Source of the DNA: a plasmid
Sequence record: NZ_CP031419.1
Strand: one strand, 5' to 3'
DNA: 64,000 bases
Below, piece after piece: positions 1 through 64,000 of this stretch. Below the pieces are notes generated by a model that worked only from the letters and a program-made list of their open reading frames with translations, did not search any database and had not been told where the DNA came from. Each line of letters starts with the position of its first letter. Within the stretch, counting starts at the first letter, position 1. The position numbers were made by a program, and so were the translations under genes.

Positions 1-10
1 CACCCTCACC

Positions 11-580
11 GTGCGCCGTGCGCTTCTGGTAGCCGTCGGGGGGTGGTCAGCCCTGCCCGTCTCTGAGGACATGGGGATGCTCGCGGGCCTGGACAGCCTG
101 GCCAGCGGGTACTTCTTGGCCAGGCCGGGCCTGGTGCGCCGCTCGCACCCAGGGCAGATGACCCGCACACCGGAGTTCGCCGGTCAGGTGGCCGCCTTGC
201 GGGGGTTCATCGCCGAACGCGCGACCGTCCTGCGCGGCCTTTTCCCCTCCGCCGAGGAAGACGCCGCCCAGGCGCGCCAGCTGCTCGGCCGGCGGCTGCG
301 CGACCTGCGCCGGGCGAGCAACCTGACGGGCCGGGATCTGGCGCACGAAGCAGGCTGGCATCCCTCGAAGGTCACCCGGACCGAGCAGGGCGGCCGGATG
401 CCCACGCCCGATGATCTGCGTACCTGGTGCGCGATCACCGGGGCCCAGCTACACCTCCAAGACCTTCTGGCCGCCGTCCGCAACGTCGATGCGGTCGCCG
501 TGGAGGCCCGGCGTGCCAGAGCGCGGCAACGAACCATCGGCGCGAGCCCGGACCGGAGCAGCCCTCGGAATGATGATTGA
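11..580 (+). CDS. XRE-family helix-turn-helix transcriptional regulator (may begin upstream of the window)
   Basis: HTH motif LRDLRRASNLTGRDLAHEAGWHPSKVTRTEQG typical of actinobacterial XRE proteins. The frame is open to position 1. An internal start near 158 (MTRTPEF) is possible. Confidence 0.6.
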   Translation: MRRALLVAVGGWSALPVSEDMGMLAGLDSLASGYFLARPGLVRRSHPGQMTRTPEFAGQVAALRGFIAERATVLRGLFPSAEEDAAQARQLLGRRLRDLRRASNLTGRDLAHEAGWHPSKVTRTEQGGRMPTPDDLRTWCAITGAQLHLQDLLAAVRNVDAVAVEARRARARQRTIGASPDRSSPRNDD

Positions 581-863
581 TCGAGAGCCCGGCCGCGCGG
601 CCACGATATCGGGCAGGATCGGCAGCGTGACCGATATCGCGGCCGCCGACGAGCGCGCAATCTTGGACCAGTTACGCAGGGCGCAGGACGCTCACCACGG
701 GGGCGATCAGCCCACCGCGAGCGCGTTGATAGACGACCTGCTGACCCGATACGGGCGCGAGACCGTGGACGCGGTGCGTTGGCGGCAGGCCCGTGACCAA
801 CTCGACGCAGATCTCAACCTGTACAGCATGTTCGGGACCGCCGGATTGATCGGCGACGACTAG
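570..863 (+). CDS. hypothetical protein (overlaps the stop of the XRE gene, ATGATGATTGA)
   Basis: ATG at 570/573 overlaps the upstream TGA. GC3 is about 75% from 570 onward. No recognisable domain. Confidence 0.3.
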   Translation: MMIDREPGRAATISGRIGSVTDIAAADERAILDQLRRAQDAHHGGDQPTASALIDDLLTRYGRETVDAVRWRQARDQLDADLNLYSMFGTAGLIGDD

Positions 864-1291
864 CCCCGCAGCCGCTCGACACCGATCCGGATCGTGGTGA
901 CGAACACCGCCGTCGCGGTGCGCGCGGCCGCACGCCGGTCCGCGACCGTCAGGGCCTCGCTCTGCGCGGCCAGCGTCGCCGCGTCGCCGCGTTCGGCGAC
1001 GGTCAGCGCCAACCGCCGGAACCCGATCGGCACCGGGCTATCAACGCTGTCGAGATCGGCCAAGTCCACCGGAAGCCCGCCCAAGGTGTCGATGACACCG
1101 ACACAAGCCAGCTCAACGAGCTGCGCCGTAGTCGGCGCGCTCTCGCCGACCAGCACCAAGAGCGGCTCCGGGCACGAGGGGCACTCGTCGTACGCGGCGC
1201 CGACGAGCTGGGCAAGTAAATCCGTGTCCACGCCCCATCCGGCCAGCTTGCCGGGTGGGACCTCGAACCCGCTGTGTCCGTGGTCAATCAC
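860..1291 (-). CDS. hypothetical protein
   Basis: 143-codon ORF with unbiased composition. It abuts the neighbouring gene. Confidence 0.35.
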   Translation of the reverse strand: MIDHGHSGFEVPPGKLAGWGVDTDLLAQLVGAAYDECPSCPEPLLVLVGESAPTTAQLVELACVGVIDTLGGLPVDLADLDSVDSPVPIGFRRLALTVAERGDAATLAAQSEALTVADRRAAARTATAVFVTTIRIGVERLRG

Positions 1292-1416
1292 ACGTAGATG
1301 GTGTCACCGATCAGCCCGGAAGTTCGGCCGAACGAGCACGAGAGCCCCAGGGCAGATGGCGCCGGGCTCCCACCCCGACCAATGCCGGGCGTGCCGGTGA
1401 GCCTTCCACGCCAGGA

Positions 1417-2087
1417 TCAGCGTCGCGGTTTCCTCGCGGTGAACAACGTGACATCTCCTACCTCGCTGAGATTCACCTCGGCGAAGGCGCTTCTCAGCGC
1501 CGTCTCCAGTCCGGCGTGGTCGTCCGCTGCGTTGTTGAACGCCCCGACCTCGGTGTAGATCGCAGTCAACACCCGGCCGAACAGCGTGCTGGACTTCCGG
1601 TTGAGGATGGTCGATCCGAACAGCACGCCGTCGTCGGCGAGCACCTGGGCGAGATGAGCGAACGCCACACCTTTCTCACCGAAATCGCCCGGTAGGCAGT
1701 GAAGAACGAAGTTGATCCCGATCGAGTCGAACCCAACCCCAGCGCTTTCGGGCACGGGGTCTAGAACGCTTGCTGCGACGGTACGAACGTCGCAGCTCCT
1801 ACCCTCCAGCCGACGGCGAGTATGCGCCAGCGGCTCCGGGTTCAGATCCATCAGCGTGACGGCGGACTCCGGGGGCAGCTCGGCGTTGGCCAGGTACCAC
1901 CCGGAACCCGGGCCCACCTCGAGGTGCTTCCGGCCGATGAACCGGTTGTACTGGTCCAGCATGACCTCTGCCGGGCATTGCCAGGCGAACCGGTCCGACA
2001 GCTTGATGACCCACAAGTCGTAGACCGCCAAGAACGCGGGCGTATACGGCTCTGCGGCGATGCGGGCGGCATCCTTGCCTGCCATGG
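1417..2087 (-). CDS. class I SAM-dependent methyltransferase
   Basis: Motif LEVGPGSGW (SAM-binding motif I). GGAGGA RBS 5 nt before the ATG at 2087. The internal start is preferred over the longer track ORF. Confidence 0.8.
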
Positions 2088-2390
2088 GTCCTCCCAGCTC
2101 AAGGAACGGGTCCGTCCGTCTGGAACCCTCACAACGCCAGCTGACCATGCTGGCGCAGTCCGGGCCCAGGATCTCACACACCCTGGCCACTCGGCGCAGA
2201 TCGCATTGCCTCGCACCCGGAAGAGATCATTGTGCGTTAATGTATCTAAAGAGTCTATAGACACCAACGAGGAAGGAGGCCGCTATCGAAGTGGACGCTG
2301 TGGCACACCCACGACCGTGGCCAGCAGCGATTCATCTTGGTTAACCGAAATCAGCGTGTCGCGTGCTCCGGCGCGACTCTCCATGCAAGG

Positions 2391-2660
2391 ATGTCGCACA
2401 TGGCTGGAGTAAAGCGCCTGTCTTACTCACGAAAGACGTACGGCTTCAAGCTGCATCAGAACGTCGACAAACTGATCGACGAGTTGGCCGCCGCCGAAAC
2501 TGGAGGCGACCGGAGCAGGTTGCTGACGTTGCTGGTGTGCGAGAGGCGCGGCGTCCCGGTCGACGAGATCCTCGTTCCCGATGAGAACGGCCAGGAGTCA
2601 CTACTCGACGGCACCACGAAAAAGGAGGTCACAAGGAAGCACCGACAATCGGTCGCATAG
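2391..2660 (+). CDS. small hypothetical protein
   Basis: MSHMAGVKRLSYSRKTYGFKLHQNVDKLIDELAAAE. GC3 about 72%. Lies downstream of a TTTAGATACA promoter box. Confidence 0.45.
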   Translation: MSHMAGVKRLSYSRKTYGFKLHQNVDKLIDELAAAETGGDRSRLLTLLVCERRGVPVDEILVPDENGQESLLDGTTKKEVTRKHRQSVA

Positions 2661-2857
2661 TCCGGGGCTAGCTCACGCCAGCACGCCCTGAAGACCAGCG
2701 GAGACCAAAGACCACAAACTGAACAATCGACCGGGTTAACCACATGGACGGAAGCCCTCAGCCACGCCTAGCCGAGAGCTCCCGGTTCGTCCATGGGGGA
2801 TGAGCATTCGCCTTCTCATCTCCACGGTGTACCCCCTCAGCAACGAAAGGCCATCCC

Positions 2858-4735
2858 TTGCTGAAGGAACCCAGGGTCGAGGATACCGCACGCCCGAAAT
2901 CCGGTTCAACCGAAACCGCAGAGTGTGTCGAAAACTCACCCTCCTCAAACCGAAGCGGCAGCCCACCAGGGCCACCATCACAGCTCAGATTGCGCGAGTT
3001 GGACCATGTCCTCTACTCCGGTCCCTACGTTCTCATCGACGCCGACAACCATTCGCCGCGCCGGACCCGGTCTCTCGACAGGGCGTACGCCGCGATCGAC
3101 GCCGGCGAGGTTGCTACGGCTGGTGGGACTCTCCGGCCTGGCAACGTCGGCGCAGACATCGACCCCCTCCCAGAGCACGCTGTGCTCGGTGACGCGGTCG
3201 CCGAGGTACTCGTCGGGTGGCTCCACGATCAGGGCATCTTCTACCTGGCGCGTGAGTCCGGTCGGCCCGGAGGTCGGCACGTTGTAGGCGTCGGCGCATC
3301 GCCGGACCAGATGGAGGAATGGAACCGCCTGTGCGCCGATACCGCGCAAGCGTTCGGCGTTCCGGTCGACGACCGCTCTGGCGGCGTGCTGAGACTGCTC
3401 GCCGCCCCGCACCGCAAGGGATACTCCGCACCTGTTCTCGGCGGAACGCTGACGCTGAACGCCCCCACCGTGAGGACGCGAGCCAGCCGGGTCCGCGGTG
3501 CGCGGCCGGCGCGTCGACGGCCTTCGCCTAGCTCTCGCCCGGCGCCCGCTGGTCCCGACACCTCCCGCTCTGCGCGGGAGTACGGGCAAGTCTGCGCCAT
3601 GATCCGCCGTGGATGCACCCCTGCCGAGGCGTGGCGGGCCCAGAACCGCCCCGGATCGAAAGCTTCCGAGCGTGGAGAGCACCGGTGGCGGCGCTTCGTC
3701 TGGCTCGATGCCCACACCACCGTGTGCGCCGAGGAAGGGCTTACGCCGGAGCAAGCATGGCAGCGGGTCAGCGCAGCAAGTCCGGCCGTGTGCCGCAAGA
3801 TCGGACGGCGAGCATGGCAGCGCCTCTGGGAGCGTGCGGTCGAGCAGGCGGCCATTCAGCGGCCGCGCCGGCGGCGCCTGCCGTCCGACACTGTGAATAG
3901 GTCGACGGGAGCGGACAACGCGCGGATCGCCGCTGTCGCAGCGGGCCTCAAAACAGCACTCGATGCGACAGATCTGGGCGTGCGCCCCCAACGACGGAGG
4001 AACTGCGAGATTCTGCTGCTGAACCTCGCGCCGGTCTTCGTCAGGCGGGAGGGTTCAATCTCGGTGCGGGATATCGCTCTTCGTGCGGGCATCGACGTGA
4101 AAACGGTCCGGGTGTGCCGCGACCTACTCATCGCCCACGGACTTCTCGCGACGACGCACCACTACGCAGGCGGCGCGTCGGACAGCCACGCTTACGCGAT
4201 GGGACCAGCGGCCCGTCCTTACGTCGACGACGCAGTTTCGAAAATTTCCCCCACTTGTCCGAAGGACACCCCCCTCCCCCCAACGCCCTCCGGCCGCGCC
4301 GACCGCTCCCTCCTCCGCTCCCGCTTCCGCCGTGAACGCCACCACTGGCGCATCCGCTGCGCAGCCCTAGCCGACCTACCCCCTGGTGAATCCCTGGCCA
4401 GCAGCTCGTCACCCGCGGTGAAGGCGTACCGCTCGCTGCGCTACCAGCAGCGCTGGTGGCGCAGCCTGTCGTGCGACGACCAGGAGGCGCGTCGGGCTGC
4501 CAGGCGCGCGACACTCGAGGCGCTGACCCCCAGCGCCCGCTCGGCCTGGTTCAACTGGCTGGACCGGCGGAACAGCCTGGTGGCCGTGGTTGATCGGGCT
4601 GCCGCCGGAACCTTCACTTCGACCGACCGATCTGTCCTGGCTGCTGCGCCTCGAACTGTGCACACGGGGCTGCAAGACCCCAGCTGGCAGCCCTGCCGCC
4701 CTCGGAGCAGACAGCTCGTCTTGGCGGCGGCTTAG
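2858..4735 (+). CDS. putative replication initiator (primase-polymerase-like DxD motif plus C-terminal winged-helix domain)
   Basis: TTG start with GAAAGG RBS. LIDADN (hhhDhD-like) motif and a C-terminal wHTH-like segment (SVRDIALRAGIDVKTVRVCRDLLIAHGLL). Sits next to a repeat-rich candidate origin. Confidence 0.5.
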   Translation: MLKEPRVEDTARPKSGSTETAECVENSPSSNRSGSPPGPPSQLRLRELDHVLYSGPYVLIDADNHSPRRTRSLDRAYAAIDAGEVATAGGTLRPGNVGADIDPLPEHAVLGDAVAEVLVGWLHDQGIFYLARESGRPGGRHVVGVGASPDQMEEWNRLCADTAQAFGVPVDDRSGGVLRLLAAPHRKGYSAPVLGGTLTLNAPTVRTRASRVRGARPARRRPSPSSRPAPAGPDTSRSAREYGQVCAMIRRGCTPAEAWRAQNRPGSKASERGEHRWRRFVWLDAHTTVCAEEGLTPEQAWQRVSAASPAVCRKIGRRAWQRLWERAVEQAAIQRPRRRRLPSDTVNRSTGADNARIAAVAAGLKTALDATDLGVRPQRRRNCEILLLNLAPVFVRREGSISVRDIALRAGIDVKTVRVCRDLLIAHGLLATTHHYAGGASDSHAYAMGPAARPYVDDAVSKISPTCPKDTPLPPTPSGRADRSLLRSRFRRERHHWRIRCAALADLPPGESLASSSSPAVKAYRSLRYQQRWWRSLSCDDQEARRAARRATLEALTPSARSAWFNWLDRRNSLVAVVDRAAAGTFTSTDRSVLAAAPRTVHTGLQDPSWQPCRPRSRQLVLAAA

Positions 4736-5422
4736 GCTAGACGGGGGTACTGAGCGCGCGGCGGATCGTAACCGGCAGGTGGAGGTCCGATAGCTTTGGA
4801 AGAGCCGTGAGCCCCGGCACTATTGGGGCTCTGCGGGCTTGTGGCGGACACGGACGCGGCGAGGGTAACGACTGAACTCTGACACGGTCCAGCGGGTTGA
4901 GCAGTGCCGGTGTCGGGCTCCGTCGGCTGGGCCGTACGGCATACACACCGCGTGAGCAGGGAGGCCAGGCGACCGGACTGGGCCCAGCAGTGCGAGCCGC
5001 CTCGCGCCTCGAACCTGATGTGGCGGGTCGAACGGTTCGAGCTGCGTGCTCAAGAGCGAAACTTCCCACACAACTTCGGAGTTGGGCCGGTTAAGGAGTG
5101 TTCGGTGCCAGCGGAAACTTCCCACACCGCGAATATCGGGTAAACCACGGTTTACCCGAGCCCGGGTTGAATCCGGCGCTGACGTCAGCAGGTCGAAGAA
5201 CTTCACTACGTGCGTGAGGTCGCAGGCCAGAGTGGAAACTTCCCACACTGACCACAATCTCAAAACGTCCGTTTTGGAAGCGTGGCAGGGCCGCGTGAAC
5301 GGCAAGGATTCCGCCGAGCCCTTCCGGGTCGACCGGCGACCGAGGGCCTCAGCGCGTCGTCACAGTGACGAAATGGTTTGGGGGAAGGCAGTGGTTGGTA
5401 AACGCAGTCTCTCGGCCCAACT

Positions 5423-5716
5423 TCAGGTTTGGTTCGAGGGGACCTCGGGCATGCGTCCGTGTTCGTCGGGTCGCGGCACGCCGGCCGAATCGAGCCAGGC
5501 GTTGACGGCATCGTCTACGGTCTTAGAGATGACGTAGCCGCGCTTCTTGATCCAGTCGAGACGAGCGATCGTCGAAGCATGGAGTTGCGTCCCAAACTGC
5601 TTCTTGCCGACGCCTTTTCGAACCGGCAGCTCCACGGCCGCGGCTACTGAGGAATCTCCGCTGGTAGGTGTACTGCGCGAAGCATTCACGGTAACTCCTC
5701 CAATGAAGATGGACAT
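5423..5716 (-). CDS. small putative DNA-binding protein, divergent from parA
   Basis: KKQFGTQLHASTIARLDWIKKRGYVISKTVDDAVNAWL resembles small RHH/partition-regulator proteins. The N-terminal 25 codons have low GC3, so the start is uncertain. Confidence 0.35.
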   Translation of the reverse strand: MSIFIGGVTVNASRSTPTSGDSSVAAAVELPVRKGVGKKQFGTQLHASTIARLDWIKKRGYVISKTVDDAVNAWLDSAGVPRPDEHGRMPEVPSNQT

Positions 5717-5877
5717 CCGGTTCTTCAGTGCGGTTTCGGCGAATCGCCGCCGTAGCCGTTGACACTAGAAAACTATCTTATATCCTCTCTTACAGTCGCA
5801 GTTACCACCGCGGCGATTCTCAAACCCAAATCCGAAGTAGCCCACACGATGTGGGCGAAGTACACGGAGGTAGAACC

Positions 5878-6591
5878 ATGGCATACGTCGAGGTTGTTCT
5901 GAATCAGAAGGGTGGCGTCGGCAAGTCCACGCTCACCGTCAACCTGGCGGCCACCACCGCGGATGCGCTGTCGAGCTCGGAGCCGGGCACCATCTCTCCC
6001 GTTGCGGCGGTCAGCATCGACCCCCAGGGGTCGGCAGTCTGGTGGGCAGACCGAGTTGCGGATCTGCCGTTTCATATCGTCCAGGCGCACAATGACATTG
6101 AAGGACTGCGCGCTCTCCGGAACAGCAGCAGCATCGACCACTTCTACGTCGACACCCCAGGCTGGATCGGCCACGACGAAGATGACGAAGCAGCTGCCGA
6201 CCCTCTCGGCAAGGGGCCCGCGGCCGAGGCGCTGCGCGCTGTGCTCGAATCCGCTGACCACGTGATCGTGCCGATCGAGCCCGAGCCGCTCGCGTTCGAT
6301 CCGACGGCTCGGACAATCGAGAAGGTCATCAAGCCGCGTGGGTTGGATTTCCTTGTCGTAGTCAACAACTGGGACCCACGAGACGGTATGGCGGACTTGG
6401 AGCAGACCAAGGACTACGTCAAGGCCAACGGGTGGCCTCTCGCGAATACCGTGATCCGCCACTACAAGGTTCACGCACGTGCCGCAGCCGAAGGCACCGT
6501 GGTGACGGAGTACCCGCGCAACCGAGTTAGCTTGGAAGCGCGTGCCGATTTCAGCAAGCTCGCTCTTGAGCTCAAGGCCGGGGCTCGCTGA
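5878..6591 (+). CDS. parA: ParA partition ATPase
   Basis: Deviant Walker A motif VVLNQKGGVGKSTLTVNLA. GGAGG RBS before the ATG at 5878. 1-nt overlap with parB (TGATG). Confidence 0.9.
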   Translation: MAYVEVVLNQKGGVGKSTLTVNLAATTADALSSSEPGTISPVAAVSIDPQGSAVWWADRVADLPFHIVQAHNDIEGLRALRNSSSIDHFYVDTPGWIGHDEDDEAAADPLGKGPAAEALRAVLESADHVIVPIEPEPLAFDPTARTIEKVIKPRGLDFLVVVNNWDPRDGMADLEQTKDYVKANGWPLANTVIRHYKVHARAAAEGTVVTEYPRNRVSLEARADFSKLALELKAGAR

Positions 6592-7508
6592 TGGCCGGCC
6601 GGGGCGGTCGTGCGAACCTCGCCGACCTGGTTGGTTCCACTGGGAAGAACTCCACGGTCGACGGTGTGAACGCACGAGCCAGTTCGCCTGCAAAAGGGTC
6701 GACACCCGAGGTGGTGGTCAATGGGGCGCCACTGGAGATCAAGCTGGAAGATCTCGTGGCGAATCCGTTGAACCCGCGCGAGATCATGGATGTGGACGAT
6801 CTCGCTTCTATCATCGAGATTCAGCTGCAACCGGCATTGATCATCGGCCGAGAGGCGTACCTGAAGCTCTGGCCCGAGCTGGAGTCGGAGCTGGGTGATG
6901 CCAAGTATGTCGTCATCAACGGTTGCCGACGTCTGGAGGCTGCCCGAAAGTTCGGCCGGACGACCCTTGAGTGCGTTCGCAAAGACGAAGTCGCTGACTC
7001 GAGAGCGAGTCTGCGAGCGGCGTCCATCCGAGAGAACGTCGAACGGGAGAACCTCGACGTAATCGAAGAGGCGAAGGCCGTCGAGGCGTTGGTTTCGGAC
7101 TGCGAGGGCAACGGAGCGCGGGCCGGGCAGATCCTCGGCAAGACGAAAATGTGGGTGTCTCAACGCCGGGCGCTTCTAAAGCTCACACCGGAGCTTCAGG
7201 CGAAGCTTCGGGCGGGCGAGCTTGCTATCCGAGAAGCCCGAGAACTCGGCCGAGTTCCCGCTGAGGAACAGGTCGCCCGCTGGAAGGCTCAGCTGGAGAA
7301 GAAGGAGAGGGAGCAAGAGGGCGAGACGTCGGAGTCGAATACGTCGAGGCGCGATGTCGACACCGTGAAGATCGTCAAGACGCTCAAGAAGTGGGACGCG
7401 GACACTGCGGTTCTCGCCTCCGCGCTCTTCGTGCATCTCGATCGAGGTGGTGTGCACGAGTTGATCGAGCAGCTAAATCAGATGGCTACGTCGAAGGAAG
7501 GCGAGTAG
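6591..7508 (+). CDS. parB: ParB/Spo0J partition protein
   Basis: ParB box VVINGCRRLEAARKFG and an NPREIM motif. Followed by a perfect 14-bp hairpin. Confidence 0.9.
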   Translation: MAGRGGRANLADLVGSTGKNSTVDGVNARASSPAKGSTPEVVVNGAPLEIKLEDLVANPLNPREIMDVDDLASIIEIQLQPALIIGREAYLKLWPELESELGDAKYVVINGCRRLEAARKFGRTTLECVRKDEVADSRASLRAASIRENVERENLDVIEEAKAVEALVSDCEGNGARAGQILGKTKMWVSQRRALLKLTPELQAKLRAGELAIREARELGRVPAEEQVARWKAQLEKKEREQEGETSESNTSRRDVDTVKIVKTLKKWDADTAVLASALFVHLDRGGVHELIEQLNQMATSKEGE

Positions 7509-7535
7509 TTCCTCGTCCTCTGTGTGGGAAGTTTC

Positions 7536-7567
7536 GGGGCCGGTAGACCAATGGTCTACCGGCCCCG
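7536..7567 (+). terminator. hairpin after parB (GGGGCCGGTAGACC aatg GGTCTACCGGCCCC)
   Basis: Perfect 14-bp inverted repeat immediately 3' of the parB stop. Confidence 0.5.
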
Positions 7568-7835
7568 ACTCAATTCACGTGATCAATTCGTCTAGTCGCG
7601 CGATGCGCTCCATGCGGTAAACCGCGGTTTACCCGGAGTGTCCGTGACTGCTGCCGGTGGCCCGCCGTCTCTGGACCTTCCGTCGGGTCCGACGCATGGA
7701 ATGCGAGCTGTTGGCGAAACTTCCCACACAACCTCTTCGGCGAGTAAACCGCGGTTTACCGTATGGCCCCACACCCGGCCATCGGCCACAGGGCGAGAAC
7801 TTCCCACACAAACTTCAATGGGGGTAAACCGCGGT

Positions 7836-8786
7836 TTACCCCCACATCGCCAGCACTCGGTCGGCTTCCGCTTCTGCCGCATCGAGCAGGGCTTCGACGT
7901 CAGCCATGGATTCCACTGCGCGCCGCCGGGCTGCGAGACCATGGTCAAAGTGGTCGTTACCGAGGGGTGGGCACTGGCTCTCGAAGGTGGGGTCATGGAC
8001 GAGGTCGACGCCGTCGTCTCGACGGCGTTTCCGTGGGCGATGGGTTGGCACTCTGCCGAGAATGTGCGCGGCGGTGATTACCCCGATCGAGCCGGGGGTG
8101 AGTGGCGAGGGATCGAGAGCCGGGCTACCGTCCCGGTCGAGGGCAAAGAGCAGCGGGCCTGTGGTGTGGGCCGCAGCGGATATGCGCTCAGGGAGCGTCT
8201 CGCGCTCGAGGTGCTGCTCCAGGAGATAGGTCGCGGTCGGCCGGTGCACGACAGCGAGGACTGCCGCCCAACGTCGGAAAGCGGCGACGGGGCAGATCGC
8301 GCGGTCGTCAGCGGCACGAAGGACTACGAGGGGCCCGGCGCCGATCTCGATGCGGTCCGAGCGGATCGCGACCTCGGATCGGTCAAGTCCTGCGATGAGC
8401 GGAAAGGAGAGGCCGGAGCGGGCTAGGTGGAGCAAGACCGCGTCGCGGCGGCCGAATAGCCCCGCAGGCCAGCCCCAGGTAGGAAGGTTCGGCAGGGCCG
8501 CTTCGATTAGTCCGTGAAGCCGCTCGGTCCTGGCGGCGCGGGCAGGATTCATCAAGTTGCGGACGTATGGTGATCGGCCGGGTGCGGGAAATCCAGCATT
8601 GCGGTGCGCCCAGTTGATGGCACTGAGGCGGCCTCGTTGGGTTGACGGTGCCGCCGGCGCGGACGCCAGGTACTCGCCGACCGCGCTCGGGTCGGCGGGC
8701 ATCGGCGTATGGCCATGCACGGCGCACCAGTCAGCGAAGCGGGAGTAGTCATAGCGGTAGCGCGCGGTGAGGGCATCGCTCACCAT
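7836..8786 (-). CDS. tyrosine recombinase-like protein with truncated or degenerate C-terminus
   Basis: N-terminal SAM-like core-binding domain (YRYDYSRFADWCAVHG, QRGRLSAINWAHRNAG) and an Arg-I box (GLFGRRDAVLLHLA). The HxxR...Y catalytic tail is not recognisable. 7-nt overlap with the upstream integrase gene. Confidence 0.5.
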   Translation of the reverse strand: MVSDALTARYRYDYSRFADWCAVHGHTPMPADPSAVGEYLASAPAAPSTQRGRLSAINWAHRNAGFPAPGRSPYVRNLMNPARAARTERLHGLIEAALPNLPTWGWPAGLFGRRDAVLLHLARSGLSFPLIAGLDRSEVAIRSDRIEIGAGPLVVLRAADDRAICPVAAFRRWAAVLAVVHRPTATYLLEQHLERETLPERISAAAHTTGPLLFALDRDGSPALDPSPLTPGSIGVITAAHILGRVPTHRPRKRRRDDGVDLVHDPTFESQCPPLGNDHFDHGLAARRRAVESMADVEALLDAAEAEADRVLAMWG

Positions 8787-10072
8787 GGCAGCCGGGTGGC
8801 GGCGTTGCCGACCAGAGGAGCGTGTTCACGGGCATACACCCGGAGCATGGAGACTGACTTGTGTCGGGTTTGGCGCTGGATCTCGTAGTCGCTGGCGCCG
8901 AGTCGGTAGCCCTGCGTAACGAAGCCGCTGCGAAGGGAATGGCCCGCGAATAAGGCTGCGGTCTCTTTGTCGTACCCGACTGCCATTAATCGGCGGCGCA
9001 GCATATCGCCGACGGCTTCGGCCGTCAGCGCGGTAGATGCGATGTTCCCGTGGCGGTCGACCGCACGGAAGGCGGGGTTTCGCGAATTGGTGAGTTCGGG
9101 CCAGCGGCCGCGGCATACGTGCCGCTCGCAGTAGTCGTCGGTCTTGTTCAGCAGCTCCTGCACAGCAATGCGACCGCCGGCGTCGCGCGCTGCCACGAGG
9201 TCGAGCCAGCGCCGCCACGCGCACGGCGGGCATGTTGCGGGCTCGCTGCCCCGTGGGAGTGCGACCACCACTTCCTCTTCCTGCGATCCCTTCGAGATTC
9301 GCAGCCGGACGTGGAGGCCGTCGAGCCTGTGCGGAGTGATGTCCTCAAGCCAGCGCTCGGTCATCTCCGAGGCACGGAACGCGCCAGTGAACCCCATCAG
9401 CAGCAGTGCGGCGTCGCGGTGGGCGGCGATGCGCTGAGCGTCGTTCACCGCCTGGCGGCGGGCCTGGGTGACGAGCTCGCGCACGTCGTCGACGAGTACC
9501 GGTTCGGCGCGTTTGGGGCGGCGCTCGCCCTTCTCTCGGCAGGCCCTCCGGATGCCGGTCAGTACCTCGGCGACGATCCGTGCCGAGCCCGGATGCGGGT
9601 AGCCGGCCGCCCGGTGGCGGTCCCCGATCGCGGCAACCCATCGGGTGAGGGTCGGCGGAGCGTAGCGGCGTCGTCCTTTGCTATCGCGCAGTACGGCGGC
9701 TTCGCTGATGTAGAGGGCCACGGTGAGTGGATGGGCGGGCAGCGCCTGGTGCCCCTGCGTAGCGTTCACCGCGCACCAGCGCTCGAACCGCCGCCAGTCC
9801 GTCGCGTAGGAGCGAATCGTGTTGCGGGCCTGGGCGGTGGCGGTGGACTCCCCGATGAGCCGGAGATCCTCGCTTGACAGCGACGGCAGCGGCGCCAATG
9901 CCAATTCCGCGTCGGAGTCCACATCGGCAATTCCAAGAGGCGTCAGCACCTCCCGAATGCGGTCGATCTCCGCGTCGGCCAGCGCCGGTGCTGCCGCCTG
10001 GCGGTAGACCTCGATCTCCTTGCCGGTCATGTGGAGGAGCTTAGCCGTGTGGGCCGACATCCTCACTGGCAC
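8780..10072 (-). CDS. tyrosine-type site-specific recombinase/integrase
   Basis: RASEM Arg box, GHSLRSGFVTQ (HxxR) and RHKSVSMLRVY with the catalytic Tyr. Confidence 0.85.
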   Translation of the reverse strand: MPVRMSAHTAKLLHMTGKEIEVYRQAAAPALADAEIDRIREVLTPLGIADVDSDAELALAPLPSLSSEDLRLIGESTATAQARNTIRSYATDWRRFERWCAVNATQGHQALPAHPLTVALYISEAAVLRDSKGRRRYAPPTLTRWVAAIGDRHRAAGYPHPGSARIVAEVLTGIRRACREKGERRPKRAEPVLVDDVRELVTQARRQAVNDAQRIAAHRDAALLLMGFTGAFRASEMTERWLEDITPHRLDGLHVRLRISKGSQEEEVVVALPRGSEPATCPPCAWRRWLDLVAARDAGGRIAVQELLNKTDDYCERHVCRGRWPELTNSRNPAFRAVDRHGNIASTALTAEAVGDMLRRRLMAVGYDKETAALFAGHSLRSGFVTQGYRLGASDYEIQRQTRHKSVSMLRVYAREHAPLVGNAATRLPW

Positions 10073-10119
10073 AAAACGTTCTGTGTCGGCGGATTGGAAG
10101 AGGCCCCGAAGTGTCGAGG

Positions 10120-11516
10120 TCAGTCGGTCTGCGCCGTCGTGTTATCCAGGCCAGCGGGCAGCGCGCGTTCGAAGAACCCGTCGTAGACCTCAGCCGGGAG
10201 CGTGCCCGACACGCGAAGGCATTCGCGGAGCGTGCGTGCGATAGTGCCCCGGCTGAGTTGCAACTCGGGCGAGCGGTCGGCTTCGCCGACGACCTCACCG
10301 ACCAAGCTTCGTGCGCGCGCCGGGTTGTGCGCGATGAGCCAGTCCAGGTTCCTGGCGACAGGGCCCGCGATCATGATCCAGTCGCTGGAGGGGCGTAGCC
10401 GCTCTCCCCGCCGCAACTGGTCGCGCAGCGCGTAGAACAGGGTGTCGCGCTGGTTGTCCATGCCCGCGATCCGGTCGAGGTCGTTGACCACGAAGAGCGC
10501 GAGATCTCGGGCGACCGCGGTGACTTGCTCCTTGTTGCGCTGTCCGATGACCCACCAACGCCGTCGTTTCGGGACGCCCCAGAAGTAGTGGGTGTACTCC
10601 TCCGTGAGCCGGTCGAACAGCGCGGCGATTCCGCGTGGCATCGGATTGTCGGGGCTGGTGGCGAGTACCTCCCCGATCCCGGCGGCTGACCGCTCACGGG
10701 CTTCGACCCAGTCGGCGGCGACAGGCCGGGACCACAATGCCCTGCCCCCGAGGACCAATTGAGGGTCGGGCAACAGCCCCTCCCCGCGAGCGCGATATCC
10801 GCGCACAGTGCCCGGCGCCAGTCCCGCCATGGCCGCGAGTTGGGTGGCGTTGATGAGCTGGTCCGCGCGGCCAGTTCGGGGGCATGCAGACTGACCACGC
10901 AGTCTTCGAGAGGGCGGCCGTCGCTGGTCCGCAAGTGCTCCCAGAGCGCGAGATCGTCGAGCCAGTGCGGTGATCCCTCGCTGTCGAGTTGGACATCCTC
11001 GACTGAAAGCAGGCGGCCGCGTCCGGGATCGGCTGGGGCGGACGCCAATTGCTGTGCTGCTGTGACAGTTTCGGCGTTGGCGACTTGCCGAAGGGCGTAG
11101 CCGCCGGCGACGGTGTCGACCACTTGCCGCGGGCGGTACCAAGATGTGCCGTCCCACCAGTAGCCCCCGGACCGGAACAGCAGCGGCGAGGGTCGGCCTG
11201 CGTCCCAGGCGGCCCAGAGTTCATGGAGGCCCGCAGCGTCCTCATCGCGCACCAGCAAGACGGTGCGCCCGTGGTCGGGATGGTAGTGGATCGACCATGC
11301 GAACTCGGGACGGCGTGGATCGGTGGTGAACGCCCACCAACGCTGGCCGCCGGTGCTGTAATCGAAGCGGCCCCAGGTCTTTTCGTCACGTCCCCGGCCT
11401 ACCCCCTCGATGTCCTCCGGGTCGTCTACGGGTATGTGAAGGTCGTCTACGAACGGCAACGACGGAACTGGATGATCGGTGCTGAGCCCGTTCGCGAGCG
11501 GCACAACTCCCAACAT
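10120..11516 (-). CDS. HTH-domain protein with apparent single-base frameshift near 10870-10880 (possible pseudogene or sequencing error)
   Basis: The N-terminal ~215 codons are protein-like in the frame of ORF 10371..11516. The HTH (LINATQLAAMAGLAPGTVRGYRA) and C-terminal ~240 codons are protein-like in the frame of ORF 10120..11157. The switch maps to ccccgaactggccgcgcgg. Confidence 0.5.
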
Positions 11517-11670
11517 GCTGACCCTCTTTCCTGAGCGTTGTAATGGTGCAGCGTAGGCGCTGCACCATTACAACGCAACCACCGCGCTCGGAGCTGCGGA
11601 CGCCGCCGGATTCAGATGTTTTCGATACACTCGAATAACTAGAACTTTCGACAGGAGGAGGTCTGAACCG

Positions 11671-12129
11671 ATGGAACTGGCGACGTATCCCCAGGTGCCG
11701 GGGCAGCTGGCCCTGTGGGAGCCCGAAGTCGAGCAGCCGCCCGCACGGCCGTCACATCCCCACCGGCCGGCCGGACTGCACACCTGCCCCAACCCGGAGT
11801 GCGGCTACCCCGCGAAGGGGGAAAGCGCACGCGGGCGCCTGCGAGAGGACGTGAAGGTCGTCTGGCTCGTACCCGACCCCGACCAGCCGGACACCCCAGC
11901 CGAGCGCCGCTACTGCAACCGCTGTCGCCCGCGGCCACCGCAGCAAATCGCCGATGTCGAGTGCGCGGCCTGCGACCATGGCGGGCCGCTCCTTGTCGGG
12001 GCACTCGCGATCACGCTGCGCGCCAAGGGGAAAGTCCCCACCGCCGTCCTCACATGGTTGATGGACCAGGGGTGGCGCGAGCAGGAGGGCGGGGGGCTCC
12101 TCTGTCCCGACCATCCCGCCCACCGATAA
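11671..12129 (+). CDS. Cys-rich (zinc-ribbon-like) small protein
   Basis: GGAGGAGG RBS. Cys pairs CPNPEC, CNRC and CAAC. Unbiased composition. Confidence 0.6.
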   Translation: MELATYPQVPGQLALWEPEVEQPPARPSHPHRPAGLHTCPNPECGYPAKGESARGRLREDVKVVWLVPDPDQPDTPAERRYCNRCRPRPPQQIADVECAACDHGGPLLVGALAITLRAKGKVPTAVLTWLMDQGWREQEGGGLLCPDHPAHR

Positions 12130-12398
12130 ACATCTAGTTATACAGCTATTGCGACTTGAGCATTGATTCTGGCCAGCGCCGAATGCCCCACCGAGCGTGG
12201 CGCACGGCTCGCGGCCCAGATACAGCCGTGCCCCGGGCGGCATGCTCAGCAGAGGCGGACCCGGGGCGTACGGGAACACGGTAGGCGGCCCGAGAACTTC
12301 CGGTCAACCTAATTTTCTAGCTGCGGCCCCGCAATTCAAAACGGCCGTTTTGGAATGCCGGGCGACCCGCTGGCCCGCGGCCGGGCGGGACCCCGGGG

Positions 12399-12902
12399 CT
12401 ATTCGGCGGACTGACGCAGGTGCGGGCGGGTCAGGCCCTTCCCGCGCCGCTCATTGAGTATCTCGACGACTCCGCGTGTGCGGTACACGGTGCGGGCCCC
12501 GCGGTCCTCGTGCTCGACCTTCTCGTCGAAGGTCTCGCGATATTGGGTCACGGTCTTGCCGTCGACGCCGAGCAGGCGGGCGATGGCGCCGAGGGTACGG
12601 AACTCGTCGGGCCCGTCGGGCATGAGGAAGGGAGCCGGCCGGTTGGCGGCTTCCCAGCGCTCGGCGAAGGCGTCGAGTTCGTCGGAGTCGTACTCCGGGG
12701 CGGGGGTGCCTTTGCCGGTGCGCGGGCGGGGTTGCTTCGGGGCCGGGAAGTCGTCGCGACCGGTCCAGTTGTTGCGGATCGAGCCATAGCTGCGGCCGCG
12801 CTGTTCGGCCCATTCCTTCAACGTGATCAGGGTTCCCACGCCCTCATTGTGGTCGGAGGCAGCTCCGGCGTGGTGGTCGGCTGTCGGCGCGGTGGGGATC
12901 AT
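12399..12902 (-). CDS. AlpA/excisionase-like DNA-binding protein (two HTH-like segments)
   Basis: ITLKEWAEQRGRSYGSIRNNW...FPAP (AlpA-like) and TLGAIARLLGVDGKTVTQYRE. Confidence 0.6.
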   Translation of the reverse strand: MIPTAPTADHHAGAASDHNEGVGTLITLKEWAEQRGRSYGSIRNNWTGRDDFPAPKQPRPRTGKGTPAPEYDSDELDAFAERWEAANRPAPFLMPDGPDEFRTLGAIARLLGVDGKTVTQYRETFDEKVEHEDRGARTVYRTRGVVEILNERRGKGLTRPHLRQSAE

Positions 12903-13073
12903 CGTCGCTTCTTCTCTCTCGCGGTGGCGGGGTGTCGAAGTGTCGAATCAGGGCGATTCGCTTGCTAAGCTTGGCGATGCCCTTCTTTTGCGAGTGGGGC
13001 ACTTTCGGGCGGCCTGGCGTGTCCGAGCTGCGGTCTTCGCGACCGAGGCTTCGCCGGCCGCCCGAGCCATGTC

Positions 13074-13778
13074 CTAGGAGCCCTCCAGGAACGCCGTGAG
13101 CGCCGCTGCGGCGGCGATGCTGGGTTCGGGCTCCCCGGCGTGCGGCCAGTCCTCCACGTGCAAGCTCAGGTCATCCCAGAGCTTTCGGGCTTCGGCGATC
13201 AGCACGGCCCGGTCGATACCGGTGCGGCCGTTCACCCACTCGGCCAAGTTCGGGCAATAGTGCTCCCCGGCCCAACCCTCGGCGATGGCCCTGGCCTCGT
13301 ACGCGGTGATCACGGTGTCGAAGCTGCCGTCGGTGTAGATGCGCTGGGCGACCGCTTCGTAGACGCTGGGCACCGTTTCAGTGGTTTGCCAGACACGCAC
13401 CTCGGTGGTGAAGGTCAGCACGTCACCGGGCATCTCCTCGTCGCGACGGTCGAGCCAGAACGGTGCCACCTCGGCTCTGGGGACACTGGTCAGGCTTTCG
13501 CGGTCGATGCACTTGTTGCCGTACATGCCGGAGGTGCCGGTGTAGTCGATGCTCCCATCGGGATCGAGAATGAAGCCGTAATCGGGGTCGTCCCCGCAGG
13601 CGAACAACTCGCCGCTGTAGGCAGTGACCCACAAACGGGAGCGGTACCCGCCGGGGTGAACGAGGATATCGCCGGTCCAGGGGCTGGTGGGCCCGGCCGC
13701 ACGGGCCACGACGCCGCGGCGAGCGCGGGCCTCATCGGCGGTGGTCCAGCGGGAGCGGTCGAACATCGTGAATGGCAT
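13074..13778 (-). CDS. hypothetical protein immediately downstream of the C5 methyltransferase (candidate cognate nuclease, unproven)
   Basis: The unbiased ~235-aa C-terminal part of the long track ORF 13074..15149. GGAAGGA RBS before the MPFTMFD start; the alternative start is 13805. No recognisable domain. Confidence 0.5.
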   Translation of the reverse strand: MPFTMFDRSRWTTADEARARRGVVARAAGPTSPWTGDILVHPGGYRSRLWVTAYSGELFACGDDPDYGFILDPDGSIDYTGTSGMYGNKCIDRESLTSVPRAEVAPFWLDRRDEEMPGDVLTFTTEVRVWQTTETVPSVYEAVAQRIYTDGSFDTVITAYEARAIAEGWAGEHYCPNLAEWVNGRTGIDRAVLIAEARKLWDDLSLHVEDWPHAGEPEPSIAAAAALTAFLEGS

Positions 13779-13862
13779 CGGAGGAAGTCCTTCCGGAGAA
13801 GTCATGGGGGCCAGGGGTTTCAATCGCGGATGGGGTTGCGGGAGTGGACGAGAAAGGAAGGG

Positions 13863-13898
13863 CCAGGGAGGGGGCCCGGTGTGCGGGCCCCCTCCCTG
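13863..13898 (-). terminator. perfect 16-bp inverted repeat between the C5-MTase stop and the next gene
   Basis: CCAGGGAGGGGGCCCG gtgtg CGGGCCCCCTCCCTGG. It also carries the gagtgg..gaagg leader motif. Confidence 0.4.
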
Positions 13899-13903
13899 GT
13901 GGA

Positions 13904-15583
13904 TCACGCCGCCGGGGTGTAGCGGTCGAGCTCTTCGCCGGTGATGGCCTCCACCAGCGCAGAGATCAAAATCTCGGCAGCGGGCGGGGTGACGGCGTTG
14001 CCGAGCTGGCGCACCCGTTGGCGCTTGTTGCCGAGCACGATGTAGTCCTTGCGGAACGCCATCGCGTCCTGGATCTCGTGCGGCTCCAACATGCGGAACC
14101 GAGTGTTCTCGATGTCGCGCTCGGTGATCATGTCGACCAGAGCGAACCGGTCGCGGGTGCTGACCGTGCCCAGCGGTTCGGTGGCGGGCCGGGCGGTGCC
14201 GGTGCTGTAGTAGGGCAGCAGCAGCGTGTTCCACAGCTCGGGCGACATCCCGGCGGGCGGCGTGACCAGGCCGTGGTGATTGCCGCTGGCGGTGACGGTG
14301 GCCAGGGCCTCGGTCACCGGACGCGCGTCCGAGGAACCGCCGCGCAGCTCGGCGACGAAGGGGAGGAACGCCACCGCCGTCTCGTTGCGGGTGGTCTGGG
14401 TGCGCAGCGGCATCGAGGCCAGCTGGGCTTCCTTGCCGTCGCGACCCTCCATCGGAATCATCAGCGGCGGCGGCACGACCAGGCCGTGGTTGGAGCCGTC
14501 GGCAACGACCGTGGCGAGGGGTTCGTTCAGCCCGATCGTGCGGGGGCGGTCCGAGCGCAGCAGCGCCAGGAACGGCTGCGGGATCGCGAGCCCGTCGTTC
14601 TCCCGGGTGGTGCGGGCGGCCATGGGCCCTGTGACCTGGGTGGCGTCGTCGCGCCAGGTTCCCCCGGCGGGGACCATCATCGGCATCATCGAGGCGTAGC
14701 GGCGCATCCCGACGCGAATGCGTTCCATGGTCTTGGGAGCCAGAGGCTTGTCCCGGTCGCCGATGCGGGTGCCCGGCAGGGTCCAGTCGATCGCGGCGGC
14801 CGCCGGGAGCGCGGGCGGCTCCACGATCGAGTTGCGGCAGCTGACGCGAGGGCAGCGGTACACGTACTGGGTGCGGTAGCGCCCCATGTCGGCATTGGGC
14901 TTCTTGAAGACCTGGAGGGCGCTCACCCACTCGTCGCAGGCCAGGCAGTACGACAACGGGCGGAGCCACTTGTTCCAGTCGGGCTCGCGGCCGAGCTTGA
15001 GATCCCAGTAGGCGACGTAGAGCCGGTCCCGGGACTGCGGGGCCGCCGGAGTGCGAACCGGCTGGGCATGGCTGGAGTTGAGGGCGATGACCTTGACCCC
15101 GTAGCCCAGGGCCCGGATCTCGCCGATCCAGCGGTTCCACTGGTCCCACTGACGGACCTCGACCACGTTCTCCACGACCCCGGCGCGGACCCGGCCACCG
15201 CGCTCGATCACGCCGCGCAGGTACATCGGGACCTCTTCCATCAGCGCCCTGCTGCGGTCGGCTTCCTCATCGCGCTGAAGGTCGAGGAGGTCACCTTGGA
15301 GGGTGTTGTCGTAGTCGCGCTTCTTGCCGCGCGCCGAGGACCACTGCGGGCACTCCGGCGAGGCCCAGAAGATATCGGCCACAGGCCATTTCACGATCTG
15401 TTCTTTGGCCTCTTCGGTGCTCAGGTCTCCGAGGAAGTGATCGGCCTCGGGGTAGTTGGTGGCATGGGTCTCGATGGCCTTCGACCAGTGGTTCGCCGCG
15501 CGGGTGACGCGCACACCGGGCACCTTCGATGCGCCCTGAGTGGAGCCGCCAGCGCCGCAGAACCAATCCATCAATTCGAGCAT
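13904..15583 (-). CDS. DNA (cytosine-5)-methyltransferase
   Basis: Motif I MDWFCGAGG, motif IV SPECPQWS (PC motif) and motif X QLGNAVTPP. GAAGGGA RBS. Confidence 0.9.
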   Translation of the reverse strand: MLELMDWFCGAGGSTQGASKVPGVRVTRAANHWSKAIETHATNYPEADHFLGDLSTEEAKEQIVKWPVADIFWASPECPQWSSARGKKRDYDNTLQGDLLDLQRDEEADRSRALMEEVPMYLRGVIERGGRVRAGVVENVVEVRQWDQWNRWIGEIRALGYGVKVIALNSSHAQPVRTPAAPQSRDRLYVAYWDLKLGREPDWNKWLRPLSYCLACDEWVSALQVFKKPNADMGRYRTQYVYRCPRVSCRNSIVEPPALPAAAAIDWTLPGTRIGDRDKPLAPKTMERIRVGMRRYASMMPMMVPAGGTWRDDATQVTGPMAARTTRENDGLAIPQPFLALLRSDRPRTIGLNEPLATVVADGSNHGLVVPPPLMIPMEGRDGKEAQLASMPLRTQTTRNETAVAFLPFVAELRGGSSDARPVTEALATVTASGNHHGLVTPPAGMSPELWNTLLLPYYSTGTARPATEPLGTVSTRDRFALVDMITERDIENTRFRMLEPHEIQDAMAFRKDYIVLGNKRQRVRQLGNAVTPPAAEILISALVEAITGEELDRYTPAA

Positions 15584-16019
15584 GGGAATCGTCCCTTCGT
15601 GATTTGCGAGTGGGTCGAAGAAGGCGGGGTGTCCGGTCCCGCTTCCTTCTATGTCATATATTACCCGTTAAAGTTGATCGAGGTCAAGAACTTTCTTGAC
15701 GTGTCTTTTATCGAAATTATCTGTGCGGCAACAGCTTTCGATTCTCCTGCCGACCTGGGGATCGGGGCCGCAAACGCTACCGATACAATGGATGTTTTAG
15801 ATACACTGGAAGTGTTCGAAAAGTGCCCGCTCCCCGCGTTCGCCCACGTCAACGGAGCCGGAAGGGCTCGACAACGGCGTCGGGCCCAGCGGCGAACCCG
15901 CGAGCAGACACCGATCACACGAGAACCGCTGAGCGCTCGCGCGTCTCGGACCGGCCGCATACGTCGGAACGAGGTGGAAGACTTGCGGGCGAACGAGGCG
16001 TGGCCGACGCAACCGAACG

Positions 16020-16964
16020 ATGGAGCAGCCGATGACCGATGCCAGATCCGACCCCGCCGCACCCGAGGCGAGCCTCGGGGACCTCCAGGCCGAGGCGATC
16101 ACCCTGCTCACCCGCGTCTCGAGGATGCAGCGCTCCCGTCCGGCGGCGAACGGCGCTGCGGCCGCCCGCGCGACCGATCCGATCGACTTCGCCGAATTCG
16201 TCACCCAGGTGATGGCCGGAGTGGCCGCCAACCGGGGCGGCGTCGCCGTGCTGGCCGGTCGGCCCGGCAGCTGGGAGGCCGACAAACTGCGCGACATGCT
16301 CTACAGCACCGTCGGCGAGGACGAATGGGCGCTGGCCGAGCACCGCACCGAACCCGTGGTGATCCCGCTCGCGATCGAGGAAGTCCTGATCGACGCCGGG
16401 GAGCCCGAGGAATACGAACCCGAGGACCGCGCCCAGGAGATCGTCCGGCGCGCCCAGACCGCCGGCCTCAGCGTGGACGAATGGCTGACCCGCTGGAACG
16501 GCCGCGAACCGGTCTTCACCCGATGGCGGCCGTTGATGAAGCCCGAGGACCACTACGACGAGCAGGTCAACGCGGTCGAGAACCGCCACGACGATGCCTA
16601 CACCGCCCTCGAGGCCCGCTACCCCGAGGACACCGACTACAGCGTCTACGCCGCCGAGGCCGAGCAGCTCGACGCGCAGCGTGACGCCGAACTCGCCGCG
16701 CTGCGGGAGCGGTGGCGTCGGCGCTACCAGCGCTACGCCACCGCATTCGAGGCGGCCGTGCGGGCCAAGGCCGACGAGCTCGGGGTGCGGGTACCGCTCG
16801 AAGTCCAGGTCGAGACGGACCCGGACCGAACCTGGGACGCCCGCCAGAACATCGCTCCCGGCTGGGCCGACGCCGACCGGCTCGCCGTCCGCCTGTACGA
16901 GCACGCCCGCGAAGTCACCCCCACCGCCCTTCTGACCACCGACGAGCCCGACACCGAAGGCTGA
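16020..16964 (+). CDS. acidic hypothetical protein
   Basis: 314 aa, strongly acidic, unbiased. First gene of a five-gene plus-strand operon with 4-nt overlaps. Confidence 0.6.
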   Translation: MEQPMTDARSDPAAPEASLGDLQAEAITLLTRVSRMQRSRPAANGAAAARATDPIDFAEFVTQVMAGVAANRGGVAVLAGRPGSWEADKLRDMLYSTVGEDEWALAEHRTEPVVIPLAIEEVLIDAGEPEEYEPEDRAQEIVRRAQTAGLSVDEWLTRWNGREPVFTRWRPLMKPEDHYDEQVNAVENRHDDAYTALEARYPEDTDYSVYAAEAEQLDAQRDAELAALRERWRRRYQRYATAFEAAVRAKADELGVRVPLEVQVETDPDRTWDARQNIAPGWADADRLAVRLYEHAREVTPTALLTTDEPDTEG

Positions 16965-16970
16965 GGCCCC

Positions 16971-17288
16971 ATGACCGCCGAGAGCGCCCCCAAAACCCCA
17001 CCGGCACAGCGGGTTCTGACCGTCGGGCAGATCCGCGAAGCCCTTGCACAGTTCCCCGACGATCTCCCGCTGATGGTGTGCGTTCCCGTCGACGACGACA
17101 CCTACGAAAGCTACGGAGTCACGATGGGCCCCTACCACCAGCGGGCTGACTGGGGCGACGGGCTCGGCCCGGTCGCTGACGAACGCTACGTCGCCATCGA
17201 CGCCATGGCGTACTTCCTTGCTCTGCGAGAGGAGCTGGAGATCACCTCCGCCGACTCGGTCGCATCCGAGCAGGAGGCCGGACTGTGA
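16971..17288 (+). CDS. hypothetical protein
   Basis: 105 aa with protein-like composition. Overlaps the next gene. Confidence 0.55.
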   Translation: MTAESAPKTPPAQRVLTVGQIREALAQFPDDLPLMVCVPVDDDTYESYGVTMGPYHQRADWGDGLGPVADERYVAIDAMAYFLALREELEITSADSVASEQEAGL

Positions 17289-17728
17289 GCACACCCCGGA
17301 ACCCGTCGAGTCGCGAAACCGCCACCACCGGAAGGGAACTCGTCAAGTACGAGCCCTACCTTGAGCTCGTCTCGCGGCTGTGGTTCGCGGCGGCCGTGAA
17401 CCCGAACCGCCTCGCCGAGAAGATCGCGAGAACGACCCGCTTGAGCCGCAGCAGCTCGGTCATTTTCGTCGACGAACCGGTGACCTGGGAGACGCTGCCG
17501 CAGCGGCTCGCCGAGCGCCGACGCGACTACGCCGGGTACTTCGCGTCCCTGCCCCCGGTGGAGGCCGCCGCCTCTCGGCGGGGCTTGCTCCAGCGGCCCA
17601 CGCCGGAGATGGAGGCTACCGTCGCGGAGGCCGCCGCGCGGGTCTTCGCGCGGAGACAACAACCCGGCCCGGCTCAAAAATCCCAGCGCGCCAACGACAC
17701 CCACGCATCCGAGGGGGAACACCGATGA
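17285..17728 (+). CDS. hypothetical protein
   Basis: 147 aa. Translationally coupled (ATGA) with its neighbours. Confidence 0.5.
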   Translation: MSTPRNPSSRETATTGRELVKYEPYLELVSRLWFAAAVNPNRLAEKIARTTRLSRSSSVIFVDEPVTWETLPQRLAERRRDYAGYFASLPPVEAAASRRGLLQRPTPEMEATVAEAAARVFARRQQPGPAQKSQRANDTHASEGEHR

Positions 17729-17976
17729 AGGATCTCACCGCGACCGACCGACGCTTGGGCGAGGCCCTGGCCCAGCGTGACGAGGCGGCCCTGTCCAAGG
17801 TGGCCGACGAATTCGCCGCCGCCGGGCTGCCCGCCATGGCGCAGCTGTTGCGCGACCGCGGGACCGCAGGCGCAGCAGGGTTGCTGTCGGGGTTGACCGG
17901 GTGGTCGGTTCCGTCGGCGCACGGAGTCCGCCATCACCGTCACGGTGACGTAACTCCCGAGGGTCGTAGGTCGTGA
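17725..17976 (+). CDS. hypothetical protein
   Basis: Internal start MKDLTATDRRL with a GAGGGGGAA RBS, inside the longer track ORF 17380..17976. Confidence 0.4.
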   Translation: MKDLTATDRRLGEALAQRDEAALSKVADEFAAAGLPAMAQLLRDRGTAGAAGLLSGLTGWSVPSAHGVRHHRHGDVTPEGRRS

Positions 17977-18236
17977 CGGAGTCATGGCACTGTGAAGCGT
18001 ACGGACCCGAAGGTGTCGAAGTCGGGGCCCGGTGTTTCGTCGCGGGCGAGCTGCACGAGCGGGTCTGCACCGATCCGGGCGTGTGTCACCGGACGATGGT
18101 GGCAGAACGCCAGAGGGTTTTCCGGCGGATGAACGAGTTGGCCGCCGGTGGGTCGCCGTGGGCGGCCGACTTGGCGCAGGAGTTCGCCAGCCCCGAGCGG
18201 ATTCTCGGCGGCACGGACGAAGACCCCAGTTCCTGA
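17973..18236 (+). CDS. hypothetical protein
   Basis: 87 aa. ATGA overlap with the previous gene. Confidence 0.45.
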   Translation: MTESWHCEAYGPEGVEVGARCFVAGELHERVCTDPGVCHRTMVAERQRVFRRMNELAAGGSPWAADLAQEFASPERILGGTDEDPSS

Positions 18237-18572
18237 TTCGGCCGTGGCCACGCGTGTGGGATGCCGCGTCTTTGGCATACTGGCTGCGGGCCGTGGCGGG
18301 CGGCCCTACGGCCTGCTGATGCAGCGGGAGACCCCGTTGAAGAAGCGTATCGCTCCACCCGCCCACTAACATTGATGCCCTGCTGACGCTGATATGGAGC
18401 TGAACTGGGCAAATGCGGTTCTGGCTCCGGATAACTGCCATTATCCGGAGTGACACCAAAAAACACTACGGTGAGATACCCCCGCGCGGAGCACCTTTAG
18501 ATACATTAGAATAAATGGGCATGGCGGGAGCGCGATACCCGCGTCCACCAGCGGCGAACGCCGCCGGAGGAG

Positions 18573-19505
18573 ATGACCCAGAGCGACGGGGGAGAGGGGA
18601 AACCGATGACCAAGGCAAACGACCCGGCGGTAGCGGCGGACGCGGAAGGCTGGCGGCTCGATCCGGTGCGCCTGGACTGGGATACGGTCCTCCTCCGCGA
18701 TCCCGCATACCGTGATCCTGCCGAACTGCTGTTCGCGGGCAAAACGATGGGGATCGGCGGAATTGCCGCTCTGGTCGGCGTACCCGTCACCGCCTTCCTG
18801 GCCCTGCTGACGGACTGGGCCTCGTGGTGGTGGTGCATTCTCGCCGCAGGCATCCTTATCGTATCCGGGCTGTCGACCGCAGCGATCGGAGCGGCCTTGG
18901 ATCAGCGGCAGATGGAGAAGGCCACGCTGACCGGGGCAAGGCTGAAGGTATTGCCGCCGGCCCTCTGCCGTCCGCTGGCCCGCGCGATTCTTGCCATCGA
19001 GGACATCAAGTCCGGCCGGGCATTTCGCGAGAAGTATCTGGGCGAGCTGGAGCTGAGCGCAACGGCCTGGCAGATGGCGCAAACAGCGCTGCGCGGAGGA
19101 GAACTGGTGGCGGCGCGGACCGAGCTGCTCGACGCCGAAGAAGGAGTCATCTCGCCCGCCGACCGTGTTGCGGCCGAAGCCGCGCAGCGGACGGTCGACG
19201 AGCTGGTCGAGGGCCTGGAGCGTGACGCCGAAGCCCTGGCCACCGCAGCGGCATCGGCCCGGACGCTGTCAACGGCGCTGGAGGACACGGAGGCGCGCGC
19301 ACTGGCGGAAACCGAGCGGGAACGAATCTCCCGCCAGCAGCTCGCGCGCCGACACCGGCTCGACGCGGCGCTCGCTGCGGTCCGCACCGCCGACGAGGCC
19401 AATTCCCCTGACACCGCAGATCTCGCGGTCGCCCGCGCCGCCGCCTACGCCGAAGTCATGCAGCTCGGTGGGACACCTACCCCCGGCCTGGTACAGCCGG
19501 ACTGA
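18573..19505 (+). CDS. membrane protein (possible start at 18606)
   Basis: Hydrophobic helices (GIGGIAALVGVPVTAFLALL, WWWCILAAGILIVSGL) and a coiled-coil tail. A GGGGAGAGGGG RBS favours the ATG at 18606. Confidence 0.6.
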   Translation: MTQSDGGEGKPMTKANDPAVAADAEGWRLDPVRLDWDTVLLRDPAYRDPAELLFAGKTMGIGGIAALVGVPVTAFLALLTDWASWWWCILAAGILIVSGLSTAAIGAALDQRQMEKATLTGARLKVLPPALCRPLARAILAIEDIKSGRAFREKYLGELELSATAWQMAQTALRGGELVAARTELLDAEEGVISPADRVAAEAAQRTVDELVEGLERDAEALATAAASARTLSTALEDTEARALAETERERISRQQLARRHRLDAALAAVRTADEANSPDTADLAVARAAAYAEVMQLGGTPTPGLVQPD

Positions 19506-19525
19506 CGCTCAGGAACCCCACCGGT

Positions 19526-19720
19526 TCAGGCCGCGGTAATCTCGAACAGGGTCAGCGCCGCGCTGTTAGCGTGTTGTTCGGCACGCTCCTTCACAGCACA
19601 GGTTGGGCCGATCCCCGCGCTCACCGAAGCCGCCGAAAGCAGCCAGCCGTGGCAGCGGCGGCAGTGCACGACGAGCCGCACCGTCGGCTGTTCCTGGTCA
19701 TCGGTCTCGGTCGCGGCCAT
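19526..19720 (-). CDS. small Cys-rich protein
   Basis: MAATETDD...HCRRCHGW...GIGPTC. GGAGGAGAG RBS. Confidence 0.45.
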   Translation of the reverse strand: MAATETDDQEQPTVRLVVHCRRCHGWLLSAASVSAGIGPTCAVKERAEQHANSAALTLFEITAA

Positions 19721-19859
19721 GTTCGATCTCTCCTCCGGCCGGGTGGGTCTCTCCCAGGGTGACACAAGTGACCGACAACTCCGGCACGGTAGGGACGGCA
19801 AGGTTTTGGGTCGTTCCGTCCCGCAGAGCATGGGGCAGCCGGGCCCGACTTAAGGGAGG

Positions 19860-20456
19860 TCAGACCGGCAGGGGGTCGATGCGGTCGGCGGCGTAGTGGT
19901 AGAGCCGCCAGACCGATTTCGAGAGCAGCTCCCGGTCGGCGCAGCACACGGTCGCCAGGGCCGGACGGCCGTCCTTGGTGGTGGGGTAGCGGCCCTGGTC
20001 GCCGTTGCGGTCGTGGCGTTCGAGGTCGCGGACGAAGGCAACGATGTCGCGCTCGGTCTCCCCAGTGCCGAGCAGCGGATCACCGGCCGCGGCGAGGGCG
20101 TCGAGGAATGCGGTGAGAACGTGGCTCGACCTCAGCGCGGGGATGCCGGAGTAGGCCGGATACAGCGCCTTGAGCGACAACTCGGCGAGCTGACGCGACA
20201 GGAAGAACGCCGGCTGCGCGGCCCCGGCGTCGATGGCGGCTTGGGCGGCCGAGGCGAATTCGAACAGCGTCGTCGAGGGCGCGTTGATCGGATGCTCGCG
20301 GGACATGCAGAGCACGTCGTCTCGGCTGTCGTGGTCGACCGTGGGGTCGCCGAACGGACTGATGTAGGCCACGGACGGGAATTCTGCTCCCCGATCCGGG
20401 GCGGGGGAAGCGGTTTTCGCGGCCCGTGCTGAGGCGGTCCGCGCCGTCTCCGGCAC
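19860..20456 (-). CDS. hypothetical protein
   Basis: 198 aa, unbiased. Contains RDLERH (a weak Rx4H HEPN-like motif). Start uncertain. Confidence 0.45.
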   Translation of the reverse strand: MPETARTASARAAKTASPAPDRGAEFPSVAYISPFGDPTVDHDSRDDVLCMSREHPINAPSTTLFEFASAAQAAIDAGAAQPAFFLSRQLAELSLKALYPAYSGIPALRSSHVLTAFLDALAAAGDPLLGTGETERDIVAFVRDLERHDRNGDQGRYPTTKDGRPALATVCCADRELLSKSVWRLYHYAADRIDPLPV

Positions 20457-20469
20457 GCGGCCGTGCTTG

Positions 20470-20784
20470 TCAGAGATCGAACCGGACGGCGAGCACCATC
20501 TTGATGAAGTCGAGCATCTCGGTAGTCACCGTCCCGTCGTAGGTTCCGGCCTCGAGTACCGCTCGCACGCAGGGAATGAACCGGTGTACGGCGAGCACGC
20601 GGCCCTCGTCCCAGCCCACCGAGAAGATTCGCAGGTCTTGCGGCATCTCCCGGGCGTCGACGACCGGCACCGCCAGCGCCACATCACGATGGCGCAGCAA
20701 CGCCTGGCCGTCGACGATCACCACGGTCAGATAGCCGTCACCGGCGGCGATGGTGTAGATGTCGCCCTGGTGCAGTTCCCTCAC
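20470..20784 (-). CDS. type II toxin (CcdB/MazF-fold-like)
   Basis: 104 aa. 4-nt overlap with the upstream RHH gene. Beta-rich sequence (GDIYTIAAGDGYLTVVIVDGQ). Confidence 0.55.
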   Translation of the reverse strand: MRELHQGDIYTIAAGDGYLTVVIVDGQALLRHRDVALAVPVVDAREMPQDLRIFSVGWDEGRVLAVHRFIPCVRAVLEAGTYDGTVTTEMLDFIKMVLAVRFDL

Positions 20785-20990
20785 AGGGACATGCCCATGC
20801 CGATGCGCAGCAAGTCGGCATCGCTGTACTTCGGCGGGTTCTGTTGCTCGTGCGCGGCGATGCGCCGCAACTCCTTGTCCGCGAGCCGCTGGAGCACGGC
20901 CCGGTTGATCTCGGCACTGACGTTGCCCTCCGCGCTCTCGCGCAGAGCCTGGGCCGTCGCGTCCGGGAGGCTGATGTTCAGTTTCGCCAT
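20781..20990 (-). CDS. ribbon-helix-helix antitoxin
   Basis: MAKLNISLPDATAQALRESAEG, a typical RHH N-terminus. 69 aa. Confidence 0.7.
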   Translation of the reverse strand: MAKLNISLPDATAQALRESAEGNVSAEINRAVLQRLADKELRRIAAHEQQNPPKYSDADLLRIGMGMSL

Positions 20991-21042
20991 GCCACCACGG
21001 TAAAGCGTGTCGCTTTACCGTGGCAAGCGGGCGGGCCGTCGA

Positions 21043-21747
21043 TCAGAGCGGGAACAGCGACGGTTGGGCGTTGGCATTGCCAGTCCAGGACAAAACGTTG
21101 GGGAGGTTCGCGTCCGGGGCGAAGGTGAGGTAGGTCCCATCGACACTGTCGCAGCCGATCGCAGTCGCGTAGTCATAGCGGCGGCGCGAGTTCACCCGGC
21201 CCATATGGACCCACTTGCCGAGGCTCGAGGCGACCGCGGCGAGGTTCGCCGCCGCCGGGCCGAGCTTCCAGGCGGTGTCCCCGGCGAGGAACAGACAGTC
21301 AATCTCGTCCCACGGGTCCCAGGTGTCGAACTCCATGAAATTCTGGGCCGCGAAGGCGACGGGAAACCCGAGATCGCGGATGCGCCGCAGCATCGGCAGA
21401 GAGCGGGCGAGCGTGGCGAAGTGGTCGCCGACAACGTCGGGCGCCACCACGAACAGACAGCGGTCGGCGTGCGGGCGCAGCCGGCCGAGCCAGTTCAGGT
21501 AGGCGTCGTCACCGGGATAGGCCCCGCCGAACACCCCGTTGTCGGCACACCACAGCGGGTAGTCAGCGCTCAGGCGGTTGCCTTGAGCGGGAGTCATGAT
21601 CGCGCCCAGTTCCTCGGCGCGGATTCGGTCGCGGATCGCGGGTGTGCTGGGTGGGGTGAGGTAGAGCGGAGCGCCAGGAGTGCAGTCGTGCCAGCGCTCG
21701 GCCGCCCAGCTCTCATTAAAACGTTCGTTTTGGTTATCGGCAGGCAT
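21043..21747 (-). CDS. hypothetical protein
   Basis: 234 aa, unbiased. A CAAAACGNNCGTTTTG-type palindrome lies in codons 5-10. Confidence 0.55.
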   Translation of the reverse strand: MPADNQNERFNESWAAERWHDCTPGAPLYLTPPSTPAIRDRIRAEELGAIMTPAQGNRLSADYPLWCADNGVFGGAYPGDDAYLNWLGRLRPHADRCLFVVAPDVVGDHFATLARSLPMLRRIRDLGFPVAFAAQNFMEFDTWDPWDEIDCLFLAGDTAWKLGPAAANLAAVASSLGKWVHMGRVNSRRRYDYATAIGCDSVDGTYLTFAPDANLPNVLSWTGNANAQPSLFPL

Positions 21748-21846
21748 GGATGCTTCCCTCCCACTGTGGCGGGGTGCGGTCGGAGACGGGAGAAGAAGGG
21801 CGGCGGACGAAGACCCCGGACCGCCGCCCCGCTCCCGATGGGAGGA

Positions 21847-22494
21847 CTAGAAGGTGAGTGTGAACCGCAGCGCGGCGCGGTACTCCTCGAACTCGACATC
21901 GAGGATCTTGCCGGTGAACTTCTCCCAGTTGCCCACAACGACGAAGTGCCGTTCGGCCAGCTGGCGCGTGGCTTCCTCGGTCGTGTCGACTGGAGTGGCT
22001 GGCGGGTCGAGCGGGACAAAGGTGCCCATCGGGTGGTCCTCGTAGTCGAAGACCTCGACCGTGCCGCCCGGGGACCAGGTCGCGCGCACCGTGATCACGC
22101 CCCGGAACTCGGCCTCCATGGCCCTGACGATTTCGGTCAGCTGATCGGCTGCGGTGAACAGCGCGGTCGCGCGCTCGTGCAGATCCGGGCGGTTACCAGC
22201 GAACAAGCGATCCATGTACGCGCGGGCGGTATCGGTGTAGGTGTTGACGGTGTCGCCCAGGACAGCGAGCACGCCGTCGCCCTCGGCGCCTCCGTGGAAG
22301 TGGCCGACGGCGGCCGCCGCCGCGAGCGCGCGAACGGTCAGGTCGGCGGCGCAATCGACGAACCCGTCGGCGTCCTGGACCGCCAACTCCTGCGCGACCT
22401 CGGTCAGGAACCGCACGACCTTGCTGGTCTCGGTCGCGGGCCGGGTGTCCTCGGTGGCGGGGCGCAGCGGGAACGGGTTGCTGATGATCTCCAT
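21847..22494 (-). CDS. hypothetical protein
   Basis: Start MEIISNPF with a GAAGGGA RBS. Preceded by the conserved leader. Confidence 0.5.
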   Translation of the reverse strand: MEIISNPFPLRPATEDTRPATETSKVVRFLTEVAQELAVQDADGFVDCAADLTVRALAAAAAVGHFHGGAEGDGVLAVLGDTVNTYTDTARAYMDRLFAGNRPDLHERATALFTAADQLTEIVRAMEAEFRGVITVRATWSPGGTVEVFDYEDHPMGTFVPLDPPATPVDTTEEATRQLAERHFVVVGNWEKFTGKILDVEFEEYRAALRFTLTF

Positions 22495-22631
22495 GATCGG
22501 GAGTCCCTTCAAGGTGTGCGAGTGGGGGATGAAGGGGCGGGGTGTCCGGTCCCGCCGCCTTCTGTGTCATATATTACCCGTTATCTGGAATGAGTCAAGT
22601 CTTCCCGCGTATGTGTGGTGTGTGTCGCCGG

Positions 22632-23902
22632 TCAGGCCGATATTGGGAACAGCGCCAGGTCGGTGCCGGTGGCCTGCGCCCACCAGTCGGCGAATCCTGG
22701 CCGTTCCTTGTCGGCGACGACGGCGGGGGCGACGACGAAGAAGTGCTCCAGCTCGTGCGGGCTCGTGCCGTCCCGGCCGGGGACGACCGCGCGGGCGATG
22801 CCGTCGTCCCCGAGCTCGCGGCGGGTGTCGACGAGCGCCGGGGAGCCGTCGGGCCCGCCGATATCGACCCGCAGCGGAGCGCCGTCGAGCCAGGCGGCCA
22901 TCTCTTCGCGAGAACCGACGTCGACCGACCGCACCGATCGCGCGACCATCTTGGCCCCGCCGGTTTGGGTGCGCCGGGCGAGGCGGCGGACCTCGTAGAG
23001 GGCGTGAGGTTGTTCGGCGAGCGCACTCTCGAAGGCGGCCAGGACGCCGGTGAGTCCGGCCGCGCGCACGTAGTCGATGGCGCGCTTGCCGCCGACGAGG
23101 CCCTGTTTGGCGTTGAGCGCGAGTGCGGTGTGCTCCATCAGCAGCATCCGCGCCCCGGCGTCTGGGAACGCCGCGTAGCGCGCCAGGGTGGCGACTCGAT
23201 TGGCAGCGGTGACCAGCGCGAAGGGACAGAACACGCACGCCGACTTCTGCCATGCTCGGCCGGTCTTCTCCCGGATGTAGGCCAGCACCTGTTCCCGGTC
23301 CCAGCCCCAGGAGATCAGTGGGTACTCACCACGCCGCAGCGCGGTGTCGTATCCGGCGTCGCGGCGGGCCCGCGTCAGCTCGCCTGCCTCGAATCCGACG
23401 ACGTGCCGGTACGGCCGTCCGTGTGTAATCGCGGCGATCACCGGGTCGAGCACTTCGCCCTTGGCCGACATGCTGCACCGACGACTGCCACCGACCTGCG
23501 GCTGAGTGCCGGCCGTGAGCATCTCGGTGCCGAGGGTGTAGGCGCCCTCGATATAGAGGCGGTGCGGCGATCGGGAGTCGTCGAAGACGATGACGCCGGT
23601 GCCATCAGCGCGCACCCGGCGGTCGGCCCGCCCGACCTGGATGAACCGAATCCGGTGCTGGGCCAGTAGCGGGAGCACGACCTCGGCCACGTCCCGTGCG
23701 GTGTCTTCCCATTCGTCGCCCACCATGGCGGTGACGACGGCCAGCTCCGCCAGGTCGAAGTCGCGGCTGTCGGGGTCGAAGATCCAGCGCAGCAGCAGGG
23801 CGGTGCTGTCGGCCCCAAGTCCATAGGACAGCACGACTCGGGGCGCGGGTTCGTGCGCGGCGAGCTGCTCCCGCAGTGCCGCGGGCACAGCGGGCCCGGT
23901 CA
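22632..23902 (-). CDS. PAPS reductase-like / PP-loop superfamily protein
   Basis: VVLSYGLGADSTALLLRW resembles an SGGxDS PP-loop. GTG start overlaps the upstream stop (GTGA). The track ORF's N-terminal extension is R/G-rich junk. Confidence 0.55.
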
Positions 23903-24212
23903 CCGGTTCGCCCGATCGCGGACGCGCAGGGCCACCCCGCCCGAGCCCGGCGGGCAGGTGCAGCCCGCCGCGTGCAGCTCGTCGGTGATGCGCCGCCAGG
24001 CGCGGTAGTGCCGTAGTCCGCCCTCGACGGCCACCGCACCGGCGAGGAACATCAGGCTGGAGATGATCGCGGGGAACTCCGACGACACTGCGCCGAGGGC
24101 GTACATCGAGCCCCCGGTCAGCCAGCCGGTGGCCACAACGGCGTGTGCCTGGGCGAGCCAACTCTGGTCGTGCTGTTCGTCATGACGTCGGTCGTGCTGG
24201 AAGTTGTTCACG
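23900..24212 (-). CDS. small hydrophobic protein
   Basis: GTG start with a GGAGGAG RBS. YALGAVSSEFPAIISSLMFLAGAVAV transmembrane segment. Confidence 0.35.
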
Positions 24213-24258
24213 GGAAAACTCCTCCGGGAATGCGCGAGTGGGGATGGGCGGATGGCGG

Positions 24259-24879
24259 TCAGCGCGCCGTGTCCGGTTCGGCGTCGGTGCCGCCCGCGAC
24301 GAGAGAGCGCGGGCGAAAGTCGCGCGCGAACCGGTCGGTGAGCTGCGCCAGCAGCGCGAGCAATTGGTCGCGGGGAACGTCGACCGACTGGAAGGACCCG
24401 CCGAAGCGCACCGCGTCGGCGTCCGGGGCGATGGTGAGCCGTTCCCGGCCGTCGCCGAGGTCGGTGACCTCGAGCCGGTCGCCGTCGGCGTCTTCGAAGA
24501 CGGTGTGCGGCATGACGCGGATGCTGTCGGGCAGGCCCGCCGGGCGGACGCCGTGGCGCAGCAGGGCGACGGTCTCGGGCGTCAGCGCGCTCGCGGTGCG
24601 CAGCCGGAGTTCGAGTTCGCCGTCGTCGCTGTAGGCGATCAGCCGCCCGTCGAGGTCGTAGAAGTCGAGCCAGAGCCCGAACTCGTCGGCGCGGTCGGTG
24701 GCCGCGCCGACGGCCAGCCCGTTGGCCAGCAGCCCGCGAATGATCCAGCCGGTCGGCCCGAGCGGGGTCACCTGGGCGGAGTCGACGCTGTAGCGGTCGA
24801 TGAGGTCGAGCTCGTCGCGGAACGGGGTGTCCAGCACCGAGGACCACGCCCGCGCGTCCTGGTCTTTGCGCGACATCAC
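24259..24879 (-). CDS. hypothetical protein
   Basis: Starts MSRKDQDARAW (ATG at 24877-24879). 207 aa, unbiased. Confidence 0.5.
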   Translation of the reverse strand: MMSRKDQDARAWSSVLDTPFRDELDLIDRYSVDSAQVTPLGPTGWIIRGLLANGLAVGAATDRADEFGLWLDFYDLDGRLIAYSDDGELELRLRTASALTPETVALLRHGVRPAGLPDSIRVMPHTVFEDADGDRLEVTDLGDGRERLTIAPDADAVRFGGSFQSVDVPRDQLLALLAQLTDRFARDFRPRSLVAGGTDAEPDTAR

Positions 24880-25535
24880 GCCCGCCCCTCGTCGGTCAGC
24901 GAGGCCCACCAGCCGTCGACGAGGCCGTGCGCTGTCCAGTCCGCGAGCTGGGCGTGCGCGCAATCGCGGTGTGCGACCACCGCCGCGGCGCGCTCGATCG
25001 GGTAGCAGTGCGAATGCGTCGAGCAGCCCTGAGTCCAACCGGGTACGTCCTCGTCGAGCACGATGACGTTCGTAGGGACCAAGCCGTCGGAGGTGAGCGG
25101 GCCGAGCAGAGTGGCTTCCCGGTCCGGGTCGCCGAGCGCGGCGGCGGGCAGCATCGCGAAATCCCAGCGCCGGGAAGAGGACAGGACTGCGACGCGGACC
25201 GGATCGTGCAGCAGCGCGGCGGCGGCCTGCACGGCGGCCACGGCGGTGTAGCCGTAGCAGAAGATCTCGAGCGGGGTGCCGTCGAGACGGGAGTAGACCG
25301 AGGCGCACCACTCGGTGCTAGCGGCGATTTCGTCCGCGCCGAGCGCCAGGCCGTCGCCGTTGCACACGAGCATCTCCAGCGGGATGCCCCGGACTTCGCC
25401 GACGGGAATGTAGATGTTCACGTGGCCGACGACGCGGACCTGCGCGTCGTAACCGAGTTCGGTCAGCGCGGTCAACTCAGGTGCGTAGCGCACCTGTGCC
25501 TCGGCGACGAGAGCGTCGAATTTGGTGGAGGGCAT
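24876..25535 (-). CDS. hypothetical protein (Cys/His-rich segment THSHCYPIE...HRDCAH)
   Basis: 219 aa. ATGA overlap with the downstream gene. Preceded by a partial conserved leader. Confidence 0.55.
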   Translation of the reverse strand: MPSTKFDALVAEAQVRYAPELTALTELGYDAQVRVVGHVNIYIPVGEVRGIPLEMLVCNGDGLALGADEIAASTEWCASVYSRLDGTPLEIFCYGYTAVAAVQAAAALLHDPVRVAVLSSSRRWDFAMLPAAALGDPDREATLLGPLTSDGLVPTNVIVLDEDVPGWTQGCSTHSHCYPIERAAAVVAHRDCAHAQLADWTAHGLVDGWWASLTDEGRA

Positions 25536-25624
25536 TGCCCTGCTCCCTTCGGGGGATTTGCGAGTGGGGATCGAAGGGGGCGGGGTGTCCGGTCCCGCCC
25601 GGCTTCGGTGTTGCTCAGGTGGTG

Positions 25625-26288
25625 TCAGTGGCGCTCGCGCGGTTCTGCGGTGGCGAGCAGTTCGAGCAGGGCTTCGATGTCGCTAGAGCCCGCGAGGCGG
25701 GCGGCGAGGGGTGTCCGCATGCGGGTGATTACGGCGTGCAGCGTGCCGCGCGGACCATCGGACACTGGATGCCGGTCGCCGGTGCGCGGGTCCACGAGCT
25801 CGCCGGTGACCTGGATGTCGATCAACGGGTTCCGGCGGAACACCAGGAAGCAGCGCGTGGTGACGTAGTCGAATTCGATGTCGGCTCCGAACGCAAGGGC
25901 CGGTTCGGGGGCGTCGCGGACGATGACCTCGAAGTAGCGGTAGCCAGAGAAGATCGCGGTGAACGGTGCGGTGCACACGGTGACGCTGAGCCATTGCCGG
26001 GTGCCCGCGTGCCAGGCGGTGTAGGGGCCGGTGCGGGTGAGATCGGTCAGGGTCTCCACGAACGCCGCGTGACGCGCCTCGTAGTCCGGCGTCCGCCACC
26101 ATGCGCGGCTGTCGCCCCGATGGAACCGGGCGATACAGAACAACACGGTCCCGCTGACGAGCAAGCCCGCGACGTCGAGCCAAGCGCGCCGTTGCACCGC
26201 CGTGTACAGGCTGGAGCCGATCGCGGCGGCCGCCACGAACATGGTCAGGGGGAACAGCTTGTTGAGAATCTTGCGGATCACGATCGAA
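25625..26288 (-). CDS. membrane protein
   Basis: LFPLTMFVAAAAIGSSLY and LLVSGTVLFCIARF helices. GAAAGG RBS. GTG start inferred. Confidence 0.5.
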
Positions 26289-26331
26289 ACCTTTCGTCGA
26301 TAGGAAAAGGAGGGAGGGAGCCGGGCGCGGC

Positions 26332-26716
26332 TCAGCCGTTGACCCACTCGATCGGCACTTCCACGCCCCAGAAGCGGCGGTGGAGCAGCCGCCGGGCGTT
26401 CTCGGCGTCGGTCAGCCGTCCGTCGCGGCGGCGGAAGTGGACGATCGGGCAGCCCTCGATCGAGGGCCAGAAGGTGCCGTCGGCGTGCCGGATTCCGGAC
26501 TGGATCAGGGCGTACGCCTCGCGGCCGGAGCCACCCGAGTTGCACGCGGTCACCCGGACGACGGGCACCCCGGCGGCGATCCGCGCGTCGCGCTCGGCGA
26601 CGGCCTCGGCGGTGTCGAAGTACTCGGGGTCGTGATTAGAGGCGTAGAGAGCGGCGCGGATCTGCTCGGCGGTGCACTGCACGTTCAGCTGTCCGGCCGC
26701 GGCGGTGGAGGGCATG
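26332..26716 (-). CDS. hypothetical protein
   Basis: MPSTAAAGQLNVQC start with a GAAGGAG RBS. 128 aa. Confidence 0.5.
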
Positions 26717-26801
26717 AGGTGCTCCTTCGGCGATGGCGAGTGGGGGAGCGACGGGCGGAAGTGTCCGGTTTCCGCCCCGTCGCTTCGGGTGACGGAAAGG
26801 G

Positions 26802-27212
26802 TCAGAAGGGTGCTTCGTCGTCGCCCCACGGGGCGCTTGAGTCACCGCGCCCGTCGGCGGGCTCGTCGTCCTCGTCGTCGGGGTTCCAGTCGTCGGGGAC
26901 GCCGTCGGCCCACACCACTGCCTTGGCGTTGTGGTCCCAGGTGACGTTGGCGAGGGCCTGCACGTTCTCCAGCGAGGCGTCGTCTTCGACGCGAACGCCC
27001 GCCGGGATGTGCCACAGGTCGCCCCGGAAGTCCCAGGCCGACCCGCTGCGCTGGGCCGAGGAGCTGACTTCCTCGGCCGCCCAGGCGCGGGCGTCGGCCT
27101 CGGTGACGAATTCCTTCTCGTCGAGGGAGCGTCGCTCGGACGCGGGCGGGACGTCGGAGAAGACGACGTAGAAGCGATCGTGGTCCGCGACCACTGCTGC
27201 CAGAGGACTCAT
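26802..27212 (-). CDS. acidic hypothetical protein
   Basis: 136 aa, Asp/Glu-rich C-terminus. Preceded by a full copy of the conserved leader. Confidence 0.55.
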   Translation of the reverse strand: MSPLAAVVADHDRFYVVFSDVPPASERRSLDEKEFVTEADARAWAAEEVSSSAQRSGSAWDFRGDLWHIPAGVRVEDDASLENVQALANVTWDHNAKAVVWADGVPDDWNPDDEDDEPADGRGDSSAPWGDDEAPF

Positions 27213-27372
27213 GGGAATGCCCTTTCGTAGGGTGCGAGTGGGGTCGAAGAAGGCGGGGTGTCCGGTCCCGCTTCCTTCTATGTCATATATTACCCGATAT
27301 ATCGGCGAAGGCCAAGCACTTTCCGATGGGTGAGTCGGATTGGTTCCCGCCCGATCGGTCTCGGGCGGGAAG

Positions 27373-27837
27373 TCAGTCGGTGCTGTAGGAGTGCCGGTGC
27401 CGGGCCGGGGCGCATTGCCGACGGCGCAGCACGGCGAGCCGTCGCGTGTCCTGCGATCGGGCGGGGCTCGATGGGCGCGCCGCCGGGCATCCCTCCGGTT
27501 CGCCGAGCGGTGCGGTGGCAGACAGAACAGCGAGGGCCGCCTCCCAGCGATCGGCCCGGTCCGCCGCCCGCAGCTGCACCGCCAGAACGGTCAGGCTCGC
27601 CGCGCCGACACCGACGGCGACCACGGCGAGCGGCGCGGACAACGGCATGGTCGCCACCGCCCACAGGAACGACAGCGCCGCGAGGCAGCCGTGCGCCGCC
27701 GACAGCGTGGTCGCGCCGGGTCGCTCGCCGGTGGCGGGGAACCGTTGCGCGTCTCGGCGGTAGGAGAGCGCGAGCGCGGCGAACACGACACCCGGCCCGC
27801 CGAGGAGCAGGGCCGGGACGGCGTACGAGGCGGACAC
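27373..27837 (-). CDS. membrane protein
   Basis: Several hydrophobic helices (AVPALLLGGPGVVFAALAL, AALSFLWAVATMPL, LAVVAVGVGAASLTVLAV). Confidence 0.45.
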   Translation of the reverse strand: MSASYAVPALLLGGPGVVFAALALSYRRDAQRFPATGERPGATTLSAAHGCLAALSFLWAVATMPLSAPLAVVAVGVGAASLTVLAVQLRAADRADRWEAALAVLSATAPLGEPEGCPAARPSSPARSQDTRRLAVLRRRQCAPARHRHSYSTD

Positions 27838-27842
27838 AGCCG

Positions 27843-28379
27843 TCAGCTCCGCACCCGTGCGGCGGCTGGCGCGCCCGCGTCGGCGGCAGCGACCCGAACC
27901 GGATCGGCAGCGGCGGACGGACCGCCGGAACCGGCTGGAGCCGGATCGGGTTGTGGGACGGCGGCGGACGGGGTGACCGGCGTGCCCGGGGAGGTCGACT
28001 CAAGTTCGGAGTCCTCCGCCGGCGGCGGAGTCAGCGGCGCTTCGGCCGCAGCGGTCGACGCACGTGAGGGGCGAGGCCGAGGCTTGGCCTTCGCCCGCTT
28101 CGCCACAGCACGGATAGCGTCGGTGGGCTTGAGTCCGATCCGTTCCAGCGCGGCCGCCTCGGCTCCGGCATTGGTGGCCGCCTCGTAGGCAGCCACCACG
28201 GCATCCTCGGCAGCTTCCTCATCGGCGATCAACCGCGCTGTCTCGGCCCGGCGCGTCTCGGACGCCTGCTGCCATTCCCCGACCTTCACCGCGAGTTCGC
28301 CGATGCGCGTCTCCATATCGTCGTCGATGACCGCCCGCCGGTACGCGGACAGAGCATCGGTCGCCATCTTCTTCGCCAT
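27843..28379 (-). CDS. hypothetical protein with low-complexity Ala/Pro tail
   Basis: MAKKMATDALSAYRR... N-terminal helical part. A TTTAGATACA box lies about 50 bp upstream. Confidence 0.5.
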   Translation of the reverse strand: MAKKMATDALSAYRRAVIDDDMETRIGELAVKVGEWQQASETRRAETARLIADEEAAEDAVVAAYEAATNAGAEAAALERIGLKPTDAIRAVAKRAKAKPRPRPSRASTAAAEAPLTPPPAEDSELESTSPGTPVTPSAAVPQPDPAPAGSGGPSAAADPVRVAAADAGAPAAARVRS

Positions 28380-28698
28380 GGGAAACCTCTCGTCGCTCAG
28401 CGCTCACTAATGGAGCGATCGAACCTAGTGTATCTAATGTATCTACAGAACGGAGGTGGTCAACCATGCGAACGGGAGTCGGGTGAGTGCGCGCCTTGCT
28501 CGCCGGGTGTCCCGTTCGTTCAGTCTGCGCACCGGGGCGGGCTGGGGTCGGGCGCCCGCAGCCTCGATCCAGCCCCCCTCGTTCACGGCACCGGCCTCGT
28601 CGCGTATCGCGCCCGCCCAGCGAACGAAAGCGTTTTCCACGTGGAGCTCACCGTGAGCCGCAGCGTGGCTGACCAGCCTTTTCCGGTGAGCAAGATAT

Positions 28699-28880
28699 CC
28701 CAAAACCCCGGGGTTTTGGGTTGCGCCCGGGGACGGGCGCGAGACACACTCGAAGTGATTCGAGTGTGTCTAAAGCCTCCAGAGGATCTGGAGGCGCCGA
28801 TGTACCCAGACCTGCGGTCCGGCCACATCGGCTGGCCCGGCAGGCGACTGCCGGCCCTGCGAGCGCACCAGTGCGCCCGG
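28699..28880 (+). other. candidate oriT upstream of mobC (stacked inverted repeats plus an RSF1010-like nic motif)
   Basis: Perfect 22-bp palindrome CCCAAAACCCCGGGGTTTTGGG (28699-28720). IR GACACACTCGAA/TTCGAGTGTGTC (28743-28771). IR CCTCCAGA/TCTGGAGG (28777-28795). GCGCACCAGTGCGCCCGG (28862-28880) resembles the MOBQ nic core AAGTGCG|CCCT. Confidence 0.45.
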
Positions 28881-28898
28881 TAGGCGAAAGGACGTGAA

Positions 28899-29318
28899 GT
28901 GCCCCCGAAGAGCAGACAGGGCCATCGGCCTCACTCCGTCGAGAAGCGGACGCGCCGCCATGAGGCGCTGTTCGCACCCGCGGAGTGGGCACTAGTGGCC
29001 GCCGCGGCGGCCACTGTCGGGCTGAAGCCTGGCGCCTTCATCGCCAAGGCAGCCGTTGGTGCCGCGCGTGCGTTCGCCGCACAGCGCAATGGCTCAGCCG
29101 TCCGCACCAGCGGCCAGGTGGAGATCCTCATCGCCGAGGTTCGGGAGTTGCGCCGACTGCTGGGCAACGTGGCCGGGAATGTGAACGATGTCGCCAAGCA
29201 CGCGAACTCCACCGGCGAACTCGGCCAGAACGCGGACGCGGTGCTCGCCTACACCCGCAAGATCAACGGCCGCATCGACACATGGTTGGTTGAACAGCTT
29301 CGGCACGGTGCGCTGTGA
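28899..29318 (+). CDS. mobC: MobC-family mobilisation protein
   Basis: GNVAGNVNDVAKHANSTGEL matches the MobC signature (GNNLNQLAKhAN). Confidence 0.8.
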   Translation: MPPKSRQGHRPHSVEKRTRRHEALFAPAEWALVAAAAATVGLKPGAFIAKAAVGAARAFAAQRNGSAVRTSGQVEILIAEVRELRRLLGNVAGNVNDVAKHANSTGELGQNADAVLAYTRKINGRIDTWLVEQLRHGAL

Positions 29319-30946
29319 TCGGCAAGGCGATCAGGGGATGGGACGGGCAGCGGCTCGTGCGGTACCTGTTCTCGAAGGGCAAGTACAACGAGCACACCAA
29401 CCCCACCGTGATCGCAGCATGGCAATCCGACCCCGACGCCCTTCAACCGGTATGGGTCGGCCCCGACGACTGCGACTTCGCGCCCGGTGAGATCGGCAAA
29501 CTCGCCAACCAGGTAACCGCCCTGTCGGATGCGATCGGGCTGCCCACCGAACAGCCCGAGCCCGGCCAGCCGGGCTACACCAAGCACGGCTACATCTGGC
29601 ACCTGCCGGTGGCCATCGGCGCCGAAGACGGGGAACTCGGCCACGACACCTGGCGGCGCATCGCCGAGGACATGCTGCACGAGACCGGGATCGCGAAAGC
29701 GGGAGACGCCGGGGCGTGCCGGTGGATCGCGGTGCACCACGGCAAGTCCGTCGACGGCAACGACCACATTCACATCGCCGCGGTCCTCGTGCGCGCCGAC
29801 ACCGGCAAACGCTTCTACCCCGACAACGATTGGAAAGCCGTACGCCGCGTCGCCCGGCGCTGGGAACAAGCTCTCGGTCTGCGAATGACCGCCATCAACG
29901 ACCCGTCGGCCGTACCCACCCCGACGCGCGGGGAACAGGAAAAGGCGAAGCGCCGCCACGCCGCCGGCGACGACGGCATGCTGCGAGCGACACCAGGTGC
30001 CGCGGCACGGGTACAGCTGCGGCAGATGATCACCGAGACCGCCGCCGTCGCGACGAGCGCCGACGAATTCGTTGCCCGGCTCCGCGACGCGGGCATGCTC
30101 ATCGACTTCAAGTACGACGCCATCGGGCAGATCAAGGGATGGGCGGTCGCCGCTCCCGGGGACGTATCGGCGAGAACCGGCGAGCCCATCTACTTCGCGC
30201 CCAGCCGGCACTTGGGCGCAGATATGTCTTGGCCGCGGATCACCGCCCGCTGGTCGGCCTCCGTGCCCGGCCGTCCCGGCGCCGCGCGGGAAGCGGCCGC
30301 CACCGACACAGCACGCGAGCCGCATGCAGTGCTGGCCGACAGCGCTGAGCGGGTCCGGTCGGTCACCACCGCAGTGCGCGGTGGCCGCGCCGACGTGGCG
30401 ACCGTGGCCCGCGAGTTGCAGGACGTCATCAGTAGTTGGGCATCCATCGCCGACGGTGCGGCGCGCCAGGGCCCGCTCTCCCGGGCCGCCTGGGTCTACG
30501 ACCGCGCCGCCCGCACCCGGCGCGGTCTGGCCGCCGTTCCCGCCGGGCAACTCGCCGCCGAACTGCGTGAGGTCTCGCGCGGACTCGCTGCGGTCCGAAT
30601 GCTGTCCGGTCGCGGCCTGCAACGAGATCCGAGCCTGCAACTCGGGCTCGCTATCGCCGAACTGTTGCTGGAGATCGCCGCATGGCACCAGCAGAACCAG
30701 CGCATCGCTGCCGCGCGCAGTGCCCGCGAAGCCGCCGGCCTGGTGCGCGCGCACGGGGAGGCCACCGGTGCCGTCCCGGGCCAGCTCCCGCCGCGGCGCG
30801 CCCCGGCGGGCACCGGGCACACGCCCACCGTCACAGCACACCCCGGTCCGGCCGCGCGGCCGGGCGAAGGCCGCCGCGAACTGCCTGCGGTGCGCGGCGT
30901 CCGTGAACTGCCGTCCGGCCCAACAAGGAAGGAACACCGACGATGA
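29315..30946 (+). CDS. relaxase/mobilisation nuclease (MOBQ/MOBP-like)
   Basis: N-terminal Tyr region (RLVRYLFSKGKY). His-triad motif HHGKSVDGNDHIHIAAV (HxDxxNxHxH). Confidence 0.85.
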   Translation: MIGKAIRGWDGQRLVRYLFSKGKYNEHTNPTVIAAWQSDPDALQPVWVGPDDCDFAPGEIGKLANQVTALSDAIGLPTEQPEPGQPGYTKHGYIWHLPVAIGAEDGELGHDTWRRIAEDMLHETGIAKAGDAGACRWIAVHHGKSVDGNDHIHIAAVLVRADTGKRFYPDNDWKAVRRVARRWEQALGLRMTAINDPSAVPTPTRGEQEKAKRRHAAGDDGMLRATPGAAARVQLRQMITETAAVATSADEFVARLRDAGMLIDFKYDAIGQIKGWAVAAPGDVSARTGEPIYFAPSRHLGADMSWPRITARWSASVPGRPGAAREAAATDTAREPHAVLADSAERVRSVTTAVRGGRADVATVARELQDVISSWASIADGAARQGPLSRAAWVYDRAARTRRGLAAVPAGQLAAELREVSRGLAAVRMLSGRGLQRDPSLQLGLAIAELLLEIAAWHQQNQRIAAARSAREAAGLVRAHGEATGAVPGQLPPRRAPAGTGHTPTVTAHPGPAARPGEGRRELPAVRGVRELPSGPTRKEHRR

Positions 30947-32676
30947 ACCAGCCGGTCATTGAAACGCCCGTGATGGGCATCCCTCGCGAGGACACCATGC
31001 GCATGGCACTGGCAGCACGCACGCTGTCGGGAGTGCTGAGGCAGCTACGGGAACGGCGGGGCCGCTCCGCCTGGGACGACGCCGAGAACGCCGCCCGCAA
31101 GAACGCGGTCCTCGACCGCCACACGGTCAACCGATTCAGCCGTGCCGACGCCGAGGAATGGAACACTGCGGAAAGGGAAGGTCGCATCCGAGCCGAACGG
31201 CACCCGGATACCGGCATGACAATTCGTGTGGCCCCACTCTCGCGCGGCCGATTCGGGGTGCAAGCCGGATGGGAGGACAACCACGCCGAGGCAGTGTTCG
31301 GCTCCGAGGATCTTGCCGCCCGGGTGGCCGACTGGCTGCGAGCCGACGGCTCAGCCGATGCTGTCGACGATCTACGCCGCAATGTCGAGGACATGCACGC
31401 CACGTCCCGGCCACGGCAGCAACGGACTCTCCGAGACATCGAGCTCGCCGAGGCCCGCAAATGGGCACAAGAGAACGATGCCGACTGGTACCGCTGGTGG
31501 GAGTTGAGCTACACCAACGCCGACACCATCGATGGACGCCGCCTCGACGAGGCCGAGATCATCAACAAGTGGGTCGACGCCACCGGCGGCACCACCCGCA
31601 GCGCCGTCGGCGTGGCCCGGCGCTGGCTGGCCGAACACGATCCGGAGTGGACCAAGAACTGGGTGGCCGAATACGACAACTGCGACACACGCGACGGACG
31701 CCGCAGCCTCGAAGCTGAGATCGTTCGCCGATGGCGCGCCCAGTCTCGCGCTGGGCGTGGACGTGGCGGAGCCGGCCAGGACCAGGGCGCTGACGCAGGT
31801 GCCGCGGAACAGGGCAGCGGTCCGCAGGACCAGCGCACTCCGACCCCACTCGCAGACCGACTGCGGGGGCGAGTGCCTGATCGTGTTCTCGATGATCCGC
31901 GTTGGCATGTCGCCGAGGACCAGTTTGCTGTGCTCACCTCGCAGGGCGCCGACCCGGACACCCTCATCGAATCCGTTGCCGCGATCGACTTCAACAACGG
32001 CCAGATCCGCGCACCCAGCGGCTTCGCCGCCTGGGCAATGCGCGAAGCCGCGAAGAAGGGGAAAGCAGCCAACGCGCACACCCGCAGCGAGGAAGATGCT
32101 CGCCGCTCGGTGGCAGAGGAATGGCTCATGAGTGCGGACCCGGACTCACCGTTCGACCGAGCCCGCGCGGCGCAGTTGGTCGGCGAGATCGACGATGACT
32201 TCGACGCCCTGCTCGCCCGCAAGTACCCGGGCATCCTCGATGGCGATGCCGAGCAGGCGCGAGCCAAGGCCGCACAGCACGAGAGCAACGCCGATACCGC
32301 TGACGACCAGGCTCGCAAGGACAACGCCGCGGCCCAGCAGACCGCGGACGAGGACGAGGCTGAGGACACGGTGTTCGTGGTCGACAGCGACGGCACCGTC
32401 ATCACCGTGCCGTTCGTTCCAGCACCGGAACCCCCGCCCGAAGCCGAAGCCGAAGCGGCCAGCCACGCCGCCGACGCCGACCGCGAGCACGAGGCCGCCG
32501 ACCGCGAGCACGACACCGACTCCCAACACCGCGCCACCCGCACCGCCGAAGCCGCAGCGCAGGCTCCGCTCACCCCACCCAAACAAGCCAAAACCAACGC
32601 CAAGACCCGTCGGCGAACCCCACCGCCGGCCAAACCCGCGGCGACGCACACCCGGAACCGGGGCCGCGCGCACTGA
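30943..32676 (+). CDS. hypothetical protein with two internal repeat modules and acidic low-complexity tail
   Basis: DADWYRWWELSYTNADTIDGRRLDEAEIINKW and DPEWTKNWVAEYDNCDTRDGRRSLEAEIVRRW are tandem repeats. ATGA overlap with the relaxase gene. Confidence 0.6.
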   Translation: MNQPVIETPVMGIPREDTMRMALAARTLSGVLRQLRERRGRSAWDDAENAARKNAVLDRHTVNRFSRADAEEWNTAEREGRIRAERHPDTGMTIRVAPLSRGRFGVQAGWEDNHAEAVFGSEDLAARVADWLRADGSADAVDDLRRNVEDMHATSRPRQQRTLRDIELAEARKWAQENDADWYRWWELSYTNADTIDGRRLDEAEIINKWVDATGGTTRSAVGVARRWLAEHDPEWTKNWVAEYDNCDTRDGRRSLEAEIVRRWRAQSRAGRGRGGAGQDQGADAGAAEQGSGPQDQRTPTPLADRLRGRVPDRVLDDPRWHVAEDQFAVLTSQGADPDTLIESVAAIDFNNGQIRAPSGFAAWAMREAAKKGKAANAHTRSEEDARRSVAEEWLMSADPDSPFDRARAAQLVGEIDDDFDALLARKYPGILDGDAEQARAKAAQHESNADTADDQARKDNAAAQQTADEDEAEDTVFVVDSDGTVITVPFVPAPEPPPEAEAEAASHAADADREHEAADREHDTDSQHRATRTAEAAAQAPLTPPKQAKTNAKTRRRTPPPAKPAATHTRNRGRAH

Positions 32677-32943
32677 GGCGGCCTCTTCATCGTCGGGTGG
32701 CCTGCGCGGGCGAGATCCTGCGCGGGCCACCCGGGATCGGCGTCGCCAGACAGAATCGCCCGCCCATCGTCTGCGGTGCTTATGCTGGGCCCTGAGCAGT
32801 GGAACGCGAATCACTGGCTGCTCTGGGACATGGCCCTCCCCTCCGGCCATGTACACGAAGATGCCCATCGGTTGAATCCGATGGGCATCTCTTTCCTCGT
32901 CCAGTCCCGGCGATCCGGGGGTAAGCCGCCGGGGCGGCTGCGG

Positions 32944-33219
32944 TCACAGGATCGCGCGGAACTCGATGGTCACCACCACGCTGACCAGATACTCGATCGG
33001 TGCGGCGAGCAGCGGCACGATCGTGTGGTCGATGCCGACGACGGTCGGCGCGTAGGTCTCACCGGTCAGGGTGGTCTCTTCGGCCGCCGCAGTGCGAGCA
33101 CGCTCCTGACACTGTTCGACAAGAGCCTCGACGCTATCGGGAATCTCGGCGGATGAGGAGACGGTCCGGGTGGCCGCATACGCGACCACATCGTCGTGCA
33201 GGGAAGTCGGGCTGCTCAT
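32944..33219 (-). CDS. hypothetical protein
   Basis: 91 aa, unbiased. Confidence 0.4.
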   Translation of the reverse strand: MSSPTSLHDDVVAYAATRTVSSSAEIPDSVEALVEQCQERARTAAAEETTLTGETYAPTVVGIDHTIVPLLAAPIEYLVSVVVTIEFRAIL

Positions 33220-33297
33220 GATCTCGTGTCCTTATATCGGAGGGAATGGGGTCCTCGGCCCATGCCCAACTAGCGGGCATGCACCGGAGTCGGTGGT

Positions 33298-34008
33298 TCA
33301 GCGGTCAGCGCTGGTGACAGTGTCGATGAACGTGCGCCCGTCGCGGTCGACGGTGGTCACGTTCTGGCGGTAGGTCTTGGTCTCGCCGGATGGCCTGCGC
33401 TCGAATACCTCGACGAGGTGCCGCGCAGGTTCCAGCTCGGTGATTGTCAGGCAGTAGCTCGTCTTGTCGGGGATGGTGTTGATTCCCTTCTGGATCGTGT
33501 CCGCAGAGGAGACGGGGGCCTCCGGCAGCACCAGGGCACGCACTTGCTCCCCTGACCGGGCGACATAGTAGGCGTGCTGGAAGGCGAAGATGACGGGCAC
33601 GCTCCCGACCAGACCGCCCTGGTTGTCGCCGCGATGTACCTTGCCCTCCGCGGTGTTCGGGCACTTCCCGCCAGCGAGAAAGCCCACCGTTGTGGTCACC
33701 GCTGGCGGTGGTGGTGGGGCCACAGACAGAGCGGGTTGCGGCGGCGGGGTGGGCTCCAAGCTGTTGAGCCCCACAGCGAGCGCACCCAGTCCCAGCGCAC
33801 TGACGGCGGCTGCAATGCCGAGCGCCTTGTACCGAGGTCGGCGACTGGGCACGGGCGCCGGCTCGGGGGCTCTCTCAACGGCGTCCGCCGGTTGGAACTC
33901 GAGGTCCTGTTCGTCGGGCTCCGGCAGGACCTCTGGAATTTTCAGGGGCGATAGAACCGGGGTCCACCGGCCAGAAGCCGGGACGGGTCGATCGGTGTTT
34001 GCGTTCAT
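33298..34008 (-). CDS. membrane-anchored/secreted hypothetical protein
   Basis: Single TM segment (ALGIAAAVSALGLGALAV) followed by a Pro-rich linker and a globular domain. Confidence 0.55.
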   Translation of the reverse strand: MNANTDRPVPASGRWTPVLSPLKIPEVLPEPDEQDLEFQPADAVERAPEPAPVPSRRPRYKALGIAAAVSALGLGALAVGLNSLEPTPPPQPALSVAPPPPPAVTTTVGFLAGGKCPNTAEGKVHRGDNQGGLVGSVPVIFAFQHAYYVARSGEQVRALVLPEAPVSSADTIQKGINTIPDKTSYCLTITELEPARHLVEVFERRPSGETKTYRQNVTTVDRDGRTFIDTVTSADR

Positions 34009-34021
34009 CCTCGTTCCCCTT

Positions 34022-35893
34022 TCAACGTCCGCGTCCGGGAGTCCGCTGCGGGGCAGCGCTGGTATTTGCTCTACTGGCCGGGGTCATCGACGTACCGGCG
34101 GCCGCGGGCGCTCCGGCAGACGGGGTCAGCGGTCCGTTCGCCGCCCGCAGCGCCTGTTCCCCGCGCCGGGCCTCTTGCAGCTGGGCGAAGGTTGGGCGCC
34201 CACTGCCGTTGCGGGCGGTAGCCGTCACCGTCGAGGTCTGGCTGCGTGCTACGGGGGCGGTAGCTTCGGCGGCGCTGGCCTGCTGCACGTAGCGCAGGGC
34301 GGCCTCCACCACCGCGCCAGTCTTGCGAGGGTCACCGTTGGGAAGTGCGGCCCACTGCGGTGAGCCAACCTCTGGGATCTCCCCCCGCCGCATGGCAGCG
34401 CGCAGATACGGGCCTGCCCACGCCTGTACCGCGTCGACGCTCAGGCGATCCGCCGTGGATGGAAACCCAGGCTGCACAGCAGCCGCCTCCTGTTCTGCCA
34501 GCACATCAGCGCGCATAACACCGGGCAGGGTCTTGAGCTTGTCGGGACGGAATCCGGAGAACCGAACGTCTCCCGCCTCCACCACCGGCGCGCCCTGGAA
34601 CCCCATGTCCAGCAATCGCTGGCGTGCGGCCGAGTCCTGGGTGACATCGACGATCCGATAGTCGAACCCGAGATTGTCGAGGGTGCGCTTGGTGGCATCG
34701 CACTGCGGGCACTGCGGTTTGGTGTAGACGGTTATCTGGACGCCTTCGCCCGGCGCGATTGCGGTCTGTGCCATGGTCGTCTCCGGATTCTGTTGGTTCT
34801 GCACTGATTTCGCGGGCGCACTCTCGATCCCGAGTTCGGTCTCTGCTTCCGGGGCCCACTGCCACCGCCAGCCTGTCTCGGGGTCGAACGACCGCCGGAA
34901 CACGCCCTCCATGGCCTTCTCGGCCGCCGCGATGGCCTCGTCCGCACCGGGGAATCCGCGCTCGAGTTGCTCATCGGTGACGGGCACAAACTCGTCGAAG
35001 TCGTGCCCGAGATCGAAGTGGTTGCTGGCGTCCTTGCCGGTCGCCGCTTCCACGACGAGCACTTCCCCCACACGCCCGACCAGCATCCGCTTGACCTGGA
35101 GGGCGTGCTGGTAGCCCGCTGAATCGCGATCAGCGATGATGATTACTCGCCGTGCGCCGGTGAGCTGGCGGGCGTGCTCGAGCCGAAACGAACCGGCACC
35201 CATTGCATTGCAGGTGGCGAACCGCCCGGCAGCCCGAATTCGGTCGACGTCCTTCTCTCCTTCGGGGAGGTGGATGTCTTCGCCGTCAGCGATTGCCTGT
35301 ACCACCTCGGGAAGGTGATACAGCACCGGTTCGAACCCGCCTTTGCTCCACCGCCCGCCGGCATCCATCTTGCGCTGGAAGAACATCTTGTCGGTGCCGC
35401 GCTCGTGCGGAACGTGCATTCGCACGACCTCACCGAGGGGGCGTCCTCGGTGGTCGGTGTAGTGGTAGATCGCCGCCTGGTAGCGGGGACCAACCACCTT
35501 GCCGAGGCGTTCCTTCTTTGAGGGCTTCGGCGGAACCTGTGCGTCACGTCGCGCTTCCGGACCTTCCGGTCGCGGCGCTCGCGGCCGCGACGGCGAGCCG
35601 GGCGCGCGGACCCACTGCCGGTCCCAAATCGCTGATTCAGGCAGGCCGACCGTGGCCAGCACCTCGGTGTCGGAGCATCCGGTAAAGCATCTGACCACGG
35701 TCTTGTGCTTGTCCGCGTTGTAGATCAGGCCCAAGCTCGGATCATCGTCCTGATGCGCCGGGCAGTGGTACATCGTCCACTGCCCGCGCTTCGATGCTGG
35801 TCCTGCCGGGCGACTGTTCTCGAATGCCCACTCGTCGAGTGCCCGGGTGATCCGGGCAAACGACGGAGGTGAGCCGGGCTTATCAGTTCTCAC
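34022..35893 (-). CDS. DNA primase (zinc-finger plus TOPRIM) fused in frame to an NrdH/glutaredoxin-like domain
   Basis: CPAHQDD...CFTGCS zinc finger. TOPRIM segment RVIIIADRDSAGYQHA. NrdH-like ITVYTKPQCPQCDATKRTLDNLGFDYRIVDV (CxxC) with no intervening stop. Confidence 0.7.
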   Translation of the reverse strand: MRTDKPGSPPSFARITRALDEWAFENSRPAGPASKRGQWTMYHCPAHQDDDPSLGLIYNADKHKTVVRCFTGCSDTEVLATVGLPESAIWDRQWVRAPGSPSRPRAPRPEGPEARRDAQVPPKPSKKERLGKVVGPRYQAAIYHYTDHRGRPLGEVVRMHVPHERGTDKMFFQRKMDAGGRWSKGGFEPVLYHLPEVVQAIADGEDIHLPEGEKDVDRIRAAGRFATCNAMGAGSFRLEHARQLTGARRVIIIADRDSAGYQHALQVKRMLVGRVGEVLVVEAATGKDASNHFDLGHDFDEFVPVTDEQLERGFPGADEAIAAAEKAMEGVFRRSFDPETGWRWQWAPEAETELGIESAPAKSVQNQQNPETTMAQTAIAPGEGVQITVYTKPQCPQCDATKRTLDNLGFDYRIVDVTQDSAARQRLLDMGFQGAPVVEAGDVRFSGFRPDKLKTLPGVMRADVLAEQEAAAVQPGFPSTADRLSVDAVQAWAGPYLRAAMRRGEIPEVGSPQWAALPNGDPRKTGAVVEAALRYVQQASAAEATAPVARSQTSTVTATARNGSGRPTFAQLQEARRGEQALRAANGPLTPSAGAPAAAGTSMTPASRANTSAAPQRTPGRGR

Positions 35894-35985
35894 GGCGCAC
35901 CACCTCCACGGGTGCTTATGAATCTGATGGAGCTAATGTATCTAAAATGGAGCCCGCGCCAGCGCTGCGAGTCCGCCGGGACTGC

Positions 35986-36189
35986 TTACCTGCGCTTTGC
36001 GACTCCGGCCAGACCGGCCAGCGTCATGCCCACGGCCGCGCCGAGGACACCACCCACTGCTCCCAGAGCCTTCCGCCCCGTCCGCTTACGGCCTCGCGTG
36101 GGGGCCGGGTTCGGGTGCGCCATGTTGACGGCGACCACCACGACCACGATCAGCACAGCAACGACCGGGTACACCAGCAGAAGCGACAT
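35986..36189 (-). CDS. small membrane protein
   Basis: AAGAGGAGG RBS. MSLLLVYPVVAVLIVVVVVAV and GAVGGVLGAAVGMTLAGL helices. Confidence 0.45.
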   Translation of the reverse strand: MSLLLVYPVVAVLIVVVVVAVNMAHPNPAPTRGRKRTGRKALGAVGGVLGAAVGMTLAGLAGVAKRR

Positions 36190-36283
36190 TTCTGATGACC
36201 TCCTCTTTCGTCGTCGATGGCCAACCTGCACGTGGTGCGAATGTATCTAAAAGCAGTGTCGCAGTTTCGCCGGCCGGCCGCAA

Positions 36284-36703
36284 TCATGCCGCCGACCGCT
36301 GCTCGGCAGTGGCTGCGACCTCGGCCCACTCTCGGCAGTAATCCAGGGCCGTGCCCGGAGAGAATCCCGGGACGGTTTCTTCCCAGCTCAGCGACGGATT
36401 CACGGTTGCGCTGAGGCTGGGACCACACACGTACCACGCCCAGCGATTGCCTTCGGGCAGGCGGTCAAGGGTGCGCGGGTCCTGCGGACCGATGAGGAAC
36501 CAGTGTTCGCCGACTCGCACGGTGGAGACGTCGTAGGTCGCCATCAGCGTATGCAGCACACGCCGCCAGTCGGCGCCATCGGCCTTGACCAGCAGAGCCA
36601 GTCGCAACGCGCGGCAATACCGCAGTTCAGCGCAGAGATTTCGGACCCGGTAGCGGACGGCATAGACGAGATCCGCAGCGATGGTCGTGGCCCGCGCGTT
36701 CAT
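36284..36703 (-). CDS. hypothetical protein
   Basis: 139 aa, unbiased. 4-nt overlap with the upstream gene. Confidence 0.5.
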   Translation of the reverse strand: MNARATTIAADLVYAVRYRVRNLCAELRYCRALRLALLVKADGADWRRVLHTLMATYDVSTVRVGEHWFLIGPQDPRTLDRLPEGNRWAWYVCGPSLSATVNPSLSWEETVPGFSPGTALDYCREWAEVAATAEQRSAA

Positions 36704-37686
36704 CGCGCTGCCCTCCTCGCCGCAGCGGCCACCGGTGCGGCCTGAGCTGCCGGTGCGGCGCCGAAGGTGAATTCCCGTCTACCGGTGGCTGCTGCTGCGG
36801 GTGGCGTCAGCGGACCGCGGGCGGCCGCCTGGATTTTCGACCACATCCCCTGCCGTTGCGGTTCGGTCTGGCTCGCTTGATGCGCGGCACGCAGTTCCTG
36901 GTTGATTCGGTCGGAGGTGATGCCGAGTTGTTGTGTGCGGGTGAGGGCTTCGTGGAACTCGGTCACCACCGCCGCGAGATCGGTCTCAGCCTCCTTGGCT
37001 TCGCGTGCCTGTGTCGACGCCTTGTCGAAGCGCTGCGCCGCCGCCGTCAGATCGGCCAGGGCAGCGGCTTGGCCGGGCGTGAGCCACGACGAGGGGCCTT
37101 CCGGCTGTCGCGCCTGGTTGTGCATCGCGTCTGCCTGCCACTGAGCCAGCCGGAAGGGAGCTGAACGCAACTGCTGCGTCACGGCGGTGATGCCGAGACG
37201 GATCGCGGAGACCTTCTCCGCGACACGAGCTTTGAGCGCTTCCATGGCACTGTTGACCTCCCACTTCACTCGCACCGCGGCCCCCGGCACAGCGTGCGCC
37301 TGCGCCAGCGCCTCCACGGCCCTACCCCGGTCGGTCGCGCTTAGGTGGGGTAATTCGTGAATCCGTCGCTCAAGTCGGGTAGCGGCGTCACTCAGCTCTG
37401 CCTGCTTGCGGGCCCACGTCTCGTGCTGCTCCTCCTTCTCGGGTTTGAATCCCGCCGCGACGACCGCCTTCTGATGGTGCAGGATGTCCAGTTCGAGCTG
37501 CGTGCGCGTGATCGAGACATCCAGCTGGCGGGAGCGGGTGTCGTTGCGTACGGCGCGCGAGATTTCCCGGCGCACGTGCCGCGGGATCGCCTGGGCGGTC
37601 GGGTCCTGCGCCCGCCACGCGGCGATCGTCTCCGCCACCGCTGCGGCGAGAGTGTTGGGCTCGGGCCCAGCTTTCGCGTCGGCCAT
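36700..37686 (-). CDS. coiled-coil hypothetical protein
   Basis: Start MADAKAGPEPN with a GAGAGGAAGGAG RBS. Heptad-like helical sequence. Confidence 0.55.
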   Translation of the reverse strand: MADAKAGPEPNTLAAAVAETIAAWRAQDPTAQAIPRHVRREISRAVRNDTRSRQLDVSITRTQLELDILHHQKAVVAAGFKPEKEEQHETWARKQAELSDAATRLERRIHELPHLSATDRGRAVEALAQAHAVPGAAVRVKWEVNSAMEALKARVAEKVSAIRLGITAVTQQLRSAPFRLAQWQADAMHNQARQPEGPSSWLTPGQAAALADLTAAAQRFDKASTQAREAKEAETDLAAVVTEFHEALTRTQQLGITSDRINQELRAAHQASQTEPQRQGMWSKIQAAARGPLTPPAAAATGRREFTFGAAPAAQAAPVAAAARRAAR

Positions 37687-37830
37687 CGTCGACTCCTTCC
37701 TCTCGGTGATCGGTCGCTGGCAGTGGGTGCCGGCCACGAATGGGCACAGCACCCAGAGCCGCTAGTTATGTTAATGGTTCGAGTGTATCTAAAACATGGT
37801 TGGTGTCATCCCTGTTGACCAGATCGTTCG

Positions 37831-39018
37831 CTAGCGTCCGGGCCGCACCAGCCCGGAAGTGGGCGAGTACTTCATCGGGAACAGGCCCGCCAGGGTCGCC
37901 GCAAGCTCTCGATAGGCCAGCACCGTGCGCGGGTGCAGCAACTGCGGATCGATGACGCCGCCCTCGTCGAGGTGACGGTCATAGGGGATCTCGTGCACGG
38001 CGTGGACCAAGTGGTTGAACCACCTCGTTGCCGCGCTCGCGTCGAACATTCGCCGGCCGGGCTGCTGATGGGAGATCACGACGACGGTCCGGGACAGCAA
38101 GCCCCGGTACAGCCAACGGCGCTCGCCCCGTTCGTCCAGCAATGGGTCCCCGGTCACGGGGTCCTTCGCGAAGGCGGTGTGCAGGTACTCGACCGCCGCC
38201 ACCGCCTCGTCGGCGGAATCCTTCTTGGCGTCGAGGGGGATCACCAGCGCATCGGCCTCGTCGAGAACGGCCTGGGTGGCTGGGTGGGTGATCCCGGTTC
38301 CGCAATCGGCCAGCATCAGCGGGAAGTAGTCGCTCGCCAGGTCGACCAGCTGGCGGTAGTCGTGGGCGGAGAAGCTGTCGGCCGTCGCCGGATCGGCTGC
38401 CGAGGCCAAGATGTCCAGGCCCGCCGGTGTCAGTTGCGTGTGAGTGCGCACGTCCTGCACCCGCCGCGGCCGCGGTCCGGCCAGCAGGGTCAACGCCGAG
38501 GACTCGGTGCGCGCCGTTGTCCGGCGTGCCAGGTTGCCCCTATCGGGATTGACGTCGAACGCGATTACGCCATCGGTCCGGCAGGCTGCGAAGGCGTTGC
38601 CGATCCCCATGGCGGTCGTTGTCTTCCCTGATCCGCCCTTGAGCTGTACCACTCCGATGCGGAAATCGGACTCGATCGCGGTGCGGATTCGCCGGTCGAG
38701 CTCCCTGGCGCGCACTTCGGCGGGGCTCTCTCCGAGGTTCAGCGTTTTGCCCGACATCAGATAAAGCGCACGCCGCCAACCCGATCCCGGAGCTGGGCGA
38801 ACCGGGTCTCGGCGCCAGTCCCGCGACTCTGGGGTAACCGCCGCTGACCGATCAGACGACGTGTGCCGCCACTCGCCGGCATGCGCCCGCTGGAGCGGGC
38901 TGACGCCCTGTGCGGGAACGCCGTCTGTCCATAGCCCGCTGTCGGCGCGCCCTCCGTAGGCCGCGGTGTCCGTACTCCACGGCGCCACCACGGGCGGGGG
39001 CGAGTACTGCTTGGCCAT
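37831..39018 (-). CDS. ParA/MinD-family ATPase with N-terminal extension
   Basis: Deviant Walker A VQLKGGSGKTTTAMGIGNA. Confidence 0.75.
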   Translation of the reverse strand: MAKQYSPPPVVAPWSTDTAAYGGRADSGLWTDGVPAQGVSPLQRAHAGEWRHTSSDRSAAVTPESRDWRRDPVRPAPGSGWRRALYLMSGKTLNLGESPAEVRARELDRRIRTAIESDFRIGVVQLKGGSGKTTTAMGIGNAFAACRTDGVIAFDVNPDRGNLARRTTARTESSALTLLAGPRPRRVQDVRTHTQLTPAGLDILASAADPATADSFSAHDYRQLVDLASDYFPLMLADCGTGITHPATQAVLDEADALVIPLDAKKDSADEAVAAVEYLHTAFAKDPVTGDPLLDERGERRWLYRGLLSRTVVVISHQQPGRRMFDASAATRWFNHLVHAVHEIPYDRHLDEGGVIDPQLLHPRTVLAYRELAATLAGLFPMKYSPTSGLVRPGR

Positions 39019-39035
39019 CCTCTATTCCCTTCTGC

Positions 39036-39488
39036 TCATGAGGTTTTCGATGAGATCTTGTCCTCGGTCGACTCCGATTGGGTGATCCGCTTGTCGCCCT
39101 CGGCCTTCTCGGCGACGGCCTCTTCGGCCCAGTCCGACCACGCCGGGTAGGACTCCGCTTCGGCCCACCATGCGTTGCGCGCGTCCTGCCACACCTCGAC
39201 AGAGCAGCTGAACGAGCGCCGAGGCCGAGTGCCGGCCTGATCCGGGGGTGTGCGCCGACCAGGCGGCAATCGGTCCGGGGCGGGCTCGAACGTGGAGATA
39301 CCGAGGTTCTGGCGCGTGCGCGCGGTCTTCTCGGCGAGCGCCGCCTCGAGCCATCCGGTCCAGGTCGGGTACTGGCGGAGTTGCTGGCCCCACTTCTTCT
39401 TGGCGGCTCCCCACACCTCGTCACTGCACGAAAAGTTCTCTCGGCTCCATCGACGTCCCCCCGCCGCGTCGGACTGTGTGTCGGCCAC
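39036..39488 (-). CDS. hypothetical protein with duplicated Trp-rich module
   Basis: NFSCSDEVWGAAKKKWGQQLRQYPTWTGWLEAALAEK and SFSCSVEVWQDARNAWWAEAESYPAWSDWAEEAVAEK are tandem repeats. Confidence 0.55.
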   Translation of the reverse strand: MADTQSDAAGGRRWSRENFSCSDEVWGAAKKKWGQQLRQYPTWTGWLEAALAEKTARTRQNLGISTFEPAPDRLPPGRRTPPDQAGTRPRRSFSCSVEVWQDARNAWWAEAESYPAWSDWAEEAVAEKAEGDKRITQSESTEDKISSKTS

Positions 39489-39770
39489 AGGCTCTTCCTT
39501 CCTCTCGACGGCGTCGCAGGCTGGGTCGCACCTGACCGCAGCCGCAGGGTTCCACTGTATCTAAAGGTGCGTCCACACCTAATGGTCCGAGTACCCCCGC
39601 CGAGCCTTTCGGATCTATCGCACCATTAGATACATTAGAGGCATACCAAGTTTACCTGCGGCAACCGTCGCAGGTGAAACCGCAAAACGGATGTTTTAGA
39701 TACATCAGCTACAACGGAACCATTGGGGCTGGTGACCATCGCCGCCCCGCCGCCGAACAAGGAGGCGAAC

Positions 39771-42700
39771 ATGGCGCGGCGAATGCGAAGAATGCAGAGC
39801 GAAGGCCAGCTCAGCCTGGAGGCTCTATGGGGTGACCCGGACCCGGCCCCCTCGACCGTCGACAACCGAAAGGACAATGAGCGCGATGATCATCGATCAG
39901 GTCAGGACGTACTACTCGACGTACCTGCCACAGACGACCGCAGCACTGGACGACTCGGAGGAGTTCTTCCAGGAGCTGAGCGACCAGATCAGCCAGCGGG
40001 TCGAGCAGATCACGGCGCAGCTCGAAACGAACGCGATCGTGCCGGGGCAGGACTACCTGGAGCGAGTGGGAACGCTGAACACCCTGCGAGCGCAGGCACT
40101 GGAATCGGCGCTGGCGGAGCTGCTGTACTCGACACCCCCGGAAGTCGACGAGGACCCGGAACCCAGCCAGACCGAACGCGACCTGCTGGTGATGCAGCAG
40201 GAGGAACGCGCGGTGGATCAGCGGCTGGAGATGGCACCGGGCAGCCCGGAGGCGATCGAGTGGGATCGCCGGTATCCGCATCTGGTCGAGGAAGTGAACT
40301 GGATGCTGACCGATCACGGGGAGCTGACGGTCGAGCAGAAGCGCGAGCAACTGGCGCAGATCATGCACCGGCAGGACGAAGCGAGGGCCCGGCTCCGTCC
40401 GTAGAGCCCCGCACCGGCGAAGGTGGGGACGTCCTTCCCGCCGGGGAACGGCATTACCTGATCGACGGGCTAGAAGTCTGGGAAGCAACCGCCAGCGACT
40501 CCCAGGAGGGCCGATGGGAACGTGCCCGCAGCATCGGTACGGCCACCAGCGCTGAGGAAGCCATCCGCTTGGCGCAGGCCGACGCAATGTTCACCCCGGC
40601 CGAGCTGGCAACGCTGCGCTGCAAGGTCGAGGACGAGGCGTACTCCTACGGCGGGTACAACCGCCCACTGGAGATCTTCAACCCCGGCACCGCCCCTCGC
40701 TACTTGACCGAGGGGCCGCTCAAGTCGTTGTCCACCGGGGAGCGGTTCGGCCCGACCTGGCTTCTGGTGGAGTCCTACCTGCGCGCGCACCCGGACCTCT
40801 ACGACGAGACACCCACTTCGGTGGAAGCCCGCCAGGCGCAACGCAGTGCGGCCGTCAAATCGCTGACCACCGAGGCCGCCGAGCACTTCCGGGCCGGCCG
40901 ACTCGCCCGCGCGCGAGAACTCGTCGATCAGGCCGAACTCGCCAACCCCTACGAGACCGGGACATACGACGGCATCCGCGCCCGCATCGACCGGCTCGCA
41001 GGGATCGTCGACGAACTCGGGCTCTCGCGACCGCAGGAACGGTTCGACGGGCTGCCCGGGGGCAAGCAGGCACAGGTCAGCGTCGGCGACCACAGCTTCT
41101 CCCTCGAGCCCCGAGGGGGCGGCCGTTGGGTCGTCTACCCGAAAACCGGCGGCGTCGAGGACCAATCCACACTGGCGGAACCCATGCCGACCAGCGAGGT
41201 AATGCCGCGCATTCGGACCTACCTGGCAACTCTCTCCGCCCCGCAGAACCCCGAGCCAGCAGCTCACGCTCCCAGCGCTGCGACGACTGCCGCAGAACCG
41301 CGCAATCCCGCGACCCCAGGGGCTGCCCCGGAGGAACCGCTTCTGATCGTCATCGAGCACACCGCGGAGGGCACGCTCGTCCGCAACACCGACAAGAACA
41401 ACCTCGAGCTCCGGCAGGCCCTGCATGACGCCAAGTTCAATTGGTCACGCCCGCAAAAGTTCTGGTACCAGCGGCGGGCAACAGATTTCGCGGTGCGTAC
41501 CCGTCGAGTCGGTTACCTCCGGGCCTCGCTGACCAGGCTCGGGTTGCCCTTCACGGAGACGAATCCGGCGAGTGCCTTGTCCGCCACCGCGGCCGCGGAC
41601 GCCGTTGAGGTCGCGGCTCCGGAGAGAGCGCACGAGCAGCGAACACCCACTGAAACCCAACGTGATCCGGCAGCGGAGTCGGTGGCCTCCGCCGAGGTTT
41701 CACCGACGGCTTCGAGCACGCCGACGCCGCCTTCACTGTCACCTGAAGGCACTGCTAACACCACGACGGCGACATCGACGGCGGTTCCTACCTCCCGAAC
41801 CGAACCGCCCGCCGACCAGCCGGACAGCGCCGCCGGAATTGCCGAAGTCCCGGCACCCGAACAATCGCCGGCTCCGAAGGTCGAGGTGCCACGCTCGACC
41901 CAGCGCCGCATCGAGGCGAACCTGGCAGCGATCAGGACTCTCCAGCTGGTCGAGGCCGAGAGCCGTCAGCCGACCGACGCCGAGCGGGAAGTGCTGGCGA
42001 AGTGGACCTCGTGGGGTGCTGCTCCCCAGATCTTTGACGCTGAGCGCGAAGAGTTCCGTTCGGACGCCGAGTCGCTGCGGGCCCTGATCGGCGAGGAAGG
42101 CTGGAAACAAGCCAATCGCACCGTCCTCAATGCCCACTACACCGATCCGATGATTGTTCGGGCGATGTGGGACCACCTTCGGGCACTCGGGTTCACCGGC
42201 GGTCAGGTACTCGAGCCAGGTTGCGGGGCGGGGGCCTTTATCGGGCACGCTCCGCAGGCGGCATCGATGACCGGCATCGAGCTGGACTCCACCACAGCGC
42301 GCATCGCGCAAACGCTGTACCCGCGCGCCAACATTCGCGTCGAGTCCTTCGCGGACACCCGGCTCCCGGAGGGGCACTTCGACGCCGCGATCGGAAACGT
42401 GCCGTTCTCCTCGGCCCGCCTCCACGACCCGGTCCACAACGCCGGCGAGCACACCATGCACAACCACTTCATTCTCAAGTCGCTCGCGCTGACCAAGCCC
42501 GGCGGCGTGGTGGCGGTGGTGACCAGCTCGTTCACGATGGACAACAAGAACCCCGCTGCTCGCCGCGAAATCGCCGCGCAAGCGGACTTTCTGGGCGCAA
42601 TCCGACTTCCCAACGGTACGCACCGACGGGTCGCGGGCACCGACGTGCTCACCGACATCCTGATCCTGCGCCGCCGCGACGGTGAAGCCCGCCGACCCGG

Positions 42701-45700
42701 CGGGCCCTTCGAGCTAGCCGTCACCGCCGAGCTCCCGCTGACCCGGGGACAAGGGGAGACAGAATCGGTACTGGTCAACGAGTACTTCCTCAACAATCCG
42801 GAGATGGTGCTCGGTGACCTGCGGGCGGGCACCAGCGTTTACGGTGGGCTCGCGGTCGAAGTGCTCGGCCGCGGCGACCTGGAGCAGCACCTGCGCGACG
42901 CGCTGGCTCGAATCGCCGAACGCGCCCTGTCCGAGGGCATCGCCCATCAGCCCAGGGAGCTGGCCAGTGGCGAGCGTCGGGCAGCCGCAGCCGCTCCCGG
43001 TGATCCGAACGAATTCCCTGGCCATCTGCGCACCACGGCGAGCGGATTCGAAGTGCTGCACACCGATGGCACCTACAGCGAGCTGAAGGTGCCCAGCACC
43101 CAAGCCGAGGAGCTGCGGGCACTGCTCGGCTTGCGAGACACCGCGGTTGACCTCTTGGAAAACGAGGCCGCCAACGCCGAGGACTCCGACGAGATCGAGG
43201 CCCTGCGCACGCGCCTCAACCAGCGCTACGACCGCTACGTCGAGCGCTATGGAGCGATCAACCGATGCTCCTGGCATCCGACCGGCCGTGTCGACGACGC
43301 CGGGGAACCGGTGATGTCCGTACGCCGGCCGCCGGTGATGCGGGTGTTCCGCGACGATCCGCACGCGCCGGTTGTGCTGGCCCTCGAGGACTACGACGCC
43401 ACCACCGACAGCGCGGTGAAGATGGCCATCATGCGTCAGCGCGTCGTCGCGCCGCGCAGTCCGCGCCTGGGTGCGGATACTGCCGAGGACGCGGTGGCGA
43501 TCTGCCTCGACACCCACGGCAAGATCGATCTCCCGGTCATCGCGGGCCTGCTCGGCGTAGACGACGACGAAGCCCGCGTCCAATGCCGAGGTCTCATCTA
43601 CCCCGACCCCGCCGACAACGGCCGGTACGTTCCAGCGGCGGAATACCTCTCGGGGAACGTGCGGGTCAAACTCGATCAGGCCCGCGAGGCGGCTGCGGCG
43701 AACCCGGAGACCTACAGCGACAACGTCACCGCGCTCACCGCGGTCATCCCGCCCGACCTCGGACCGGCCGAGATCGACGCCCGCCTGGGCGCGGTGTGGA
43801 TCGAAGCGCCCGACGTGCAGGCGTTCCTCAACGAGATCCTCAACGATGACACGATCACCGTCGAGCACACCAAGGCGGGGGAGTGGAAGGTCACCGGCGG
43901 CCGTCGCGGCATTCTGTCGACCCAGGAATTCGGCACTTCCCGCGTCCCGGCGCCCAAACTCGCCCAGGCCCTGCTGCGGCAGGCCCCGATCCGCGTCTAC
44001 GACCCGGACGAGAACGGTGAGGCTCGCATCCCCAACCCCACCGAAACCGAAGCCGCCAACGAGAAGGCCGAGCAGCTCAACGAGCGGTTCTCCGAATGGG
44101 TGTGGGAGAACCCGGTCCGGGCCGCACGCCTGAGCGAGGAATACAACCGGCGCTTCAACAACCTGGTGCTGCGCAACTACGAGGCCGACGGCAAGATGCT
44201 CAGTCTGCCCGGCCTGTCCAAGGTCTACACCCCGCGTCCGCACCAGCGCGCCGCGGTGGCTCGCATGATCGCCGAACCGAACGTGGGCCTCTTCCACGCG
44301 GTCGGCGCTGGCAAGACCCTCGAAATGGCGATGGGCGTCATGGAGCTCAAACGCCTGGGCCTGGTGAACAAGCCTGCCATCATGGTGCCCAACTCCATGC
44401 TCGACCAGTTCGCCCGCGAATTCCTCCAGGCATACCCGCAGGCGCGCATCCTTGCCGCCGGCACCGAGGATCTGGCCGGGGAGAAGCGGCGGCAGTTCGT
44501 CGCTCGCGCGGCCACCGGGGACTGGGACGCGATCATCCTGACCCGCGGGTCATTCCAGCGCCTCGAGGTCTCCCGCGAGACCGCGCACTGGTACTTCGAT
44601 CGTGAGATCGAGCCCCGGCGCCAGTACCTGGCGGAACTGATGTCCGGCAGCGCGAAACGCAGCGTCGTCAAGCGTATCGAAGACGCGATCCTCAAGTCCG
44701 AGGAGAAGCTGAAGAAGAAGCTCGGCGGTCCCACCGATCCGGGCATCACCTTCGAGCAGTCCGGCATCGACTACATCGTGGTCGACGAGCTGCACGACTT
44801 CAAGAATCTGGCTACCGACACCCAGATCGAGTCCGCCGCCATTGCGGGCAGCCAGCGGGCGCAGAAGCTGCACATGGTCGTGGAGTACCTGCGCGACAAG
44901 CACAACGGTCGCGCCATCACCGGCGCCACGGCCACCCCGCTGGCGAACTCGATCACCGAGGCGTACGTCGTGCAGCGCTACCTGCGCCCGGACCTGCTCG
45001 AAGAGGCCGGAATCCGCAACTTCGACGAGTGGGCGGCCACCTTCGGCAAGACCAAAACCGAGCTGGAGATGTCGGTCGACGGCAACTCCTGGAACCTCAA
45101 GACCCGGCTCGTGGGCTTCCGCAACGTTCCTGAGCTGCAACGCATGTTCCATGTCGCCGCCGACGTGAAACTGCCCGAGGATCTGAACCTCCCGGTGCCC
45201 AAGCTCGCCCGCCGTGCCGACGGGCAGCGTGCGCCGGAGGTCATCTCGGTGCCAGCCACCGAGACCCAGCTCGAGTACGTCCGCGACCTCGGGCACCGCG
45301 CCCAGATGGTGAAATCGCGGGCGGTCGACCCGACCCGCGACAACATGCTCAAGATCTCCTCCGACGGCCGCGCCGCAGCGCTGGATCTCCGGCTGGTCAA
45401 GTCGCTCGGCCTCACCCCTGGCGCCGCAGAAGAACAGGGGAGCCCGACGCTGGACACCGCAGAGGGAGCCGCCATTGCCGGATATCTCCACTCGAAATCC
45501 CCGAGTCCGTCTACAGCGAGGTATGTCGCACTGTACGCAGCGCGATCACGCCACGAACCGCAGCGCCAGGAACCGCAGGAGATTGCCGAGGAAGAGTTCG
45601 GTCTCAAGCTCGAGGCGGCGGCGGACTGGATGTTCCAGAAGTGGCAGGCCGCCAAGGATCAGGTCTACCTCGGCCGGGATGGGCAACCCCACGCCCGCCG

Positions 45701-47057
45701 AGGCGGGCTCGTCGTCGCGTTCTGCGATCTGGGCACCCCCGGTGAGGACTGGAACGCCTACGACGAGCTCAAGACGAAGCTCATCGCGCGGGGCGCTCCG
45801 CCGGAGCTGTTCGCCTACATCCACGACGCGAAGAACGACAAGGGCAAAGCGGCGCTGTTCACCAAGGCCCGAAACGGCAGCATCCAGTTCTTGTTCGGTT
45901 CCACGTCCAAGATGGGCGTCGGCGTGAACATCCAAGACCGCATGGTCGCCATGCTGCACGTCGACTGCCCTTGGCGGCCCGCCGATATCGAGCAGCGCGA
46001 CGGCCGCGGCATCCGCCAGGGCAATCAGAACGAGGAGATCGCGGTTGGCCGAGTCGTCACCGAAGGCACCTTCGACGCCCGAATGTGGGCGGCCCAGGCG
46101 CGCAAGGCGGCCATGGTCAATCAGTTCATGAAGGGCTCTCTGACCGCCCGCGAGATCGACGACATCGGCGACGCGGCCCTCAACGCCAACGAGGCCCTCG
46201 CTATCGCCAGCGGCAACCCCCTGGTGCTGGAGAAGGCCGAGATCGACATCGAGGTCACCAAACTCGAACGTCTGCGGCGCGCGCACCAGCGCAGCCAGTC
46301 CATGCTGCAAATCCGCATCCGTGATGCCAACGACGCGATCCCCAAACTGGAGGCCGAGATCGACGCCTACACCCGGGCGATCGAGCACCGCAGGCCAACC
46401 AAGGGCGATGCCTTCGCCGCCAAGGTCAGCGGACGCTTCTACGACCACCGCGGCGACGCCGGCGACGCCTTGGCCGCCCGGCTGCTCAAGCTGATCGAAG
46501 ACCCCCGGGCGGTGTGGAAGGAGTTCGAGGACCACGGAGTGGCCGAGATCGCTGGCTTCACCTTGGACGCCCGCAACGTCCCGACGGGCCGCGAAGCCAG
46601 GGTGTCGGTGGTGTTCTCCGACATCGGCGACGATGTCTACGTCACGCTCGACAAGGCGACGCTCCAGAAGGGCGGGACCGCCGTGATGCTCCGCCTGGAG
46701 AACGCCGTCAACGGCTTGGACAAGCGGCTTGAGGTTGCCACCGGGCGGCTCGAAACCGAGCGCACGGAACGAGAGCGCTCCGAACTCCGCCTCGGCAAAC
46801 CGTTCGAGCACAGCGAACGGCTGGATGCGCTCCGGGAACGACAGAAGGAGATCAACAAAGAGCTGCTCGGCAGCAAGGAAACGGAGACCGAGAACGCCTC
46901 GACCGATCCGGCGACGGCGCCCGACGAGGCCGAATCCATCCGGTCGGCCGCAATGCACGACGCCGCAGCAATGGTTCACCAGATGGGAGGTGCCGCAGTG
47001 GTCAACAGCCCCAGTGGGATCACGATCATCAGCGATCGGGGCGGGCGGGCTCGGTGA
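39771..47057 (+). CDS. giant N6-type DNA methyltransferase / SNF2-family helicase (P1 DarB-like); true start unresolved
   Basis: Methyltransferase motif I GQVLEPGCGAGAFIG and motif IV NVPFS. Helicase motif I HAVGAGKTLEMAMG, motif II VVDELHDFKN (DExH) and motif VI QRDGRGIRQGN. Its frame is clearly coding only from about 40404 onward. The 39771-40400 portion overlaps the real alternate-frame gene above. Confidence 0.8.
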   Translation: MARRMRRMQSEGQLSLEALWGDPDPAPSTVDNRKDNERDDHRSGQDVLLDVPATDDRSTGRLGGVLPGAERPDQPAGRADHGAARNERDRAGAGLPGASGNAEHPASAGTGIGAGGAAVLDTPGSRRGPGTQPDRTRPAGDAAGGTRGGSAAGDGTGQPGGDRVGSPVSASGRGSELDADRSRGADGRAEARATGADHAPAGRSEGPAPSVEPRTGEGGDVLPAGERHYLIDGLEVWEATASDSQEGRWERARSIGTATSAEEAIRLAQADAMFTPAELATLRCKVEDEAYSYGGYNRPLEIFNPGTAPRYLTEGPLKSLSTGERFGPTWLLVESYLRAHPDLYDETPTSVEARQAQRSAAVKSLTTEAAEHFRAGRLARARELVDQAELANPYETGTYDGIRARIDRLAGIVDELGLSRPQERFDGLPGGKQAQVSVGDHSFSLEPRGGGRWVVYPKTGGVEDQSTLAEPMPTSEVMPRIRTYLATLSAPQNPEPAAHAPSAATTAAEPRNPATPGAAPEEPLLIVIEHTAEGTLVRNTDKNNLELRQALHDAKFNWSRPQKFWYQRRATDFAVRTRRVGYLRASLTRLGLPFTETNPASALSATAAADAVEVAAPERAHEQRTPTETQRDPAAESVASAEVSPTASSTPTPPSLSPEGTANTTTATSTAVPTSRTEPPADQPDSAAGIAEVPAPEQSPAPKVEVPRSTQRRIEANLAAIRTLQLVEAESRQPTDAEREVLAKWTSWGAAPQIFDAEREEFRSDAESLRALIGEEGWKQANRTVLNAHYTDPMIVRAMWDHLRALGFTGGQVLEPGCGAGAFIGHAPQAASMTGIELDSTTARIAQTLYPRANIRVESFADTRLPEGHFDAAIGNVPFSSARLHDPVHNAGEHTMHNHFILKSLALTKPGGVVAVVTSSFTMDNKNPAARREIAAQADFLGAIRLPNGTHRRVAGTDVLTDILILRRRDGEARRPGGPFELAVTAELPLTRGQGETESVLVNEYFLNNPEMVLGDLRAGTSVYGGLAVEVLGRGDLEQHLRDALARIAERALSEGIAHQPRELASGERRAAAAAPGDPNEFPGHLRTTASGFEVLHTDGTYSELKVPSTQAEELRALLGLRDTAVDLLENEAANAEDSDEIEALRTRLNQRYDRYVERYGAINRCSWHPTGRVDDAGEPVMSVRRPPVMRVFRDDPHAPVVLALEDYDATTDSAVKMAIMRQRVVAPRSPRLGADTAEDAVAICLDTHGKIDLPVIAGLLGVDDDEARVQCRGLIYPDPADNGRYVPAAEYLSGNVRVKLDQAREAAAANPETYSDNVTALTAVIPPDLGPAEIDARLGAVWIEAPDVQAFLNEILNDDTITVEHTKAGEWKVTGGRRGILSTQEFGTSRVPAPKLAQALLRQAPIRVYDPDENGEARIPNPTETEAANEKAEQLNERFSEWVWENPVRAARLSEEYNRRFNNLVLRNYEADGKMLSLPGLSKVYTPRPHQRAAVARMIAEPNVGLFHAVGAGKTLEMAMGVMELKRLGLVNKPAIMVPNSMLDQFAREFLQAYPQARILAAGTEDLAGEKRRQFVARAATGDWDAIILTRGSFQRLEVSRETAHWYFDREIEPRRQYLAELMSGSAKRSVVKRIEDAILKSEEKLKKKLGGPTDPGITFEQSGIDYIVVDELHDFKNLATDTQIESAAIAGSQRAQKLHMVVEYLRDKHNGRAITGATATPLANSITEAYVVQRYLRPDLLEEAGIRNFDEWAATFGKTKTELEMSVDGNSWNLKTRLVGFRNVPELQRMFHVAADVKLPEDLNLPVPKLARRADGQRAPEVISVPATETQLEYVRDLGHRAQMVKSRAVDPTRDNMLKISSDGRAAALDLRLVKSLGLTPGAAEEQGSPTLDTAEGAAIAGYLHSKSPSPSTARYVALYAARSRHEPQRQEPQEIAEEEFGLKLEAAADWMFQKWQAAKDQVYLGRDGQPHARRGGLVVAFCDLGTPGEDWNAYDELKTKLIARGAPPELFAYIHDAKNDKGKAALFTKARNGSIQFLFGSTSKMGVGVNIQDRMVAMLHVDCPWRPADIEQRDGRGIRQGNQNEEIAVGRVVTEGTFDARMWAAQARKAAMVNQFMKGSLTAREIDDIGDAALNANEALAIASGNPLVLEKAEIDIEVTKLERLRRAHQRSQSMLQIRIRDANDAIPKLEAEIDAYTRAIEHRRPTKGDAFAAKVSGRFYDHRGDAGDALAARLLKLIEDPRAVWKEFEDHGVAEIAGFTLDARNVPTGREARVSVVFSDIGDDVYVTLDKATLQKGGTAVMLRLENAVNGLDKRLEVATGRLETERTERERSELRLGKPFEHSERLDALRERQKEINKELLGSKETETENASTDPATAPDEAESIRSAAMHDAAAMVHQMGGAAVVNSPSGITIISDRGGRAR
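39877..40404 (+). CDS. acidic hypothetical protein in a different frame from the track's giant ORF
   Basis: GC3 about 88% with typical actinobacterial codon usage (CAG/GAG/CTG/GTC). The overlapping giant-ORF frame has GC3 about 40% over the same span. GAAAGGA RBS before the ATG. Confidence 0.55.
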   Translation: MSAMIIDQVRTYYSTYLPQTTAALDDSEEFFQELSDQISQRVEQITAQLETNAIVPGQDYLERVGTLNTLRAQALESALAELLYSTPPEVDEDPEPSQTERDLLVMQQEERAVDQRLEMAPGSPEAIEWDRRYPHLVEEVNWMLTDHGELTVEQKREQLAQIMHRQDEARARLRP

Positions 47058-47077
47058 CCTTGACGATCACCTATCCG

Positions 47078-47118
47078 CATACGGTGCGGCGGCCTGCGCG
47101 GCCGCACCGTATGCCACG
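47078..47118 (+). terminator. perfect 14-bp inverted repeat after the giant gene
   Basis: GCATACGGTGCGGC [GGCCTGCGCGGCC] GCCGCACCGTATGC. Confidence 0.45.
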
Positions 47119-47172
47119 TTGTTGCTGGTGGGAGTGGGAAATGTGGTTGCGGGGTGTGTGAGGATTGTCGGT

Positions 47173-48039
47173 ATGCCATTGCTGCGCGTCGCTGTCCCGA
47201 ACAAAGGTTCTCTGAGCGAATCGGCTCTGACGTTGCTCACCGAGGCCGGGTATCGCCTACCGCGGGTGCGGAACAAGGAGTTGAACTGCTTCGATCCCGA
47301 GAACGAGATCGAGTTCTTCTTCCAGCGGCCCCGCGATATCGCGGTGTACGTGGGCGCGGGAACCCTGGATCTGGGGATCACGGGCAAGGATCTGCTCGAC
47401 GACGCCGCCGCGCCGGCGGAGTCGGTTCTCGACCTCGGGTTCGCCCGGTCGACGTTCTATTTCGCGGCGCGTCCGGACGGGCCGAAGTCGGTGGCGGACC
47501 TGGCGGGCCGGTCGGTGGCGACGTCGTATCCGGAACTGGTGCGCAAGCACTTGGCCCAGGCGGGGGTGTCGGCCAACGTCGTGGTGTTGCAAGGCGCGGT
47601 GGAGAACGCGGTCGCCCTCGGCTTGGCGGATGCGATCGCCGATGTGGTGGAGACCGGGACGTCGTTGGAGAACGCGGGCCTGGTCACCTTCGGTGAGCCC
47701 CTGATGAGGTCGGAGGCGGTGCTGATCCGCAGTACCACGGCGGAGTGGACCGATGAGCGGGCCGAGGCGGTGACGGTGATGCTGGACCGCCTCAACGGGG
47801 TGTTGACCGCGCGCCGGTACGTGATGGTCGATTACGACTGCCCGCGGGCGGTGCTCGATGCGGCGTGTGCGTTGACGCCGGGGATCGAGTCGCCGACGGT
47901 GTCGCCACTGGCGGACCCGGATTGGGTGGCGGTGCGGTCGTTGGTGGAGCGCAAGAGCATCAACCGCACCATGGACGACCTCAAGAAGCTCGGGGCCTCC
48001 GCGATCCTGGCGACCGAACTGGCTGCCTGCCGCCTATGA
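47173..48039 (+). CDS. hisG: ATP phosphoribosyltransferase (long form)
   Basis: MPLLRVAVPNKGSLSE...; 288 aa with HisG-typical length and motifs. Confidence 0.9.
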   Translation: MPLLRVAVPNKGSLSESALTLLTEAGYRLPRVRNKELNCFDPENEIEFFFQRPRDIAVYVGAGTLDLGITGKDLLDDAAAPAESVLDLGFARSTFYFAARPDGPKSVADLAGRSVATSYPELVRKHLAQAGVSANVVVLQGAVENAVALGLADAIADVVETGTSLENAGLVTFGEPLMRSEAVLIRSTTAEWTDERAEAVTVMLDRLNGVLTARRYVMVDYDCPRAVLDAACALTPGIESPTVSPLADPDWVAVRSLVERKSINRTMDDLKKLGASAILATELAACRL

Positions 48040-48053
48040 CCCACGCACCCGTG

Positions 48054-48317
48054 TCATCGCTGGTGTTGGCCGCCGTCGGCGCGGCGCTGGACGGCGGTGG
48101 CGATGAGTCGTATATCCCGCCCGGCGCCGTGTGCGGCAGCAACGGCTTCGCGTAGCGCGGCGATTTCCTCTGGCCGCAGCGCGGCGAGCGGCACATCCTC
48201 GCCGATCACCTGGAGCGCCTGTTGGGAGGCGGTTTCCAGCTCGTCGGCGCACTTGACCAGCTGGGCAGTGAGCGGAAATCTCGCCTTGTCTGCGGTCAGC
48301 AGAAAGTCGTCAGCCAC
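48054..48317 (-). CDS. hypothetical protein
   Basis: GTG start, 87 aa, GC3 about 75%. No domain recognised. Confidence 0.3.
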   Translation of the reverse strand: MADDFLLTADKARFPLTAQLVKCADELETASQQALQVIGEDVPLAALRPEEIAALREAVAAAHGAGRDIRLIATAVQRRADGGQHQR

Positions 48318-48326
48318 GGCGCAAAC

Positions 48327-49685
48327 CTAGCGCCCCCGACCGCCCATGGAGTTCACTTCCGCGGTATCGGGGGCCCGGATCGGCCACAGTGCTGGTACAC
48401 AGCTTGATTCGTCGCGCTTACGCCGGATCTCCGGAATCTGGGCCCCCACGGGCCCGGATTCACGATCGGTGGTCAGCGTGTCGAACACCTCGACCGCGCA
48501 CCGGTCGGTGTAGGCCGCGACCTGATCAACGACCACCCGGACCCGGGCGGCGTCGGTGTCGGCGCGCAACCACGCCGCGGCGAAGCGGGGTTCGAGCAGG
48601 TCGGGGGCGGCGGTGAGGAGGGCGTCGAAGACGGTGTCGATGACGTGGCGCTGCCACGCCCGGCGGGCCCGCAAAGCGGGTGCACGGAGCACGAAGTGCA
48701 GGTGCACGGCTTTGAGTACCGCGATTTCGGCGCGGACGTGGGCGGGCACGACCAGATCGGCGGTGAACCGGTGGTGCGGGCCGAGTCCGGTGCCGGCTTT
48801 TGTCGCCTCTGTGATCGCGGTGGTGAACCGGGCGGTGAGCGCGTGCTCCAGCGCGGAGATCGCGGCCAGGTCGCCGGGCCCGGGGCGGGTGAGGGCAGCG
48901 ACGGCGGGCAGGCCCAGCAGGTCGTTGGTGTGGGCGTCGATGTCGTCGACGGCCACGGTGGTGAAGTGGCCGTGGGCGAGCTTGGCGAACTCGGCGCGCT
49001 CGGACGCAGACGTGAGCGGGGACAGGGTGATCGCACCGGTGCGCAGCCCGGCGGTCAGGTCGGTGACAGCGTTGGCGATGTCGTCCGCTGTGTCCATGAT
49101 CTGCGCCTCCACGCACAGCCGCCGATCCGGTGCGCCGTGGCGGACCCAGGCCAGGGTGTCGGCGTCGTCGGGGTAAGCGCCGAACTTGCGGGCCGGGCCC
49201 GGGGTCCACGGGTATTTGCAGGTCGCGTCCAGGCTGGCGCGCGTCAGGTTCAACCCGCCACCGGTAGCGGTGCTGGGTTCGAGTCGGGTGAGGATGCGCA
49301 GGGTCTGGGCGTTGGCCTCGAACCCGAGCCCGTGGGCGCGGGCCTTGGTGCGCAACGCCATCTCGCCGTTGTGCCCGAACGGTGGATGTCCGAGATCGTG
49401 TGCCAGGCAACCGGTTTCGACCAGCGTGGGGTCGGCGCCGACGCCGAGGGCGATGCGGCGGCCGAGGGTGGCCACGGTCAGGGAGTGGGTGAGCCGGTTG
49501 TGGGGTACCGGCCCGGCGTCGGGTTCGTCGACCTGGGTGATGTTCGACAGTCGGTGCAGCGCGCCGCTGGCGAGCAGCCGGCCGCGGTCGTGGTCGAACA
49601 CGGTGGCCGGATCGCGGTAGGGGTGGCCGTGTTCGGGGATGCGGCGAGCCCGGTCGTGGTGGCTGTAGCCGGTCGGGGTCGTCAT
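48327..49685 (-). CDS. dgt: dGTP triphosphohydrolase-like HD-domain protein
   Basis: HD motif HSLTVA...AHDLGHPPFGH. Confidence 0.85.
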   Translation of the reverse strand: MTTPTGYSHHDRARRIPEHGHPYRDPATVFDHDRGRLLASGALHRLSNITQVDEPDAGPVPHNRLTHSLTVATLGRRIALGVGADPTLVETGCLAHDLGHPPFGHNGEMALRTKARAHGLGFEANAQTLRILTRLEPSTATGGGLNLTRASLDATCKYPWTPGPARKFGAYPDDADTLAWVRHGAPDRRLCVEAQIMDTADDIANAVTDLTAGLRTGAITLSPLTSASERAEFAKLAHGHFTTVAVDDIDAHTNDLLGLPAVAALTRPGPGDLAAISALEHALTARFTTAITEATKAGTGLGPHHRFTADLVVPAHVRAEIAVLKAVHLHFVLRAPALRARRAWQRHVIDTVFDALLTAAPDLLEPRFAAAWLRADTDAARVRVVVDQVAAYTDRCAVEVFDTLTTDRESGPVGAQIPEIRRKRDESSCVPALWPIRAPDTAEVNSMGGRGR

Positions 49686-49704
49686 CGGCGTGGTCCTCTC
49701 GTCG

Positions 49705-50458
49705 CTATGGGGTGATCGGCTCGTCGACGGTGGTCGACGCGGCGAACAGGGCCTCGATCTGGGCGGGGTGCAGGTAGCGGGTGATCAGTGGATCGGTCCG
49801 GAACCGGGCGGCCGGGACGCCGAGGAACCGGTGCTCGAGGTACATCAACCGCCGAAACACCAGCCGGTAGATGTGTGCGGGGACGCCGTGGCAGGAGACG
49901 GTCAGCAGCTGCCCGGCGTGGTGGTGGCGGCGGAGTTCGAGGGTGCTGATCAGCCGGTTGGTGTCGAGCAGCCGCAACTGCCCGGCGACGTCGACGACGA
50001 GGTTGTCCATCGGCGGATCGATGAAGTCCGGGATCAGCGACGCTTCGGCATCGAGGGCGGGCACCGGCGCGGTGTCGGCCAGCAGCCCGCGCACCACGCC
50101 GGTGAACACGGCGAGCTGGTCGAGGGTTTGCCGCGGGAGCCGGTGGCGCGCGGCGATGCGCAGCGACCAGGCGGGCGCCACCGGCACGAAGTCCTTGACC
50201 ACCACCGCCTCGCACAACCGCGCGGACGGGGCGGGCAGCAGCAGGCGCTCGTTCGGGATCAGGCCGGGCAGGACCGGATCGAAGATCGCCCGCAGGTATC
50301 GGTACTCGCGGCGCACCTTGGCCACGGTGAGTTCGGGGGCGTCGGGCCGGAACACCTGCATCACCACCGGGCTGCCGGGCCGGTGGTAGACCGTGGAATG
50401 GTTGCCCTGCCCGATCGCCCGATGCCGCCGGGCCGTCCCGATCACCGCGGTCATGCCC
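49705..50458 (-). CDS. kinase-like protein (P-loop-like GQGNHSTVY)
   Basis: Real part of track ORF 49705..50994. Start MTAVIGTARRH. 8-nt overlap with the upstream GT gene. Confidence 0.55.
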
Positions 50459-51784
50459 GCACCGCCTCGTGGGAGCCGATGACCTGGGCGTAGCCGGTGG
50501 CCATCTGCTCCACCCCGAACCGGGTGGCACTGGCCCGCCCGTTGCGCGCCAGGCGCCGGTGCAGTGCGGTGTCGGTGAGCACGCGTGCCAGGGCGTCGGC
50601 GAGCGCGCCGGGATCGCTCGGTGGCACCAGCAGCCCGGAGCGGCCGTGGTCGATGTAGTCGCGTGGTCCGCCGTGGTCGGTGGTGATCACCGGGGTGCCG
50701 GCGAGCATCGCTTCGATGTTGGCGTAGCCGAACGCTTCCGGGCAGCGCGACGGCAGTACCGCGACCGTCGCGGCCCGGTAGCAGGCCGCGACCTCGACCG
50801 GGGAGAGCTCGTCGAGCAGGAACACCCGCCCGGCCAGGTCGCTGGCGTTGATCAGATCGGTCAGCTCCCGGGTGTAGTCCAGGGCGCGGGTGTCGTGCAT
50901 GTCGTGGCCGTTGAACACCGCGAACGCCTCCCCGGCGACACCGCGGGCGGACAGGATGCGCAGGGCGGCGATCAGATCGGCGTGGCCCTTCCACGCCACC
51001 CGCCGCGCCGAGAGCAACACCATCGGCCCGTCCGGAAGCTGGTTGCGGCGCGCGAGGGCGGCGAAGGCGTTCTCGGCGGCGGCCGCGCGCATCCGGGACT
51101 CGAACTCGGCGATGTCCATGCCGTTGGGCACCGTGTGGACCCGCTCGCCGGTGATTCCGGCCTTGGCCAGGTGTTCGGCCACCGCGGTCGACACCGCGAC
51201 GATCCGCACCGAGTGCTCGGTGACCTCGAGACGGCGGCGCAGGTAGTCGAACCGCCGCTCGGCGCCGGCGAGATCGTGCACCACCCCGGTCACGTTCAGG
51301 CGGCCGACGCCGGCCGCGGCCAGCCGACCGGACTGTTCGGCTTTGAGCACCGACACGATCGGATTGATGTTCTGCGCCAGCAGATCCGGTGTATCGGCGG
51401 TGGCGATGACGTAGGCGTACTGCCGCGCCAAACCCGCATACACCGGATTTGCCGGGTCGTCGATGGCGTCCTCGTAGAAGTGGCGCACCCGCGCGGGGTC
51501 CTTGCCGCCGTCCGCACCGCCGAGGTACTGGCCGAACCCGCTCCGAATCCCTTGGGCCAGCACCACGGTGCCGTCCGGGGTGCGCAACTGGTAGGCGCCG
51601 GGGCGGGTGGCGCCGGTCTGGGTGATCGCCCAGCGCGTCCCAGGATGCCGGGCGGCCAGCGCGGCGAGCAGATGGTGGGTGTGGGCGACCAGACCGGTGT
51701 GGCGACAGGGTTTTCGCTGTCCCGTGGCCACGACGGTGCCGTGCATGTCGTAGGTGAGGATGTGCATCGCCGACGGGAATTCCA
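50451..51784 (-). CDS. glycosyltransferase family 4
   Basis: EAFGYANIEAMLAGTPVITTDHGG (GT4 EX7E region). Start MEFPSAM with a GGAGGACGGT RBS. Confidence 0.8.
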
Positions 51785-51990
51785 TACCGTCCTCCACGTT
51801 CCGAGACGACCGGATCAACAACCCCAGCAACCGGTTTCGGTGAACCAGGTCACATCAGGACACCGCGCGTATGGCCGGTCGCGGCAGTGGTGCGCTTGGT
51901 GCGTTTCGGTGCGTTTCGGTGCCGAGAGCGCACCGCGGTCGGTACCCTCGCCGCATCGACGCCGACGATCCGGTCCAGGGGGCGAGGTGG

Positions 51991-53361
51991 GTGAACGCAC
52001 AGCTGGCCACGTTGTTGTCCGACCTGGGATGGCGGCCGGAAACCTTCGCCCGCAAGCTGAGCGAGCACGCCCAGCTGCACGGACGCCGCGAGCATGTCCA
52101 CCCGAAAACCCCCTACAAATGGCTCGCCGGTGCCCGCCCGCGCTCACCCTGGCCGGACCTGGCAGCAGCGCTGCTCACCGCCGAACTCGCCCGGCCGATC
52201 ACCCCCGCAGACCTCGGGTGGAACGCCGCCCCCACCGCTCCGCTACTCCCGGCCGACTCCGGGCTGGACGGGCCATGGACAGCGGAAGGGGCCTTGCGCG
52301 CCATAGCGGCGGTCACAGAGGCTGATCCCATGCAGCGAAGGCTCTTCCTCACCCTGATGGGCACCGCGATCACCGCGCCAGCGCACCAGTGGCTACTCGC
52401 CGCCGAAGGCAGCGACCTCACCCACACCGCCGGCACGCGCATCGGGATCGGCACGGTCGAGGAGATCGACACCATGACCGCCAGCCTGCGCCGCATGGAC
52501 GACCAGCTCGGCGGCGGCACCCTGCTAAAAATGGTCCGCGCCCACCTGCGCCACGTCCTGAACCTGCTGCGCCACGGCAGCTACGACGACACCACCGGAC
52601 GCCGCCTGCACGCCTCGGCCGCCGAACTCCTGCGCCTGGCCGGATGGCTGTGCTTCGACACCAGCCAGCACGCCCGCGCCCAGCGCTACTGGGTCGCCGC
52701 GCTGCGCACCGCCCACACCGCCGGCGACCGCGCCCTCGCCGCCAACGTCCTCGGATTCATGAGCTGCCAGGCCAAGGACATCGGCCAACCCCGCGAGGCC
52801 GCGATGCTGGCCGACACCGCGATCTCGGGCTATCCCGGTGCCAGCGCACGAGTTTCAGCGATCCTGCAACTGCGCGCCGCCGAAGCCCACGCCGTCGACG
52901 GATCGCCGACCAACACCCGCCGCGCCATCGACGCCGCCTTCACCCACCTCGATACCCCTACCGACGGAGCGCCGGACTGGAGCTACTGGCTCGACGAAAC
53001 CCACGCCCACGGCCAAGCCGGATACTGCTACCTGCGCCTCGGAGAACACAGCGCAGCCCGGCATCACCTTCGGGCCGCGCTACGCAACAGCAGCGGCAAC
53101 GACTCCCGCGAAGGCGCTCTTCGCTACGCGCTGCTGGCCACCACCTACGCCCGCCAGCCCGAACCCGACATCGACCACGCCCTGCACCACGCCGAACACG
53201 CCGTGGACCTGCTCACCGCCCAGGTCACCTCGACCCGGGTGACCGGCCACCTCACCACGCTGCTCAGCGACCTCACCCCTTACCGCCACCGACCCGGCGT
53301 CCGCCAACTATCCGACCGCGTCCGCGCACTCCAGGCAGCCACCAGCAGCAGAAGCGCCTGA
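51991..53361 (+). CDS. XRE-family transcriptional regulator with TPR-like C-terminal domain
   Basis: GTG start with a GAGGTGG RBS. N-terminal HTH (AQLATLLSDLGWRPETFARKLSEH). Confidence 0.7.
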   Translation: MNAQLATLLSDLGWRPETFARKLSEHAQLHGRREHVHPKTPYKWLAGARPRSPWPDLAAALLTAELARPITPADLGWNAAPTAPLLPADSGLDGPWTAEGALRAIAAVTEADPMQRRLFLTLMGTAITAPAHQWLLAAEGSDLTHTAGTRIGIGTVEEIDTMTASLRRMDDQLGGGTLLKMVRAHLRHVLNLLRHGSYDDTTGRRLHASAAELLRLAGWLCFDTSQHARAQRYWVAALRTAHTAGDRALAANVLGFMSCQAKDIGQPREAAMLADTAISGYPGASARVSAILQLRAAEAHAVDGSPTNTRRAIDAAFTHLDTPTDGAPDWSYWLDETHAHGQAGYCYLRLGEHSAARHHLRAALRNSSGNDSREGALRYALLATTYARQPEPDIDHALHHAEHAVDLLTAQVTSTRVTGHLTTLLSDLTPYRHRPGVRQLSDRVRALQAATSSRSA

Positions 53362-53396
53362 CACATTCGCGCGGGGGTGGGGAATCCCGGGCAGGT

Positions 53397-53735
53397 TCAG
53401 AGGTCGTGGACGTCGTCGACGCGCGCCTCGGGGTCCACGTATACCAGGATTCCCAGGGCAGCACCCACGCGCAGGGCGAGGCTCCGAGCCTTGGCTTCAG
53501 GCAGGTCGGCGAAGCCTCGGCAGATCGCCGACAACGGCTGATCGAGAGTCGAGTGGCAGGTGATATGTCCCTCGTCGTGGAGCGCATCCCGCACCATCTG
53601 CGACCGGCGGCCCGGCCGCAGCCTCATGAGGTTTCCGGGGCGGAAGATGCAGGTACTGCACTTGTCCTCACAGACGCGAACCTCGTTGTGCGAGTACACA
53701 ATAGCGGTTCGCGCATCGTCCTCCGCGGTGTCCAA
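53397..53735 (-). CDS. Cys-rich hypothetical protein
   Basis: 112 aa with Cys-rich CEDKCSTC...CHST motifs. Confidence 0.4.
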   Translation of the reverse strand: MDTAEDDARTAIVYSHNEVRVCEDKCSTCIFRPGNLMRLRPGRRSQMVRDALHDEGHITCHSTLDQPLSAICRGFADLPEAKARSLALRVGAALGILVYVDPEARVDDVHDL

Positions 53736-53839
53736 ATGCCCGCATACCTCCTGTTGCGATGGCCGGTCCGGTTCCGGGAGGCCACGATGGCAATCCAGCG
53801 TGCCAGCTTCCTGGTGCGACCGGTACCGGGAGGCCGGGA

Positions 53840-54907
53840 TCAGTCGTCACAAATGCTGCCTGGTGTTCGGCCGCGTGTCGCCCGGAGACGGGAGTCGTCG
53901 TGGCGGAAGTCGGAGGGGCTGCCGGAGTTGCTGTCGGGTTCGGGGGTGTCGTAGGCGGCGGCTGCGTCGGCGTGGTGTTGTCGTAGCGCAGCGCGGAGTT
54001 CGGGGGGTTGTTCGATGATCACGTCGCTGCCGAAGCTGGCGACGAGTGGGATGAGCCATTTCCAGCGGTCGACGTAGAGGACGATGCGGGTGGTGCCGTC
54101 GGGGTCGTGGTGGACTTCGGAGTCGGGTTTGAGTCCCAGGCGCAGCATTTCCTCGCGGCTGCCGGGGCGCACGCGGATGACGACTCGGGTGGGTCCGCGG
54201 CCGAAGTCTTCGAGTGCTTGGCGCCACCAGTCCTTGAGGTTGAAGGTGGTTTCGGGGTAGACGAACTTCAGGTCGGTGGCGGTGAGCCGGTCGATGTTGT
54301 TGAGCTGGTAGCGCTGGGGTTCTGAGTGTGGTGGTGCGGCGACGAGCCACCATTCCCCACCTTTCCAGACCATGCCGTAGGGCTTGACGATGAGGTGCTG
54401 GTGGTCGTCGCTGTGGTGGACGCGGACGGTGATCTGGATGGCGGTCCCGGTGAGCAGGGCCTCGCGGAGTGTGGCGAGGTGACCGGAGCTTTCGTCGCGC
54501 CAGTACCAGTCGGTGGTGTCGAAGTAGATGCGGTGGGCGAGACGGTGCAGGAACCGGGCGCGTGAGGCGCTGACGTTGTTCCTGCCGGAGTTTGCTTCGC
54601 CGCCTGTGGGTTCGGGGTGGGCGTGTCCTTGTTCGAGGAGGCCGAGGACGTAGAGGCGCAGGGCGTCGTCGCCGTCGACAAGCAGGGAGTCCAGCGGTTG
54701 ATCGGTGGTGAGCCGGAATCCGCCGCCGCGGCCGGCCACGGACTCGATCGGGATGCCGAACGCGATCAGTTCCTCGATGTCGCGGTAGATGGTGCGCGCA
54801 TTGACGCCGAACCGGGCGGCCAGCGAGGTCGCGGAAACCCATGTGCGGGACCGCAACTGGTGAACGATGGCGGTGTGGCGGGCGTGGCGTGGGTTGGTCG
54901 GCGGCAT
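53840..54907 (-). CDS. YafY/WYL-domain transcriptional regulator
   Basis: N-terminal HTH (VSATSLAARFGVNARTIYRDIEEL), then WYL and C-terminal WCX-like regions. Confidence 0.8.
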   Translation of the reverse strand: MPPTNPRHARHTAIVHQLRSRTWVSATSLAARFGVNARTIYRDIEELIAFGIPIESVAGRGGGFRLTTDQPLDSLLVDGDDALRLYVLGLLEQGHAHPEPTGGEANSGRNNVSASRARFLHRLAHRIYFDTTDWYWRDESSGHLATLREALLTGTAIQITVRVHHSDDHQHLIVKPYGMVWKGGEWWLVAAPPHSEPQRYQLNNIDRLTATDLKFVYPETTFNLKDWWRQALEDFGRGPTRVVIRVRPGSREEMLRLGLKPDSEVHHDPDGTTRIVLYVDRWKWLIPLVASFGSDVIIEQPPELRAALRQHHADAAAAYDTPEPDSNSGSPSDFRHDDSRLRATRGRTPGSICDD

Positions 54908-54933
54908 GCGCGCGAGTCTGCTCGGCGGTGTGG

Positions 54934-56031
54934 TCAGCTCGCTGCGGCGGCCTGCCGGTAGACCTCGATCAGACGGCGGCCGACCGATTCCGCGGTGTAG
55001 TTGCTCAGGTGCGCGGTGACCGCGTCGTGGTCAGCGGGTTCTGCGTCGCAGACGGCGATGATGTTCTTGGCCAGGATCTCCTCGTCGTGCGGGTCGGTGT
55101 AGCGGGCGGCCAGGCCGCCGGTGACTTCGCGGAGGACGGGCAGGTCCGAGCACAGCAGCGGTGTTCCGGCGACGAGGGCTTCCTGGGCGGGGATGCCGAA
55201 GCCCTCGAACAGGGTGGGGAACACGAACGCGGTCGCGGCCCGGTACAGGGCGGCGAGCTCGGCGTCGCCGATGTGGCCGAGGATCGTGATCTCGGGGTCG
55301 CGCATCGGCAGGCCCCGTTCCCAGCCGCGGCGCCCGGCCAGCAGCAGCCGGGCCGGTACCTGGTCGGGGGCGGCTGCTCGGGCGAGCCGGAAGGCGCGGA
55401 CGAGGCGGGGGATGTTCTTCGACGGCATGTACACGCCGACGCCGAACAGGAAGGGCTCGGACGGGGCCAGGGCCGGGTCGGCGGTGCGCAGTTGGTGCGC
55501 GAAGTCGGTGGCCACGTAGTTCGGTACGACCTCAAGGGGTTTGCCGAGATCGCCGAGGGCGCCGACGATATCGGCGCGGGCCGCGTGGGAGACGGTGATG
55601 ACCGCGCGCAGGTCCTCACCGGCCAGCAGGGTGTGCAGGCGCGGGTTCTGTACGTCGCGGACTGCGCGGACCATCTGGTCGGGGAACAGGTAGCGGCCGG
55701 CGTCGTGCAGGGTGAACACCGCGGGCCGCGGCAGGGCGGCGGGCAGCGCGAACGGGTAGTGCACGAGGTCGGCGTCGAAGTGCTCGATCTGGCGGTGCAG
55801 GTGGTGTTCGCGCCGGTCCGGCACGGTGAGAACGCGGATACCCGCGCGCTGGGCACGCGGGTATCGGTCGGCATGCTCGGCGGTGAGCACGACGGCGATC
55901 TCGACCTTCTCACCGGTCGCGGCGAGGGCGTCGGTGAGCAGGTGGATGTAGCGTTCGACACCGGTCTGGATGGTGGCGCGCCAGTAGCGGGCGTCGATCG
56001 CCACGCGCAGTGCTCGGTCAGACACGGGCAC
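54934..56031 (-). CDS. glycosyltransferase family 4
   Basis: FEGFGIPAQEALVAGTPLLCSD motif. Confidence 0.8.
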   Translation of the reverse strand: MPVSDRALRVAIDARYWRATIQTGVERYIHLLTDALAATGEKVEIAVVLTAEHADRYPRAQRAGIRVLTVPDRREHHLHRQIEHFDADLVHYPFALPAALPRPAVFTLHDAGRYLFPDQMVRAVRDVQNPRLHTLLAGEDLRAVITVSHAARADIVGALGDLGKPLEVVPNYVATDFAHQLRTADPALAPSEPFLFGVGVYMPSKNIPRLVRAFRLARAAAPDQVPARLLLAGRRGWERGLPMRDPEITILGHIGDAELAALYRAATAFVFPTLFEGFGIPAQEALVAGTPLLCSDLPVLREVTGGLAARYTDPHDEEILAKNIIAVCDAEPADHDAVTAHLSNYTAESVGRRLIEVYRQAAAAS

Positions 56032-56970
56032 CGGATTTCACGCCGACCTGCGTGCCCAGCTGCGCTACCCAGGTCTCGGTGTCGGTGGTGAGGAAGTCGA
56101 GCACGGTGTCGCCGAGGTCGCCCCAGCGGTCGGCGATGAACGCGGTGACCGTCTCGGGGGTCGGGTTCGGGTCGTCGAGGTAGAGGCGGCCGATCACGTC
56201 GACGACGTAGGTGTCGACGTGGGCGTGCCCGCCGGTGCCGTAGGACAGGTTCACCGCGAGGTTCGCGGTGTAGGGCCCGACGCCTTTGATCTGGAGCAGG
56301 TCGGTGATGACCTCGGCGGTGGGGCGGTGGCGCCATTCGTGCCAGCTGTAGCCCGCCTCGGCCAGCGTCGCGGCGGCGGCCGCGAGTCCTTTGGCGCGGA
56401 ACCCGACCTTGCAGGCCCGCAGCTGCTCGTCGCTGGCCTGTGCCAGCTGCGCGGGGGTGGGGAAGGCGTAGATCGTGGCGTCGTCGACGGTGGTGTCGGT
56501 GGGCACGCCGAAGGCTTGGGCGAGGTTGCGCATCATCGCGTAGATGCGGGCGAAGTTGGTGCGCTGAGCGCAGATCACCCCGCACAGCGCTTCGAAGATG
56601 TCGGGGTAGAGCTTGCCGCGTCCCAGCCCGCGGTGCGCGACGGCGGCCGCGAGCACCGGGTCGTCGGCGGTGAGGGCGTGCACCTGGTCGTAGGGGTAGT
56701 CCAGTTGCAGGCAGCGGGTCAACGTTTCGGTGACCGCCGCGACGGTGGCGGTGTCGAGGTCGGGGCCGGTCAGGGTGGCGCTCAAGGTGGTCGGCGCGGT
56801 CTGACGAATCCGGGCGGTGGTGATCGTGGCATCGCCCGGCCCGGTGCGCACGGGCCGCACCAGGTCCTCGCCGTCGCGCACCCACGGGTAGATCAGGTAG
56901 GTCTCCAGCGCGTGGGTGAAGTCGACGTGGCCGTTGACCGGCAGCTCGATCACGGTGGTCTGGTCGGTCA
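56018..56970 (-). CDS. AlkA-like HhH-GPD DNA glycosylase
   Basis: HhH LQIKGVGPYTANLAV, catalytic Asp region HVDTYVVDVIGR and an AlkA N-terminal domain. Start MTDQTTV. The gene is embedded in the operon by overlaps. Confidence 0.65.
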
Positions 56971-57905
56971 TGCGATCACCAGGTCCTCGAGGTAGCGCAG
57001 CGTCGGGGTGCCGGTCAGGTCGACTTCGACGTCGAGGCCGAGCGGCAGCGGGAACTTGGTGGAGGTGTGCCCGAATTCGGCGCCGGTGACGATCGGGAAG
57101 TTCCCGCCGGCGCAGCGCAGGATCAGCTCGTCGTAGGTCTCGTCGGGGGCGTCGTCGCGGGGGCTGTCGACCGGTGCGGCCACGACCAGACCGGCGATGT
57201 GGTCGAGCACTCCGGCCAGCCGCAGGTGGGTCAGCGCGGCATCGACCTGCACCCACGGCACGAACACCTCCTCGAGGATCAGCACCGCCCCGCGGGTGTC
57301 GGGCATCCACGGGGTGCCGACGAGGGCGCGGATGGTGCCCAGGTGGCCACCGACGACCGGGCCGGAGAACACCCGCCCGGCCCCGCGCGGCACCCGCCAG
57401 TCGCTGCCGGAGACTGTCTGTCCCTTCACCCGGCCGGACACGATGGACCAGAACCGGTCAGCGGTCGCCGAGTTCACCGGTTCCCGGGTGAAGTCGTAGC
57501 CCGTGGGCCCGTGCACGGTGGCCAGCCCGGTCCGCGCAGTGATCGCATTGGCCACGATCACCGGGTCCGACAAGGCGGTGAACACCGTCGGGTTCTCGGC
57601 GATCACCGCGTAGTCGAGCAGGTCGAGCAGCTGCGCGGCGCCTTTGCCGCCGGTCGCCGGGACGATCAGGCCGATGCCGGGGTCGGCGAAGGCGGCCATG
57701 AGGTCGGCGGCCCGGTCGGCGGGCGGCCCGGCGAGGTAGCCCGTCGCGGCCCGCGCGTGCGCGCCGACGGTGACCGGGTGCCCACGATCAGCGAAATACG
57801 CTGTGAGCCGGTCGAGTTCGTCGCCGGGGACCGGTGAGGAGGTGGAGACGATCGCGACGCCGGTGCCGGGGGTGACGGCGGGAGGCCGGATTACGGGGCG
57901 GGTCA
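56968..57905 (-). CDS. LD-carboxypeptidase (S66, MccF/LdcA-like)
   Basis: Real C-terminal 312 aa of track ORF 56968..59931 (start MTRPVIRPP). ATGA overlaps on both sides. Confidence 0.7.
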
Positions 57906-60304
57906 TGGTTGTGGTGCTCCTGCTCGTGTCGTCGGGTCGATGTCGCGCACCACGCGCACGCCGACCAGATGCCCGCACTTCTCGGCGGCTTCCAGCGGGC
58001 GCACGGTCGTGCGCAGGAAGTACGTGTTGGAGGCCACGTCCCCACCCCGGTAGACCGGGTGGCCGCGGTAGGAATCCGAACACCACTGCCAGACATGGCC
58101 GGTCAGGTCGGCGAGACCGAACGGTGATGGCCCGTCGTCTCCGTCGTCGATGGTAGACACGGCCGCACCGCGCTCCAAGCACCGTGGCGGACCGGGCAAC
58201 GCTGCGCCCCAAGGGAACCAGCGCCCGTCGCTGCCGCGCGCGGCGTACTCCCATTCGGCCTCGGTCGGCAGCCGGCCACCAGCCCAGCCCGCGTACCGGT
58301 CGGCCCAGTCGAACGGCACGATCACCGGCTCGGCGGGCCGCTCGGCCCGCACCGGGGTCTCGGCGAGGGTGAACCCGCCACCGGCCGCGTGGGCCGCGGC
58401 GGCCGCGTCGTCGGGGGCCAGTGCGGTCAGGAACCGGGCGAACTGGGCGCGGGTGGCCGGGGTGACGCTGAACCACACGCCGGCGATGTCCACCGGCGCC
58501 TGCCCGCGTTCCCCGATGGGCTCGATGCCGAACACCGCCCGCACCACGTCGGCTTCGTCGTCGGTGAGGCCGGGCGCGAACCGGGCGGCGGGCAACCGGA
58601 TCTCGCGCGCACCGTCGACCGCGCGCCGCCGTGTCGGCAGACCGGTCGCCGGTTCGGCGGCCGGGCGGGTGGTGAGGTAGTTGGTGAGCACGGTGAGCAT
58701 GTCGGCGGGGGCGATGCCGTCGCGGGTCGCGGTCGGGCCGGTGAACCAGGCCCCGCCGTCGCCGATCCCGTCGGGCCCGTGCTCGGCGGCCCACCCGATA
58801 TCGGCGAACCAGGCGGCGTAGGCGTCGTTGCGGCCGTTGGGCCGGAACACCGCGGTCAACGTGGGGATGTCGCGGCGGTGGGCGTCGCGGCGGATGAGAT
58901 CGAGCATCCGCTGGTGCGTGCCCGCCCACAGCAGGCGGCAGCTGGCCAGCAGCGAGTCCAGCCGCGCCGTGCCGTCGCGGTAGTCGACCTCGGCGACGCC
59001 GACGATTTCCGGCGCCAGGGCCGTGCCGTGGTAGCGGACCTCGAACGCCAGCACCGCCCAGTCCGGGTCGGCGGCCAGCTTGGCCAGTTCGTCGGCGCTG
59101 CGCCGGGGGGAGGTCATGTTGAACTGGTTGCTGCGCTGGTGCAGCTGCGCGCACCGGTCGAGCACCGCCGGGTCGGTGGGATCGGTCAGGCACACCACTT
59201 CCGGGATCAGCTCGCCGGTGGCCTTGGCCCGATAGAACGCGGTGCGGGCGGTGTCGGAGGCGGTGACCGGCGCCGCACCGGGAGGCGGAAGCTGGGCCAG
59301 CAGGTCCGCGACGAGCAGCGGCGGCCCGGCCACCGACGGCACCCGCAGGTCCGGCCACACCGTGCGGGCCCGTTCCTGCTGCGCCGGGTCGTCGTCGACG
59401 AACACCACACTGTCGGGGGCGATGCCGTCGAAGAAGCCGAGGATGTCGGTGATCCGGTCGGCCTTGTCGATATCCGGCTGCGCCCACAGCCCGGCCAGCC
59501 CGATATCGGCGGCGTGGGCCTGCACCGCGGCCGCGGCGGCGTCGCGGTCGTTGCGCGACAGGCCCGCCACCAGCGTGCCGTGGGAGCGGCGATCGGCCAG
59601 CACCGACCGCCACACCCGGTGCGGTGCCGCAGCCAGCATGTCGGTGCCGTCGAGACCGGTCGTGCCGTCCTCGGCGACGGTGCCGGGCCACAGGACTCCG
59701 TCGAGGTCGCTGATCACCGCTTTCGGCCCCGGCTGGGTCTGTGCGGCGATCAGCTGCCAGTGCAACCAGGCCGTATCCACCAGCCCCGCCCACAGCGCGG
59801 CCGCGCGGATGTGTCGCCCCATCGCCCGCAGCGCCGCCGACGTCGCCGGGTAGTCCGCGCCGGCGGACAGCACATCCAGGGACGCGACCCGGTGCAGCGC
59901 GGCCACCGTCACCCCGTGGCGGGCAGCCCACTGCGACAGGGCGCGGTTGGCGTCCTCGATCACCGCATCGATCCGGCCGTCACCGGTGAAGGGCACGGTC
60001 TGCACGATCACGGCGGGTTCGGCGGCCGCGACCTGTTCGACGGCGTCGACCAGGCCGGTGGCCGCGCCCGCGTCGCCGGTGAAGATCGCGGCGGCTTCCG
60101 GCAGGGCAGCGGTGACCAGCACGGTCGCGGTGATCTCGTCGCGGTCGGGGGCCAGGCGGGCGGTGAGCCGTCCCAGCAGCTCGCCCAGCGCGGGCAACGC
60201 CACCGGCTCGGGCAGCAGACGCAGGCACAGCCCGGCCCCGGGGTCGCCGAACCCGGACTCGAGGCTGGTGAGCCAGTGCAGGTAGTTGGTCTTGGTCATG
60301 GGAG
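57903..60304 (-). CDS. multidomain protein: N-terminal region, FkbH-like HAD domain, C-terminal FGE-sulfatase (SUMF1-like) domain
   Basis: HAD motif ISDLDGVLWPG. FGE-like GHVWQWCSDSY...YRGG. Start MTKTNYLHW. Confidence 0.7.
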
Positions 60305-61061
60305 ATCCCCCGGAATATCGGCGTCCAATCGGATGATCTGGCCGCTCACGTACTGCCACGACGGGTCGCACACCACCGCGACCGTCGTCTGCGCGACCTC
60401 GTCGATGCTCAGCGCGCGGCCCCACGGCAACCGCGCGTAGTAGTCGGCCGGGTCGGTGATGCCTTTGCGGGCCAGGATCTGCTCGGCCATGGGCGAGCAG
60501 ATCAGCGACGGCGCAACCACATTCACGCGCACCCCGTGGCCCGCCTCTTCCTTGGCCAGCGTCCACGCCAACGCCTCCAACGCCGCCTTCGACGCGCTGT
60601 AGGCGCCGTTGCCGGGCGTGCAGGTCGCCGCCGCCTGCGAGCTGAGCACCACAACCCGCGCCCGCCCCGACCGCGCGGCCGGATGCACCGCCCGCCACAT
60701 CTGGTGCAGCGCACCGGCATTGACCGTGAACAGGTCGGACAATTCGGCGGGGGATGTCGCGTCCAGGCGGGCCTTGCTCGAGGCCGCGCCGGCGGCGAAC
60801 ACCATCACGCCCAGGTGCTGCCCGACGGCGGCCGCGAGCCCGCCGAGATCATCGCCGGACCGGGCATCGAACCGGGTCCAGGTCAGGTCCGGCGCGGCTG
60901 GGCCGGTGCCGGTGGTCGAGGTCGCCACGACGCGATGCCCCCGCTCGAGCAGAAGCTGCACCACCGCGGCGCCCACCGCGCCGCTGCCACCGATCACCAG
61001 CGCAGCACCCGCACCGTCGCGCGGTGCGTGCCCGCCCGTCTCAGACTCCAGCGCGGCGGCC
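60296..61061 (-). CDS. SDR-family oxidoreductase
   Basis: ALVIGGSGAVGAAV (TGxxxGxG) and YSASKAAL (YxxxK). GTG start with a GGAAGGAGG RBS. Confidence 0.8.
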
Positions 61062-61458
61062 ACGGTCGCCTCCTTCCACCGGGTCGGAGTCGGGGTGGTC
61101 GGTGACGAACATGTCCTGGAAGCGCATCTGCCGGTCCGGGATGCCGAAGAACGCGCCGATGGCACGGGCCCGCTCGGCGGCCGCCTCGTCGCCGCGCCGG
61201 ACCTGGACCACGACACCGGGAAAGATCACGATCATCAGCTCGTCGTCGAGCAGGTGCGCGTACCACCCATCTGGTGCGAGCACCGCGGCCAGCCGAACCG
61301 CGACCTCGGCGGCGCGTCCCGGCGCGACCTGCACCTCGAGCACCTCGACCGGGATGCGCCGGTCCAGCAGGTGCGGATACGAGCCGGTGAGCACCACCGG
61401 CATCGGCAGCGGCAGGCTCCGATCCGGCAAGCTCTCCCGCAACACGATCCCGCGCATG
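61041..61458 (-). CDS. hypothetical protein
   Basis: 139 aa (MRGIVLRESLPD...). Start overlaps the upstream rSAM stop. Confidence 0.45.
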
Positions 61459-61459
61459 C

Positions 61460-62815
61460 TCAGCTCACCCCCGCGCCGGGTGCCTTGACCAGGCGAGTGT
61501 GCGCGCGAGCGCGGGCCACCATCTCGCTGCTGGTCCACGGCGTCTGCGAGTCGTAGTAGTCGAAGTCCGCCCACTGCGCCAGCGTCGTCGGCGCCTGGAA
61601 CCCTCGTTCGAGCGCCAGGTCGAACAGCGGAACGCCCGGGAAGGGCCCGAACAGGTGCACGCGGGTCTCCGGACGCGGGTCCAACGTGCTGATCTCCTCG
61701 ATCAGGCTGTAGGTCGCCTCGATCTCGGCCTCGGTCTCGTCCGGGAATCCGACGATGAACGTGTACGCGCCGAGAATCCCGTGGTTGGCGATATCGCGGG
61801 CGACATCGAGAACCTGGGCTCGGGTGACCTCCTTGCGCACCACCTCGCGCAGTACCCGGTCGTCGCCGGACTCGATACCCATCAGCAGTCGGCGGCAGCC
61901 GGAATCGGCGATCGAACCGAGCAGGTCGAGCCGCTGCTTGCGGGCGCGCAGCACGTCGTTGGGGTTGATCGAGGCCGCCCACGCCAGGTCGATGCCGCGC
62001 TCGGCCTTGAGCTGGCAGAACTCCACCGCCCGGCGCACGTTGACGAACCAGTCCGCGTCGTAGAACTTCACCCCGTTGATGCCGTAGCGATCGGCGAGGT
62101 CGGCCAGGTCGTCCAGCAGCGAATCCGCCTGCATCGCACTGTATTTGCGCTGATAGGTCAACTCGTAGCAGAACGCGCACTTGTACACGCAGCCCTGGGA
62201 GGACACGTAGTTCAAGGTGCGCGGCGCCACGGTCGGGTCGTCGCGGATGTAGTCGCCGACGGCCAGCAGGTCCCACGGGTAAGCACCCAGGTTCCCCGCC
62301 CGCGGCGGGTTGATCGGTCCCTCGATCCGGTTGCGGCCGTGCACGGCGAGCAGGCCGGGCACCGAGTCCCAGCCGGCCCGGTTGCGCAGGGCCTCGACGA
62401 ACGCGGGCATCGATGCCTGTCCCGGGCCTGCCAGCGTGACGTCGACCAGCTCGTGCTCGGCGGTCTGCTCGGCGAGCACATTGACGTGCGGGCCGCCGAA
62501 CACCAGCGGCGGGCAGCCCGGACGGTTCTGCGCCACCTCGGCCATCTCCAGGGCGTGCCGGATCTGCGCGCCGCCGGTCATGATGCTGATCCCGATACAC
62601 ATCGCCCGGTCGGCGTGCTCGTCGAGGAAGCCCGGCCACTCGGTCTGCGGACGCTGGTTGCCGTCGAAGATCACCACCTCGACGCCGTTGTCCATCAACG
62701 GTTTGGCGATGGTGAGCAGCGAGAACGGCATCCAGTGGTACAGGTAGTCCTTCTCGTGCTCCACCTGCGGATACACCAGGATCACCAACGGGCGATCCAC
62801 CAGCAACGCGGTCAC
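61460..62815 (-). CDS. B12-binding radical SAM protein (class B)
   Basis: N-terminal cobalamin-binding-like region plus a CVYKCAFC radical SAM cluster motif. Confidence 0.85.
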   Translation of the reverse strand: MTALLVDRPLVILVYPQVEHEKDYLYHWMPFSLLTIAKPLMDNGVEVVIFDGNQRPQTEWPGFLDEHADRAMCIGISIMTGGAQIRHALEMAEVAQNRPGCPPLVFGGPHVNVLAEQTAEHELVDVTLAGPGQASMPAFVEALRNRAGWDSVPGLLAVHGRNRIEGPINPPRAGNLGAYPWDLLAVGDYIRDDPTVAPRTLNYVSSQGCVYKCAFCYELTYQRKYSAMQADSLLDDLADLADRYGINGVKFYDADWFVNVRRAVEFCQLKAERGIDLAWAASINPNDVLRARKQRLDLLGSIADSGCRRLLMGIESGDDRVLREVVRKEVTRAQVLDVARDIANHGILGAYTFIVGFPDETEAEIEATYSLIEEISTLDPRPETRVHLFGPFPGVPLFDLALERGFQAPTTLAQWADFDYYDSQTPWTSSEMVARARAHTRLVKAPGAGVS

Positions 62816-63897
62816 GACGACACCCCCACCACGGGCAGCATCCGAACCCCGCTGGACTGGCCGCCACCGGGGTGGAAGCTCGCCCCGGCGTAGGTCGCCA
62901 ACGCATCGGCCAGCGCACGCTCCAGCCGCGCCGGATCGTGCAGGATCGGCGCGAGCGGCACCGAGATCTCATCCCGCAGCAGGCAGAACTGCAACCGGCG
63001 ATCGGCGGTCAGCCGCAGCGCCATCAACGCATCATGGCACGGGAAGAACCGGCACCCCGAGCACACATCGCCGTACCAGGCCCCGGCGCGGCTGTCCTTC
63101 AGCACGACCTCGAATCCCGAGGCCAGGGTCATCACCGTCATCGGGTGGCCGAGCCCGCCCTGAGACCGGCTCTCCACCACCACCGCGCGGGCCCGCAGCC
63201 CTCCCGCCACCTCCTCCAGCGGCACATACAGCGACTCGACCGTGGCACCGCCGCGGGTGATGGCCAGCCGCCGGGCGAAGGACTCGGCGCCGGCGTCCAG
63301 GTCGCGGATGACATCGAGCAGCTTCAGCGTCGCCACGCCCTCGCTCTCGCACCACGCGGCCAGATCGGGCACCTCACCCGCGTTCACCCCGGCCATCACC
63401 ACCGTGTTGATCTTCACCGGCACACCGGTGGCCACGCAGGCGCGCATCGCCGACTGCACCTCGGCCAGGTCGTCGATACCGCAGATCTGGCGGTGCAGGC
63501 CCGCGTCCAAGGTGTCGATGCTCATGTTGAACTGGGTGACCCCGGCCGCGGCGAGCGCACCGGCCCGCTCACCGATTCGCGGGTGCCGCGAGATCACCTC
63601 GATCTCCGACATCCCCGCATCCCGCAGCCCCGCCACCGCTTCCTCGAGCGGGGCCCACAGTGCCGGATCACCACCGGTCAGCTTGATCGAGGTCAGGCCA
63701 CGCTCGACCAAGGGCGCGACGACGGCCAGCAAGTCGGCCACGGTCAGTTCCTCCCCCGCGGTGGTGGCCACCGCCTCCCCCGAGGGGCGGCAGAAGAAGC
63801 ACGCCCGCCCGCACCGCGAATTCACCGTCACCCGGAACTGCGGCAGCCGCTCGGGGAAACCTTGACGTTCCGACATTGCTTTCATACCTGTCATCAT
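62812..63897 (-). CDS. radical SAM protein with C-terminal auxiliary-cluster (SPASM/twitch-like) region
   Basis: CGRACFFC (CxxxCxxC). C-terminal Cys cluster CSGCRFFPCHD...C. ATGA overlap with the downstream B12-rSAM gene. Confidence 0.75.
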   Translation of the reverse strand: MMTGMKAMSERQGFPERLPQFRVTVNSRCGRACFFCRPSGEAVATTAGEELTVADLLAVVAPLVERGLTSIKLTGGDPALWAPLEEAVAGLRDAGMSEIEVISRHPRIGERAGALAAAGVTQFNMSIDTLDAGLHRQICGIDDLAEVQSAMRACVATGVPVKINTVVMAGVNAGEVPDLAAWCESEGVATLKLLDVIRDLDAGAESFARRLAITRGGATVESLYVPLEEVAGGLRARAVVVESRSQGGLGHPMTVMTLASGFEVVLKDSRAGAWYGDVCSGCRFFPCHDALMALRLTADRRLQFCLLRDEISVPLAPILHDPARLERALADALATYAGASFHPGGGQSSGVRMLPVVGVSS

Positions 63898-63980
63898 GAG
63901 CCCATCTCAAGCGAAATTGCCGACAGTACAACAGAATTCGATGTCAGTGTTTCTGTGCGCGGCGCGCGAAACCCTGACAT
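63894..63980 (-). CDS. 28-codon ORF translationally coupled to the radical SAM/SPASM gene (candidate precursor peptide)
   Basis: MSGFRAPRTETLTSNSVVLSAISLEMGS. Its TGA overlaps the rSAM ATG (ATGA). GGAAG lies 10 nt upstream. Codon usage is atypically AT-rich. Confidence 0.3.
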   Translation of the reverse strand: MSGFRAPRTETLTSNSVVLSAISLEMGS

Positions 63981-64000
63981 CGAGAGTGCTTCCGAACCAC

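Follow-up and report, generated by a model that had tools for sequence, protein, structure and literature searches.

The window analysed here comprises 64,000 nt of plasmid sequence (NZ_CP031419.1). It matches Nocardia plasmids over its whole length and, judged by these matches, is a pNF1-family Nocardia plasmid throughout and not an element within a chromosome. The GC content is about 0.60-0.73 per kb and about 0.68 over the whole window, compared with the 70% given in the original prediction. The backbone carries a class I SAM methyltransferase gene (1417-2190; Pfam methyltransferase), two ribbon-helix-helix (RHH)-like ORFs (2391-2660 and 5423-5635) and a separate, conventional ParA/ParB pair (5878-7508). 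It also carries a MobC-like gene (28995-29318, plus strand; weak MobC match), a MOBP-type relaxase gene (29315-30946, plus strand; PF03432 Relaxase, 1.5e-07; MOBP in PLSDB typing), a MinD/ParA-like ATPase gene (37831..39018, minus strand) and the gene of a 150-aa orphan protein (39036..39488, minus strand). Cargo occupies 47-64 kb.

Searching the window for TTTAGATACAYT revealed six exact copies, with 0.00 expected from 100 shuffles. At up to two mismatches 14 copies were found, with 0.48 expected and a shuffle maximum of 3, which bears out the earlier claim that the box recurs beyond chance. A position weight matrix (PWM) built from the sites scored 13 units above 27 bits. They fall at 11 places between 2.2 and 39.7 kb, every one of them intergenic; the runners-up in the window reached at most 19 bits and shuffled sequence topped out at 18 bits. 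The core TAGATACA lies on the plus strand at 11622 (TCGATACA), 15798, 18498, 39627 and 39697 and on the minus strand at 2241, 28429, 28438, 28765 (TAGACACA), 35937, 36242, 37784 and 39556 (lowest coordinate in each case), with units 28429 and 28438 forming a minus-strand tandem 9 bp apart. The sites listed in the original prediction are real; several of their coordinates were off by 2-11 nt (35943-35954 becomes 35935-35946 and 36251-36263 becomes 36240-36251), and the sites at 11620-11631 and 28763-28774 had been overlooked. As predicted, all sites aim at the nearest downstream gene, and those between co-directional genes are co-oriented with them (4/4). The distance to the start codon is 39-65 nt for most sites and 95-240 nt for four, so that the range of 35-150 bp first assumed for all of them does not hold. 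The proposed TAnnnT hexamer is present as TACAYT or TACAGT in 12 of the 13 units, the exception being TACATC at 39697.

The 12-mer had been taken for the unit itself. Instead, the box is unit 0 of a head-to-tail array of about three to four 9-bp units with the consensus T-A/C-G-A-W-N-C-A-Y. Mean template scores at the window sites were 4.8, 7.8, 6.1 and 4.6 at positions -9, 0, +9 and +18, respectively, against a background of 2.46, and units past +9 are weak at many of these sites. The 18 sites from relatives repeated the register (4.5, 7.4 and 6.6 at -9, 0 and +9) and did not reproduce the +18 unit. Unit 0 is set apart from its neighbours by T-A at positions 5-6, and the hexamer TACAYT straddles the point at which unit 0 meets unit +1. 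Upstream of position -4 the window sites have no information content and hence no conserved -35; site 37784 alone has a good one, in the sigma-70-like arrangement ATGACA-16-TACACT. The 12-mer is the best-kept unit of 9-bp repeat arrays that stand before about 11 backbone transcription units and at the probable transfer origin.

The array at 2222..2257 (minus strand, 27.6 bits) has unit 0 TAGATACAT at about 2241-2249, preceded by TAGACTCTT; it aims at the SAM methyltransferase gene and has a counterpart in pNF1 (L006, 30382). On the plus strand, the array at 11613..11648 (TCGATACAC TCGAATAAC TAGAACTTT; 30.9 bits) places its hexamer 39 nt from the ATG of a 152-aa gene (11671-12129), and that at 15789..15824 (TAGATACAC TGGAAGTGT TCGAAAAGT; 29.2 bits) lies 212 nt 5' of a 314-aa gene (16020-16964), divergent from a cytosine methyltransferase gene. 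The top PWM score of the window (38.3 bits) belongs to the plus-strand array at 18489..18524 (TAGATACAT TAGAATAAA), which is located between co-directional genes, 65 nt 5' of a 310-aa gene (18573-19505). In the minus-strand tandem at 28410..28454, TAGGTTCGA comes after the two full units TAGATACAT TAGATACAC; the array stands 47-56 nt 5' of a 178-aa gene (27843-28379) that heads a long minus-strand operon adjoining the probable oriT. Three further minus-strand arrays were found at 35918..35953 (TAGATACAT TAGCTCCAT CAGATTCAT; 36.5 bits), between co-directional genes and 41 nt 5' of a 623-aa Toprim/glutaredoxin/DUF2742 gene (34022-35893), at 36223..36258 (TAGATACAT TCGCACCAC; 34.1 bits), 50 nt 5' of a 67-aa membrane-protein gene (35986-36189) and a conserved island in a four-way alignment, and at 37765..37800 (TAGATACAC TCGAACCAT TAACATAAC; 36.2 bits), before a 328/345-aa gene (36700-37737). 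The minus-strand array at 39537..39572 (TAGATACAG TGGAACCCT; 29.1 bits) lies 65 nt 5' of the GTG start of the 150-aa gene and, by its position, is presumed to be the autoregulatory site of that gene. Two plus-strand arrays, 39618..39653 (TCGCACCAT TAGATACAT TAGAGGCAT; 32.1 bits) and 39688..39723 (TAGATACAT CAGCTACAA CGGAACCAT; 32.0 bits), both aim at a 175-aa gene and a 2162-aa methyltransferase-helicase gene.

The remaining unit, at 28742..28781 (minus strand; TAGACACAC TCGAA; 30.5 bits), forms a perfect 13-nt inverted repeat, AGACACACTCGAA-4-TTCGAGTGTGTCT. It lies beside the MOBP relaxase operon, in a region (28685..28860) with six consecutive hairpins and the conserved element CCCAAAACC..GGTTTTGGGATATCTTGCTC (minus-strand reading), which probably functions as the origin of transfer. 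Two Gordonia plasmids have the same hairpin and GGGATATCTTGCTC in the gap between the relaxase and the RHH operon, and in the Gordonia plasmids and in L134 the array itself occupies this gap. An equivalent palindrome was found 5' of the relaxase operon in L130 (19465).

The 150-aa protein is about 97% identical to WP_011212313.1 of pNF1. Its predicted structure contains two beta-alpha-alpha (RHH) units per chain, joined by a conserved PAPDRLPPGRR linker (AF2 pLDDT 79.4, pTM 0.70; E14-20 H23-35 H43-62 / E90-96 H97-109 H117-130); an earlier AF2 model built on 16 sequences was of poor quality (pLDDT 54.6). An internal repeat, RxSFSCS..W..A..W..YPAW..W.EEA, is seen across 32 homologues. The predicted model resembles solved RHH proteins with weak Foldseek E-values (0.1), and its matches include omega (2bnw), ArtA (3gxq) and the pCXC100 ParB; VirC2 scored structurally below TraY. 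The protein is rare: a search of 1.84 billion proteins gave only 18 representatives at E<=0.001. Searches with 16 family members against Pfam revealed no family match even at E up to 10, and a PDB sequence search matched no chain. Membership of the TraY sequence family was rejected, as the protein matches neither TraY nor other curated RHH families significantly, by sequence or by profile. We file the protein as TraY-like in its predicted fold and proposed mode of action, and not as a TraY family member. The start of the ATPase gene (CbiA/AAA_31/MipZ matches; a 395-aa call in L127) lies 17 nt past the RHH stop, so both genes form one operon.

Comparing related plasmids revealed that the box is a mark of the backbone. 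Complete pNF1 has 15 units, and the arrays form conserved islands amid diverged intergenic DNA of Nocardia, Rhodococcus and Gordonia plasmids. Phylogenetic footprints of the 5' regions of four genes showed the array as the conserved island, at loci whose RHH proteins are 58-75% identical. Forward units precede the start of the RHH gene or operon by about 25-80 nt in 12 of 12 loci from the three genera. Gordonia plasmids have explicit triple arrays, e.g. TAGATACAT TAGATACAT TAGAAACAT. The RHH/ParA-like adjacency with an upstream array is found in the window, in L127 and in R. erythropolis and R. opacus plasmids; the Gordonia plasmids, L128-L129, L133 and L134 retain the RHH gene and arrays and lack an adjoining ParA-like gene. 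Operator specificity was checked on pNF2 (87 kb) and the window cargo. pNF2, which shares its host N. farcinica IFM 10152 with pNF1, gave 0 PWM matches and 0 copies of TAGATACA, and a search of it for a homologue of the 150-aa protein found none; the cargo at 47-64 kb also gave 0 PWM matches. In this check the operator was confined to the replicon that encodes the candidate regulator.

These comparisons also reshape several earlier ideas on the role of the box. The box had been placed only inside a mobile element; the whole window is plasmid, and what stands is its confinement to the backbone. Conjugation genes had been thought to be driven by it, but the type IV secretion (conjugation) cluster of complete pNF1 has no boxes, which instead precede maintenance and establishment genes, mostly without assigned function, and the probable oriT. 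Between a shared promoter and a shared regulator site, the regulator half is the better supported. A plain promoter does not account for the 9-bp arrays, there is no conserved -35, and the fold prediction points to an RHH protein in place of an HTH protein as the likely binder.

We lean towards the view that the arrays are oriented operators, bound by the 150-aa plasmid protein, which would control the genes behind them. The protein may act as a single-chain double RHH, of the structural type of TraY, single-chain Arc and VirC2, that binds the 9-bp units; an asymmetric unit could be recognised because one chain holds the entire pseudo-dimer. F TraY holds a whole RHH fold in a monomer, and three of its molecules form a train over one inverted and two direct subsites (10.1101/2024.12.19.629322). 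Successive molecules of the 150-aa protein would likewise align as a directional train, as F TraY does at sbyA. The spacer-less 9-bp pitch sets successive units on different faces of the helix, which speaks against this reading, as do the weak units past +9, the poor early AF2 model, the weak Foldseek E-values and the lack of any Pfam or PDB sequence match. T-A at positions 5-6 of unit 0 and the opening T of the next unit together generate TACAYT, a putative -10 hexamer of the TAnnnT type, and a train bound across this junction would cover the -10/start-site region of about 11 promoters. In L130 (12282) and L131 just about 18-26 nt separate the array from the ribosome-binding site or start codon, so any -10 must be inside or upstream of the array. 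The promoters covered would be the protein's own and those of the ParA-like, primase-like, giant methyltransferase-helicase, SAM methyltransferase and several unassigned operons. The likeliest effect would be repression once the plasmid is established, with a burst of expression as it arrives in a new cell. F TraY, for its part, is an activator at its own promoter, and here the sign could be either. The hairpin-rich probable oriT holds an inverted unit pair, which hints at an additional function in the relaxosome like that of TraY.

Protein and motif are linked by co-occurrence in one plasmid lineage, which shared ancestry could also give, and the array evidence does not single out a binder. 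The operators might instead serve another plasmid factor, such as the RHH-like ORF 2391-2660 or 5423-5635, the MobC-like protein, ParB or an unrecognised regulator or sigma-like factor, and array 2241 does lie in a divergent gap beside the RHH-looking ORF 2391-2660. We consider this rather improbable. Only the 150-aa gene had an array before it in all 12 loci, including those with differing neighbours; ORFs 2391-2660 and 5423-5635, followed within the window only, have no Pfam match and no detectable mutual similarity, and the predicted single-chain pseudo-dimer of the 150-aa protein suits the asymmetric unit.

It is unlikely that the box is a plain promoter, i.e. a well-conserved -10 (TACAYT with upstream TTTAGA) used by the host housekeeping RNA polymerase without a plasmid factor. 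The near-universal TAnnnT, the orientation with the genes, the mostly short distances to start codons and the ATGACA-16-TACACT arrangement at one site would all fit. Actinobacterial promoters are often without a -35, so that its absence does not exclude a promoter. A plain promoter, however, leaves unexplained the 9-bp periodic units flanking the hexamer on both sides, the inverted oriT copy and the Gordonia arrays of three near-identical units. Moreover, the box is wholly missing from pNF2 in the same host, TTTAGA at -18 to -13 fits no known extended -10, and one unit departs from the hexamer (TACATC).

The operon with the ParA-like gene raises the possibility that the arrays are a parS-like centromere of a type Ib-like partition system, with the RHH protein as adaptor for the MinD/ParA-like ATPase and any effect on transcription secondary, as in omega/delta of pSM19035 and ParG/ParF. 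RHH proteins that bind centromeres do so at short direct-repeat arrays with a second role as operators, the gene pairing recurs in L127 and the R. erythropolis and R. opacus plasmids, and omega and the pCXC100 ParB are among the fold matches. As a replacement for the operator reading this is quite doubtful: relatives keep the RHH gene and arrays without a neighbouring ParA-like gene, a conventional ParA/ParB is already present, and 11 dispersed, gene-oriented, promoter-proximal sites exceed the need of a centromere. A centromere role could be an added function instead of a rival. The RHH-ParA-like gene order is the reverse of the classical type Ib order.

Sites 35937, 36242 and 37784 lie in successive short gaps of one co-directional string, all along transcription, and the sites are asymmetric, as would suit stoperator-like roadblocks at which a repressor would halt RNA polymerase during elongation, in the manner of gp71 of mycobacteriophage L5. 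This is very improbable here, since most sites head transcription units or occupy divergent gaps, the embedded TAnnnT and tight RBS spacing suit promoters better, and the L5 repressor is an unrelated HTH protein. An RNA-level 5'-UTR element (the box is gene-oriented and upstream of start codons) or replication iterons (six arrays lie within 3.8 kb beside a primase-like gene) are scarcely credible, given that an Rfam search returned no match and no conserved pairing partner was found, that the inverted DNA copy and 9-bp direct repeats point to recognition of double-stranded DNA, and that the arrays are spread over 37 kb at gene starts and not gathered at one origin.

Returning to the operator reading, the 150-aa protein may, as a tentative proposal, have originated as a relaxosome accessory protein of the TraY/VirC2 kind, positioned between oriT and its own operon as in Gordonia, and later have become master regulator of the backbone in the pNF1 lineage. 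If so, directional trains on 9-bp units, whose junction itself yields the -10 hexamer, would tie transfer (oriT), positioning (ParA-like partner) and expression of establishment genes to a single protein and a single DNA word. Metal and drug resistance, catabolic and virulence genes travel as cargo on the large conjugative plasmids of Nocardia, Rhodococcus and Gordonia. The backbones of these plasmids are annotated almost entirely as hypothetical, and we know of no work on how they are regulated. The analysis yields a candidate regulon of about 11 units plus oriT, a DNA word with a 9-bp grammar and a 150-aa candidate regulator with a predicted fold, which together make this regulation directly testable. 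If confirmed, the system would extend the TraY-type single-chain RHH to Actinobacteria, provide an example of a relaxosome accessory protein widened to a plasmid-wide regulator and offer an oriented operator/promoter module that could be carried over to high-GC hosts.

The proposed circuit is a variant, itself new, of known plasmid global-regulator circuits. F TraY, which acts at sbyA in oriT and sbyB at the PY promoter, has no detectable sequence homology to the 150-aa protein and two sites, compared with at least 11 over the plasmid backbone here; the host here is a high-GC actinobacterium and the relaxase MOBP, in contrast to MOBF in F. The 150-aa protein further differs from F TraY in its long conserved PAPDRLPPGRR linker and, in several lineages, its operon with a ParA-like ATPase. 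Omega of pSM19035 (inc18) is likewise an RHH protein that uses contiguous short direct or inverted repeats over several promoters of one plasmid, and autoregulation and partnership with a ParA ATPase are further likenesses to the system proposed here. Omega is a conventional homodimer from a Firmicutes host that binds 7-bp heptads in runs of 7-10 at three promoters, whereas here a predicted single chain would bind 9-bp units in runs of 2-4 at about 11 promoters. In the Agrobacterium Ti plasmid virC1 precedes virC2, the opposite gene order, and overdrive lies near the border as a lone site, in contrast to a plasmid-wide oriented regulon; we know of no transcriptional role for VirC2/VirC1. The L5 stoperators are, like the present sites, asymmetric (about 13 bp), multicopy, in one orientation to transcription and in short gaps of a Mycobacteriales mobile replicon. 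They belong to a phage, where gp71 binds single sites as an HTH monomer and elongation is blocked, whereas here 9-bp arrays with an embedded -10-like hexamer stand at operon heads on a plasmid.

In KorA/KorB (RK2), ArtA (pSK41; an RHH protein) and ArdK/StbA/TrwA (R388), one plasmid protein controls many backbone promoters through a common short operator, which often overlaps the -10, with an autoregulated regulator and a presumed burst on entry followed by shut-down. None of these systems is actinobacterial, and their operators are mostly palindromes for symmetric dimers, in contrast to the asymmetric, gene-oriented tandem array described here. A directional train on a promoter-embedded repeat, if borne out, would be an operator grammar that we do not know from other plasmid regulators. 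As in the circuits of KorA, omega and ArtA, the putative operator is shared, here by 11 intergenic places in the window, and the candidate regulator gene appears by position to carry it itself at all 12 loci examined in three genera.

The box TTTAGATACAyT recurs in the window beyond chance, as originally predicted: 6 exact copies of TTTAGATACAYT were found against 0.00 expected from dinucleotide-preserving shuffles, and 14 copies at ≤2 mismatches against 0.48 expected. A window scan with a site-derived PWM and a listing of the 8-nt core with its flanks together revealed 13 genuine units at 11 places with 27-38 bits, whereas runner-up matches in the window reached ≤19 bits and the maximum in shuffled sequence was 18. 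Taking the lowest position of the core as coordinate, units on the minus strand lie at 2241, 28429 and 28438 (in tandem), 28765, 35937, 36242, 37784 and 39556, and those on the plus strand at 11622, 15798, 18498, 39627 and 39697. In the first reading 11622 and 28765 had been overlooked and some coordinates were wrong by up to 11 nt. Every site is intergenic and aimed at the nearest downstream gene. The orientation assumed before was therefore correct, but the assumed distance of 35-150 nt does not hold for all sites: the hexamer TACAnT precedes the start codon by 39-65 nt at eight sites and by 95-240 nt at the remaining sites.

In an alignment of the sites, information content spans approximately positions -4 to +16 relative to the core. 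Neither a conserved -35 nor a conserved -10 at 17 nt downstream of TTTAGA taken as -35 was detected among them. The sites consist of consecutive related units in a 9-nt register, for example TAGATACAT TAGCTCCAT CAGATTCAT or TCGATACAC TCGAATAAC TAGAACTTT. Scoring the window sites against the unit template T[AC]GA[AT]NCA[CT] gave means of 4.8, 7.8, 6.1 and 4.6 at offsets -9, 0, +9 and +18, with a background of 2.46 and all other offsets at ≤4.2. The same periodicity was found at 18 sites from relatives outside the template derivation (4.5, 7.4 and 6.6 at -9, 0 and +9), where the +18 unit was not reproduced. Units are almost equal in more distant plasmids, as in the arrays of G. polyisoprenivorans (TAGATACAT TAGATACAT TAGAAACAT), G. 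hongkongensis (TAGAACCAT TAGATACAT TAGAAACAA), the metagenomic locus L134 (TAGATACAG TAGCTACAG TAGAGCTGC) and the Rhodococcus locus L132 (GTGGATACA GTGGATACA). What mainly distinguishes unit 0, the best-kept unit of each array, from the units beside it is T-A at positions 5-6. This T-A and the opening T of the next unit form TACAYT, so that a TAnnnT hexamer, a putative -10, lies across the unit junction, which would account for unit 0 being the best conserved. In relatives, as little as 18-26 nt may separate the array end from the start codon or ribosome-binding site, so any -10 would have to lie inside or upstream of the array.

Judged from its sequence, the whole window is a plasmid and not a chromosomal island. 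In megablast searches all three thirds matched Nocardia plasmids at 90-96% identity (N. cyriacigeorgica NZ_CP026745.1; N. farcinica pNF1, NC_006362.1; NZ_CP133581.1; NZ_CP086600.1), the cargo region at 47-62.5 kb likewise matched Nocardia plasmids, and a search against phages gave no match. The PWM detected zero boxes in the cargo part, and the boxes mark the backbone. Hence the proposed restriction of the box to a mobile element holds in the sense of a plasmid backbone, with the entire window as the element. The complete 184-kb pNF1 contains 15 units, none of them in its metal-resistance cargo or in its type IV secretion cluster (153-173 kb); the latter speaks against the idea that boxes drive the conjugation genes. 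Two extra arrays in pNF1, at 26914 (+) and 33275-33284 (-) of its segment L004, are absent from the window, and the regulon thus varies between close relatives. One of them adjoins a Tn7-like (TniB/TniQ) transposon and is followed downstream by a GNAT-like ORF that is not in the PLSDB gene table, the other precedes an NAD/FAD oxidoreductase gene. An IMG/VR pattern scan with TTTAGATACAYTNGAA was uninformative, returning only single chance matches in AT-rich viral contigs.

The candidate array binder is a protein of 150 aa, encoded by the gene downstream of site 39556 (39036-39488, -) and sharing about 97% identity with WP_011212313.1 of pNF1. Two copies of RxSFSCSxEVW..A..W....YPAW..W.EEA.AEK form an internal duplication and are joined by a linker containing the invariant motif PAPDRLPPGRR. 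Searches of the family against Pfam and PDB sequences revealed no meaningful match. The family is tiny: clustering at 90% identity gives 35 groups, and a set of 1.84 billion proteins contains 18 representatives at E≤0.001. Every named member comes from Nocardia or Rhodococcus, and tblastn added homologues on Gordonia plasmids. AlphaFold2 gave an unusable model from 16 sequences (pLDDT 54.6) and, after enlargement of the alignment to 32 sequences, a model with pLDDT 79.4 and pTM 0.70, in which the predicted topology is strand-helix-helix, linker, strand-helix-helix. This would be a ribbon-helix-helix (RHH) dimer fold in a single chain. The TraY protein of F is a monomer with the entire RHH-dimer fold in one chain, and at sbyA a train of three TraY molecules occupies two direct subsites and one inverted subsite (F relaxosome cryo-EM, 10.1101/2024.12.19.629322). 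TraY is a structural precedent, yet the two proteins have no sequence link. Recognition of an asymmetric unit, and with it a direction of the arrays, is what one would expect from a single-chain pseudo-dimer.

The RHH gene and the array occur together. Forward units were found about 25-80 nt upstream of the RHH gene or its operon in 12 of 12 loci examined, from Nocardia (window, L127, L128/L129, L130), Rhodococcus (L131, L132, L133, L136, L139), a metagenome (L134) and Gordonia (L135, L140, L141), while the genes flanking the RHH gene vary widely. In Gordonia and L134 the relaxase operon and the RHH-gene operon diverge from a short gap that contains the array. For four orthologous genes, the upstream regions of the window were also aligned with those of three diverged Nocardia loci, whose 150-aa proteins are 75% (L127), 66% (L128) and 58% (L130) identical to that of the window. 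In each of the four alignments the array is a conserved island amid diverged intergenic DNA; before the 150-aa gene of L130 its position is shifted and the array is kept. For the Nocardia loci L128/L129 (466-kb and 23-kb contigs), a copy of the backbone segment was found on the 466-kb contig, with the giant helicase, RHH, 67-aa and primase-like genes and lacking a ParA-like gene. It adjoins PhoX and two-component genes, with no relaxase in the 20 kb examined, and drift has changed its units to TCGATACA / TGGATACA. This copy may be integrated or decaying.

The interval 28685-28860, which precedes genes for a MobC-like protein and a MOBP relaxase, contains six consecutive hairpins and is a probable oriT. 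One hairpin is a perfect inverted repeat formed by a box-like unit, AGACACACTCGAA-4-TTCGAGTGTGTCT, and an equivalent palindrome is found upstream of the relaxase operon of N. camponoti (L130 19465). The inverted unit parallels the inverted third TraY subsite of the F oriT. The relaxase-RHH gap of Gordonia and L134 also holds a conserved hairpin followed by GGGATATCTTGCTC, which adjoins the relaxase operon at about 1720-1760 in L140 and about 2590-2625 in L141, both Gordonia plasmids. In the window this combination is located at 28685-28720, with the minus strand reading CCCAAAACCCCGGGGTTTTGGGATATCTTGCTC. ATCTTG|C is a candidate nic site by its resemblance to the RP4-type nick region, ATCCTG|C. 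Beyond the tandem array and this probable nick position runs a string of about 16 co-directional genes (19860-28379, -), which would be the first DNA to enter the recipient, provided that the nick is where proposed. Ten proteins from this string were searched against Pfam, and none had a family.

We infer that single-chain RHH molecules would occupy consecutive 9-bp units as a directional train, which at about eleven backbone promoters, their own included, would cover the start region along with the -10-like hexamer embedded in the array. At oriT, the same protein would bind the inverted pair of units and so may take part in the relaxosome. By analogy with KorA, omega, ArtA and TrwA we consider repression the likelier effect, with a burst of expression once the plasmid has been transferred; activation, which TraY exerts at PY, is also possible.

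Binding of the arrays by a different plasmid factor is possible. A Pfam search of 40 window proteins left most regulon genes without a family and found nothing sigma-like or HTH-like adjoining the sites. It is also conceivable that the three arrays inside the co-directional gene string at 39.5-34 kb act as stoperator-like roadblocks. A further reading starts from the MinD/ParA-like gene (37831-39018, -), which shares the operon of the RHH gene. Its start is most likely ATG 39018, 17 nt past the RHH gene stop, and its product probably has 395 aa, compared with 308 aa in the annotation of some relatives. Similar pairs are omega/delta of pSM19035 and VirC2/VirC1 of Ti plasmids, and by this analogy the two genes may additionally serve in positioning or partition. 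The pairing of RHH and ParA-like genes is also present in two Rhodococcus plasmids and absent in Gordonia and several other loci, and such a role does not look like a core, conserved function. That the arrays are purely a centromere is unlikely in view of their number, placement and orientation and of the lineages without a ParA-like gene. A plain host promoter would leave the 9-bp units, the inverted oriT copy and the absence from pNF2 unexplained. This 87-kb plasmid, which shares the N. farcinica IFM 10152 cell with pNF1 and also carries a MOBP relaxase, served as negative control: it has no homologue of the 150-aa protein, no PWM match >12 bits and no TAGATACA, so the box is not a general feature of this host's promoters. 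An RNA-level or iteron reading has no support. An Rfam scan of the window returned nothing that would explain the box as an RNA family, and a scan for tRNA genes found none that could mark an integration site. Iterons and a DnaA box were rejected on account of the dispersed layout and of sequence.

Plasmid-wide operator regulons and RHH regulators on direct repeats are well known, and the array/RHH system is a solid, testable regulatory circuit and not a new principle. What is new is the orphan family to which the proposed binder belongs, unrelated to TraY in sequence; the host group of large Mycobacteriales conjugative plasmids, for which we found no relevant literature on regulation, including any description of the box motif or of pNF1 regulation; the oriented 9-bp array with a -10-like hexamer arising at the unit junction; and an apparent growth from a single oriT-side site in Gordonia to a backbone-wide regulon in the pNF1 family.

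Two small ORFs appear RHH-like by eye (K-x-F/Y-G-x-x-L-H followed by helices), one at 2391-2660 (+), divergent from the 2241 array, and one at 5423-5635 (-), upstream of parA/parB. Neither has a Pfam match, and we rejected them as paralogues because they share no detectable similarity. The frame of the gene for the 2162-aa methyltransferase-helicase ('DarB-like') is open for 850 nt upstream of the gene, giving an open stretch at 39723-47057, and crosses a separately coded 175-aa gene in a different frame (39877-40404). In the DarB-like frame, ATG 39771 has a strong AAGGAGG ribosome-binding site, which may point to an overlapping start or a leader ORF or be a chance occurrence in GC-rich DNA. 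An apparent toxin-antitoxin-like pair at 20470-20990 (-) comprises a 69-aa product beginning MAKLNISLPDATAQALRE (RHH-antitoxin-like) and then a 104-aa ORF. In the 623-aa protein encoded at 34022-35893, DUF2742 and a clear glutaredoxin domain are combined with a weak Toprim match. All Nocardia relatives conserve this fusion, a candidate for a role in replication or priming.

Follow-up and report, generated by a model that had tools for sequence, protein, structure and literature searches.

parS palindromes around parAB of a pNF1-like Nocardia plasmid are interleaved with a second sequence box, possibly read by its replication protein

What do the repeated sequences around the parAB operon of a pNF1-like Nocardia plasmid do, and which proteins read them? 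The window analysed here—a 64,000-nucleotide stretch of this plasmid (NZ_CP031419.1)—holds palindromes and 14-nucleotide boxes on both sides of the operon. An earlier note had taken the two together as composite centromere sites, the upstream ones of which might double as iterons of the replication origin.

Results

Palindromes flanking parAB covary with ParB

The parA gene (5878–6591, plus strand) encodes a small Walker-type ATPase of 237 aa that lacks an N-terminal helix-turn-helix (HTH) and has profile matches to Pfam CbiA and AAA_31 and to NCBIfam ParA_partition. It is followed by parB (6591–7508, plus strand), whose 305-aa product is a ParB of the chromosomal/CTPase type: it matches HTH_ParB (E = 7e-11), TIGR00180 and Noc, a profile search against the PDB returned ParB, Spo0J and Noc at ~1e-15, with P1 ParB not among the matches, and the CTP-switch motifs NPR, NGxRRxxA (GxxRxxA-like) and ENxxR are invariant. 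Around these genes, there are four copies of the palindrome GTAAACCGCGGTTTAC, one preceding parA and three following parB, and its 18-mer form GGTAAACCGCGGTTTACC was matched four times in the window against 0.01 expected. The upstream copy, GGGTAAACCACGGTTTACCC (5138–5157), includes the 18-mer at 5139–5156 with one mismatch (CCACGG). Downstream, a perfect 18-mer without a 14-mer alongside lies at 7616–7633; the earlier note had the right set of four, and placed this one about 10 nt away at 7606–7623. The next copy (7743–7760) carries one mismatch around a perfect 16-mer (7744–7759), and the last, a perfect 18-mer (7823–7840) inside a 26-bp perfect palindrome (7819–7844), overlaps the stop of a minus-strand recombinase gene.

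Far from being absent from related loci, palindromes of this family (nnnnACCGCGGTnnnn), with a core ACCGCGGT and AT-rich symmetric flanks, adjoin parAB in 72 of 77 ParB-homologue loci of Nocardia, Rhodococcus and Mycobacterium. They stand upstream of parA in 66 loci, flank parAB on both sides in 15 and, in Rhodococcus, make up arrays of 7–21 copies. Their flanks are TTT, TTA or TAA, in covariation with the amino acid that precedes the invariant Trp in the recognition helix of the ParB HTH: Gly goes with TTT (40/43 loci), Ala with TTA (26/29) and Met with TAA (all members of the clade). The palindrome is unchanged in four plasmids although its flanks diverged, and neither the window nor a complete 142.5-kb relative has it outside the par locus. 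The 77-locus comparison and the covariation of ParB residues with site bases thus strongly support the parS assignment, on both sides of parAB, that had been made from the geometry of the sites; judged from sequence, the palindromes are almost certainly the plasmid's centromere (parS) sites, an element of an ordinary kind.

Directly downstream of parB, a 35-nt perfect hairpin (7534–7568; −39.4 kcal/mol as RNA, z = −5.3) with a degenerate parS-like centre, GGTAGACCAATGGTCTACC, abuts the inverted 14-mer at 7522 and is probably the parAB terminator. The homologous hairpin in three related loci (L007, L092 and L098) carries a true parS core, and among the loci compared the first palindrome 3′ of parB often sits inside a long perfect hairpin (arms of 11–22 nt, up to 64). 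Many palindromes have extended arms of lineage-specific sequence that form stable hairpins; several others fold weakly (7743: z = 0.04).

A separate, asymmetric box pairs with the palindromes

The 14-mer GAAACTTCCCACAC is present exactly at 5058, 5114, 5235 and 7716 on the plus strand and at 7522 on the minus strand, and a sixth copy at 7796 reads AGAACTTCCCACAC, its 12-mer core being exact at 7798; two copies had previously been put one nucleotide off, at 7717 and 7795, and the other four positions stand. Six matches compare with 0.13 expected from shuffles. Its core, AACTTCCCACAC, is an element separate from the palindrome. The first two copies (5058–5071 and 5114–5127) are invariant in four related plasmids; the former has no palindrome next to it, whereas the latter ends 11 nt before parS. 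The third (5235–5248) precedes by 12 nt a palindrome of a second type, P2 (CAAAACGTCCGTTTTG, 5261–5276), a pairing kept in L006, L090, L092 and L100. Copies five (7716–7729) and six (7796–7809) each end 13 nt before parS, so that the gaps to the 18-mer palindrome in the window are 11, 13 and 13 nt. The inverted copy (7522–7535, minus strand) directly follows the parB stop and has the same place and orientation in L001–7, L090, L092, L098 and L100. In all, 19 of 25 copies lie 22–28 nt from a palindrome, and the gap stays at ~12–14 nt across lineages while the spacer sequence varies freely, which argues for cooperation with ParB rather than for an independent origin function.

The core is kept at 12/12 positions where ParB is 65–69% and Rep 52–76% identical and the spacers are unalignable, and in the 142-kb relative all seven copies fall inside the two clusters. 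The box is nonetheless limited to one clade of the ParB family, being absent from ParB relatives of ≤60% identity that have no rep homologue nearby, and it also stands without a palindrome downstream of rep in L098, L099 and L007; a single composite centromere, as first suggested, is therefore too strong a description. One further locus, L088, has a 10/12 match downstream of a rep with 43% identity whose partner ParB is unrelated, together with the core of a clade-invariant X element, GTCACAGTGACGAAATGG (5359–5376, plus strand; 18/18 in L007, L090 and L092, 17/18 in L098 and L100). Distant rep homologues (37–42%) convergent with parB lack the 14-mer, which counts against Rep as its reader.

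Nor do the boxes look like classical iterons, since they are short (12–14 nt), irregularly spaced (53–121 nt), of mixed orientation and on both sides of parAB, and a search for iteron-type origin features found no DnaA box and no marked AT-rich unwinding element.

The candidate replication protein and its neighbours

Upstream of the first cluster lies a gene (2858–4735, plus strand) for a candidate replication initiator of 625 aa, with a primase-polymerase (AEP) N-domain and a winged helix. Rep found no match in Pfam or NCBIfam, and the whole 142-kb relative has no annotated Rep. Among 25 homologues, DxD (D100, D102), SGRPGGRH (134–141) and PHR (184–186) are invariant; the N-domain is modelled by AF2 with pLDDT >90, each of the 13 best Foldseek matches in the PDB is a Prim-Pol domain (LigD pol, E = 6e-3; CAPP, TMt 0.5), and Foldseek likens the central domain to MarR. 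The cumulative GC-skew minimum of the window (4703) falls at the rep 3′ end, as does the detrended minimum of the 142-kb relative (80707, ~350 nt from the upstream cluster). Fold and skew minimum bear out the label "Rep-like" that the gene had been given. GC skew is noisy on a mosaic plasmid, and the skew maximum of the relative is not opposite its minimum, which counts against an origin-linked role.

Two small conserved ORFs accompany these genes. One (2400–2660, plus strand, ~86 aa), a possible ribbon-helix-helix (RHH) partner of Rep, is kept together with rep in L001–5, L007, L090, L092, L087 and L088; Pfam RHH_1 weakly matches its L099 homologue, and an Amycolatopsis homologue is annotated as "RepB family". 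The other (5423–5689, minus strand, 88 aa), supported by an alignment of homologues, is divergent from parA and separates it from the upstream cluster, which thus lies between convergent genes and outside the parA promoter. That promoter-like site, TTGACA-16-TATCCT (5759–5786, plus strand), is conserved in L007 and L098 and contains no parS. The AF2 model of the 88-aa protein (pLDDT 60) has an extended segment followed by two helices, a candidate RHH-like topology; hhalign gave no significant match to a ParG sequence. Downstream of parB, two tyrosine-recombinase-like genes (316 and 430 aa; 7836–10072, minus strand) show clade-wide synteny. Gene order across the clade is shared by Rep, ParB, the small ORFs and these recombinases alike, so that occurrence together with the box does not favour Rep over the others. 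The earlier note had overlooked the minus-strand ORF, the P2 palindrome after the 5235 copy and the hairpin at the 7522 copy.

Discussion

A tentative model for the box

In the reading we favour, with a probability of roughly 45%, the boxes set among the parS sites serve a second factor linked to the replicon, for which Rep is the best candidate; classical iterons they are not. ParB dimers would recognise the GTAAACCGCGGTTTAC palindromes, the plasmid's own parS, through their HTH and then, as the conserved CTP-switch motifs suggest, load there as a CTP-dependent clamp; the resulting partition complex would be moved by the small ParA ATPase. The hairpin after parB would mainly terminate the operon, its parS core having decayed in the window's lineage. 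Lying outside the ParB HTH site, the 14-mer may be an asymmetric, lineage-restricted box read by another sequence-specific factor that is carried along with the pNF1-type replicon; its most likely binder, we infer, is the winged helix of Rep, the primase-polymerase whose gene lies just upstream. The upstream cluster (5058–5376; three boxes, one parS, one P2 and the X element) could then be an origin or replication-control region, and boxes at the downstream parS sites might titrate or pair with it or put Rep beside ParB. Through its pairing with parS, the 14-mer may in this manner couple partition to the replication protein of the plasmid. In a Rhodococcus clade that lacks this rep, a companion motif peculiar to that clade abuts parS, which favours a par-linked second activity and speaks against Rep.

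That motif, like the fixed 12–14-nt gap with its free spacer, would also suit an operator for a small plasmid DNA-binding protein working with ParB as KorA does with KorB in RK2, either the RHH-like 88-aa protein or the one encoded upstream of rep, which might trap ParB clamps, set their position or limit them, or else control transcription across the region. RHH proteins, such as members of the omega and ParG families, are able to bind short asymmetric boxes whichever way these face, and the weak RHH_1 match and RHH-like topology of the two conserved ORFs fit; but the RHH assignment is not significant, L016 and L086 have the divergent ORF but not the 14-mer, some boxes are free-standing, and the boxes lie outside promoters, those upstream between convergent genes. 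We regard such an operator as unlikely, though credible. Doubtful, too, is a single bipartite centromere in which ParB reads the 14-mer through a non-HTH surface, as the dimerisation domain reads box B of P1 parS. The conserved offset to one side of a symmetric site, the restriction of the box to the par-flanking clusters, its presence with every ParB that has Met before Trp and the Rhodococcus motif argue for it. Against this, bare palindromes suffice for most of the ParB family; parS occurs without the box (7616, and among the extra copies in relatives) and the box without a palindrome (5058, L098, L099); the box is missing at 60%-identical ParBs whose C-terminal domain is very similar; a single rigid geometry of the protein does not easily accommodate both box orientations at similar distances; and the profile matches chromosomal-type ParB and Noc, P1 ParB not being among them.

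The AEP-type Rep raises the thought that hairpin and 14-mer are single-strand initiation signals—comparable to ssiA/ssiB and RepB′ of RSF1010—in which a stem-loop and the adjacent single-stranded stretch (GTGTGGGAAGTT, other strand) are recognised for priming. Stable hairpins with lineage-specific arms and the constant box–stem distance agree with this, whereas the number of units (at least six per plasmid, on both sides of parAB, versus one pair of ssi sites), the weak folding of several palindromes, the lack of a hairpin at free-standing boxes and the conserved stem core, already explained by ParB covariation, leave it only a small chance. Smaller still is the chance that the 14-mers are accessory (arm-type) sites of the two tyrosine recombinases at a multimer-resolution site beside par. 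All through the clade the box and the recombinase pair stay in synteny, and direct and inverted copies adjoin the recombinase genes, but there is no closely spaced inverted pair as crossover core, parAB itself would be lost if the direct copies that bracket it, 2.4 kb apart, recombined, and loci with 35–47%-identity recombinase homologues lack the box. It is scarcely believable, finally, that the palindromes are mere terminators or structural hairpins: the long hairpins after parB, including the very stable one at 7534–7568, would fit, but a hairpin needs complementarity only, whereas different genera share the 8-bp core and the AT-rich flanks, and the flank bases follow the recognition helix; sites are also present ahead of parA and as arrays with as many as 21 copies, and some copies make poor hairpins.

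Comparison with known systems

With chromosomal ParABS (Spo0J/ParB, 16-bp parS, CTP-dependent clamp loading) the plasmid shares ParB_N CTP motifs, HTH_ParB and a C-terminal dimerisation region, an operon with parB behind a small Walker parA, and a few 16-bp perfect palindromes next to that operon; CTP binding and sliding by the plasmid ParB would follow from its motifs. Its site is unrelated in sequence to chromosomal parS (tGTTTCACGTGAAACa), flanks the operon on both sides, once within a terminator hairpin, and mostly has an asymmetric companion box. A palindromic element with an asymmetric second box at a defined position recalls parS of the P1/P7 prophages (box A heptamers, box B hexamers and an IHF site), where in P1 the second box sets lineage specificity. 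However, the plasmid ParB is not P1-type by profile search, and its box is longer (12–14 versus 6 nt), separated by 12–14 nt instead of adjacent, and also found alone and in both orientations. RK2 KorB, a ParB homologue, has an AT-flanked, GC-centred palindrome of similar style (OB, TTTAGCSGCTAAA) with a second site at a short fixed distance, there bound by the small protein KorA, which cooperates with KorB; in contrast, KorB sites lie plasmid-wide at promoters and the KorA operator is palindromic, whereas the plasmid's palindrome is confined to the par locus, its clusters lie outside promoters and the 14-mer is not palindromic.

Like the iterons of P1 (incC/incA) and F (incB/incC), the asymmetric boxes recur at two places, one of them near rep, and adjoin the partition locus, where copy control by titration or pairing is possible. 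They differ in being shorter, fewer, irregularly spaced and of mixed orientation and in flanking parAB, not rep, and the plasmid Rep is a primase-polymerase, not a winged-helix dimer of the RepA/RepE type. As in chromosome 2 of Vibrio cholerae, where partition protein and initiator (ParB2/RctB) influence each other, parS lies beside candidate initiator sites; proteins and sites are unrelated. In RedRock-type mycobacteriophages, parS-L and parS-R flank parAB with the origin, RNA-based in most, just upstream of parA, each parS cluster consists of eight direct 8-bp repeats, and an interplay of parABS with copy number has been reported (PMC7157519). Both are actinobacterial extrachromosomal elements in which centromere clusters bracket parAB and replication functions directly precede it, but the plasmid sites are palindromic and RedRock-type RepA proteins are unrelated to its Rep.

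Away from the two clusters, a further box–palindrome pair had been proposed at 12291–12354. Its would-be box, GAGAACTTCC, matches 7/12 core bases, lies 36 nt from the palindrome and reads GAGAACCGGC in a relative, so it is no 14-mer partner; the palindrome itself, an isolated P2 copy (CAAAACGGCCGTTTTG, 12337–12352), is real and conserved.

A predicted ParABS locus on a pNF1-like plasmid

At 87–89% nucleotide identity, four circular Nocardia plasmids match the region, N. farcinica pNF1 among them; their annotation lists a hypothetical protein, a second, small one, ParA, ParB, and a pair of recombinases. The closest contig found came from N. neocaledoniensis, its ParB being 99% identical. In the window, a small ORF (2400–2660, plus strand) and the gene of a 625-aa protein (2858–4735, plus; termed Rep-like in the earlier note, here rep) are followed by an 88-aa ORF (5423–5689, minus), parA (5878–6591, plus), which overlaps the start of parB (6591–7508, plus), and two tyrosine-recombinase-like genes on the minus strand (7836–8786, 316 aa; 8780–10072, 430 aa).

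ParB possesses an HTH_ParB domain (PF17762; E 7e-11, 42.6 bits versus a cut-off of 22.6), and its profile matched ParB, Spo0J, and Noc structures in the PDB at 1e-14 to 1e-15. TIGR00180 scored just under its cut-off (57.4 versus 58.45 bits), and the Pfam ParB_N match was weak (17.8 bits, below cut-off). The motifs that mark the N-terminal CTP-binding domain (NPR, GxxRxxA, and ENxxR), here N61-P62-R63, N110-G111-x-R113-R114-x-x-A117, and E148-N149-x-x-R152, were invariant in 24 homologues. The Walker-type ParA gene lies immediately upstream in the same operon; its product matched CbiA and AAA_31 above cut-off, and NCBIfam ParA_partition at 85.7 bits, below the equivalog cut-off of 180. Judged from its sequence, the locus is a predicted ParABS system with a ParB of the chromosomal, or CTPase, type.

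The parA promoter—a clean TTGACA-16-TATCCT at 5759–5786—is the sole sigma-70-like site within 4700–7950. It is flanked by GGCGAATCGCCGCC (5738–5751) and GCGGCGATTC (5810–5819; inverted GAATCGCCGC), both of which are kept in the homologous loci L007 and L098 (L-numbers denote par or rep loci compared with the window). The pair may serve as an autoregulatory operator, and the putative operator region contains no parS. Divergent from parA, the 88-aa ORF has been kept across the clade and in N. salmonicida; a low-confidence AF2 model of its product has an extended segment followed by two helices, with a ParG-like C-terminal pattern (KKRGYVISKTVDDAVNAWL). Pfam, PHROGs, NCBIfam, and PDB profile searches returned nothing for this protein, and its hhalign comparison with a ParG sequence fell short of significance.

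Palindromes around parAB are probable ParB centromere sites

Two repeated elements surround parAB, as the earlier note had reported. Exact copies of the 14-mer GAAACTTCCCACAC lie at 5058, 5114, 5235, and 7716 (plus) and at 7522 (minus), and a sixth copy at 7796 reads AGAACTTCCCACAC, with the 12-mer core exact in all six (0.13 matches expected in the window). The palindrome GGTAAACCGCGGTTTACC occurs at 5139, 7616, 7743, and 7823 (0.01 expected), confined to the par locus; the copy starting at 7616 had been placed about 10 nt off, at 7606–7623. Repeat analysis added a second palindrome type, P2 (CAAAACGTCCGTTTTG, 5261–5276), that trails the 14-mer at 5235 by the same distance, as well as a 35-nt perfect hairpin (7534–7568) immediately beyond the parB stop and the inverted 14-mer, and revealed that the two downstream units are copies of a 43-nt repeat set 80 nt apart.

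In the four relatives of ~88% identity, the 14-mers and palindromes are invariant despite divergence of both intergenic regions, and one extra palindrome is present. We further gathered 80 loci encoding ParB homologues of 43–99% identity, drawn from Nocardia, Rhodococcus, Mycobacterium, Gordonia, and relatives, 77 of which were scorable. In 72 of these 77 loci, parAB was adjoined by nnnnACCGCGGTnnnn-type palindromes whose flanks are symmetric and AT-rich; they lay upstream of parA in 66 and on both sides in 15. On a complete 142.5-kb relative, all five copies map to the par locus.

Three bases of the parS flank track the residue that immediately precedes the invariant Trp in the ParB recognition helix (W-V/I-S-Q-R): Gly goes with TTTACCGCGGTAAA (40 of 43 loci), Ala with TTAACCGCGGTTAA (26 of 29), and Met, as Lys-Met-Trp and at position 187 in the window's ParB, with TAAACCGCGGTTTA (all clade members). 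Such covariation is predicted for a cognate ParB–parS pair and not expected of a mere terminator. The earlier assignment of the palindromes as parS therefore gains strong support from both their recurrence and this covariation, and we consider the GGTAAACCGCGGTTTACC palindromes ParB centromere sites with a probability of roughly 0.9. ParB proteins of this type load onto parS as clamps in a CTP-dependent manner, and by analogy we infer that the window's ParB would do so at the palindrome. Over the 77 loci, this pairing of Gly, Ala, and Met with TTT, TTA, and TAA would represent a natural specificity code for a CTPase-type ParB. The sites would also define the centromere for plasmids of the pNF1 type in clinical Nocardia, and for a large family of plasmids in Rhodococcus, Mycobacterium, and Nocardia, with uses in vector design, incompatibility typing, and plasmid curing.

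One caveat concerns false calls: the stretch of ParA genes that encodes Walker A (T-A-V-N) can itself give rise to ACCGCGGTnAAC, and lone matches within coding sequence should therefore be disregarded. Matches to AGGTTYACCGCGGTRAAsGA inside the Walker-A region (KGGVGK..TAVN) of other ParA genes (L084:796, L059:987, L045:356, L077:1823) are such coding coincidences.

Copy number varies, with arrays of 7–21 palindromes ~100 nt apart in some Rhodococcus plasmids and 3–5 copies in Nocardia; arrays of 11–21 copies lie upstream of parA in L040, L065, L057, L058, L039, and L044 (positions 50–2600). Beyond the parB stop, the parS encountered first often sits inside a far longer perfect palindrome, whose arms typically measure 11–22 nt (64 in one case) and whose outer arms differ between lineages. 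In the window, the hairpin at 7534–7568 (−39.4 kcal/mol, z −5.3) is centred on GGTAGACCAATGGTCTACC, and its equivalents in L007, L092, and L098 bear a true parS core. We interpret it as a terminator hairpin that in many lineages also serves as parS but whose parS core has been lost in the window. In an Rfam scan of 4500–8000, the palindromes drew a chance miRNA-like match and nothing else was returned.

The 14-mer is a separate, clade-restricted element

The 14-mer core was found in a single clade, comprising the pNF1 group, N. otitidiscaviarum (L090), Nocardia sp. R16R-3T (L092), Nocardia sp. 004 (L007), N. tenerifensis (L098), N. brasiliensis (L100), and one metagenomic contig (L099). Within it, the core is kept at 12/12 or 11/12 positions even though ParB is 65–99% and the 625-aa protein 52–92% identical to the window's, and the spacers between conserved elements do not align across the 14-mer-bearing lineages. 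The complete 142.5-kb relative has seven copies, all within the two clusters. Of the 25 copies that could be evaluated in six lineages, 19—including the always-inverted one after parB—start 22–28 nt before the 14-nt centre of a palindrome (parS type, P2, or post-parB hairpin); the coupling between 14-mer and palindrome is therefore real.

At the same time, the two elements also occur apart. The window copy at 5058 is free-standing, L098 carries copies of mixed orientation far from any palindrome, and L099 has one ~400 nt downstream of rep without a palindrome; conversely, several parS copies have no box, and the palindromes are bare in ParB relatives at ≤60% identity (L008–L011 and all others). 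Together, these free-standing copies, boxless parS sites, and bare palindromes show that the 14-mer is neither part of the site read by the ParB helix-turn-helix nor required by the ParB family at large. A BLAST search of a two-unit stretch against plasmids returned only the four already known Nocardia plasmids, and a metagenome scan for the exact 14-mer gave at least 120 single matches, none accompanied by a palindrome among the matches listed, which we regard as uninformative chance matches.

A promoter role for the 14-mer plus palindrome was rejected because the units point into convergent gene ends; the upstream cluster sits between convergent genes, outside the parA promoter, the only promoter-like site. 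Inside rep, the codons AAA ATT TCC CCC ACT TGT (4241–4258) resemble the 14-mer (AATTTCCCCCAC); TCC CCC ACT, whose nucleotides are unchanged in homologues of 43% identity, encodes a conserved SPT peptide, and codon usage around the stretch is not unusual enough to establish a cis-element, so that the stretch is a weak lead.

A candidate initiator and a candidate origin at the upstream cluster

The 625-aa protein matched no Pfam or NCBIfam family. Its ~25 homologues, from Nocardia, Amycolatopsis, and Longimycelium, share an invariant DxD (D100, D102), SGRPGGRH (S134-G135-R136-x-G138-x-x-H141), and PHR (25 homologues compared). The N-terminal domain is confidently modelled by AlphaFold (pLDDT >90 over residues 42–200), and the top 13 Foldseek matches in the PDB were all archaeo-eukaryotic primase-polymerase (Prim-Pol) domains (LigD polymerase, CAPP, Prim-PolC), albeit at modest significance (E 6e-3 to 8e-2, TMt up to 0.54). 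A putative winged-helix region matched HTH_29 below cut-off (E 0.0017) and MarR-like structures at E 0.1–0.4; residues 351–448 have a pLDDT of ~90. A small gene precedes rep throughout, one homologue having a weak RHH_1 match and another being annotated as RepB family. The annotation of the 142-kb relative names no further Rep. As the raw cumulative GC-skew minimum depended on rotation, we used a detrended version, whose global minimum in the complete relative (80707) coincides with the rep 3′ end, ~350 nt from the upstream cluster; the window minimum is at 4703. Taken together, the Prim-Pol fold, the preceding small gene, the lack of another annotated Rep, and the skew minimum make the 625-aa protein a credible initiator and 4735–5423 a credible origin region. 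Based on these models, the protein and its homologues may constitute an undescribed Rep family of Nocardia plasmids.

The upstream cluster of boxes and palindromes starts 323 nt after the rep stop, a layout shared by L007, L090, L092, L098, L099, and L100. Between its boxes and the small minus-strand ORF lies a further element, X (GTCACAGTGACGAAATGG, 5359–5376), identical at 18/18 positions in lineages whose ParB is only 65–69% identical; its palindromic core recurs in N. asteroides, downstream of a rep homologue with 43% identity.

Iteron-type origins carry at least three direct repeats of about 17–22 bp in regular helical phase. The upstream cluster, which the earlier note suggested may double as oriV iterons, does not fit this pattern: the boxes are short, spaced irregularly (start to start 56 and 121 nt in the window; 104, 91, 116, and 121–126 nt in other lineages), and of mixed orientation in L098, contrary to regular direct-repeat iterons. 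The intergenic regions contain no DnaA box within one mismatch, and no sharper AT-rich block lies beside the boxes (45–60% GC over 5040–5280 versus 64–69% background). The boxes are thus not iterons by the classical definition.

What might read the 14-mer

The 14-mer would be a box for a replicon-linked second factor, for which the winged helix of Rep is the most likely, if still tentative, candidate from sequence comparison. In N. asteroides, the partner of the rep homologue with 43% identity is an unrelated ParB of 533 aa, yet a 10/12 inverse box match and the X core still lie within 250 nt of the stop of this rep homologue. Against Rep, seven homologues (37–42% identity) that are convergent with parB lack the box, and the whole clade is syntenic; co-occurrence therefore cannot single out Rep from ParB, small ORFs, or recombinases. 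A small RHH-like cofactor, encoded for instance by one of these ORFs, is a less probable reader. That a second surface of ParB contacts the box seems unlikely: in P1/P7-type ParB the dimerisation domain reads box B, whereas the window's ParB profile brought up no P1 ParB among its 12 PDB matches, only chromosomal ParB, Noc, and related chains. A Prim-Pol initiator could also use the units as priming signals, which we consider improbable, and a role as accessory sites for the recombinases, syntenic as their genes are, appears more improbable still. Other factors, including those of the host, are further candidates.

A broader, rather speculative reading takes the 14-mer as the box of the primase-polymerase initiator or a dedicated adaptor, forming with parS a bipartite unit that couples replication or copy control to partition, companion boxes being general in this actinobacterial plasmid ParB family. 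The clamp-loading site of ParB and the initiator site would then lie ~2.5 helical turns apart, on either flank of parAB origin or copy-number control would be physically tied to the partition complex, and related ParB lineages (e.g., Rhodococcus with ATGTCCGTTTTGTCCG) would have evolved companion boxes of their own. If so, composite centromeres would be a general, undescribed property of the large actinobacterial plasmid ParB family and, were the companion box an initiator or adaptor site, a hard-wired coupling of replication control and partition would become directly testable.

In the Rhodococcus koreensis/jostii-type clade, parS is TTGTTTACCGCGGTAAACAA, abutted on one or both sides by ATGTCCGTTTTGTCCG; companion motifs are therefore not unique to the 14-mer clade, which leaves room for a par-linked second DNA-binding activity. 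ATGTCCGTTTTGTCCG and the window's P2 palindrome have GTCCGTTTTG in common. The abutting motif is seen in L015, L017, L020, L022, L026, L029, and L034 (at about 2900–3130 and 4900 in each), and in L022 parS and ATGTCCGTTTTGTCCG together make up a 128-bp perfect palindrome.

Relation to known composite sites

In P1 parS, a box A heptamer is paired with box B, a hexamer right beside it, and with an IHF site, whereas the window has a 16-bp palindrome, a 12–14-nt gap, and a 12–14-nt box that also occurs alone and inverted. In the RK2 KorB/KorA pair, sites of the ParB homologue are dispersed at promoters and the partner operator is palindromic; here, in contrast, the palindrome is restricted to par, the 14-mer is non-palindromic, and the clusters lie outside the only promoter-like site. 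The likeness to both systems is thus one of concept only, as their defining features are lacking. RedRock-type mycobacteriophage parABS has flanking parS clusters and an origin adjoining par (PMC7157519), a layout shared with the window, although the sites are unrelated. Full-text literature yielded nothing relevant on the window's site sequences or on parS of Nocardia and Rhodococcus plasmids, within incomplete coverage that makes an earlier description possible.

P2-type palindromes elsewhere in the window

Near 12.3 kb, a related box–palindrome pair had been noted previously. Its palindrome (12337–12352) is perfect and kept in relatives; the supposed box, GAGAACTTCC, 36 nt away, shares only 7 of 12 core bases with the 14-mer and reads GAGAACCGGC in a relative, its likeness being a chance resemblance. 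The palindrome belongs to the P2 type (AAAACGnnCGTTTT), which is dispersed in the window (12337–12352, 21718–21731, and 39684–39697). Four such sites were found versus 0.00 expected, two of them at gene starts, and the dispersed palindromes look like the operator of a plasmid regulator.

Follow-up and report, generated by a model that had tools for sequence, protein, structure and literature searches.

What is the repeated sequence that precedes a series of minus-strand genes on a Nocardia conjugative plasmid, and at which level might it act? The window, i.e. the whole 64,000-nt stretch of DNA analysed, had been described in an initial annotation as carrying a conserved promoter/leader family in front of at least eight genes. 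This repeat family is real, with exact-match counts far above expectation. The 20-mer GGCGGGGTGTCCGGTCCCGC has four exact copies in the window for 0.07 expected; GGGTAATATATGACA has three, on the minus strand only (15652-15666, 22565-22579 and 27281-27295), for 0.06 expected; and CCCACTCGC occurs nine times for 2.0 expected, seven of which lie within 12990-27242 on the minus strand. The top-ranked family in a repeat search of the window corresponds to the three long copies. Seven of the eight sites initially listed are members. The remaining one, 13841-13898, was rejected: its hairpin (13863-13899) is terminator-like, has 16 perfectly paired bp and another loop, and precedes a degenerate CCACTCCCGC. 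The number of genes thus comes down to seven. The recurrent peptide GPA(A/S)F(C/Y)VIYYP noted earlier is a mere plus-strand translation of the repeat within a non-coding ORF. All copies are on the same strand, in a block of ~15 kb that adjoins the nikA-relaxase/oriT region:

27210-27315, minus strand: copy A, with promoter, preceding the 136-aa gene 26802-27212; -35 TTGGCC 27310-27315, -10 TAATAT 27287-27292, hairpin 27246-27278, loop ACCGGACAC 27258-27266, box CCCCACTCGC 27234-27243, Shine-Dalgarno (SD) sequence GAAAGGG 27220-27226, ATG 27210-27212; covariance model (CM) score 85.4 bits; fold -15.9 kcal/mol, z -2.8.
22492-22598, minus strand: copy B, with promoter (also found in the promoter scan), preceding the 215-aa gene 21847-22494; -35 TTGACT 22593-22598, -10 TAATAT 22571-22576, hairpin 22531-22562, loop 22542-22550, box 22518-22527, SD GAAGGGA 22504-22510, ATG 22492-22494; CM 63 bits; fold -20.5 kcal/mol, z -3.8.
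15581-15687, minus strand: copy C, with promoter, preceding the C5 DNA methyltransferase gene 13904-15583 (PF00145); -35 TTGACC 15682-15687, -10 TAATAT 15658-15663, hairpin 15617-15649, loop 15629-15637, box CCCACTCGC 15606-15614, SD 15592-15598, ATG 15581-15583; CM 80 bits.
25533-25607, minus strand: copy D, intercistronic, no promoter, preceding the 219-aa gene 24876-25535; hairpin 25572-25607, loop 25585-25593, box 25560-25569, SD 25543-25550, ATG 25533-25535; CM 48.8 bits; fold -20.9 kcal/mol, z -2.6.
26713-26783, minus strand: copy E, intercistronic, no promoter, preceding the 127-aa gene 26332-26715; wholly different stem GCGACGGGGCGGAA / TTCCGCCCGTCGC (26748-26783) with unchanged loop (26761-26769), box 26736-26745, SD 26722-26728, ATG 26713-26715; CM 24.8 bits; fold -24.4 kcal/mol, z -2.8.
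24209-24297, minus strand: copy F, no promoter, overlapping the end of the upstream ORF and preceding the 103-aa gene 23899-24211, itself translationally coupled to the PAPS-reductase-like gene 22632-23903; short inner stem CGCCG/CGGCG, loop AACCGGACA 24269-24277, spacer of 25 nt, box 24234-24243, SD 24219-24225, GTG 24209-24211; the weakest member (fold z only -0.5, no CM score).
12988-13062, minus strand: copy H, a larger branched variant; outer stem GGCGGCCGGCG/CGCC-AGGCCGCC around an inner hairpin CGGTC/GACCG and an unpaired ..TCGGACAC (13019-13026), box 12990-12999, then AAAAGAAGGGCA..TAGCAAG with no start codon for about 70 nt, the next one (12902) being that of a MerR/Xis-like helix-turn-helix (HTH) gene, 12399-12902; fold -35.3 kcal/mol, z -2.0.

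Read on the minus strand, the core unit consists of a stem-loop, a single-stranded box CCCCACTCGC, an SD sequence 5-10 nt 3' of the box and a start codon 16-24 nt 3' of the box. The 9-nt loop ACCGGACAC, also given as (A)CCGGACAC, is nearly invariant and is enclosed in a covarying stem. It has six exact occurrences in the window, all on the minus strand, each 5' of a box at a variable spacing of 14 to 26 nt. An AT-rich box, hairpin, ribosome-binding site and ATG had initially been ascribed to every copy, but the AT-rich promoter box is restricted to the three long ones. In these, a strong housekeeping promoter of the sigma-70 type (TTGNCN, 16-18 nt, cGGGTAATAT) lies directly 5' of the core, and the hairpin starts 8-9 nt past the -10 box, so that no more than about 1-3 nt would separate it from the 5' end of the mRNA. 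The remaining copies are core modules located between cistrons; those at 24232-24297, 25558-25613 and 26734-26789 have the hairpin, box and SD only. Nearly all copies are devoid of a U-tract, the exception being a U-run variant at locus L068, and the sole site flagged by a minus-strand terminator scan of the window is the non-member hairpin.

Predicted folds have ACCGGACAC as the loop in every copy, with z-scores of -2.3 to -3.8 in five of the seven, and predictions for full leaders leave the box unpaired. Covariation among homologues had been proposed as a check, and in Nocardia the hairpin proved to be conserved with compensatory changes. An alignment of 48 distinct sequences, drawn from about a dozen genomes of this genus, has 92.1% of the cells in its stem columns paired; the figure is 73.1% for shuffles and 44-57% for slid controls. 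Most sequences were retrieved via the loop and box or via a model derived from these, and the alignment was fitted to the structure, both of which inflate the apparent invariance and pairing. All 12 stem pairs show changes on both sides, and there are 91 compensatory cells for 20.8 expected. The GGACAC and CACTCGC motifs are 98-100% conserved across these genomes and at least eight gene contexts, whereas stems, internal loops and spacer diverge freely among copies; that loop and box are identical could be due in part to concerted evolution among the copies. A G-U pair is present in the commonest stem, which folds at -15.9 kcal/mol (z -2.8) as RNA and at -7.3 kcal/mol (z -1.6) as DNA, and the counts of G-U (26) and A-C (20) in stems do not identify the functional strand. 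The element had been suspected to be a 5'-UTR RNA element or an operator. Its promoter and 5'-leader character is borne out, but conservation of the loop and downstream box rather than the stem argues against a classical double-stranded operator.

We then considered the distribution of the element in Nocardia, where it is found 5' of at least eight unrelated protein families with a constant box-to-start distance of 16-24 nt. In one protein family, the module comes with a promoter in one species and without it in others; thus, the hairpin-box-SD unit is tied to gene starts, not to promoters. TAATAT is kept in 30 of 30 distinct promoter copies, most with a TTGNCN-type -35 at 16-18 nt, and the hairpin follows their -10 by 8-9 nt. 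A motif-blind sampling used homologues of the 219-aa protein as entry points. Each of the four neighbourhoods newly obtained in this way (homologues of 65-84% identity) contains the element, with further stem sequences, e.g. CCGAGGGGGCGG/CCGCCCCCTCGG and GGUGGG/CCUGCC; four other homologues came from genomes or contigs in which the motif was already known. On a complete 142.5-kb plasmid, all copies are on the same strand within a ~22-kb span adjoining the relaxase gene. The branched variant also occurs in other Nocardia elements, with covarying inner hairpins, and a box without hairpin precedes gene 9014 at locus L067. In pNF1 and a Nocardia cyriacigeorgica plasmid, a hybrid combines the hairpin of copy E with the tail of copy D; the crossover falls within the box, and the two genes (1.2 kb) that separate these copies in the window are absent. 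In more distant relatives of the same genes (loci L064-L066), ordinary hairpins take the place of the element, which is thus dispensable for those genes. No family in Rfam matches the element, and outside Nocardia the hits to its pattern have no hairpin.

The block lies directly beside genes for a NikA-like protein and a MOBP relaxase and a conserved oriT-like region, and the HTH gene preceded by copy H closes it. Tyrosine recombinase genes are found at the distal end of the array (8780-10072 in the window; also at locus L002). The transfer direction is ambiguous, since two nick readings are equally plausible: on the minus strand an inverted repeat followed by ATATCTTG|CTC, which we take to resemble the IncP-type ATCCTG|C consensus, and on the plus strand an RSF1010-like TTGCG|CCC beside the same repeat. 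As all motif-bearing genes are co-oriented, strand specificity cannot separate an RNA element from one acting on the transferred DNA strand. A search for trans-acting factors gave no complementary sequence in any intergenic region of the window and no ANTAR or other RNA-binding domain among neighbouring genes.

The reading that we favour, and to which we give an even chance as a whole, is that of a structured mRNA leader and intercistronic module for putative establishment genes, some factor reading its loop and box. We see the element as a modular expression cassette of a family of Nocardia elements, conjugative plasmids as well as integrated ones. It probably controls genes that are expressed right after transfer of the plasmid, as a type of element not described before; its position suggests that it acts at the mRNA level. 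The hairpin may shield the mRNA at its 5' end, or a processed segment upstream at its 3' end, against exonucleolytic or 5'-end-dependent decay and keep the ribosome-binding region unstructured. A plasmid or host factor, protein or RNA, would read the invariant loop and box and set translation or stability across the gene set. The outcome would be co-ordinated expression of the oriT-adjacent genes as an establishment regulon after transfer, including the orphan C5 methyltransferase, the PAPS-reductase-like protein and small proteins of no assigned family. The co-regulation proposed in the initial annotation for the methyltransferase gene, the PAPS-reductase-like operon and their neighbours is plausible, as these genes have the element in common. 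The highly conserved -10/+1 segment may also serve as an operator at which repression sets in after establishment of the plasmid.

Could an ordinary cassette account for these features? The copies might be ordinary intercistronic stabiliser or terminator hairpins combined with an ordinary strong promoter, spread and homogenized by recombination with no dedicated trans factor. Related elements without the motif do have plain hairpins, often with U-runs, at similar positions, the E/D hybrid attests to recombination between copies, and one family alternates between the two forms. However, under neutral spread, constraint should be weakest in the loop, the opposite of what the alignment shows; the box is also found without a hairpin, and the U-tract is missing except in the L068 variant. 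We consider this explanation unlikely. Somewhat more doubtful still is a DNA element on the conjugatively transferred strand, whose hairpins would fold in the incoming single strand, loop and box being recognized by a primase, SSB-like or relaxase-type protein, e.g. as priming signals that make the leading region double-stranded quickly. HUH-enzyme and primase recognition sites have a hairpin followed by a conserved 3' single-stranded box, a layout matched here. Hairpins of three copies also fold with DNA parameters (z -3.0 to -4.1), and the block adjoins the oriT-like region. Under the minus-strand nick reading, the sense strand would be transferred, carrying the hairpins as written, as for EGeRS1 of pLS20, where the transferred strand is the non-template strand (PMC8708921). 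A DNA-level signal would nevertheless need neither a fixed distance to the start codon nor a -10 box that places the hairpin at the predicted transcript 5' end; the commonest stem is weak as DNA, the plus-strand nick reading is equally plausible and the box resembles neither candidate nick sequence.

Loop and box could also be half-sites of a double-stranded operator for a plasmid repressor involved in zygotic induction, the hairpin being incidental. There are precedents in the repressor-controlled repeated promoters of p576 establishment genes, with Reg576 at EGeRS2 (PMC6294495), and, as summarized in PMC6289460, in the IncN CUP/ArdK system. The HTH gene at the block end has a motif variant upstream, and the -10/+1 segment GTAATATATGAC is near-palindromic, with a perfect palindrome GTAATATATTAC in two species. 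Yet stem covariation around a conserved loop is not expected of a duplex operator, loop and box do not repeat each other in either direct or inverted orientation, their spacing varies, and a promoter that could be repressed is present in only three of the seven copies, which makes this reading quite improbable in our view. We regard as very improbable indeed that hairpin and box form a structure-specific, attC-like recombination site at which cassettes are inserted into or excised from a leading-region array. Small variable genes in one orientation, separated by hairpins whose structure is more conserved than their stem sequence, would fit such a site, as would the tyrosine recombinase genes and the presence/absence polymorphism with its junction exactly in the box. 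However, that junction is the only clear one, and recombination at a 10-nt repeat suffices for it. In attC sites the conserved bases are at the stem base, whereas here they are in the loop and outside the stem. An integron-type integrase is not consistently adjacent, other differences in gene content between relatives do not map to the motif, and the tight link to SD and promoter points to expression.

We compared the favoured expression module with known systems. REP sequences in operons and the 5' stem-loop of the ompA type are examples of stabiliser hairpins, which are similarly GC-rich, intercistronic or at the (here predicted) mRNA 5' end, and devoid of a U-tract; unlike the Nocardia element, they are not known to have a conserved loop, a conserved downstream box or a link to start codons. 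Lambda nut sites also combine a hairpin with a recognized loop (boxB) and a conserved linear box (boxA) just 3' of promoters. Their order is reversed, and the Nocardia element is repeated before many cistrons, locked to the SD, with no known N-like protein and no similarity to boxA. Frpo/ssi, the single-strand promoters of F-like and IncI plasmids, form hairpins upstream of leading-region genes including orphan methyltransferase genes; the long imperfect Frpo hairpin has a stem that rebuilds the -35/-10 and needs the transferred strand as template (PMC11541004). In contrast, the Nocardia copies with a promoter have an ordinary -35/-10 outside a 12-bp hairpin, and the transferred strand would be the sense strand under one of the two nick readings.

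Functionally, the element resembles EGeRS, CUP and SAS/ESAS and is a member of none of them. The establishment gene regulatory sequences EGeRS1 and EGeRS2 of pLS20-family Bacillus plasmids (PMC8708921, PMC6294495) are likewise conserved repeats immediately 5' of the ribosome-binding sites of several operons, in a limited sector of a conjugative plasmid with a putative establishment regulon. EGeRS1 has many inverted repeats and the strand relationship mentioned above, but is 420-750 bp long with several branches and no strong sigma-A promoter; EGeRS2 has dual TTATCCC operators for an RHH repressor, none of which is present in the window. The Nocardia unit is 55-105 nt long, has a single hairpin with a conserved loop and a linear box, also occurs without promoter between cistrons, belongs to a different phylum and has no sequence relation to EGeRS. 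In IncN plasmids, the conserved upstream (CUP) elements to which ArdK binds (Delver & Belogurov 1997, cited in PMC6289460) are, in that account, also repeated before several leading-region genes, which they co-regulate, and are also potential recombination points. They are described there as duplex-DNA sites for a known repressor in enterobacterial plasmids, whereas the Nocardia feature is a covarying hairpin. Finally, the start-associated sequences (SAS) and extended SAS (ESAS) of cluster K mycobacteriophages (PMC3203893) similarly belong to mobile elements of Mycobacteriales hosts and are absent from the host genome. Like the Nocardia box, SAS are short, asymmetric and located in one orientation at the translation starts of some non-structural genes, about half of them with an inverted repeat upstream (PMC3203893). 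The SAS sequence GGGATAGGAGCCC, absent from the window, includes the SD and lies 3-7 bp from the start, whereas the Nocardia box is separate from the SD. Departures from the ESAS consensus did not support RNA pairing, and the authors therefore favoured DNA binding (PMC3203893). The arms of ESAS are conserved in sequence; in Nocardia the reverse is found, with arms that vary and covary around a conserved loop.

The initial annotation had proposed a repeated leader before a set of minus-strand genes, and this repeat family is real. Exact-repeat counts were well over expectation, and a repeat search of the window ranked the three long copies (A, B and C) as its top family. The 20-mer at the hairpin top occurs four times exactly (0.07 expected), the AT-rich box GGGTAATATATGACA three times (0.06 expected) and CCCACTCGC nine times (2.0 expected), with seven of the nine on the minus strand from 12990 to 27242. 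The loop ACCGGACAC is found exactly six times in the window, each time on the minus strand at a distance of 14-26 nt 5' of the box CCCCACTCGC. Seven copies of the element were delineated, all inside 12988-27315.

Copies of the element in the window
27210-27315, minus strand: copy A, promoter TTGGCC-17-TAATAT (one match under the scan threshold), before the gene of a 136-aa protein
22492-22598, minus strand: copy B, promoter TTGACT-16-TAATAT (promoter scan), before the gene of a 215-aa protein
15581-15687, minus strand: copy C, promoter TTGACC-18-TAATAT (promoter scan), before the C5 methyltransferase gene
25533-25607, minus strand: copy D, promoter-less, before the gene of a 219-aa protein
26713-26783, minus strand: copy E, promoter-less, before the gene of a 127-aa protein
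24209-24297, minus strand: copy F, promoter-less, before the gene of a 103-aa protein
12988-13062, minus strand: copy H, branched variant

Seven of the eight sites originally listed belong to the family. The remaining one, 13841-13898, is a different object, with a perfect 16-bp hairpin, a CGCACAC-type loop and a degenerate box, CCACTCCCGC. A terminator scan found only one strong terminator-like site in the block, at 13863-13899 on the minus strand, directly 3' of the methyltransferase gene: it is this same GC-rich 16-bp hairpin, together with the pyrimidine-rich tail that follows it. A weak model match at 31790-31855 (plus strand), inside a gene, was discarded.

The core unit, present in copies A-F and in variant form in copy H, has a compact core of ~55 nt. 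It measures 55-105 nt, contains one hairpin and is built as follows.

Anatomy of the unit (minus strand, 5' to 3')
Stem: 5-14 bp, often broken by a small bulge or internal loop
Loop: 9 nt, ACCGGACAC, in copies A-F
Spacer from 3' arm to box: 2-3 nt (25 nt in copy F)
Box: CCCCACTCGC, 3' of the stem
Shine-Dalgarno (SD) sequence: 5-10 nt past the box; GAAGGGA, GAAAGGG, GAAGGAG or GGAGGAG
Start codon: 6-9 nt past the SD sequence

The element is locked to translation starts: in all standard copies of all genomes, the start codon comes 16-24 nt after the last base of the box. An AT-rich box had also been described for every copy; this is correct for A, B and C, which have sigma-70-type promoters, but copies D, E and F lie between cistrons without one. 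A set of 30 distinct promoter copies was collected from Nocardia genomes; TAATAT does not vary in any of them, and most have a TTGNCN-type -35 box with a 16-18 nt spacer. In these copies, the first paired base of the hairpin is 8-9 nt past the -10 box, and therefore, if transcription starts at the usual distance, the hairpin would be located at the 5' end of the predicted transcript, within about 1-3 nt. One protein family is preceded by the promoter form in N. tenerifensis and by the promoter-less form in two other species; thus, the constant unit consists of hairpin, box and SD sequence, and the promoter is an add-on.

In the branched copy H, ..TCGGACAC is unpaired and AAAAGAAGGGCA..TAGCAAG follows the box; the nearest start codon, ~70 nt further on, is that of a MerR/Xis-like HTH gene. 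On the minus strand at 21748-21850, before the gene at 21043-21747 (phrog_15826, a family of unknown function), a hairpin GGGGCGGCGG..CCGCCGCCC followed by UUCUUCUCC resembles the 3' arm of the motif; the conserved loop and box are absent, and this hairpin may be what is left of a decayed copy. In copy C, a 7-bp inverted repeat, GTCAAGAACTTTCTTGAC (15683-15700, plus strand), overlaps the -35 box of the methyltransferase promoter and may be an additional operator peculiar to that copy. The divergent intergenic region around it (15680-16020, 340 bp) is unusually rich in AT and includes a TAGATACACT site.

The hairpin is kept in homologous elements, as the structure and covariation check suggested in the initial annotation required. 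The loop of every predicted fold is ACCGGACAC, and the box is unpaired in the predicted fold of full-length leaders. RNA fold energies range from -15.9 to -35.3 kcal/mol, with z-scores of -2.0 to -3.8 (only -0.5 for copy F). Stem sequences vary, being GAAGGAAGCGGG/CCCGCCUUCUUC in copies A and C, GCGACGGGGCGGAA/UUCCGCCCGUCGC in E and CGAAG..GGGCGGG/CCCGCCC.CUUCG in D. In a model-guided alignment of 48 distinct sequences, all 12 pairs show changes on both sides (8.4 ± 1.2 in column shuffles; 12 was reached in 1 of 500). Standard pairs occupy 92.1% of the cells, compared with 73.1 ± 1.0% in shuffles and 44-57% when the partner is slid by 1-3 columns; compensatory cells number 91 (20.8 ± 4.3 in the control), and the covariation score is 0.503 (control 0.168). 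Conversely, GGACAC in the loop is 100% conserved and CACUCGC in the box 98%, as against 38-96% for the stem columns. This alignment has been fitted to the model, loop and box served to retrieve most of its sequences, and kinship among the sequences inflates the shuffle statistics; a protein-anchored alignment of 10 sequences, free of these biases, gave the same pattern. RNAalifold already recovered the five apical pairs from a plain MAFFT alignment, and four of these pairs show double changes. Selection acts on pairing in the hairpin and on sequence in the loop and box. Wobble counts in the stem (26 G-U, 20 A-C) are uninformative as to the functional strand. The commonest stem, which contains a G-U pair, gives a good fold as RNA but a poor one as DNA, which mildly favours RNA.

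We then looked at the distribution of the element. A pattern scan with one genome per species returned 58 loci, 39 of them outside Nocardia and 19 in Nocardia (N. amamiensis, N. salmonicida, N. tenerifensis, N. neocaledoniensis, N. ignorata, N. camponoti and several further strains). A covariance model built on 15 promoter-type copies gave 55 significant matches in Nocardia loci and none among the 39 non-Nocardia, 35 metagenome and 2 viral loci fitting the linear pattern; all of these are chance matches in which the hairpin is absent. By blastn against PLSDB, the element was found in four plasmids only, all from Nocardia. Among the collections searched it is thus restricted to this one genus, which limits its practical reach. 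To lessen ascertainment bias, we sampled neighbourhoods blindly with respect to the motif, using the 219-aa protein (24876-25535), whose 13 homologous clusters are all from Nocardia except one partial Streptomyces entry. All four newly sampled neighbourhoods (65-84% identity) have the element, with new stems, before the homologue and neighbouring genes; four other homologues came from genomes or contigs already motif-positive. The element is absent from two distant relatives (57-59% identity) and from a chromosomal element of N. arthritidis that has a different (TrwC) relaxase, an SSB and a Prim-Pol. Relatives without it have ordinary hairpins or a decayed remnant instead.

The region of the window is 92-96% identical to N. 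cyriacigeorgica and N. farcinica plasmids, including pNF1. A phage origin was rejected, as megablast against phage records gave no match and Nocardia plasmids match. The complete 142.5-kb N. cyriacigeorgica plasmid NZ_CP026745 carries all its model matches and two variants on one strand, over ~22 kb beside the relaxase gene, and codes for a type IV coupling protein and other transfer proteins. The window itself codes for an integrase, ParA, a 2444-aa methyltransferase-helicase and the following two proteins.

NikA-like and relaxase proteins encoded in the window
28899-29318: NikA-like protein
29315-30946: MobA/VirD2-type relaxase

Between nikA and the first minus-strand gene, the segment 28676-28800 hardly varies among divergent Nocardia elements. 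It comprises, in order, GGTGAGCAAGATAT, the CCCAAAA(centre)TTTTGGG inverted repeat CCCAAAACCCCGGGGTTTTGGG, TTGCGCCCGGGG and two more inverted repeats, and the centre of the CCCAAAACCCCGGGGTTTTGGG palindrome covaries in L069, another Nocardia locus. From this layout, we read the segment as a candidate oriT. The nick would presumably fall either between ATATCTTG and CTC on the minus strand, as in IncP, or between TTGCG and CCC on the plus strand, as in RSF1010, the sequences that we take to carry these alternative sites being ATATCTTGCTC and TTGCGCCCGG; the oriT alignment makes both readings equally plausible. An arm of the second oriT repeat, GGACACACTCGAA, looks like the motif loop (GGACAC) fused to the box (ACTCGCAA), a likeness that may be due to chance.

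The element is confined to one strand of one plasmid sector, beside the candidate oriT. If the arrangement is analogous to that of IncP and IncI plasmids, the leading region would consist of the genes divergent from the relaxase operon; the motif genes would then have the transferred strand as their sense strand, a situation reported for pLS20 (PMC8708921). At least eight unrelated protein families are served, namely the C5 methyltransferase, the proteins of 136, 219, 215, 127 and 103 aa, a 220-aa membrane protein and, via the H variant, the MerR/Xis-like HTH protein. Recognisable products are the C5 methyltransferase (PF00145, an orphan), a PAPS-reductase-like protein (phrog_424), the MerR-like HTH protein and a DUF6011 protein; the others had no match in Pfam, NCBIfam or PDB sequence searches, and PHROGs searches were almost all empty. 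In N. arthritidis, an SSB gene neighbours a homologue. Leading regions have been described with sets of establishment and anti-defence genes (PMC11541004), and the orphan methyltransferase close to oriT and the SSB gene close to a homologue would fit such a set.

A scan of 12000-32500 against Rfam release 15 yielded only four chance-level matches (E 0.05-3) to eukaryotic or archaeal families, none overlapping a copy. The element is a real, conserved, structured cis-element with no prior description in the libraries searched. An intrinsic terminator was rejected: a minus-strand scan flagged no copy, and the stem is followed by GA/AU and CCCCACUCGC, a U-tract being absent except in one variant of L068 (another Nocardia locus). 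ANTAR target RNAs have two tandem stem-loops whose hexaloops carry A1 and G4. This class was also rejected, as the element has one hairpin with a 9-nt loop and no Rfam match. No ANTAR gene was detected among the window proteins scanned, and one is present both on the motif-free plasmid pNF2 and elsewhere on the motif-bearing N. cyriacigeorgica plasmid, so that its presence does not track the motif.

In layout, the closest known sequences are the SAS and ESAS of cluster K mycobacteriophages, which are likewise restricted to some of the non-structural genes of a mobile element, all in one orientation, and are absent elsewhere; the likeness is one of analogy only. The 13-bp SAS GGGATAGGAGCCC includes the SD sequence and lies 3-7 bp 5' of starts (PMC3203893), whereas the Nocardia box is 16-24 nt from the start and separate from the SD sequence; the only SAS-like sequence in the window is a 2-mismatch match at 1364 (2.1 expected). 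The ESAS is a 17-bp inverted repeat with conserved arms, in which departures do not support RNA pairing (PMC3203893); in the Nocardia hairpin, by contrast, the arms vary and covary and the loop is conserved. In L067, a further Nocardia locus, a box CCCCACTCGC occurs 21 nt 5' of a start codon (~8960-9013), with hairpin and GGACAC not recognisable; the box can therefore stand alone, as can SAS without ESAS.

In function, the closest systems are EGeRS1/2 of pLS20-family plasmids and CUP/ArdK of IncN plasmids. Like EGeRS, the element is a conserved sequence directly 5' of the ribosome-binding site of several operons in one plasmid sector. However, EGeRS1 is 420-750 bp long, GC-richer than its plasmid and multiply branched (PMC8708921), compared with the 55-105 nt and single hairpin here, and the dual TTATCCC operators that EGeRS2 provides for an RHH repressor (PMC6294495) were not found in the window. 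As for the known establishment or anti-restriction genes (e.g. ardC) expected downstream of an EGeRS, only the C5 methyltransferase, PAPS-reductase-like and DUF6011 proteins are recognisable. The element belongs to none of EGeRS, CUP/ArdK and SAS/ESAS, its sequences being unrelated to theirs. It also differs from the Frpo single-strand promoter, whose stem rebuilds the promoter hexamers, in that its -35 and -10 boxes are 5' of and outside a 12-bp hairpin; Frpo uses the transferred strand as template, and the oriT alignment permits a nick on either strand. The element is best classed with repeated regulatory sequences of establishment genes, with an RNA-type signature.

With moderate confidence, we propose that the element is a module acting in the mRNA, as a leader or between cistrons. 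The hairpin would stabilise the transcript and insulate the ribosome-binding site, and a putative factor binding loop and box would co-ordinate the regulon at the level of translation or stability. The conserved -10/+1 segment is possibly an operator as well. An antisense partner was sought, and complements of box and loop occur in the window only within coding regions, at chance frequency. It is unlikely that the copies are ordinary hairpins homogenised by recombination and bound by no factor, given that the loop is their most conserved part. A signal in the transferred single DNA strand would be consistent with the shared orientation of all motif genes and with the balance of G-U and A-C wobbles, but it does not account for the constant spacing of the element from the -10 box and from the start codon, and we regard it as quite unlikely. 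A duplex operator is very unlikely in view of the stem covariation and the existence of promoter-less copies.

The repeats have also taken part in rearrangements. Both pNF1 and the N. cyriacigeorgica plasmid have a single hybrid copy that corresponds to copy E of the window through the 3' arm and to copy D past the box, and both lack the 1.2-kb segment of two genes (26332-26715 and 25625-26281) between E and D. The junction is inside the box CCCCACTCGC of the two copies (window 25533-26783 compared with 22915-23045 of L001 and 16060-16185 of L003, two other Nocardia loci). The repeats are therefore also crossover points that yield mosaic gene content, whether or not they exist for this purpose. 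It is highly improbable that hairpin and box form a structure-specific recombination site in the transferred single strand, exchanging cassettes in an integron-like leading region. If they did, a cassette would consist of SD sequence, gene(s) and next hairpin, the recombination unit would double as an expression signal, and the leading region would be a self-shuffling array of establishment or anti-defence genes. Integron attC sites have R''/R' core sites conserved at the base of an imperfect hairpin and an adjacent intI. Here, it is the loop and the sequence 3' of the stem that hold the conserved bases, and the nearby recombinase gene (8780-10072; weak Phage_integrase match) is >2 kb beyond the array; an attC-like site, whose support is a single junction, is extremely improbable. 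Multi-gene tyrosine-recombinase insertions, some recombinase-in-trio-like, occupy 15028-20530 of L001, 18223-21250 of L003 and 16630-19657 of L004. As they lie in or beside the motif block of these related plasmids, the block is a frequent insertion target.

Few systems are known by which conjugative plasmids turn on establishment and anti-defence genes in a new host. Single-strand promoters do so in F and IncI plasmids (PMC11541004), Reg576 acts at EGeRS2 in Bacillus plasmids (PMC6294495) and ArdK acts at CUP elements in IncN plasmids (PMC6289460), while EGeRS1 of Bacillus plasmids is an establishment sequence still unexplained (PMC8708921). To our knowledge, and within the reach of our literature search, relaxase-type plasmids of Actinomycetota have no comparable system on record. 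In Nocardia plasmids, among them pNF1 of the clinical reference strain N. farcinica IFM 10152, the element marks out a putative establishment regulon and provides its gene list, most members of which have no known function. If loop and box bind a factor, establishment would be controlled at the RNA level, unlike the DNA-level mechanisms of the F/IncI, IncN and Bacillus systems. Loop, stem and box are short and separable and hence directly testable.

Finally, a second repeat, TAGATACAYT, occurs on both strands of the window at 13 sites (with at most one mismatch; 0.39 expected).

TAGATACAYT sites in the window
2239, 11622, 15798, 18498, 28427, 28436, 28763, 35935, 36240, 37782, 39554, 39627, 39697

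It probably serves a separate regulon as operator or -10 motif and is perhaps the 'first family' of the initial annotation. Two sites in tandem overlap TACATT, the -10 box of the first oriT-adjacent gene, and other sites lie 5' of parA and of the gene for the 2444-aa methyltransferase-helicase. The repeat is kept 5' of the oriT-proximal gene in the Nocardia loci L067-L069.
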